24,000 nucleotides of DNA from an uncultured Planctomycetaceae bacterium. GTDB lineage: Bacteria; Planctomycetota; Planctomycetia; Planctomycetales; Planctomycetaceae. The stretch covers positions 58,584-82,583 of the forward strand of contig CAYSHJ010000129.1 in assembly GCA_964430385.1 (NCBI GenBank), read 5' to 3'. Under the pieces are notes generated by a model. It saw nothing but the letters and a program-made list of their open reading frames with translations, made no database searches and was not told the DNA's origin. Positions 1 to 24,000 of the stretch are shown in pieces. The translations under genes and the position numbers were made by a program. The first letter of the stretch is position 1. Each line of letters starts with the position of its first letter.

Positions 1-1
1 T

Positions 2-1348
2 AAGAACGAGCCGGAGGTGGTGCCGCTACGTAGCCATCACGCTCCGCGTGATGAGCCGAATGGGAACACGCTCGGTTCGACGGCTGATGCGGTGGAAGGA
101 ATGACGCCGGGAGACGCTCGGCTCGTCACGCGGAGCGTGACGGCTACGTTTGTCGTCGAACTGACGCTCAACGAAGACCGCAACTACAGCATTGTGGCTG
201 AGGCTGAAGACGGGACTTCGTTGCCGGAGAACAAGTACCGCATCCGCGTCCGCGAGGATCAGCCGCCGCAGGTGACGATTGAGTCGCCGGAGGACACGGT
301 CGAAGTTCACACGCTGGCGGAGTTGCTCATGCGTGTTCGGGTGCGCGACGACTACGGACTGTCGAAAGCGGGAGTCGTCTTTCAGATCAACAACGAGCAG
401 GAAGTCCCACTGATCGCTCAGGATTTCGAGACCGTCGTCGCGGCGGTGGATGAAGTGGCTCAGACCGGCAAAGTCTCGCCGACGACACAGGCCGCGCTTG
501 AAAAGGTGCTGCCGCTGGAGGTCTTCGAGCTGACGCAGAAGGACAGCGTGATGTACTTTGCGTTCGCCGAAGACAACCGCCCGGATAAGCCGCAGCGGAC
601 CGAGACCGAGATGCGGTTCATCGACATCCGCCCGTTCAAGCGGACGTACCGAGTCGTCGATCCTGATCCGATGGTCGGCATGAACATGGGCCAAGGTTTG
701 AAGACGCTCGGAGAACTGATCCAGCGGCAACGGTTCGCACTCAACCGGACAATGGTTATTGAAAAACGAGCGAACTCCGGACAAAAGCCGGATGCCACAA
801 CGCTCGATCAACTGATGACGTTTGAGACCGAACTGGCTCAGAACACGCGTGCCCTCGCGGTCGGCTTGGAAGAGCGCGGATTCTCCGATACCGAGCTGTA
901 CTATCAAGCCGAAACGGCGATGCTCGCGGCGGTCGATTCGCTGTCGGTCGGCAAGTGGGAGAACGCGACGTTGCAAATGCGCGACGCGCTGAAGTTTCTC
1001 ATCGAAGCCCGGAACGGCTTTGAATTGACGATCCGAAAGAACCCCGATCCGAGCATGCTGGCAGCGCTGCGGCAATTCGACCGACTCCAGGCTCAGAAGC
1101 TGCGGCGTCCGAAGACGGACAAGGAAGAAGCTCGCGAATTGATCCGCCGGTTGGAGGAATTGATCGGCCAGGAAGCGACTGTTGTGAGCGGATTGGAAGA
1201 GGAGACGGAAGGACCAGGAACCAAGAACCAAGAACCTAAGGAAGAGAAGCCAGACGAGCAGAAGCCAGAGCAGCAGAAATCAGAAGTCAAAGGTGAGGAG
1301 CCAGAAAAATCCGGATCGACAAATGGTTCTCTGGGCAATCCGAATTAG
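2..1348 (+). CDS. 3' portion of a large hypothetical envelope-cluster protein (5' end outside window) with a Lys/Glu/Pro-rich tail
   Basis: The frame is open from nt 2; the GTG at 17 in the ORF track is only the first in-window start. Stop is TAG 1346-1348. Third codon positions are GC-rich. The 401-aa antisense ORF is a GC shadow. No family recognised. Confidence 0.6.
   Translation, partial: KNEPEVVPLRSHHAPRDEPNGNTLGSTADAVEGMTPGDARLVTRSVTATFVVELTLNEDRNYSIVAEAEDGTSLPENKYRIRVREDQPPQVTIESPEDTVEVHTLAELLMRVRVRDDYGLSKAGVVFQINNEQEVPLIAQDFETVVAAVDEVAQTGKVSPTTQAALEKVLPLEVFELTQKDSVMYFAFAEDNRPDKPQRTETEMRFIDIRPFKRTYRVVDPDPMVGMNMGQGLKTLGELIQRQRFALNRTMVIEKRANSGQKPDATTLDQLMTFETELAQNTRALAVGLEERGFSDTELYYQAETAMLAAVDSLSVGKWENATLQMRDALKFLIEARNGFELTIRKNPDPSMLAALRQFDRLQAQKLRRPKTDKEEARELIRRLEELIGQEATVVSGLEEETEGPGTKNQEPKEEKPDEQKPEQQKSEVKGEEPEKSGSTNGSLGNPN
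29..148. repeat. REPIN-like hairpin doublet embedded in frame in a CDS
   Basis: Arm 29-59 is cgtagccatcacgctccgcgtgatgagccga. The reverse complement of arm 118-148 is cgtagccgtcacgctccgcgtgacgagccga, a 29/31 match. Each arm is itself a hairpin (catcacgc-tcc-gcgtgatg). The two differences between arms form a compensatory base pair. The 120-nt span equals 40 codons. Confidence 0.75.
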
Positions 1349-1443
1349 TCGGCTTCAGCCGACTCCCCATTTGCCACCAGCTTTAGCTGGTGGTAGGCGG
1401 GGACAACAGAACTATGTCAGCCGGCTTCAGCCGGCTTGGTGGC
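1347..1443. repeat. Left composite REP flank (three hairpin modules)
   Basis: Modules are agtcggcttcagccgact (1347-1364), ccaccagctttagctggtgg (1374-1393) and tcagccggcttcagccggcttggtggc (1417-1443). The first module overlaps the TAG stop of the upstream CDS. Confidence 0.85.
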
Positions 1444-1504
1444 CGGTCTTTAGACTTCATGTCGTTGACATCAATCACTCAATCAACTTTCCAAGGACAC
1501 AGCG

Positions 1505-1987
1505 ATGTCCAGCCATGTCTACCACGAGATTTATCTGCATCTCAATTGGCATGTGAAGGATGACAAGGCGACGCTGACCCCAGAACTCGAACCCATTGTC
1601 CATCAAATCATCACCGACCGAATTCATCGAACGAACGGAGTTTGGCTACACGGCATCAATGGCACCGAGACTCACATTCACTTCGCCATCAACATTGAGC
1701 CGCAGGTTTGCATCAGCGACTTGGTGAAAGATCTCAAGGGAGGCAGTTCATTCGACACCAACAAGAAACAAGCGAAAGGGACATTGGAGTGGCAGCGCGG
1801 CTATGGTGTGGTCAGTTTTGGAAAGAACAATCTGCCTTGGGTTTTGGAGTACATCGCGAAACAGAAAGAGCACCATGCCGCTGGCAAGGCGATTGATCGA
1901 ATGGAAAAGTGCGATGTGGATGAGGAAGCCGTAACTACTCCGACTCAAACTCCAACAAACAAAGTATCTCCAGCAAATGAAGTCTGA
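1505..1987 (+). CDS. IS200/IS605-family Y1 (HUH) transposase, RAYT-like
   Basis: 160 aa. It carries an HUH motif (ETHIHFAI). The C-terminal stretch WQRGYGVVSF...VLEYIAKQKEHH contains the catalytic-Tyr motif typical of COG1943/Y1_Tnp proteins. The N-terminal IYLHLNWHVKD strand fits the family. Confidence 0.85.
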   Translation: MSSHVYHEIYLHLNWHVKDDKATLTPELEPIVHQIITDRIHRTNGVWLHGINGTETHIHFAINIEPQVCISDLVKDLKGGSSFDTNKKQAKGTLEWQRGYGVVSFGKNNLPWVLEYIAKQKEHHAAGKAIDRMEKCDVDEEAVTTPTQTPTNKVSPANEV

Positions 1988-1993
1988 AGACCT

Positions 1994-2089
1994 GCCACCA
2001 AGCCGGCTGAAGCCGGCTGATTGGGTTTTCAATCCTGCGTCTCCACCAGCTAAAGCTGGTGGCAAATGGGGAGTCGGCTGAAGCCGACT
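1994..2089. repeat. Right composite REP flank (inverted copy of left flank)
   Basis: Modules are gccaccaagccggctgaagccggctga (1994-2020), ccaccagctaaagctggtgg (2043-2062) and agtcggctgaagccgact (2072-2089). These are exact reverse complements of the left modules. Only the spacer between the inner and middle modules differs. Confidence 0.85.
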
Positions 2090-2127
2090 GATTAAGCAAG
2101 AACCGCCGACTCCTGGGAGATCGAAAG

Positions 2128-3981
2128 ATGAAAAAACTCGCTCAGACACTTCTCGCATTGGCAGTCATTCAAAGCGGGCTGGCTACAGCTCAGCAAACAT
2201 CGTCGGACTCACCCGAGGCGGCGGCTCCCACCAAGCCGACTCGCGCGGAGTTGAAGGACAAGCAGCTTGATGTGTCGCTCGAAGCGCGGGACATCGAGCG
2301 GGTGTTGGGCAAGCTCAAGAAGGCGTCGGATCTCGCGAAGGAGCGGATTACCGAGGCGGCCAAGACGGCGGAGTCGGCATCGACGTCGCTGGAAAAGGGG
2401 GACTCGAAGGCCGCGCGGGCGGAGGCTCAACTGACGAACGAGAAGTTCAAAGAGATCGTTCAGCAACTGGAGGCGTTGCTGAAGGAAGAGACTCCGCAAC
2501 GGATCGCCGAGGCGCGGCAGTTGGCTCAGAAACTGGCGAAGGCCGAGCGGCAGTTCGCCGAGACGTTTCAGGGGATGCTGAACCCGGTCCAGGCGGGCGG
2601 GAAGGGAAAGGTCGATCCTCGTTCGCAGGTCAAGCCGATGCCCAACCCCGATATGAAGGGCAAGGGAGGTCAGAACGGCGGCGGCGGTGGTGGGAAGACG
2701 GGGGAGAAAAAAGAGGGAGAGCAGAACTCGGAGAAGAAGGACGCTGAAGGCAAGACCGGTGAGAAGAAAGAGCCGGGCGAAAAGGGTCCGAACGACAAGC
2801 CGATGACGAACGGCCAGGGAGGCAAGTCTGAGGAGAAGAACAAAGACGGAACCGGTGGTAAACCGGAAGGAGAGAAAGATGCCGGCAAGGATGCTGAGAA
2901 GAAAACGGGGGAGGGTGGCGGCAAGGATCCCCAAGGGAAGCCGACCGGTGCTGGCGCGGGCGAGAACAAAGACGAACCGAAACCCGGCGACGAACCGAAG
3001 TCTGAAGGGGGCGGCGCTGGCTCGAAGAACGAGAAAGACACGAAGCCCGGTGAAGAGGCTGACGGCACCGGCGGTGACAAACCGAACGACAAGAAACGGG
3101 ACGGTTCCGGAGGCGACTCGGACAAGGATCCGATGAACGACAAGGATCGCAACGGCGGAGGGGGCCTCGCGGGGATGACGGCCGAGCAGCGGCGCGAAAT
3201 GGTCGCGAATCGCGCGGAGCAGTTGGCCGAGTCGGGCAAGACGTTGCAGGATGTGCTCAACGAGATCGCGAAATCGACTGAACCGGGTGACAAAGAGGCG
3301 GTCGCCAAGATCCAGGAAATCCTCAAGGAAATCGACATCAACAAGATGGTCGCGGAGATGGGTCAGGTCGCCAACATGATCCGCTCCAACAAAGACGACG
3401 ACGCGAAGCTGTCGAGTATCGATTTCGCCGAGCGTTTGGAGATCATGGCTCAGCGATTGGACGGGGCGTATCGCACGATCGTCGCTCCGCAGGCGGAAGA
3501 GTTGCGGAAGGTCGAAGCAGCGCTGGCCGAGCTTCGCGATCAGCTTGAGAAACTCGAAACGCCTTCGCAAGTCGCTGCGTGGCATCGCGAAGTTCGCGAT
3601 CTGTTGGACAAGCTCGAAAAGCTCGGCGTCAGCCCGAAGGATCGCGAGTTCCTCGAAAAGGAAATGCAGAAGGCGGGCTTCGGACTGGATGTCGATCGGA
3701 CCAAACGGGGAGTGAATTGGAATCTGGTCGGCAGCTACTACGCCGCACCGCTGACGTACAACTCCGCCTTGCTGCACTTGCAGGAAGACATCCAAGAGCG
3801 CATCCAAACGCTGATCCTCGGCGATCTGGGGAATGCGTCGGATGAAGCGACACCGCCGAAGTATCAGGAGTTGGTCGACCGGTACTACGAGGTGTTGTCT
3901 CGCAGCGGGAAGCCCGGCCCGGCCGGGAAAGCGGCTCCGGCCGGAAAACCTGAGATGCGAAAGTCGAAAGCGAGCAAATGA
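2128..3981 (+). CDS. Secreted coiled-coil protein with a long Gly/Lys/Glu/Asp-rich disordered centre
   Basis: 617 aa. GGGAG lies upstream of the ATG. Signal-like N-terminus is MKKLAQTLLALAVIQSGLATAQQ. Both ends are heptad-like and Ala/Glu/Lys/Leu-rich. The stop overlaps the next start (ATGA at 3978-3981). Confidence 0.75.
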   Translation: MKKLAQTLLALAVIQSGLATAQQTSSDSPEAAAPTKPTRAELKDKQLDVSLEARDIERVLGKLKKASDLAKERITEAAKTAESASTSLEKGDSKAARAEAQLTNEKFKEIVQQLEALLKEETPQRIAEARQLAQKLAKAERQFAETFQGMLNPVQAGGKGKVDPRSQVKPMPNPDMKGKGGQNGGGGGGKTGEKKEGEQNSEKKDAEGKTGEKKEPGEKGPNDKPMTNGQGGKSEEKNKDGTGGKPEGEKDAGKDAEKKTGEGGGKDPQGKPTGAGAGENKDEPKPGDEPKSEGGGAGSKNEKDTKPGEEADGTGGDKPNDKKRDGSGGDSDKDPMNDKDRNGGGGLAGMTAEQRREMVANRAEQLAESGKTLQDVLNEIAKSTEPGDKEAVAKIQEILKEIDINKMVAEMGQVANMIRSNKDDDAKLSSIDFAERLEIMAQRLDGAYRTIVAPQAEELRKVEAALAELRDQLEKLETPSQVAAWHREVRDLLDKLEKLGVSPKDREFLEKEMQKAGFGLDVDRTKRGVNWNLVGSYYAAPLTYNSALLHLQEDIQERIQTLILGDLGNASDEATPPKYQELVDRYYEVLSRSGKPGPAGKAAPAGKPEMRKSKASK

Positions 3982-4814
3982 TCGAACGCTTCAAACGGTT
4001 CGGGATTCGGTTTGTGTTTGCCTGGCTGTGCTGCGGACTGTTGAGTCCGGTTGCATTTGCCGAGGACGAAGCCGAGGTATCGCGCGAGTTGGCTCAACTG
4101 CGCAAGCGGCTGGACGACGCGGTCCGCGAGTTTCAACTGACGGTCGAACGCGACCAGACGGTGACTGATCTGTCGCCGATCCCGGTACTCCGCTGGGACA
4201 GTAACCAGCGCGGCACGCTGGCAGGGGTGACGACGTTATTCATCGACGCGGGGCGGCCGGAGGCGGTCTGTTGCACCTACATCTTCGACAAAAAGCTGAC
4301 GCACGAGTTCACATCGTTGTCGCGAGGCAAGCTGCAAGCTCGGTTGGGCGACGCGGTCGTTTGGGAGCCGAACGAATCGGGTGTGAAGTTTCGGCCGATC
4401 CCGGCGGCCGATGCTCCTGCCGAGAATCCTGCCGGTCGCTTGCGACAGATGAAGGCGCTGTCCAATCGGTTTGAGTCGAAGCTGCTCGGCTGGGGCGCGG
4501 CGAATCCGATTCGCGAAGAGTTGCGGCTATTGCCTCGACCAATCTACCGCTACGAAAAGCTCCCCACCGGCGCGATCATTGATGGAGCCGTATTTGCCTT
4601 TGTCACCGGAGTCGATCCTGAAACGCTGCTGCTGATCGAAGCGGTCTCTGCGGATGGGAAGTCTCACTGGGAATACTCGTTCGCGCGACGCACATCGGGC
4701 GAGTTGGAAGGTCGGCTCGACAAGCAGCTCGTTTGGTCAGCTCCGCCGTTCCCCGTCATGACCGAACGAATCCGTCCTGATCGAATATTTAAGCAGGCTT
4801 TGAAATCGGACTGA
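3978..4814 (+). CDS. Array copy 1 of an unrecognised ~280-aa secreted two-repeat protein family
   Basis: 278 aa. Signal-like N-terminus ends ..PVAFA|EDE. Family motifs present: PVLRW, GRPEAV, RLRQMKALSNRF, ELRLLPRPIYRY, DGAVFAFVTGVDPETLLLIEA, WEYSFARR. Confidence 0.85.
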   Translation: MIERFKRFGIRFVFAWLCCGLLSPVAFAEDEAEVSRELAQLRKRLDDAVREFQLTVERDQTVTDLSPIPVLRWDSNQRGTLAGVTTLFIDAGRPEAVCCTYIFDKKLTHEFTSLSRGKLQARLGDAVVWEPNESGVKFRPIPAADAPAENPAGRLRQMKALSNRFESKLLGWGAANPIREELRLLPRPIYRYEKLPTGAIIDGAVFAFVTGVDPETLLLIEAVSADGKSHWEYSFARRTSGELEGRLDKQLVWSAPPFPVMTERIRPDRIFKQALKSD

Positions 4815-4824
4815 CAAGCCGACA

Positions 4825-4833
4825 CCCCCCCCC
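4825..4833. repeat. Poly-C(9) homopolymer in the intergenic region upstream of copy 2
   Basis: Nine consecutive C residues, counted directly. The tract starts 11 nt after the copy-1 stop and ends 64 nt before ATG 4897. Confidence 0.9.
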
Positions 4834-4896
4834 AACGCCGCGAGCATCTCCGACCACGTTCGAGTTGTCCGACAACAATTGACGCCTGGAAACACC

Positions 4897-5736
4897 ATGA
4901 CCCCCGTTTTGATCTTGTTGATCGCATCGCTCGGACAAGTTTCTGATCGGGTCAATCCGGATCAAGAGAACTCGTCCGATCGCGCGGAACGGCTGGTGTT
5001 TCTCACGGAGCGGGCGGAAGAGTATCAGCTCTTCGTACACGAGGACCGAGCAGTTCGCATGACGTCGCAGCCGGTGTTTCGCTGGAGTCATCCGGTGGCG
5101 AAGCTTGAAGACGCGGCCCTGTTTCTGTGGATGGATGAAGGCCGACCGGTCGCGCTCGGCACAACGATCCTGCACGCTGAGCTGGGGCTGTTCACCGAAC
5201 TGCAATCGGTGACTTCGCAAAGTCTGAGGGCCATCAAGAACAAGGAAACGGTTTGGGAACCTGTCGGCAAGGGGTGTCAGTTCTCTCCGGTCCCCAAGGG
5301 ACCGAAACCCGCCGAGACCGCGGCCGAGCGACTGACTCAGATGAAAGCGATCGCTCGCCGTTTCGAGGCACAGCTCACGAAGGCTCCGCCGTTTTATTCC
5401 GAAGGTTCGACGTGGCAGTTGCGGCTGCTGCCGAAACAACTGGCTCGCTACGGCAGCCCGAAGGAGCCTTCCTTTGATGGAGCGATCTTCGTGTTCTGTC
5501 ACGACACCGATCCGGAATTGATCCTGCTCTTGGAAGCCAGCGGCGAGGCGAATGAGGGCGCTTGGTTTTTTGCGTTCGCTCCGCTGACCGGTTGGGAAGC
5601 GAAAGTGAAATGCGATGAGAAAGTCGTCTGGTCGCAACCGCGTCTGCAATCCGTGAATGATCCCAAACTTCCCTACATCAAGTTCGGTCCGTACCCGGTC
5701 ACGACGAAGACGCGATCGCAGGAGGAATCGAAATGA
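4897..5736 (+). CDS. Array copy 2 of the family
   Basis: ATG 4897 is preferred over the TTG 4879 in the ORF track. Motifs: PVFRWSHP, GRPVAL, RLTQMKAIARRF, LRLLPKQLARY, DGAIFVFCHDTDPELILLLEA. The N-terminal signal (MTPVLILLIASLG) is weak. Confidence 0.8.
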   Translation: MTPVLILLIASLGQVSDRVNPDQENSSDRAERLVFLTERAEEYQLFVHEDRAVRMTSQPVFRWSHPVAKLEDAALFLWMDEGRPVALGTTILHAELGLFTELQSVTSQSLRAIKNKETVWEPVGKGCQFSPVPKGPKPAETAAERLTQMKAIARRFEAQLTKAPPFYSEGSTWQLRLLPKQLARYGSPKEPSFDGAIFVFCHDTDPELILLLEASGEANEGAWFFAFAPLTGWEAKVKCDEKVVWSQPRLQSVNDPKLPYIKFGPYPVTTKTRSQEESK

Positions 5737-6572
5737 AGAATCTGCTTCGCGGAGGAATCGGACTGATCTTGGCCGTAACGGTCGGTGTCGCTCTGAGCGA
5801 TGAGAAAGCCGACGAAGCCTATCGCGCCTCGCAGCTCCATCGCATGAAGAGCATCGCCGAGAAATTTGAAGTCGAGACCGCGTGGGAGTCGAAGCCGGTG
5901 GCGGCCAAGCTCAAGTCGAATCCGCTGTTGAAATACAACGATTCAACGCGGCGGAATCATGAATCGACGCTGTGGCTGTGGACCGAACGTGAGCTTCCCA
6001 GTGCGTTGATGGCGGTCGAGTTCTATCCGAACGACCCACGTGGTCCGCGCTGGCTGTTTGAGATTGTCTCGCTGTCGAACTCCAAAATCGGCGTAGCTCG
6101 CGGCGGAGATTGGAAGTGGCAGGCCAAACAACCGGGAGTGATCCGGAAACCTGTTCCCGGAGACTTGAAGCCGGCCGATAAGCCGGCGCTGCGGCTCTCG
6201 CAGGCTCGGCAGATTCGCCAGCGGTTCGCGGCTCACGAGAAAGAGGGCACCGTCGGTCGGATCGAATTGCGGCCGTTGTCCACTCCTCTGTATCGCTACG
6301 CCGACGAAGCCACCGGCGTGATCGACGGAGCGATCTTCGCCTTCGCAAACGGGACGAACCCGGAAGTGTTGTTGTTGCTGGAGGCTCAACGTGACGCCGC
6401 GACGAAGCAAGACATCTGGACTTACGGTTTCGCTCAGATGACCGGTGCCGAGGTCTATGCCAGCCTCGACGAGCGCGAAGTCTGGAGTCAAAAGGAGGCC
6501 GATCCTCCTGCGATTCGAGAGTCGTATGTGAATGGTTGGCTGAAGAACGAAGTGGCGGAGCCGCGAAAGTAG
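5733..6572 (+). CDS. Array copy 3 of the family
   Basis: 279 aa. The start overlaps the copy-2 stop (ATGA). Signal-like N-terminus is ..VGVALS|DEK. Motifs: PLLKY, RLSQARQIRQRF, ELRPLSTPLYRY, DGAIFAFANGTNPEVLLLLEA, WTYGFAQMT. Confidence 0.85.
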   Translation: MKNLLRGGIGLILAVTVGVALSDEKADEAYRASQLHRMKSIAEKFEVETAWESKPVAAKLKSNPLLKYNDSTRRNHESTLWLWTERELPSALMAVEFYPNDPRGPRWLFEIVSLSNSKIGVARGGDWKWQAKQPGVIRKPVPGDLKPADKPALRLSQARQIRQRFAAHEKEGTVGRIELRPLSTPLYRYADEATGVIDGAIFAFANGTNPEVLLLLEAQRDAATKQDIWTYGFAQMTGAEVYASLDEREVWSQKEADPPAIRESYVNGWLKNEVAEPRK

Positions 6573-6663
6573 GTTGGGACTCCGTCCCGACATTCGTTGA
6601 GGAAGGATCGCGGCGGGTTCTGAGCAAATGATGAGGAACGGTCGGGACGGAGTCCCAACCTAC
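6569..6663. repeat. Perfect 23-bp inverted repeat with 49-nt spacer (REPIN-like) between copy 3 and the vWA gene
   Basis: gtaggttgggactccgtcccgac (6569-6591) is the exact reverse complement of gtcgggacggagtcccaacctac (6641-6663). Each arm contains a gggac-tcc-gtccc mini-hairpin. CGAAAG occurs on both sides (6564-6569 and 6663-6668). Confidence 0.85.
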
Positions 6664-6668
6664 GAAAG

Positions 6669-9455
6669 ATGCACACCATGTTGGCCTCATTTCAATTTCT
6701 GACTCCGTTGACTGCTGCCATTGTCGGCTCGCTGGCGGCGGGCCTGTTGGTTGGGTTCGCCTTGCTGCGTTGGATCGGCGGACCTCCGGCGGCGATCGCT
6801 CGGCGGTGGGGGTTGATTGGGATTCGAGCGGCGGCGGTCTTCACGTTGCTGTTGATCCTGCTGAATCCATCGGACGTCTCGCAGACGCCGGGTCCGATTG
6901 ATCGGCCGGATATTTTCTATCTGCTCGATTCCTCGCAGAGCATGGCGGTCGGCGACAAGGAAACTCGGTTCGATCACGCCACGCGGTTGATGCGCGAAGC
7001 GGATCAGGCGACGCGCGATGAGGGTCATGCGCTGGTGAAGCTGTTCCGGTTCGGACATCGGCTGGCGGCGGTGGAGCAGGGAGCGGAGCAACAGAGGTCA
7101 GAAGTCAGAGCGTCAGAGGTCAGAGGTCAGAGCGGCAGCGAGCGAGGATCTGTGACTTTGACCTCTGCGGCCTTCGCTGCTGAGCCTCTGACCTCTGCGG
7201 CTCGGACTTCTTCCGCTCCGAAGGCCAAACAGAAACTGCTTGCGCCGACCGATTCCGACACACAGTTGCTGACGGCGTTGCGGCAGGTGCCGAGCCGATT
7301 CGGACGGCGGCCCCCGGCGGCGATCGTGCTGTTCTCGGATGGACGGGCGCGGGATGAATCGGGTGTGGAACAGCTCGCGGCGCAGTTCGCGAAGCTCAAC
7401 GTGCCGGTGCATGTGGTGCCGGTCGGCGACACGGCGAAGGGGGGCGATGTCGCGATCGTCGCGTGCGTCGTACCGCCTCGCGCGCGGCGGTTTGCTGAGG
7501 TCGAGGTACAAGTCTTCTTGAGAAGCTACGGCTACGACGGGCGTCGGTGTGAAGTGTCGCTCATCGCGCCGAGCAACGTGGAAGGTGAGGCCGACAAAAA
7601 CTTGGCTCCGCCGGTGCCGGTCACGTTGCATGATGGATTTCAATCGGTTGGCTTGTCGTTTCGGACGGACGCGAAGACTCGCAAGTTGCAGGTCAACGTG
7701 TCCGCGTTGCCGGATGAAGTCTCGACGGCGAACAACTCGTTCAAGGCCGAGGTGCAGATTGATCGCACGAAGATTCGCGTGCTGTATGTCGAAGGCAGCT
7801 CGCAGCCGTTGCAGCCGGTGCAGACCGGGAACCGCTACGAGGTGCGCGGGCCGTACTCCGACTTGCAGAAGGCGTTGACCGAGGATGAGGACATCGAGTG
7901 CGTCGTGTTGGCGGCTCCGTATGGCCGCGGTCGATTGCAGCGTGTCGCGGACGTCGGGGGTGCGGTGGTGGGTCGTGGGTTTCCGGAGACCGTGGCCGAG
8001 TTGTCCGCGTTCGATGCAATCATCCTCAGCGACGTCGCGGCGAACACGTTCACCGAGCAGCAATTGGAGTGGCTCGAAAAATGGATCGGTCAGCGCGGCG
8101 GTGGGCTGCTGATGGTCGGCGGTCAGCGCAGCTTCCGAGCGGGAGGCTGGGACGACACGCCGCTCGCCGCGATGCTGCCGATCGAGATGCGCGACGAAAA
8201 CGATTGGCTCCCCGGCACGCAGGTCAGCGTGCTGGCCGAACCGCAGGCGATGTCGCATCCGCTGTGGACGATCGTCACCGACGAGCGGCAGAACCGCGAC
8301 ATCATCGGCCAGTTTCCGTCGTTCTTCGGAGCCAACCGCTGGGCCGGTGTGAAGCCGAATCTGACGCGCGTGCTGGCGATGTCGAACCTCGCGGCGGCCG
8401 AAGCTCCCGCCGGGGCGGTGGCACCCGTGGCCCCGAAGCCCGTCAAGCCGCCGAGCTTCTTTGATTCATTGCAAAAGAATTTGATTGGAAATAAGCCGGC
8501 CGCCCGCAATCCAGCCGGTGAGCCGGAGGGCGCTAGCCCCCGGTTGAGCGACGAAGAAGAGAACCGGGGGCTAGTGCCCTCCGGCTCATCAAACACGAAG
8601 CTCGAAGCCACCGCCTCGAACCAGCCCGCGATCGTGGCCGGTCAATACGGTCGCGGCCGCACGCTGGCGATGGCCATGCCGATCACGCCACCGTGGGCCA
8701 ACGATCTGCTGACCAAGTGGGGCGGCGACACGAAGTACTACGGCAAGTTCTGGCGGAACGCGATCTATTGGCTGACCGAGAGTTCCTCAATCGGTCGCCG
8801 TCGGCTCGTCGTCACCGCCGACAAGAAGTTCTATCGACCCGGCGAAACGATCTCGCTGACCGCCGCCGCGTTCGATGAGGCCGCGAATCAAACCGGCTCG
8901 TACAAAATCACGTCGATGATCGAGCCGCAGACGTCGCTGAACGATCTCGAATCGAATTACTCGCCCGTCCGCTGGCCCGACGGCAAGCCGCGCGAGAGCG
9001 GCGAGACCGGCCCGTTCATCGCCTGGGGCGAGGAGTTTGATCTTCCTCGCACCGACGCCGTCGGCGGCAAGCCCGCGTTCGCGCTCGAGATGCCGATCGC
9101 CGACGCGCTGACCGTCGGCTCGGCCAGCCAGTCGCTGCGTGTCGAACTGACGGCGATGGAAGAGTTCACTCAGGTCGACAGCACGTCGCTCGACATCCAA
9201 ATCCTGCACGACCCGTTCGAGCAACAGAATCCGTTCCCGAACCACGACCTGCTGGTGTCGATCGCGAAGCACTCCGGCGGCAAAGTCATCAACGACGCGA
9301 CTCAACTCGCCGAAGTCCTCCGCGATGTCCCGATGAAAGTCGGCTCGCCCATCGTCAAGAAGACGCCGCTGTGGAGTACCTGGTGGCTGTGGACCTGGCT
9401 GCTGGGCTTGCTCAGCGTCGAATGGATTTGGCGAAGAGTCGTGGGATTGGCGTGA
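6669..9455 (+). CDS. BatA-N/vWA/GATase1-like membrane protein
   Basis: 928 aa. The N-terminus is a double-TM segment (FQFLTPLTAAIVGSLAAGLLVGFALLRW..; IGIRAAAVFTLLLILL). It has a MIDAS-like DSSQSM motif and the vWA signature AIVLFSDGRA. The central part is class-I-amidotransferase-like (RVLYVEGSS...FDAIILSDV...GGGLLMVGG). There is a C-terminal TM segment (WWLWTWLLGLLSVEWIW). Confidence 0.7.
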   Translation: MHTMLASFQFLTPLTAAIVGSLAAGLLVGFALLRWIGGPPAAIARRWGLIGIRAAAVFTLLLILLNPSDVSQTPGPIDRPDIFYLLDSSQSMAVGDKETRFDHATRLMREADQATRDEGHALVKLFRFGHRLAAVEQGAEQQRSEVRASEVRGQSGSERGSVTLTSAAFAAEPLTSAARTSSAPKAKQKLLAPTDSDTQLLTALRQVPSRFGRRPPAAIVLFSDGRARDESGVEQLAAQFAKLNVPVHVVPVGDTAKGGDVAIVACVVPPRARRFAEVEVQVFLRSYGYDGRRCEVSLIAPSNVEGEADKNLAPPVPVTLHDGFQSVGLSFRTDAKTRKLQVNVSALPDEVSTANNSFKAEVQIDRTKIRVLYVEGSSQPLQPVQTGNRYEVRGPYSDLQKALTEDEDIECVVLAAPYGRGRLQRVADVGGAVVGRGFPETVAELSAFDAIILSDVAANTFTEQQLEWLEKWIGQRGGGLLMVGGQRSFRAGGWDDTPLAAMLPIEMRDENDWLPGTQVSVLAEPQAMSHPLWTIVTDERQNRDIIGQFPSFFGANRWAGVKPNLTRVLAMSNLAAAEAPAGAVAPVAPKPVKPPSFFDSLQKNLIGNKPAARNPAGEPEGASPRLSDEEENRGLVPSGSSNTKLEATASNQPAIVAGQYGRGRTLAMAMPITPPWANDLLTKWGGDTKYYGKFWRNAIYWLTESSSIGRRRLVVTADKKFYRPGETISLTAAAFDEAANQTGSYKITSMIEPQTSLNDLESNYSPVRWPDGKPRESGETGPFIAWGEEFDLPRTDAVGGKPAFALEMPIADALTVGSASQSLRVELTAMEEFTQVDSTSLDIQILHDPFEQQNPFPNHDLLVSIAKHSGGKVINDATQLAEVLRDVPMKVGSPIVKKTPLWSTWWLWTWLLGLLSVEWIWRRVVGLA
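7092..7200. repeat. GGTCAGA-type heptamer run with an inverted partner, in frame inside the vWA CDS
   Basis: Left part runs aggtcag/aagtcag/agcgtcag/aggtcag/aggtcag (7095-7130). Right part cctctgacctctg (7185-7197) is the exact reverse complement of cagaggtcagagg (7113-7125). gacctctgcgg occurs twice (7160-7170 and 7190-7200). The region encodes QRSEVRASEVRGQS...TLTSAA...PLTSAA. Confidence 0.7.
8519..8588. repeat. 27-nt inverted-repeat doublet in frame inside the vWA CDS
   Basis: tgagccggagggcgctagcccccggtt (8519-8545) matches the reverse complement of 8562-8588 (tgagccggagggcactagcccccggtt) at 26/27 positions. The loop is 16 nt. The region encodes GEPEGASPRLSDEEENRGLVPSGS. Confidence 0.8.
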
Positions 9456-9495
9456 GTCCTACCGACGGTATTCGAGATGGCACTGTCACAGAGAG

Positions 9496-10335
9496 ATGCA
9501 AAGCATGAATCATCGAAAGCGGCTTCGAAGTGTCCGGTTCACCTTGGCATCGCTGCTGGCGATCAACCTGTTGGCGAACACCGCGTTCTCGCAACAGGAT
9601 GCAGCAGCCATTCCCAAGTTTGATTTCGCCGCCGCCGCCACGGAGTACGAAATCTTGAGTGGCAAAGACCGCTCGGTTTGCGAGCCGTTTCATGCGGAGC
9701 TGTTGAGGTGGACGAATCCCGTCCGCGTCGCACCGGCGGGGACGGTCTTTCTGTGGCATCACAAAGGAGTACCGCAAGCCGCCTGCTGCATGTTCGCCTT
9801 TCCCAACCCGAACATGTCGAAGGACTACATCGTCAATCACGAGTTTGTTTCGCTCTCGACGGAGCTGATCGAGGCCAAGTCGGGCGGTACGACCGTTTGG
9901 CAGTCGAAGAAGCCGGGAGTCATTTGGAAAGAAGTTCCAGAGGGTCCTTCCGTGATTCAGACACGTTCCGGGCGATTGGCTCAGATGCGAACCGTCGCGG
10001 GTCAATTCACCGGCGTGGTTGACAAGACTCACGAAGAACTGCGGATGCTCCGTCAGCCGATCTACCGCTACCCGGACACGATGGACCGCGACGGCGCGAT
10101 CTTCGCCTTCGCTCAAGCCACCGATCCGGAAATCCTGCTGTGGCTGGAATCCGATCCGAAAGCCGCCAACCCCACCTGGAGATTCGCCGTCGCGCGAATG
10201 ACCATGATGGCCTGCTCGCTAAGCCACAAGGAAAACACCGTCTACTCCGTCGAATCATGCCAAGAGGGAAACGACGAGTCGCACACCTATCGAACACTTC
10301 AACGAGTGCCCTGGAAAGTGGTCGAGGGCAAGTGA
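9496..10335 (+). CDS. Array copy 4 of the family (subtype A)
   Basis: 279 aa (alternative start ATG 9505). Signal-like N-terminus is ..NTAFS|QQD. Motifs: LLRWTNPV, GTVFLWHHKG, NHEFVSLS, RLAQMRTVAGQF, ELRMLRQPIYRY, DGAIFAFAQATDPEILLWLES. Confidence 0.85.
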   Translation: MQSMNHRKRLRSVRFTLASLLAINLLANTAFSQQDAAAIPKFDFAAAATEYEILSGKDRSVCEPFHAELLRWTNPVRVAPAGTVFLWHHKGVPQAACCMFAFPNPNMSKDYIVNHEFVSLSTELIEAKSGGTTVWQSKKPGVIWKEVPEGPSVIQTRSGRLAQMRTVAGQFTGVVDKTHEELRMLRQPIYRYPDTMDRDGAIFAFAQATDPEILLWLESDPKAANPTWRFAVARMTMMACSLSHKENTVYSVESCQEGNDESHTYRTLQRVPWKVVEGK

Positions 10336-10373
10336 GATCCGATTCTCTCGTGTCGGTTCTCTCCTGAAAGGAA

Positions 10374-10397
10374 CCGCCCTCGCTGACGCTTCGAGTT
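10374..10397. repeat. Conserved intergenic tail motif ccgccctcgctgacgcttcgagtt (upstream of copy 5)
   Basis: Near-identical to 11354-11377 and to 18633-18654. gccctcg (10376-10382) can pair with cgagggc (10323-10329). Confidence 0.5.
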
Positions 10398-10419
10398 AGT
10401 TTTCCCCAAGGAGTCCGTC

Positions 10420-11292
10420 ATGCGTCGTGTGTCTTCAATTTGGTGGCCGGTCTGTTTATCCCTGTCGTGCCTCGCGGCATTGGCCTCGCTCGCACCGGCC
10501 GATGATCCGCCGAAAGTTGACGGCAAGGAGGCTCAGCCGGACGACGCTCCGCTGCGGAAGGCTCGCGTGCAGTTTTTGGCCGACGCGGTCAAACATTTTG
10601 AAATCCACGTCGGAGAGGACGAGGTGGAGTCGAAGCGGATTCCGGAGCCGGTGTTGGCCTACAACAATCCGGTCAGCGGGACGAAGATCGGCATCCTCGC
10701 ACTGTTCACCCGCAATGGCCGCCCCGATGTGATGGCTCAGTTTTCCTTCTCCGCACCTCAGGCCGTCTACAACGAGTTCCACAATCTTTGCGGCGACAAA
10801 ATCGTCATGAAACGCGGTGAGCAAACCGTGTGGACGCCGCCGGAAACTTCGACCAAATGGCAGCCCCTCGAAACGTCCGAGAAGCCGGCGGCAACGCCTC
10901 AACTGCGGCTCGTGCAAATGCGGCGGCTGGCCGAGAAGTTCAACGTCGAAGACAACTTTGGCTGGGACAAAAAGGAACTCAATCAACTCCGGTTGCTGAC
11001 GACCCCCGTCCATCGTTACGGCAACGCCGACGAGGAAGTGATCGACGGTGCCGTCTTCATCTACGCCCTTGGAACCGACCCCGAAGCCCTGTTGATGCTG
11101 GAATGTGCGAAGGGTGAGACCGGGTTGCACTGGCGTTACGGCTTCGGGCCGATGTCAATCTACGCACTGAAGGCCAAGCTCGGTGATACCGTCGTGTGGG
11201 AGATTTCCGAACGAAAGGTCTTCGGACACCCCAAGTCCGTCCAATTTGTCTCGCCGTACCAACTCGCGCCTGGCGAGAAATTTCCGGAATGA
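10420..11292 (+). CDS. Array copy 5 of the family (subtype B)
   Basis: 290 aa. AAGGAG lies 7 nt upstream. Signal-like N-terminus is ..ASLAPA|DDPP. Motifs: PVLAYNNPVSG, NGRPDVM, LRLVQMRRLAEKF, LRLLTTPVHRY, DGAVFIYALGTDPEALLMLEC. By eye it is roughly four-fifths identical to copy 10. Confidence 0.9.
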   Translation: MRRVSSIWWPVCLSLSCLAALASLAPADDPPKVDGKEAQPDDAPLRKARVQFLADAVKHFEIHVGEDEVESKRIPEPVLAYNNPVSGTKIGILALFTRNGRPDVMAQFSFSAPQAVYNEFHNLCGDKIVMKRGEQTVWTPPETSTKWQPLETSEKPAATPQLRLVQMRRLAEKFNVEDNFGWDKKELNQLRLLTTPVHRYGNADEEVIDGAVFIYALGTDPEALLMLECAKGETGLHWRYGFGPMSIYALKAKLGDTVVWEISERKVFGHPKSVQFVSPYQLAPGEKFPE

Positions 11293-11353
11293 TGTTCCCA
11301 CCGACGCGAGGGCGAGCGATTCACAAGTGGTCAAACATCATCATTCGGAACGT

Positions 11354-11377
11354 CCGCCCTCGCTGACGGTTCGGCTT
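11354..11377. repeat. Conserved intergenic tail motif ccgccctcgctgacggttcggctt (upstream of copy 6)
   Basis: Homologous to 10374-10397. cgccctcgc (11355-11363) pairs with gcgagggcg (11306-11314) as a 9-bp stem. Confidence 0.5.
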
Positions 11378-11399
11378 ACTTTTCGTCAAGGAGTTTGCG

Positions 11400-12239
11400 A
11401 TGCGTCGAGTTGTTCCAATGGTGTGGCATCTGACTCTGTGCTTGCTGTGCCTCGTGGCATCGGCATCGGCCGAGGACGAGAAGAAGTCGGAGTCAAATGA
11501 CGGCTTGAATGAGGAGACTCGCAAAGTGGTCGTGGCCAAGATGAAAGAAATCTTGGATCAGACCAAAGTGGTTCGACTGCGGCCGACTTCTGTCACCGTC
11601 GAGTTGGTTCCCGAACCGATTCTCAATTGGGACGACGTTCCACGTGGGCATCACTACGGGACGTTGTGGGTTTGGGGAACCACAGGTCGGCCCGCCGCGA
11701 TTGTCGAGACGTACACGATCGACTTCGCCAAGAACATCGGAAGTTGGCCGGGAAACGTCGTGCATTCGTTGGCTCCGGAACCGCTTCAGGCCGAGGGAAC
11801 CTTTGGATGGAAATGGGCACCGACCGAACCGGGCTTCACGCCGAAGCGGCTGGCCGATGCACCGCGTCCGGCTGACACAAAGACTCTGCGGCGTTTGCAA
11901 ATGCGAGCGTTGGCCAAGCGGTTCACCGCCAACCAGACGTGGATGGGGGACCGCTCCGAATTGCGACTGCTGCCGACCTCGATCCGTTTGTACGAATCGG
12001 CTGACGACGGAGTGCTCGACGGCGGTCTCTTCGCATTCGTGCATGGCGGCACGAACCCCGAAGTCATTCTGGTTCTGGAAGCGATGCACGGTGCCAAGGA
12101 GGACTATTGGCAGTACGGATGCGTCCGGCTCGGCCACGCCCGGATGCAGGCGAAGTTCGATGGCCGCGAAGCGTGGTCTGTCGAAACCTATGACGGTGTC
12201 AGTCCGAATGCCCCGTACTACTGGCTCATCAGCCGCTGA
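11400..12239 (+). CDS. Array copy 6 of the family (subtype C)
   Basis: 279 aa. AAGGAG lies upstream. Signal-like N-terminus is ..VASASA|EDEKK. Motifs: PILNW, HHYGTLWVWGTTGRPAAI, LRRLQMRALAKRF, ELRLLPTSIRLY, DGGLFAFVHGGTNPEVILVLEA. Confidence 0.85.
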   Translation: MRRVVPMVWHLTLCLLCLVASASAEDEKKSESNDGLNEETRKVVVAKMKEILDQTKVVRLRPTSVTVELVPEPILNWDDVPRGHHYGTLWVWGTTGRPAAIVETYTIDFAKNIGSWPGNVVHSLAPEPLQAEGTFGWKWAPTEPGFTPKRLADAPRPADTKTLRRLQMRALAKRFTANQTWMGDRSELRLLPTSIRLYESADDGVLDGGLFAFVHGGTNPEVILVLEAMHGAKEDYWQYGCVRLGHARMQAKFDGREAWSVETYDGVSPNAPYYWLISR

Positions 12240-12275
12240 GATTTCCGAGCAAACAACGACACTGAGTCGGTTCGT

Positions 12276-13206
12276 GTGGATTGCGTTCAGGCCGCCACGA
12301 GTGGCCAAACAGAAAGATTGATCGTGCTGACTGACACCTTGAATCACATCACGTTGTTCCGTCGGAAGGCGTTGTTTCTTGTCTGTGCGTTCGCGCTGTT
12401 GCTGTCCTCGGCACGCGCGGACGAGCCGTCGAAAGCGGGCGCTCCGGAGGTCAAGCAGGAAGACGCTGAGGCCATTCCAAAATTTGATTTTGCCGCCGCT
12501 GCCGCGGGGTACGAAATCTCGATTGGTAAAGACCGCTTGATTTGCGAACCGTCTCAGATCGAACTGCTGAAGTGGTCGAACCCCGTGCGCGGGTCGCCGG
12601 CCGGAACGGTTTTTCTGTGGCACCACAAGGGTGCGCCACAAGCGGCTTGCTGTATGTTCGCCTACAGAAATCCCGAGGTGAAAGGGGACTTCCTGGTCAA
12701 TCACGAGTTTGTTTCGCTGTCCACGGATTTGATCGAGAGCAAATCGAACGATGGCCTGGTCTGGAAAACAACCATGCCGGGCATCGCGTGGCAGGAGATT
12801 CCGGAGAGCCCACCGATCGCCAAGACGCGCCCCGCGCGGCTGGCTCAGATGCGCGATCTCGCCAGCAAGTTCACCGGACAGATCGGTAAGGCGAACAATG
12901 TCCGGGAGGAATTGCGTCTGCTCCGCCAACCCATTTATCGCTACCCGGAAGCGAGCGACCGTGACGGCGCAATTTTCGTTTTTTGCTCAAACCACTGATC
13001 CGGAAATCCTGCTGCTGTTGCAAACCGATCCGCTGGCGACGGGCTCCCAGTGGAGCTGCGCCTTCGCACGAATGACCATGTTCCCTTGCTGGCTCAGCCA
13101 CCGTGAGAAGGAAGTCTGGTCCGTCCCCTCGCTCAACCCGAAAGTCGATTCGGACACGTATCGAACTTTTCGCCGCGTTCCTTGGAAAGCTGTCGAGGAG
13201 AAATGA
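12276..13206 (+). pseudogene. Array copy 7 (subtype A'), reading frame broken by one extra T in a T-run
   Basis: Frame 1 (12276-12998) ends ..DRDGAIFVFCSNH*. The frame starting at 12985 continues AQTTDPEILLLLQT...RVPWKAVEEK* and is colinear with copy 4. The break lies in TTTTTT at 12979-12984. Removing one T restores F-V-F-A-Q-T-T-D-P. The likely true start is TTG 12339 (MNH.., as in copy 4) or GTG 12324, rather than GTG 12276. Confidence 0.8.
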
Positions 13207-13293
13207 GTTCCGTGCTGCCAATTCGGCTTCGCCTGTGTTTGGTCCTACGGTGCCAGGGCCTCCAATTCACTACACGCATTTCGGAGTTTCCGC

Positions 13294-14154
13294 ATGACCG
13301 ACCTTCGAATCACGTTTCTGCGAATATTTCTCTCACTATTAGTCGTCATGGCGTTGATGACTTCGGGCGTCAGTGCTGCCGACCCACCGGCCAAACAGGG
13401 AGGGGAGTCCGACGATCTTGTGCGAACGGAATCGAAGGCGGCCACGGAACGCGCTGTTGAGGAGATCGGGAAATGGAAGTTCGATTTTGAAGATGAGAAA
13501 CTCGGAACCATTGTCGCGGAGAAAGACTCGGCGTTGCGGTGGGCGTGGACGGACAACGGTCGGGCGTATGGCAATCTGTTTGTGCTCTCCGCTCAGGACC
13601 GACCGGTGGCCATCGTGGAGTTCTTCACATGGTACTCGCCCATCCAAGGTGCGTACTTTCAATGCACATCGCTGACCAATTTTCCGATGAACGCCAAGCG
13701 ATCCGGGCAGGATATTTGGCGACCGACGAAGAGCAACGTCGTCATGCAAAATGTCCCCGACGCTCCGACTCCGGCGAAAACGGCGTCGCAGAGACTCGTG
13801 CAAATGAAACGGCTGGCAGAAGCGTTTCAGGTCGAGGTTGATGACAAACGAGCCACGGAAATCACCGTCCGGCAGCTTCGCCTGATGCCGAGACCGCTGC
13901 ATCGATACGGCAAATCCGATAGCCCGATTCTGGACGGAGCGTTGTTTTCCTACGCGGTCAGCAGCGATCCCGGAGCGATCTTGGTTCTGGAGGTCGTCTC
14001 CTCTGGTGACGGTCCACGCTGGCAGTACGGCTTTGCCCGTGTGTGGTCCTACGGAGCCAGAGCCACTTATTCCGGGAAGCGTGTTTGGGATATCGAAGAG
14101 GTCAACCCGCGCGCCGACATGAAGGCGAACTTCTACTTGAACGCACTTCCGTAA
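13294..14154 (+). CDS. Array copy 8 of the family (subtype D)
   Basis: 286 aa. Signal-like N-terminus is ..TSGVSA|ADPP. Motifs: ALRWAW, DRPVAIVEFF, RLVQMKRLAEAF, LRLMPRPLHRY, DGALFSYAVSSDPGAILVLEV, WQYGFARV. Confidence 0.85.
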   Translation: MTDLRITFLRIFLSLLVVMALMTSGVSAADPPAKQGGESDDLVRTESKAATERAVEEIGKWKFDFEDEKLGTIVAEKDSALRWAWTDNGRAYGNLFVLSAQDRPVAIVEFFTWYSPIQGAYFQCTSLTNFPMNAKRSGQDIWRPTKSNVVMQNVPDAPTPAKTASQRLVQMKRLAEAFQVEVDDKRATEITVRQLRLMPRPLHRYGKSDSPILDGALFSYAVSSDPGAILVLEVVSSGDGPRWQYGFARVWSYGARATYSGKRVWDIEEVNPRADMKANFYLNALP

Positions 14155-14242
14155 TTTTCCGGCCAATGTCCGTGACAAGCGAGGACGTCTCGGAAAACCA
14201 TTCAGACGAGATCCTGTGCGACAGAAGAATGTGAGTCAGATT

Positions 14243-15070
14243 ATGCGACAGCAACGATTGAGTATTGTGTCACTCGTTCTCATCACCCTGTGCGTTTCAT
14301 TGAGCGCGATTGGGGCAGATGACGACGCGGCGAAAAAGGAAGTGGCGGCACAGCGGTTGGTGGTGATGAAAAAGACGGTCGGCGGAGTGGACGTGACGAT
14401 CGGCAAGGGGGGATCAGAGAAGCTGACGCGGGTCGATGAGCCGATTCAGCGTTGGAGCAATCCGATCGTTCGAATCGAGGATGCAACGGTATTTCTGTGG
14501 ACGCTCGATGGTCGTCCGGCCGTTGTGTCTCAGGTCGCCGATGTGACCGACGAAGGTGTGTGGCAAGAGTTCCAATCGCTGACCGCCCAGCCGCTGCTGG
14601 CCACACGCGATGGGCAAAGTTATTGGGCTCCCACGGCGGCCGGGATCAAATGGCAGCGTGCTCCAACAACTGAGTCTCCCGCGTCGACGCCCGAATTGCG
14701 GCGCATCCAAATGAGAAAGATCGCTGAGAAGTTTCGGGTCGCGGATCTCTTCGAGTTCAAGGAGCCGAACCAACTGCGACTGCTGGCGACGCCGCTCTAT
14801 CGGTACTCCGCGCCGAAAGTGGGAGTGCGGGATGGAGCCTTGTTTTCGTACGCACTCGGCACCGATCCGGAAGTCCTGTTGCTCATCGAAGCCCAACAGG
14901 AGGGTGACGCCGAGACCTGGAAGGTGGCGTTCGCTCGGCTGACGGGTTTCGCTTGCCGCGCGACTTTGGACGACAAGGAAGTCTGGTCGTGCAAGGTCAT
15001 GCCGTTTCCGTACCCGCCCGATTCCACGTTTTTTTCAATTCAAGTCACGTCGTCCAATCGCAGCAAATAA
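14243..15070 (+). CDS. Array copy 9 of the family (subtype E)
   Basis: ATG 14243 is preferred over GTG 14216. Signal-like N-terminus is ..LSAIGA|DDD. Motifs: PIQRWSNP, ATVFLWTLDGRPAVV, LRRIQMRKIAEKF, LRLLATPLYRY, DGALFSYALGTDPEVLLLIEA, WKVAFARLT. Confidence 0.85.
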   Translation: MRQQRLSIVSLVLITLCVSLSAIGADDDAAKKEVAAQRLVVMKKTVGGVDVTIGKGGSEKLTRVDEPIQRWSNPIVRIEDATVFLWTLDGRPAVVSQVADVTDEGVWQEFQSLTAQPLLATRDGQSYWAPTAAGIKWQRAPTTESPASTPELRRIQMRKIAEKFRVADLFEFKEPNQLRLLATPLYRYSAPKVGVRDGALFSYALGTDPEVLLLIEAQQEGDAETWKVAFARLTGFACRATLDDKEVWSCKVMPFPYPPDSTFFSIQVTSSNRSK

Positions 15071-15085
15071 TTCATGACCGGGAAT

Positions 15086-15142
15086 GCGAGTCGCGGGAGC
15101 GACTCGCCTACGTAGCTTCCGCCGCGGCGGACTCCCGCGACT
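15086..15142. repeat. GC-rich hairpin cluster (REP-like) between copy 9 and the methyltransferase
   Basis: gcgagtcgc-ggga-gcgactcgc forms a 9-bp stem at 15086-15107. It is followed by ctacgtagc and then the 12-nt palindrome ccgccgcggcgg (15119-15130). agtcgcgggag (15089-15099) is also complementary to ctcccgcgact (15132-15142). No U-tract follows. Confidence 0.6.
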
Positions 15143-15203
15143 GAGATTTCATGCTCCGATGAGATACCGCGAAACCGCTTCTGAAAACAAGGAAACGCAT
15201 TTC

Positions 15204-15863
15204 ATGTCGTCGTCGCTTGAGTCCGTCCGAACCGCATACGACCTCGCTTGCGAGCCGTATGCGCGGAAGTTCGTCAACGAACTTGATCACAAACCGCTCG
15301 ATCGCGTGTTGCTCAAGCGGTTCGCCGACAGCGTCGGTGCGGAGCGGCTGATTCTCGACATTGGCTGTGGTCCGGGACACACGACGGCGCATCTGACTTC
15401 GTTGGGGTTGATGGCGACTGGGGTCGATCTTTCGCCAATGATGATCGAGGTCGCCTCGCGGACGTTTCCGCATTCGCGATTCGAGGTCGGTGACTTCTTC
15501 GCGCTGCGCCATGAATCCTCGTCGATCGCGGGCATCCTTGCTTTTTATTGTATCGTGCATTTGACGACCGAGCAGCTCGTGTTGGTGTTCGAGGAAATGT
15601 ATCGAGTGCTCTGTGACGGCGGTGTTCTGTTGCTGTCCTTCCATGTCGGGTCCGAAGTGATCCGCGCCGAGAATTTCCTCGACACGAGCGCGGTCTTGGA
15701 ATTCACGTTCTTTGAAACTCGGCAAGTCGAAGCGGCTCTGATGACCGCGGGATTTGCCCCGATCGATCTCCGCGTCCGAGCACCCTACGACACCGAACAT
15801 CCCAGCCGACGCTGTTACGTTTTCGCTCACAAGCCGCCAAGTCTGGCCTCACCGAAAGAATGA
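15204..15863 (+). CDS. Class I SAM-dependent methyltransferase
   Basis: Motif I is ILDIGCGPGHTT, followed by GVDLSPMMIEVA. The post-I and later motifs FEVGDFF, ILAFYCIVHL and LCDGGVLLLSFH are present. There is no signal peptide. ATG 15204 (preceded by aaggaaac) is preferred over ATG 15084, whose extension only translates the hairpin cluster. Confidence 0.8.
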   Translation: MSSSLESVRTAYDLACEPYARKFVNELDHKPLDRVLLKRFADSVGAERLILDIGCGPGHTTAHLTSLGLMATGVDLSPMMIEVASRTFPHSRFEVGDFFALRHESSSIAGILAFYCIVHLTTEQLVLVFEEMYRVLCDGGVLLLSFHVGSEVIRAENFLDTSAVLEFTFFETRQVEAALMTAGFAPIDLRVRAPYDTEHPSRRCYVFAHKPPSLASPKE

Positions 15864-16753
15864 GCATGTTGTCTCCCGATTTGAATCAACTCGTTCGTCG
15901 CGTCCGGAATCATTGGGCTGTCGCCTGCGCACTCGCGCTGTTGATGCCTCCCGTGTTTGCCGAGGATCCGCCGAAAGCGGACGGCAAAGAAGCAAAGCCG
16001 GAGGACGCTCTGCTGCGGAAAGCTCGCGTGCAGTTTCTGACCGATGCGGTCAAGCATTTTGAAGTGCTGGTCGGCGAGGAGGCGGTGGAATCGAAGCTGC
16101 GTCCAGAGCCGGTGCTCGTTTGGGACAACCCCGTCAGCGGAACCAAGATCGGAATCCTGGCGGTGTTCACTCGCAATGGCCGTCCGGATGTGATGGGCCA
16201 GTTTTCTTTCACGTCGCCGCAGAACGCCGTCAACGAATTTCATAATCTCTGCGGTGACAAAGTGGTCATGAAGCGCGGAACGAACACGATCTGGTCGCCG
16301 GCGGAGACCTCGACCAAGTGGCAGAAGCTCGACACCTCTGAGAAGCCGGCGGCAACGCCTCAACTGCGGCTCGTGCAAATGCGGCGGCTGGCCGAGAAGT
16401 TCACCGTCGAAGACGACTTCGGCTGGGACAAGAAAGAACTCAATCAACTGCGACTGCTGACGACTCCCGTCCATCGCTACGGCAAGCCGGACGAAGAAGT
16501 GGTCGACGGCGCGGTCTTTGTTTATGCGCTGGCGACGGACCCCGAAGCGGTGTTGATGCTGGAATGCGTTCGCAGTGAATCAGGTTTGTCTTGGCGATAC
16601 GGATTCGGTCCGATGTCGATCTACGCGCTGAAGGCCAAGCTCGGCAACGCCGTCGTGTGGGAGATCCCCGAACGAAAACAATTCGGACAACCCAAGTCCG
16701 TTCAATACGTCTTCCCGTATCAACTCGGCCCCGGCGAGAAGTTTCCGGAATGA
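15860..16753 (+). CDS. Array copy 10 of the family (subtype B')
   Basis: 297 aa. The start overlaps the methyltransferase stop (ATGA at 15860-15863). Signal-like N-terminus is ..MPPVFA|EDPP. It is colinear with copy 5 throughout and shares a 64-nt identical run with it. Confidence 0.9.
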   Translation: MSMLSPDLNQLVRRVRNHWAVACALALLMPPVFAEDPPKADGKEAKPEDALLRKARVQFLTDAVKHFEVLVGEEAVESKLRPEPVLVWDNPVSGTKIGILAVFTRNGRPDVMGQFSFTSPQNAVNEFHNLCGDKVVMKRGTNTIWSPAETSTKWQKLDTSEKPAATPQLRLVQMRRLAEKFTVEDDFGWDKKELNQLRLLTTPVHRYGKPDEEVVDGAVFVYALATDPEAVLMLECVRSESGLSWRYGFGPMSIYALKAKLGNAVVWEIPERKQFGQPKSVQYVFPYQLGPGEKFPE

Positions 16754-16762
16754 GGTCGGAGC

Positions 16763-17185
16763 ATGGTCATGAAACAGCTCGAAGTGGCGAACGTGAAGCA
16801 CTGGCTGTCGCGGCATTTCACACGACGACACGTCGTGATCTTGGCCGTCATCTGGCTCGTCTTCACGACTTGGACATTTCTCATCGTGAGTAGCGGACTC
16901 GACCACTCCCGCGAGCAGCCTTGGACCGTTGTCACTGTCACCGTCGCGAGTGTGCTGGGGCCGATGACCGGAGCCATCTCTCGAGGATTCCAAAGCTGTT
17001 GTCTGCAAGCGTCATTGTCGCTGCTCCCGTATTGTTTTGCTGGCTTGGCGGTCGGCACGTTGACACAAGTCGCTTGGCATCCACAGGCCATGTGGCTGCG
17101 TGTGGTTCGGCTCGTGATCTGGGCGTCTGGAATTTTCGTCTGGTTTGCTGGCGGGATTCTCTCGTTTTTCCACGCACTTTCCTGA
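16763..17185 (+). CDS. Small hypothetical 4-TM membrane protein
   Basis: 140 aa, starting 9 nt after the copy-10 stop. Four hydrophobic segments: VVILAVIWLVFTTWTFLIV, WTVVTVTVASVLGPMTGAI, LSLLPYCFAGLAVGTL, VVRLVIWASGIFVWFAGGILSFF. No family recognised. Confidence 0.6.
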   Translation: MVMKQLEVANVKHWLSRHFTRRHVVILAVIWLVFTTWTFLIVSSGLDHSREQPWTVVTVTVASVLGPMTGAISRGFQSCCLQASLSLLPYCFAGLAVGTLTQVAWHPQAMWLRVVRLVIWASGIFVWFAGGILSFFHALS

Positions 17186-17220
17186 CGCCTTAGAAATCAG
17201 CTCATCAAGGAACCGACGAA

Positions 17221-18126
17221 ATGAGTCCTCAAGAACATGGTGGCGACGGGCCGTATGGCGTGATGCTGTGTTTGACCGCTGCCATCGGCACGATATTGGT
17301 GAGCGGACTGTCGTTGCTCGCAGAAGACAAACCGGTGGCTCCGGCGACTGAGTCCGAAGAGGCGAAACGTTCGCGCGAGGAGTTGCAGGTTTCGCTGGAG
17401 CAAGTCGCGCCGATGCGGATGCAGCACGCGACGACCGGTGCCGTGATCGAACGAGTGACGCATCCGGTGTTGCGGTATGCGGCTCCGCTGTGGGGCGGGC
17501 ATCATGGAACGCTGTGGGTTTGGGGGAAGCGCGGGCGGCCGTTGGCGGTGTTGGAAATGTCCTTGATGGGGAAAGAGGGACTCTGGTACCGGTCCTTTCA
17601 CGCCACGACGGATGCTCCCATCAAATTAGATCTGGCCAATGGGAGGTCATGGACGCCGAAGTCGAGCAACGTGAAATTCCAACCGTTGCCCAACGCCCCT
17701 CTGCCTGCGGAGACGCCGGCTGGTCGAATGCGACAAATGAAAGCATTCCTCCAAAAAATGTCGGCGCATCAGCTTTGGACATGGCGGGAGGGTGACGGCT
17801 CGCGGCATGAACTGCGGCTGCTGACCACGCCCGTGCATCGCTACAAAGACCGCGAGCAGCAACTCATCGACGGTGCGCTCTTCATCATTGCCCAAGGGAC
17901 AAACCCGGAAGCGACTCTATTTCTGGAAGCGGTCAACCCGGTCGGTGCCGCCCAGCCGTTCTGGCAATTCGGCATCGGCCGGACATCCTTCGCGGAACAG
18001 TTCGTCCACTACGAGGACCAGGAGGTCTATCATGATCCGCCGGTGAAGCACGATGAGATCTTCAACAGCACGAATTCCTATTGGCGGACGACGTCGAAGC
18101 TTGACGAACAGAAAGACAAGCCATGA
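17221..18126 (+). CDS. Array copy 11 of the family (subtype C')
   Basis: 301 aa. It has an N-terminal hydrophobic segment (..ILVSGLSLLA|EDKP). Motifs: PVLRYAAP, HHGTLWVWGKRGRPLAV, RMRQMKAFLQKM, ELRLLTTPVHRY, DGALFIIAQGTNPEATLFLEA, WQFGIGRTS. Confidence 0.85.
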   Translation: MSPQEHGGDGPYGVMLCLTAAIGTILVSGLSLLAEDKPVAPATESEEAKRSREELQVSLEQVAPMRMQHATTGAVIERVTHPVLRYAAPLWGGHHGTLWVWGKRGRPLAVLEMSLMGKEGLWYRSFHATTDAPIKLDLANGRSWTPKSSNVKFQPLPNAPLPAETPAGRMRQMKAFLQKMSAHQLWTWREGDGSRHELRLLTTPVHRYKDREQQLIDGALFIIAQGTNPEATLFLEAVNPVGAAQPFWQFGIGRTSFAEQFVHYEDQEVYHDPPVKHDEIFNSTNSYWRTTSKLDEQKDKP

Positions 18127-18446
18127 AGGTCAACTGCTGTTTCGTCGGTTTGATGATGCTCGGCCTGTCCGCCGTGGCTCAAGAGTCGTCCACGACGGAC
18201 TCGGCCACCGAAGCCGCGGAGCAAATGAAGATCGCTCGCGCGAACGTGACGCTCTTCCGAATTCAGGACGCCGAGACCGGCGCGGACATCGAGCGGATGG
18301 AGAATCCCGCCTTGCGATACACGGAACCGGTTCGGGGGCCGACTCACGGAATGGTGTGGCTGTGGGGTCGCAAAGGGCGGCCGGCTGCGGTGCTGGAAAT
18401 GATTCGCGAGGCGGATCGTTTCTGCTCATCCAAAAACGAAACATGA
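18123..18446 (+). CDS. Array copy 12: truncated paralog (signal peptide plus first half-repeat only), probable gene remnant
   Basis: 107 aa. The start overlaps the copy-11 stop (ATGA). Signal-like N-terminus is ..LSAVA|QES. It carries PALRYTEP and HGMVWLWGRKGRPAAVLEM, then diverges (IREADRFCSSKNET*) and stops. No downstream frame continues the family. Confidence 0.6.
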   Translation: MKVNCCFVGLMMLGLSAVAQESSTTDSATEAAEQMKIARANVTLFRIQDAETGADIERMENPALRYTEPVRGPTHGMVWLWGRKGRPAAVLEMIREADRFCSSKNET

Positions 18447-18632
18447 TGTCCCTAGCGAGCCGTATCAATTCCGACTCCCAACGACACCACACCCAACGAC
18501 ACAGTGGGACTCACCTGAGGCAAGTGGTCATGCCACAGCGAGGGTCAAACGCTCCTCACGAACAACTACAACCCAAACTCTGACATCCACTGGGCAATGA
18601 TTTCAACATACGAGCGAGGGCTGAGGTAACAG

Positions 18633-18654
18633 GCCCTCACTGACGCTTCGAGTT
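18633..18654. repeat. Third copy of the gccctcRctgacgcttcgagtt motif, upstream of recO
   Basis: gccctcactgacgcttcgagtt matches 10376-10397 at 21/22 positions. It is preceded by the complementary gagggc (18616-18621). Confidence 0.5.
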
Positions 18655-18722
18655 CGTGTCGGACTCGGTCGCGTTTGGTATCAATACGCTTGCCGTGTCT
18701 CCCGATTTTCCCGTCCCAAACT

Positions 18723-19472
18723 ATGACCGCTGAGAAAACCACTGGCCTCGTGATTCGACTGGCGGACTTCAGCGAGTCCAGCCACGTGGTGACGTGGTTC
18801 ACTCGCGATTTTGGCAAGCTGGCGACGATCGCGAAGGGGGGCAAACGCCTGAAAGGGCCGTTTGAAACGGCTCTTGACCTGCTCGCGGAATCTCGTCTAG
18901 TTTTCCTACGCAAGTCATCCGGGGGACTGGACATTTTGACAGAATGCCAGTTGATGGCTCGGTTCCGGCCGCCGGCTCGCAATCTGAATTGCTTGTACGG
19001 CGGATACTACGTTGCTGAGCTGTTAGCTGGTCTCACGGAGGAGTACGACCCGCACCCCGTTTTGTACGATGAGGCGGTCGCGACGTTGCGACGGCTGACC
19101 GAAGTGGGCGACTTCCGCTGGCCCGTGCTGCGATTTGAAGTTGTCACACTGCGCGAAATCGGTCAACTGCCCGACTTCAAAGCCTGCCTCGCCTGCGGAC
19201 GGACTGTGGCCGATCACACGTCATTTGTTTTCTGGGTGTCGCAAGGAGGCCTGCTCTGTCCGAACTGTCGCCGATCCGAATTTGCGTCGCATCCGATTCA
19301 CGGCGCGACGCTGGCTTTGTTTGAACAACTCGCCGCCATTGAACCTCCCGCGCCACCGACCGCACCTTTCCCATCCAAGACCATTCAAGAGCTCCGGCAC
19401 CTGATCACCGCCGCCATCTGCCAGCCTCTCGATCGACGACCCAAGATGCTGTCGTACCTGCCATTCACGTAG
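18723..19472 (+). CDS. recO: DNA repair protein RecO
   Basis: The N-terminal OB-fold region is TGLVIRLADFSESSHVVTWFTRDFGKLATIAKGGKRLKGPF. A C-terminal Cys4 pattern (CLACGR...LLCPNC) is present. ATG 18723 is preferred over the upstream start at 18675. Confidence 0.8.
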   Translation: MTAEKTTGLVIRLADFSESSHVVTWFTRDFGKLATIAKGGKRLKGPFETALDLLAESRLVFLRKSSGGLDILTECQLMARFRPPARNLNCLYGGYYVAELLAGLTEEYDPHPVLYDEAVATLRRLTEVGDFRWPVLRFEVVTLREIGQLPDFKACLACGRTVADHTSFVFWVSQGGLLCPNCRRSEFASHPIHGATLALFEQLAAIEPPAPPTAPFPSKTIQELRHLITAAICQPLDRRPKMLSYLPFT

Positions 19473-19479
19473 ACAGGTT

Positions 19480-20943
19480 ATGTCTCGTCTCGCTTCATTA
19501 TTATTGTTGCTGCTGCTGACGTGCCTGCTCTCGGGCTGCGCGACGCCCCGTTCGTCGGTCAGCCTGACACAGTGGAGTTGGGGCCGCAGTATCAATATCT
19601 CCAAGGACAAATCCTCGGCGCTCGATCCAGCCGAAGAGGAGGACGTCACGGTTGTCGATCCTGACGATGCTCCGAAAGAGCCGCGGCGATTGTTCGGTCT
19701 CGGTGGTGGACGCGGTCGCGAAGAACAACGGTCTGGTCCCGAAAGCCGTCCGCGCGCCGAGAGTCGCAGTGCCACGGAAGGCCCGTCCTGGTGGGAGCGG
19801 TCGAAACCAAAGGACTCCACCGCGACGCGCGTTGACGATGACGAACATCGTCGGCAACAACAACAATTCACGCAGGCCGAAGAGTTGTTCCAGGATGGCC
19901 GGCTGAGCGAAGCCGAAGAGCTGCTCAAACCGCTCTCCAAGAAGAAGCGCTCGTTCTGGTCGAAGCTGAAGATTTCGAGCATCGATCCCGGATTTCACGA
20001 AGAGCACAATCGCGTGCGTGAGGATTCGCTGTTCCTGTTGGCGGAGGCCTACTACCAGCAAGAAAGATTCGCCAACGCCCAGGAACACTACGAAGCCTTG
20101 TTGAAGGATTATCCGTCGACGCGGCATTTGAACGTCGCCACGCGGCGATTGTTCTCGATCGCCCGCACGTGGCTGGGTTTCCCCGATTTCGCGACCTCGA
20201 ACGACGTGCAGCCGGTCAATCTGGAAGACCCGCGGTCGACGCCGACACCCAAGAAGGAGAAGCCGCCGCACTCGACGATCTTGGTGCCGAACCTGACTGA
20301 CAAGTCGCGCCCCGCGTTCGACACGCCGGGGCATGCGCTGGCGGCGCTCAAGTCGATTTGGATGTACGACCCGCGCGGACCGCTTGCCGACGACGCGATC
20401 ATGATGACGGCCAGTCATTACCTGCGCGTCGCCAACAACCAAGAGGCCGACCGCTATTTCTCGATGCTCCGCGAGGAATATCCGCAAAGCCCGCACTTGC
20501 AAACGTCGTTCATACTCGGTTCGCACGTGAAGCTGGCGTCGTACCAGGGAGCGTGCTACGACGTGAAACAACTGGAAGACGCGCGGCAGCTCAAAGAGAG
20601 CACGCTGCGGCTATTTCCGAACCTCCCTGAACGGGAACGCCTCAAGGAAGAGCTGGCGCAGATTGACGAAGCGCGCGCACAGCGGCTGTGGGAATTGGTC
20701 CAACTCTACCGCCGCAAAAACAAACCCAAAGCCATGGTGATCTACGCCGAAGATCTGCTCGATACGTATCCACATTCGCGCCACGCTGCCGACGCCCGTA
20801 ACGTCCTGGCGGAGTTGCAGCCTGAACTGCTGGAGAAATATCCAGGACCGCGCGGCACTCGCTCCGCGCGGCGACCAGCCAAACCCGCCGCGGATGACGA
20901 ATTATCGACAACGGCGCGAGCTCGCGTCCGCTCCGAGGAGTGA
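19480..20943 (+). CDS. TPR lipoprotein, BamD/YfiO-like
   Basis: Lipobox is LLSGC|ATP. After an Arg/Glu/Ser-rich disordered N-region come BamD-type repeats (LLAEAYYQQERFANAQEHYEALLKDYPSTRH; MTASHYLRVANNQEADRYFSMLREEYPQSPH; AEDLLDTYPHSRHAADA). Confidence 0.55.
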   Translation: MSRLASLLLLLLLTCLLSGCATPRSSVSLTQWSWGRSINISKDKSSALDPAEEEDVTVVDPDDAPKEPRRLFGLGGGRGREEQRSGPESRPRAESRSATEGPSWWERSKPKDSTATRVDDDEHRRQQQQFTQAEELFQDGRLSEAEELLKPLSKKKRSFWSKLKISSIDPGFHEEHNRVREDSLFLLAEAYYQQERFANAQEHYEALLKDYPSTRHLNVATRRLFSIARTWLGFPDFATSNDVQPVNLEDPRSTPTPKKEKPPHSTILVPNLTDKSRPAFDTPGHALAALKSIWMYDPRGPLADDAIMMTASHYLRVANNQEADRYFSMLREEYPQSPHLQTSFILGSHVKLASYQGACYDVKQLEDARQLKESTLRLFPNLPERERLKEELAQIDEARAQRLWELVQLYRRKNKPKAMVIYAEDLLDTYPHSRHAADARNVLAELQPELLEKYPGPRGTRSARRPAKPAADDELSTTARARVRSEE

Positions 20944-21018
20944 TACACGATGAGCGGCAACGACGCATTGCAAATTGAGGATTGCAAACGGCAAATGAGC
21001 GAGAACGCGACTCTCCAG

Positions 21019-21573
21019 ATGGCAATTAACAATTGGCAATTAACAATTGGCATTCGGCAGTTCGCTCCTCGCGTCGTACCACTCATCCTCATCGCGATCA
21101 GCTTGCTTTCCGGGTGCGGCTACATGGTCGGCAGTGCGAACGATCCACAGATTCGGACCGTCGAGGTGCCAGTTATTGAGACCAACTCGTTTCGTCGCGG
21201 CATCGAGCTGCAGTTGACGGAAGCCGTGCAAAAGCAGATTCAACTTCGCACGCCGTTTCGCGTGGTGACCGACGGCGGCGACACGCGACTCACCGGCCGC
21301 ATCATTGACATGCGCAAGAGCGTGCTGGGTGAGACGCAATTCGACGACCCGCGCGAATTACAAATCAATTTGGCGCTGGAGGTCGTGTGGGAGGATCTCC
21401 GCGCCGGCCGCGTGTTGTCGCAGGAGCAGATTCCGCTCACTCCGGAATTAGCGGCCCTCCGCGCGCAGTCCGAGTTCGCTCCCGAGGTTGGCCAATCACT
21501 GGCAACGGCGATGCAACAGGCAGTCAACCGACTGGCTCGCCAAGTTGTTGATCGTATGGAAGCTCCGTGGTAG
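21019..21573 (+). CDS. Small lipoprotein, LptE-like
   Basis: ATG 21019 gives MAINNWQLTIGIRQFAPRVVPLILIAISLLSGC|GY, a lipobox signal peptide. The mature part (IRTVEVPVIETNSFRRGIELQLTEAVQKQI...LTGRIIDM) resembles LptE-family lipoproteins. The assignment is tentative. Confidence 0.45.
   Translation: MAINNWQLTIGIRQFAPRVVPLILIAISLLSGCGYMVGSANDPQIRTVEVPVIETNSFRRGIELQLTEAVQKQIQLRTPFRVVTDGGDTRLTGRIIDMRKSVLGETQFDDPRELQINLALEVVWEDLRAGRVLSQEQIPLTPELAALRAQSEFAPEVGQSLATAMQQAVNRLARQVVDRMEAPW
21021..21048. repeat. Tandem 14-mer ggcaattaacaatt x2 in an AT-rich patch
   Basis: Exact copies occupy 21021-21034 and 21035-21048, followed by ggcatt. ttgcaaa-type repeats lie upstream (20968-20995). Confidence 0.8.
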
Positions 21574-21783
21574 GACGCGGTCTCTCCAAGATCGTGATTT
21601 CGCGGGAAACATCGGACGCACTGTGAGACTGCCGCTTCGGCGATGAAGCGGTTAAAACACGCCTGTCGGATTTGTTCCGTGACGTCGATTTCGATTACGA
21701 ACGTCCCGTCGTCTCGGCCTGCCGACTGGAACTGAACCGGCGGGAACAATCTCGGGACGAGACCAAATCTTGGAGCCGCATAC

Positions 21784-22488
21784 ATGCCCGCGTCGAACGG
21801 ACTGAGAGAACTCCATGAGCTCCACCTGAAACTGAAGGACGTGCAGGACCAGTTGGAACGCGGCCCGCGACTCATCAAGGCCAAGGAGAACATCCTGGCC
21901 AAAAAGCAAGCTGAGCTGGACCAACTGAAGGCTCAGCACGTAGCGCAGCGAAAACTAGCGGATCAAAAAAACCTGCAACTCAAAACGAACGAAATCAAGC
22001 TGGCGGATCTGAATACCAAGCTGAACATGTCGAATTCGAACCGTGAGTTCGACATTCTGAAGGGCCAGATCGCAGCCGACATGATGGCCAACAGTGTGCT
22101 CGAGGATGAGATTCTGGATTGCCTTGAACAAGCCGATCGAATCAAGCAGCAAGTCGCCAACGCCGAGAAGACCGTCGCTGACGCCAAGGACGAAATCCGC
22201 AAGACATCCGAGCAAGCGGCAGCCGCGGAACCCGGTCTCAAAGTTCGAGCCGCCACGTTGCGCGTGTCCCTGATCGAGGCCGAGACCGTGCTCAACGTGG
22301 AGGTGATGCTCGTTTACCGCCGACTGGTGGGCGCTCACGGAGCCGAATCACTGGCCACAGTCGAGAACGGTGTCTGCACGTCGTGCTATGTGACACTGTC
22401 GCCGCAGCAAAATGTCGACTTACGCACCGGCAAGATCATGTTCTGCCGTAGTTGCGGAAAGCTGATCTACCTCAAGCCGGCGGAATGA
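21784..22488 (+). CDS. COG1579/DUF164 coiled-coil protein with C-terminal C4 zinc ribbon
   Basis: 234 aa. GGAG lies 8 nt upstream of the ATG. A long coiled coil is followed by CTSCYVTLSPQQ...FCRSCGKLIYL. Confidence 0.75.
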   Translation: MPASNGLRELHELHLKLKDVQDQLERGPRLIKAKENILAKKQAELDQLKAQHVAQRKLADQKNLQLKTNEIKLADLNTKLNMSNSNREFDILKGQIAADMMANSVLEDEILDCLEQADRIKQQVANAEKTVADAKDEIRKTSEQAAAAEPGLKVRAATLRVSLIEAETVLNVEVMLVYRRLVGAHGAESLATVENGVCTSCYVTLSPQQNVDLRTGKIMFCRSCGKLIYLKPAE

Positions 22489-22679
22489 GGAACCGGGCCG
22501 AAATATCTTCCCAATGTCGCACTTACGTTCGCCCGCGCGCGATGCGGCCGTTGATCACTAATGCGATCAGCAACACCACGCCAGCACCGGACGAGCATTC
22601 GAGTTCGTCATAGTGTCGGCATTGTGACTAGTCGGCGGTTGAGTGCCAGTGACTCGGACGCTTCCAACATCCGGCTCAC

Positions 22680-23492
22680 TTACGCCGCCTGGGATTGAGC
22701 GGCTTCCATCGTGAGCACTTCGTCCACAAGCGACGTGTAGTCTTGTGATCCAGCCGACTTCGACTCGTAGTCAAAGATGGATTGGCCAAAGCTGGGAGCT
22801 TCCGCCAGTTTGATGTTGCGGCGGACTTTGGTTTGAAAGACTCGCGCCTGTGCCCAGGGAGTTTGAGTGTCCGATTGGCTCAGGAAGTTCGTGAGATCAG
22901 CGATCACGTCGCCGGCCAGTCGTGTGCCCGTTTCAAACAAGCAGATCACGACGCCGGTGACTTTCAGCTCGCGATTCAATCGCCGCGTCACGCGCGCCGT
23001 GGTCTCCAGCAGCCTCGACAATCCTTGCAGTGCGAAGAAGTGTGGTTGCAGCGGAATGAAAACTTCTTTCACGGCCGTCAATGCGTTGATCGTCAAAATA
23101 CCCAGCGATGGCGGGCAGTCGATGATCACATAATCCAGCGACTGCGATTGTACGAGCTGTTGCAGAGCCCCGCGCAAGATCAGTTCTCGATCCTGCACGG
23201 CCGCCAATTCGACTTCGATGGCCGCCAGATCGACATTCGCCGGCACGACCCACAGGTTCGGGGCCACGAGATGACGGACGTCAGCCAACGTTTTTTCGCC
23301 CGCGAATACTTGATAGATCGTCGGCATCGACCCCGTCGCGTTAACACCCAAGTGCATCGACGCATGTCCCTGTGGATCGAGATCCAGCACGCACACCTTG
23401 CGTTCGCGCGACGCCAATCCCGCCGCCAAGTTGACGCTGGTGGTCGTCTTGCCCACGCCTCCCTTTTGGTTCATCACTGCGATCGTCCGCAT
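22680..23492 (-). CDS. parA: ParA/Soj-family P-loop ATPase
   Basis: The deviant Walker A is [25 protein letters not shown] and IIDCPPSLG motifs are present. 270 aa. No parB is adjacent. Confidence 0.8.
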
Positions 23493-23661
23493 GGGATTCC
23501 CTTCCCGAAGTGACTGCCCGCTCGACCGAATCCGGCCCGAAAACCGCGCCGCCGAAATCTGCCTTCCGCCAAGCGGCGGACTGTACTGCGAACGCGGCGA
23601 ACGCGGAAAGACGAGTTCCGGCCACGACGAATCAAGAACAACGAGGCCACAAGGGCCTGGG

Positions 23662-24000
23662 CTACGGGACGTCTTTCACTCCCGCGAGCCGATGCACCGT
23701 CAGCCACTCCGAGACGGTGACTGGCTGAATTGACAGTCGTGATCCCATCCGGAGCAGCAGCATCGTCTTGAGGTCAGAGCAGGCTTTCAGATCGTCGCGC
23801 GTGATCGGCTTGGGAAAGACTTGCAACAGTCGAATGTTGACCATGAACCAGATCGGGTTATCCGGGTCGCTCTTGGAATCGTAGTGGCAATTCTTTGGAT
23901 CGAAGGCGGTGTGGTCGGGATAGCCCGCCTGGACGACCAACGCCGAGCCGACAATCGCCATCGGTTCGGTGTTGCTGTGATAAAAGAAGACGCGGTCACC
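23662..24000 (-). CDS. EVE (PUA-like) domain protein, 5' end outside window
   Basis: The frame stays open to nt 24000, upstream of the ATG at 23961 (..[48 protein letters not shown]..). The FYHS and W-x-x-V patterns fit the EVE/DUF55 family. Confidence 0.65.

Follow-up and report, generated by a model that had tools for sequence, protein, structure and literature searches.

The twelve co-directional genes located between positions 3978 and 18446 of the window (the whole analysed stretch, 24,000 nucleotides from an uncultured Planctomycetaceae bacterium) are paralogs belonging to a family of two-module, Sec-exported proteins specific to Planctomycetota. Leader sequences and the topology of two fusion proteins suggest that the products reside in the periplasm. 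As a tentative best explanation, to which a probability of about 0.4 is given, they are regarded as inducible periplasmic binding or accessory proteins under a BlaI/BlaR1-like switch, the regulatory link being drawn from relatives and the binding role being proposed.

An open reading frame was present at every position where the original prediction had placed a copy (Table 1); ten copies are intact, the exceptions being c7 with a frameshift and c12 with a truncation. The array is broken by three unrelated genes: o6669, a methyltransferase gene with an ortholog in the related locus L003, and a gene for a small membrane protein for which no match was found in Pfam and whose ortholog in locus L002 is 93% identical (dN/dS, ω, 0.19). 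From 2128 to 18446 all genes run in the same direction with gaps of -4 to 107 nt, SD-like motifs stand 7-12 nt 5' of several starts, and terminator-like sites are not above chance (24 observed, 19.5 expected). The ATGA overlaps, which had been taken to suggest operonic co-expression, were verified at 3978, 5733, 15860 and 18123 (the last between c11 and c12), and with such a layout co-transcription appears plausible. The DUF4175 gene is clipped by the window start, and the Y1 transposase gene behind it is an insertion into the operon and lies outside the family; GC falls to 0.52 in the transposase region, beside which a hairpin is found at 2001-2018.

Table 1. Genes of the array and its surroundings, in window coordinates
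Feature	Position	Strand	Evidence or remark
DUF4175 (Bat-operon type) gene, 3' part	17..1348	+	Pfam DUF4175, E 2.5e-7
IS200/IS605-type Y1 transposase	1505..1987	+	Pfam Y1_Tnp, E 8e-18
o2128, Lys/Gly/Glu-rich coiled-coil protein with signal peptide	2128..3981	+	ATGA overlap with c1
c1, 278 aa	3978..4814	+	HMM 335 bits
c2, 279 aa	4897..5736	+	HMM 265 bits
c3, 279 aa	5733..6572	+	HMM 230 bits; ATGA overlap with c2
o6669, membrane VWA + GATase1-like (+MG2-like), 928 aa	6669..9455	+	Pfam GATase1_like 9.6e-19, VWA_2 2.1e-5
c4, 279 aa	9496..10335	+	HMM 238 bits
c5, 290 aa	10420..11292	+	HMM 265 bits
c6, 279 aa	11400..12239	+	HMM 226 bits
c7, +1 frameshift	12276..13206	+	HMM: two pieces, 159 and 50 bits
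c8, 286 aa	13294..14154	+	HMM 296 bits
c9, 275 aa	14243..15070	+	HMM 261 bits; copy used for modelling
SAM-dependent methyltransferase	15084..15863	+	Pfam Methyltransf_25, E 3e-18; ATGA overlap with c10
c10, 297 aa	15860..16753	+	HMM 264 bits
Small hydrophobic protein, about 4 TM	16763..17185	+	translation
c11, 301 aa	17221..18126	+	HMM 246 bits
c12, truncated, 107 aa	18123..18446	+	HMM 55 bits over HMM positions 12-103

The family could not be placed in the original prediction, and it stays unrecognised after searches of Pfam, NCBIfam, PADLOC and PDB sequences, none of which gave a match. It comprises 3,423 clusters at 50% identity (E<=1e-3), and the 73 genome loci holding it belong to Planctomycetota only, where sources giving a name are counted. 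The motif blocks listed earlier were recovered, both from the consensus and from the invariant columns (P94, W129, R154, Q157, L182, R183, Y192, D202, G203, F206, P214, L218, E221 and W231 in c1 numbering). AlphaFold gave confident models (pLDDT about 92; for c9, 92.7 with pTM 0.87, and 91.8 for its C-terminal module modelled alone), and Foldseek searches with them returned no PDB or viral neighbour, the top, non-significant matches being MR1/CD1 chains (E at least 0.013, TM about 0.1). Within each protein a module of about 115 aa is duplicated in tandem; it has a single helix packed on a long antiparallel sheet, and the two halves align by hhalign with a probability of 97.2% (E 4e-11). This duplication had escaped the first reading of the sequence. 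The C-terminal module is better conserved than the N-terminal one (column entropy 1.38 versus 1.88), variation falls mostly in the N-module, loops and tails, and conserved residues of the two modules partly mirror each other.

The signal-like N-termini reported before were confirmed by a heuristic test, other than SignalP, in which a hydrophobic core with a small-x-small site behind it was found in all twelve copies and in 104 of 108 family members; five cytoplasmic control proteins had no such feature. The mature N-termini are acidic. There is no basic n-region in c2, which could start at TTG 4879 instead, and c9 could likewise start at GTG 14216. In two fusion proteins the family domain follows a transmembrane segment, behind an ECF sigma factor in P0194 and behind a zf-HC2-Ser/Thr kinase in P0272. 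It thus occupies the place where an extracytoplasmic sensor would sit, which is compatible with binding or recognition. Both fusions are rare (single clusters, one subclade), and C-terminal extensions of planctomycete sigma factors can come from chance insertion (PMC7671368).

The regulatory link was found elsewhere in the family, in a cassette where a BlaI gene is followed by a BlaR1 gene (M56+WD40), family copies and a gene for a C13-like secreted protein that resembles clan-CD peptidases or pseudo-proteases. This link had been overlooked in the original prediction. BlaR1 of the M56+WD40 type adjoins family genes in 33 of the 73 genome loci, and in a reciprocal test on metagenomes family genes lay directly downstream in 16 of 29 WD40-type BlaR1 loci versus none of 24 M56-only paralogs (Fisher P=7e-6). 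In 28 non-redundant loci blaI is preceded by a conserved promoter/operator, CTTGaat..AGACAnnnTGTCTgTAtctT; its BlaI-type operator is the palindrome AGAC-N5-GTCT, placed between the -35 and -10 boxes of an autoregulated promoter. Of the 20 other exact palindromes, seven stand no more than 250 nt in front of a family gene, in zones that make up 4.4% of the sequence (P=1.6e-5); the family genes so preceded are unlinked and single-copy. A PWM scan gave 0-1 matches in shuffled sequence and four non-training matches, three upstream of family genes and one, in the close relative L004, upstream of the BatA gene that heads the syntenic operon. The window itself holds no blaI, blaR1 or operator (best PWM score -1.2 bits, one-mismatch palindromes at chance level), and no site was found in the available stretch of the syntenic relatives L003 and L005; control of the present array therefore rests on the one L004 site. 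The operator is common to BlaI paralogs of planctomycetes in general, being carried by 27 of 33 M56-only loci, so it marks BlaI-type repressor control and not necessarily the WD40-type pair. The TACAnnTGTA box is absent from the window and upstream of 29 blaI genes.

The array is embedded in a Bat-type envelope operon, a second feature missed at first, of which the DUF4175 and VWA/GATase1-like genes lie in the window. The DUF4175 gene of relatives follows a BatA_N-VWA gene, and its orthologs in L003-L005 are downstream of BatA. The protein o2128 is a conserved operon member immediately 5' of c1, whose homologs adjoin family genes at about 14 loci and, in L032, form a fusion with DUF4175, and o6669, with homologs adjoining them in 17 loci (ω 0.11-0.14), is the conserved Bat-operon member that divides the array. 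The 14-17 loci with such neighbours span two orders.

The expansion is old and has been retained, as was proposed before. The copies c5 and c10, described as about four-fifths identical, share 79% in the identity matrix, c4/c7 59% and c11/c12 36%, and the remaining pairs 17-34%. For every copy except the pairs c4/c7 and c5/c10, other genomes hold closer relatives than the array does; most paralog lineages predate the genomes compared. The copies are under purifying selection, with ω of 0.11-0.31 wherever a copy has an ortholog in L002-L005, both halves of c7 included (c2 0.20-0.28, c3 0.16-0.17, c8 0.19, c10 0.15, c11 0.24-0.31). Orthologs of c1, a member of the most widespread subfamily, are 76-80% identical (ω 0.20-0.26), and the closest relative of c6 (64%) belongs to the Schlesneria locus L017. 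The frameshift of c7 was traced to one extra T in the T-run 12978-12983, without which the frame is restored (...DGAIFVFAQTTDPEILLLL...); its ortholog in L004 is intact (95-97% identical, ω 0.11-0.21), and translation probably starts at TTG 12339 or 12354 rather than at GTG 12276. The truncation of c12, in which the leader and the larger part of the first module remain, was also verified: the L002 ortholog is full length, nucleotide homology to L002 (92%, blastn) ends at 18419, and a rearrangement breakpoint terminates the gene.

The damage in c7 and c12, together with the many family fragments of locus L073, could be read as a sign that the copies are mostly decaying, non-functional duplicates, which had been named as a possible refutation. 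It fails because of the low ω in every copy with an ortholog; the ten intact copies (226-335 bits each against the family HMM), the conservation of paralog lineages across genera and the SD-like motifs likewise contradict it at sequence level, and this reading is extremely improbable. The paralogs might instead be accessory or structural subunits of a Bat/MoxR-VWA envelope complex, acting as periplasmic partners or ligands of the neighbouring VWA (MIDAS) proteins, with the BlaI link secondary. In the window and in relatives copies fill the space from o2128 to the VWA/GATase1-like gene and resume beyond it, with translational overlaps, this neighbourhood is met again in Pirellulaceae next to MoxR, DUF58, BatA and DUF4175 (all four present in L042 and L043), and MIDAS sites bind acidic residues, the kind found at the mature N-termini. 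However, Bat genes occur within 10 kb in only 14-17 of the 73 loci, fewer than for BlaR1, they are not neighbours in single-copy genomes (Stieleria, Novipirellula, Isosphaeraceae), and the family has no sequence similarity to BatA-E; such a role is rather unlikely.

Somewhat less likely still is an enzymatic role in the periplasm, such as hydrolysis of a polymer that is either exogenous or part of the envelope, with substrates that differ between paralogs. BlaI/BlaR1 systems classically switch on an exported enzyme, BlaZ, the cassette includes the clan-CD peptidase-like protein, and the invariant or near-invariant C-module residues (R179, R187, Y188, D197, D208, E216, W226 and R232 in c9) fit an active site; these Asp, Glu, Arg, Tyr and Trp residues could equally be catalytic. 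Against this, no enzyme family was similar by sequence searches or Foldseek, the partly mirrored residues of homologous modules fit structural conservation as well as catalysis, and in two fusions the domain stands at a sensor position. It can also be imagined, with a lower chance again, that the family is a periplasmic inhibitor or immunity repertoire against foreign toxins or proteases, like orphan immunity-gene arrays. Tandem arrays of diverged exported paralogs, membership varying between close relatives and the pseudo-protease-like partner would agree with it, as would two features that suggest exchange between genomes, a dS that is uneven over the locus and the unusual closeness of one copy to a Schlesneria copy. 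Yet no toxin, effector or secretion-system gene was found among recurrent neighbours, two orders preserve the synteny in a housekeeping-type operon, ω shows no hint of diversifying selection, and PADLOC, which covers anti-phage systems only, gave no match.

If the genes encode inducible binding or accessory proteins, an envelope signal would be sensed by an M56 metalloprotease that sits in the membrane and bears a WD40 beta-propeller on the periplasmic side; the protease would inactivate the BlaI-type repressor, which presumably represses at the AGAC-N5-GTCT operator, and family genes would then be transcribed. Transcription could proceed directly, as the tail of the blaI-blaR1 operon or, in the window, as part of a long, presumably co-transcribed Bat-type (BatA/DUF4175/VWA-GATase1-like) operon. 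After export the paralogs would have a non-catalytic role in the periplasm, as binding or accessory modules; the function common to all may lie in the conserved C-terminal module, and the specificity of each paralog in its more variable N-module, loops and tails. The earlier idea of a specificity-diversified binding, recognition or protection system appears compatible, as far as sequences go, with the sensor-position fusions, the BlaI/BlaR1 link and the variation pattern.

Among known architectures, two homologous helix-plus-antiparallel-sheet modules in tandem may resemble BLIP-type and MHC-platform-type proteins, in layout only; the order of elements within the module differs, the family having the helix first, and the structural and sequence matches are not significant, as noted for MR1/CD1. 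As in BlaI/BlaR1 (MecI/MecR1), a Penicillinase_R-type repressor gene adjoins that of a membrane transducer of the M56 zinc-metalloprotease type, the autoregulated promoter has a palindromic operator between -35 and -10, and one operator is shared with genes for exported proteins (BlaZ and PBP2a in the known systems). However, the family-linked sensor is a WD40 beta-propeller instead of a penicillin-binding domain, the operator is AGAC-N5-GTCT and not TACA/TGTA, the family proteins are not similar to beta-lactamases or PBPs, and regulator and operator are missing from the present window. With Bat (Bacteroides aerotolerance) or MoxR-DUF58-VWA operons the array shares its DUF4175 and VWA/GATase1-like surroundings and, in relatives, MoxR AAA+, DUF58 and BatA_N-VWA genes upstream, but the family is not homologous to BatA-E, has no earlier description as part of such operons and occurs without Bat genes outside Planctomycetaceae and Pirellulaceae. 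Finally, the large Planctomycetota families of paralogs DUF1559, DUF1501, PSCyt/PSD and DUF1581/1583 are also lineage-restricted, exported, present in many copies per genome and functionally unassigned; some of them are neighbours in the loci examined. In contrast to the present family they have Pfam models, whereas the present family is arranged in tight co-directional arrays and has a specific regulatory partner.

The best-supported reading of the data is that the proteins encoded by the twelve co-directional copies (c1-c12) would be inducible and periplasmic, that they would belong to the regulon of a BlaI/BlaR1-type switch, and that in the lineage of the window their genes would be co-transcribed with a Bat-type envelope operon. 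Planctomycetota genomes contain many large, unexplained paralogous families. Literature searches returned nothing on this family or, in planctomycetes, on BlaR1 and Bat operons; to our knowledge, neither the signals nor the outputs of the many planctomycete BlaI/BlaR1-like pairs and Bat/MoxR-VWA operons are known.

All twelve copy coordinates were reproduced by ORF listing and translation, and the colinear alignment claimed in the original prediction holds for the ten full copies, its motif blocks being the conserved columns. Copies c5 and c10, described there as about four-fifths identical, share 79% of residues, c4 and c7 59%, c11 and c12 36%, and the remaining pairs 17-34%. Against a family HMM built from 108 members the intact copies score 226-335 bits, the two pieces of the frameshifted c7 159 and 50 bits, and the truncated c12 55 bits (HMM positions 12-103). 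The c7 frameshift was confirmed and traced to one extra T in the T-run 12978-12983, the removal of which restores ...DGAIFVFAQTTDPEILLLL...; in L004, one of the related loci compared (L002-L005), the c7 ortholog is uninterrupted and 95-97% identical. The change is one of homopolymer length and, since purifying selection acts on the remainder of c7, it could be a sequencing or assembly error and not a real pseudogene. The truncation of c12 is real, since nucleotide homology to L002 (92%), which has a full-length ortholog, stops at 18419. This synteny break inside c12 (region 18419-18675) has come about by deletion or rearrangement, or else two stretches were joined there in assembly; 3' of it lie housekeeping genes, namely recO, a BamD/YfiO-like TPR lipoprotein gene, lptE, a Zn-ribbon protein gene and, on the minus strand, parA. 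Past the break point the array carries on in L002 and L003, and there a blaI-blaR1 cassette is located about 7 kb farther on the same contig.

The family is large and confined to one phylum in the genomes scanned. When 1.84 billion representative proteins were searched with a profile, 3,423 clusters passed E<=1e-3 and 1,469 passed E<=1e-30; members that carry a name in their source are called "hypothetical protein" and are assigned to Planctomycetaceae or Pirellulales. In a scan limited to one genome per species, 73 loci were found, every one from Planctomycetota (among them Planctomycetaceae, Schlesneria, Pirellulaceae, Isosphaeraceae, Stieleria, Novipirellula and Rhodopirellula), a sample that leans to the c1 subfamily because the query patterns were taken from a c1-type alignment. 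The claim that the family is unrecognised stood up to profile searches of Pfam, NCBIfam, PADLOC and PDB sequences, none of which gave a match; in Pfam, five copies had 0 matches and no match was consistent across the 108 members at E<=5. Foldseek returned only noise, both when the complete model was compared with PDB and BFVD and when a single module was compared with PDB, so that no likeness in fold or sequence profile to any solved PDB chain was found. The signal-like N-termini proposed earlier were recovered by a heuristic leader test (hydrophobic core plus small-x-small site of the signal-peptidase I type; not SignalP), which was passed by 12/12 copies and 104/108 family members and failed by five cytoplasmic controls. 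On this test the proteins are predicted to be Sec-exported, and a periplasmic location is probable.

The AlphaFold2 model of c9 is confident (pLDDT 92.7, pTM 0.87) and predicts a leader, a helix with about seven strands, a Pro-rich linker, and another helix, this time with about nine strands. Homology between the N-terminal and C-terminal halves was found by hhalign, with a probability of 97.2% and E 4e-11 over 103 columns, and the C-terminal module modelled alone also gives a confident fold (pLDDT 91.8). This module is the better conserved one (column entropy 1.38 vs 1.88 for the N-terminal module), and insertions cluster at three places: behind the leader, following residue 169, and at the C-terminus. 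A confident two-module model with no PDB neighbour makes the family a good target for structure determination. In the 545-aa metagenome protein P0122 two full family units stand head to tail, giving four modules in one polypeptide.

The commonest neighbour of the family genes, present in 33 of the 73 loci, encodes a BlaR1-type M56 metalloprotease with the motif HELAHxxRGDHW; it is preceded by a gene for a Penicillinase_R (BlaI) repressor. No penicillin-binding (transpeptidase-like) sensor domain was found on this BlaR1, the C-terminal domain of which is a WD40 beta-propeller. The association was tested reciprocally in 80 metagenome loci fetched from the BlaR1 protein, with counts limited to loci with enough downstream sequence. 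Family genes lie directly downstream of the WD40-type BlaR1 in 16/29 loci vs 0/24 for M56-only paralogs (Fisher P=7e-6), and a gene for a secreted protein of about 361 aa is present in 19/29 vs 0/24 (Fisher P=2e-7). Within the BlaI/BlaR1 cassette the latter, conserved gene always stands behind the last of the family genes (32-34 loci, e.g. L013:6969-8051). Its product has weak similarity to clan-CD peptidases (Peptidase_C13 in 6/22 members, best E 1.8e-5; metacaspase-4, E 0.09) and dockerin/EF-hand-like DxDxDG motifs; the GH motif is kept and Pro apparently replaces the catalytic Cys (FFITTPTSG). The protein is possibly a pseudo-protease. A "180-aa neighbour family" was discarded as an antisense ORF artefact over blaI.

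A conserved promoter/operator, CTTGaatTncAGACAtnnTGTCTgTAtctTG, precedes blaI at 28 non-redundant sites. A PWM scan of 1.17 Mb gave 31 matches at >=14 bits vs 0-1 in shuffled sequence, and four matches from outside the training set lie 5' of single-copy family genes (L056, L065, L072) and of BatA in L004. The L004 promoter consists of TTGAAT, AGACGTAATGTCT and TATTCT about 90 nt before the BatA ATG, and this BatA heads an operon syntenic to that of the window. Seven of the 20 exact AGAC-N5-GTCT palindromes found away from blaI promoters lie <=250 nt upstream of a family gene, a territory making up 4.4% of the sequence (binomial P=1.6e-5); they come from Novipirellula, Rubripirellula, Pirellula, Stieleria tagensis and three MAGs. 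Since AGAC-N5-GTCT is also present in 27/33 M56-only loci, it is generic to planctomycete BlaI paralogs and, placed between -35 and -10, appears to be their general operator. It often occurs in two copies about 26 nt apart in the paralog loci L104-L154, e.g. at 7537 and 7560 in L131. In locus L045 (6517-6784) there are four tandem 89-bp repeats with AGACAAACGGTCT in each. Neither the window nor the DNA 5' of the 29 blaI genes contains the classical cop/bla box TACAnnTGTA, and a spacing of N6 was rejected in favour of N5, its matches being mainly chance ones within genes. At the level of the family, these comparative data from relatives support a regulatory link, predicted from gene order and promoter sites. 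The 24-kb window, whose own operon head lies outside it, contains no blaI, blaR1 or AGAC-N5-GTCT operator, and at a relaxed threshold the operator was found neither there nor in L001-L003, L005, L032, L042, L043 and L046; BlaI may repress the array of the window as well.

The second part of the reading concerns the host operon of the array, the components of which are listed in the table. The ATGA overlaps predicted between adjacent genes were found at 3978, 5733, 15860 and 18123, and all other intergenic gaps within 2128-18446 are 9-107 nt long. Terminator-like sites occur at chance frequency (24 observed vs 19.5 expected), the only sigma-70-like promoter match is on the minus strand, and Rfam and tRNA scans of the window gave no matches. 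The array is preceded by a DUF4175 gene (o17), an IS200-type transposase insertion and o2128, and is interrupted by o6669. At the transposase ORF the GC content falls locally to 0.52, and L005 has a homolog of this ORF at the equivalent place; in the related locus L032 the o2128 homolog is fused to the DUF4175 protein.

Features of the array and of the genes preceding or interleaved with it (window coordinates)
Feature	Position	Remarks
DUF4175 gene, 3' part (o17)	17-1348	
IS200/IS605-type Y1 transposase ORF	1505-1987	between DUF4175 gene and o2128; hairpin 2001-2018
Coiled-coil protein gene (o2128)	2128-3981	617 aa, secreted, extremely Lys/Gly/Glu/Asp-rich; stop overlaps c1 start
Array of family copies c1-c12	3978-18446	co-directional
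VWA/GATase1-like gene (o6669)	6669-9455	928-aa membrane protein; interrupts array after c3
SAM-dependent methyltransferase	15084-15863	interleaved in array; stop overlaps c10 start; conserved in L003
Small 4-TM protein	16763-17185	interleaved in array; no Pfam match; conserved in L002

In L003 and L004 a BatA_N-VWA gene stands at the head of the equivalent string, again co-directional, and in two Pirellulaceae loci (L042, L043) genes for MoxR AAA+, DUF58, BatA_N-VWA, DUF4175 and then the VWA/GATase1-like protein are found with a family gene alongside. Family genes are flanked by o6669 homologs in 17/73 loci and by o17/o2128 homologs in 14/73. Co-location with Bat/MoxR-VWA genes is seen as DUF4175 and VWA/GATase1-like genes in the window and as a fuller set in relatives. 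The same neighbourhood could be explained by an accessory role of the family in a Bat/VWA complex; no BatA, VWA, TPR or DUF4175 match was found within any copy, which leaves the family without homology to BatA-E.

A repertoire made of decaying duplicates is contradicted by the selection data, as dN/dS is 0.11-0.31 for all copies that have orthologs in the four related loci, both c7 halves included; for the neighbouring VWA gene o6669 it is 0.11-0.14. Except for c4/c7 and c5/c10, the copies are much closer to relatives in other genomes than to paralogs in their own array (copies of a Schlesneria MAG are 64% identical to c6 and 87% to c11), which bears out the proposal of an old expansion that has been retained. 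Array membership varies between close relatives, and for one genome pair the dS values within the locus run from 0.1 to 0.8; turnover and recombination are suggested by this. Copy c11 is 87% identical to its Schlesneria counterpart vs 63-67% for other copies, and this mosaic divergence (window vs L002-L005 and L017) points to recombination in the array or to transfer within it. What looks like a pseudogenised array is found in an uncultured Planctomycetia MAG (L073:10579-13725), where short, fragmentary matches to the family follow one another in several frames.

In two single clusters of one subclade the family domain is part of a larger protein: in P0194 it follows an ECF sigma factor and a TM segment, and in P0272 a zf-HC2 anti-sigma motif, a Ser/Thr kinase and a TM segment. 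This architecture would place the domain outside the membrane, in the sensor position. It has been argued that in Planctomycetes such extensions often originate when duplicated sigma genes happen to insert by chance (PMC7671368), and the fusions may be taken as evidence for topology and only weakly for function. A wider sigma-fusion lead was abandoned, as other sigma proteins of about 500 aa match the sigma half only and the domain is found just in P0194 and P0272. From the sensor-position fusions, the modular duplication, the pattern of variation and the lack of similarity to enzymes we infer a non-catalytic role, in binding or as an accessory; that same lack of similarity counts against the rival view that the proteins are enzymes. 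A repertoire of immunity or inhibitor proteins would also consist of exported paralogs, yet no toxin/effector or secretion-system genes were found among the recurrent neighbours, which are BlaI, BlaR1, C13-like, Bat genes and planctomycete DUFs instead.

Beyond the preferred reading of an inducible periplasmic regulon, a bolder and rather unlikely proposal can be put forward, with a probability of roughly one in five: the family would have a fold not seen before and would be the dedicated periplasmic output, possibly the co-sensor, of a new beta-propeller class of BlaR1, its paralogs recognising different envelope or environmental ligands and being coupled to the Bat/MoxR-VWA machinery. If true, this would give the first testable function for the planctomycete BlaR1 expansion and Bat operon. 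The results tie together an exported family of about 3,400 clusters, a WD40-sensor BlaR1 subtype and the AGAC-N5-GTCT operator, and an array of hypothetical proteins becomes a testable regulon. Specialists would be more surprised by this testable link of three elements of planctomycete envelope biology than by another dark family.

Compared with the classical BlaI/BlaR1-BlaZ system, the regulatory logic proposed for the family is similar, with three differences: WD40 as the sensor, AGAC-N5-GTCT as the operator and an unannotated family as the output. The host operon of the array is of the same kind as known Bat/MoxR-VWA operons, although the family is not among their recognised components. The kind of system is already known, and what is new is a variant of it built on a protein family without known relatives.
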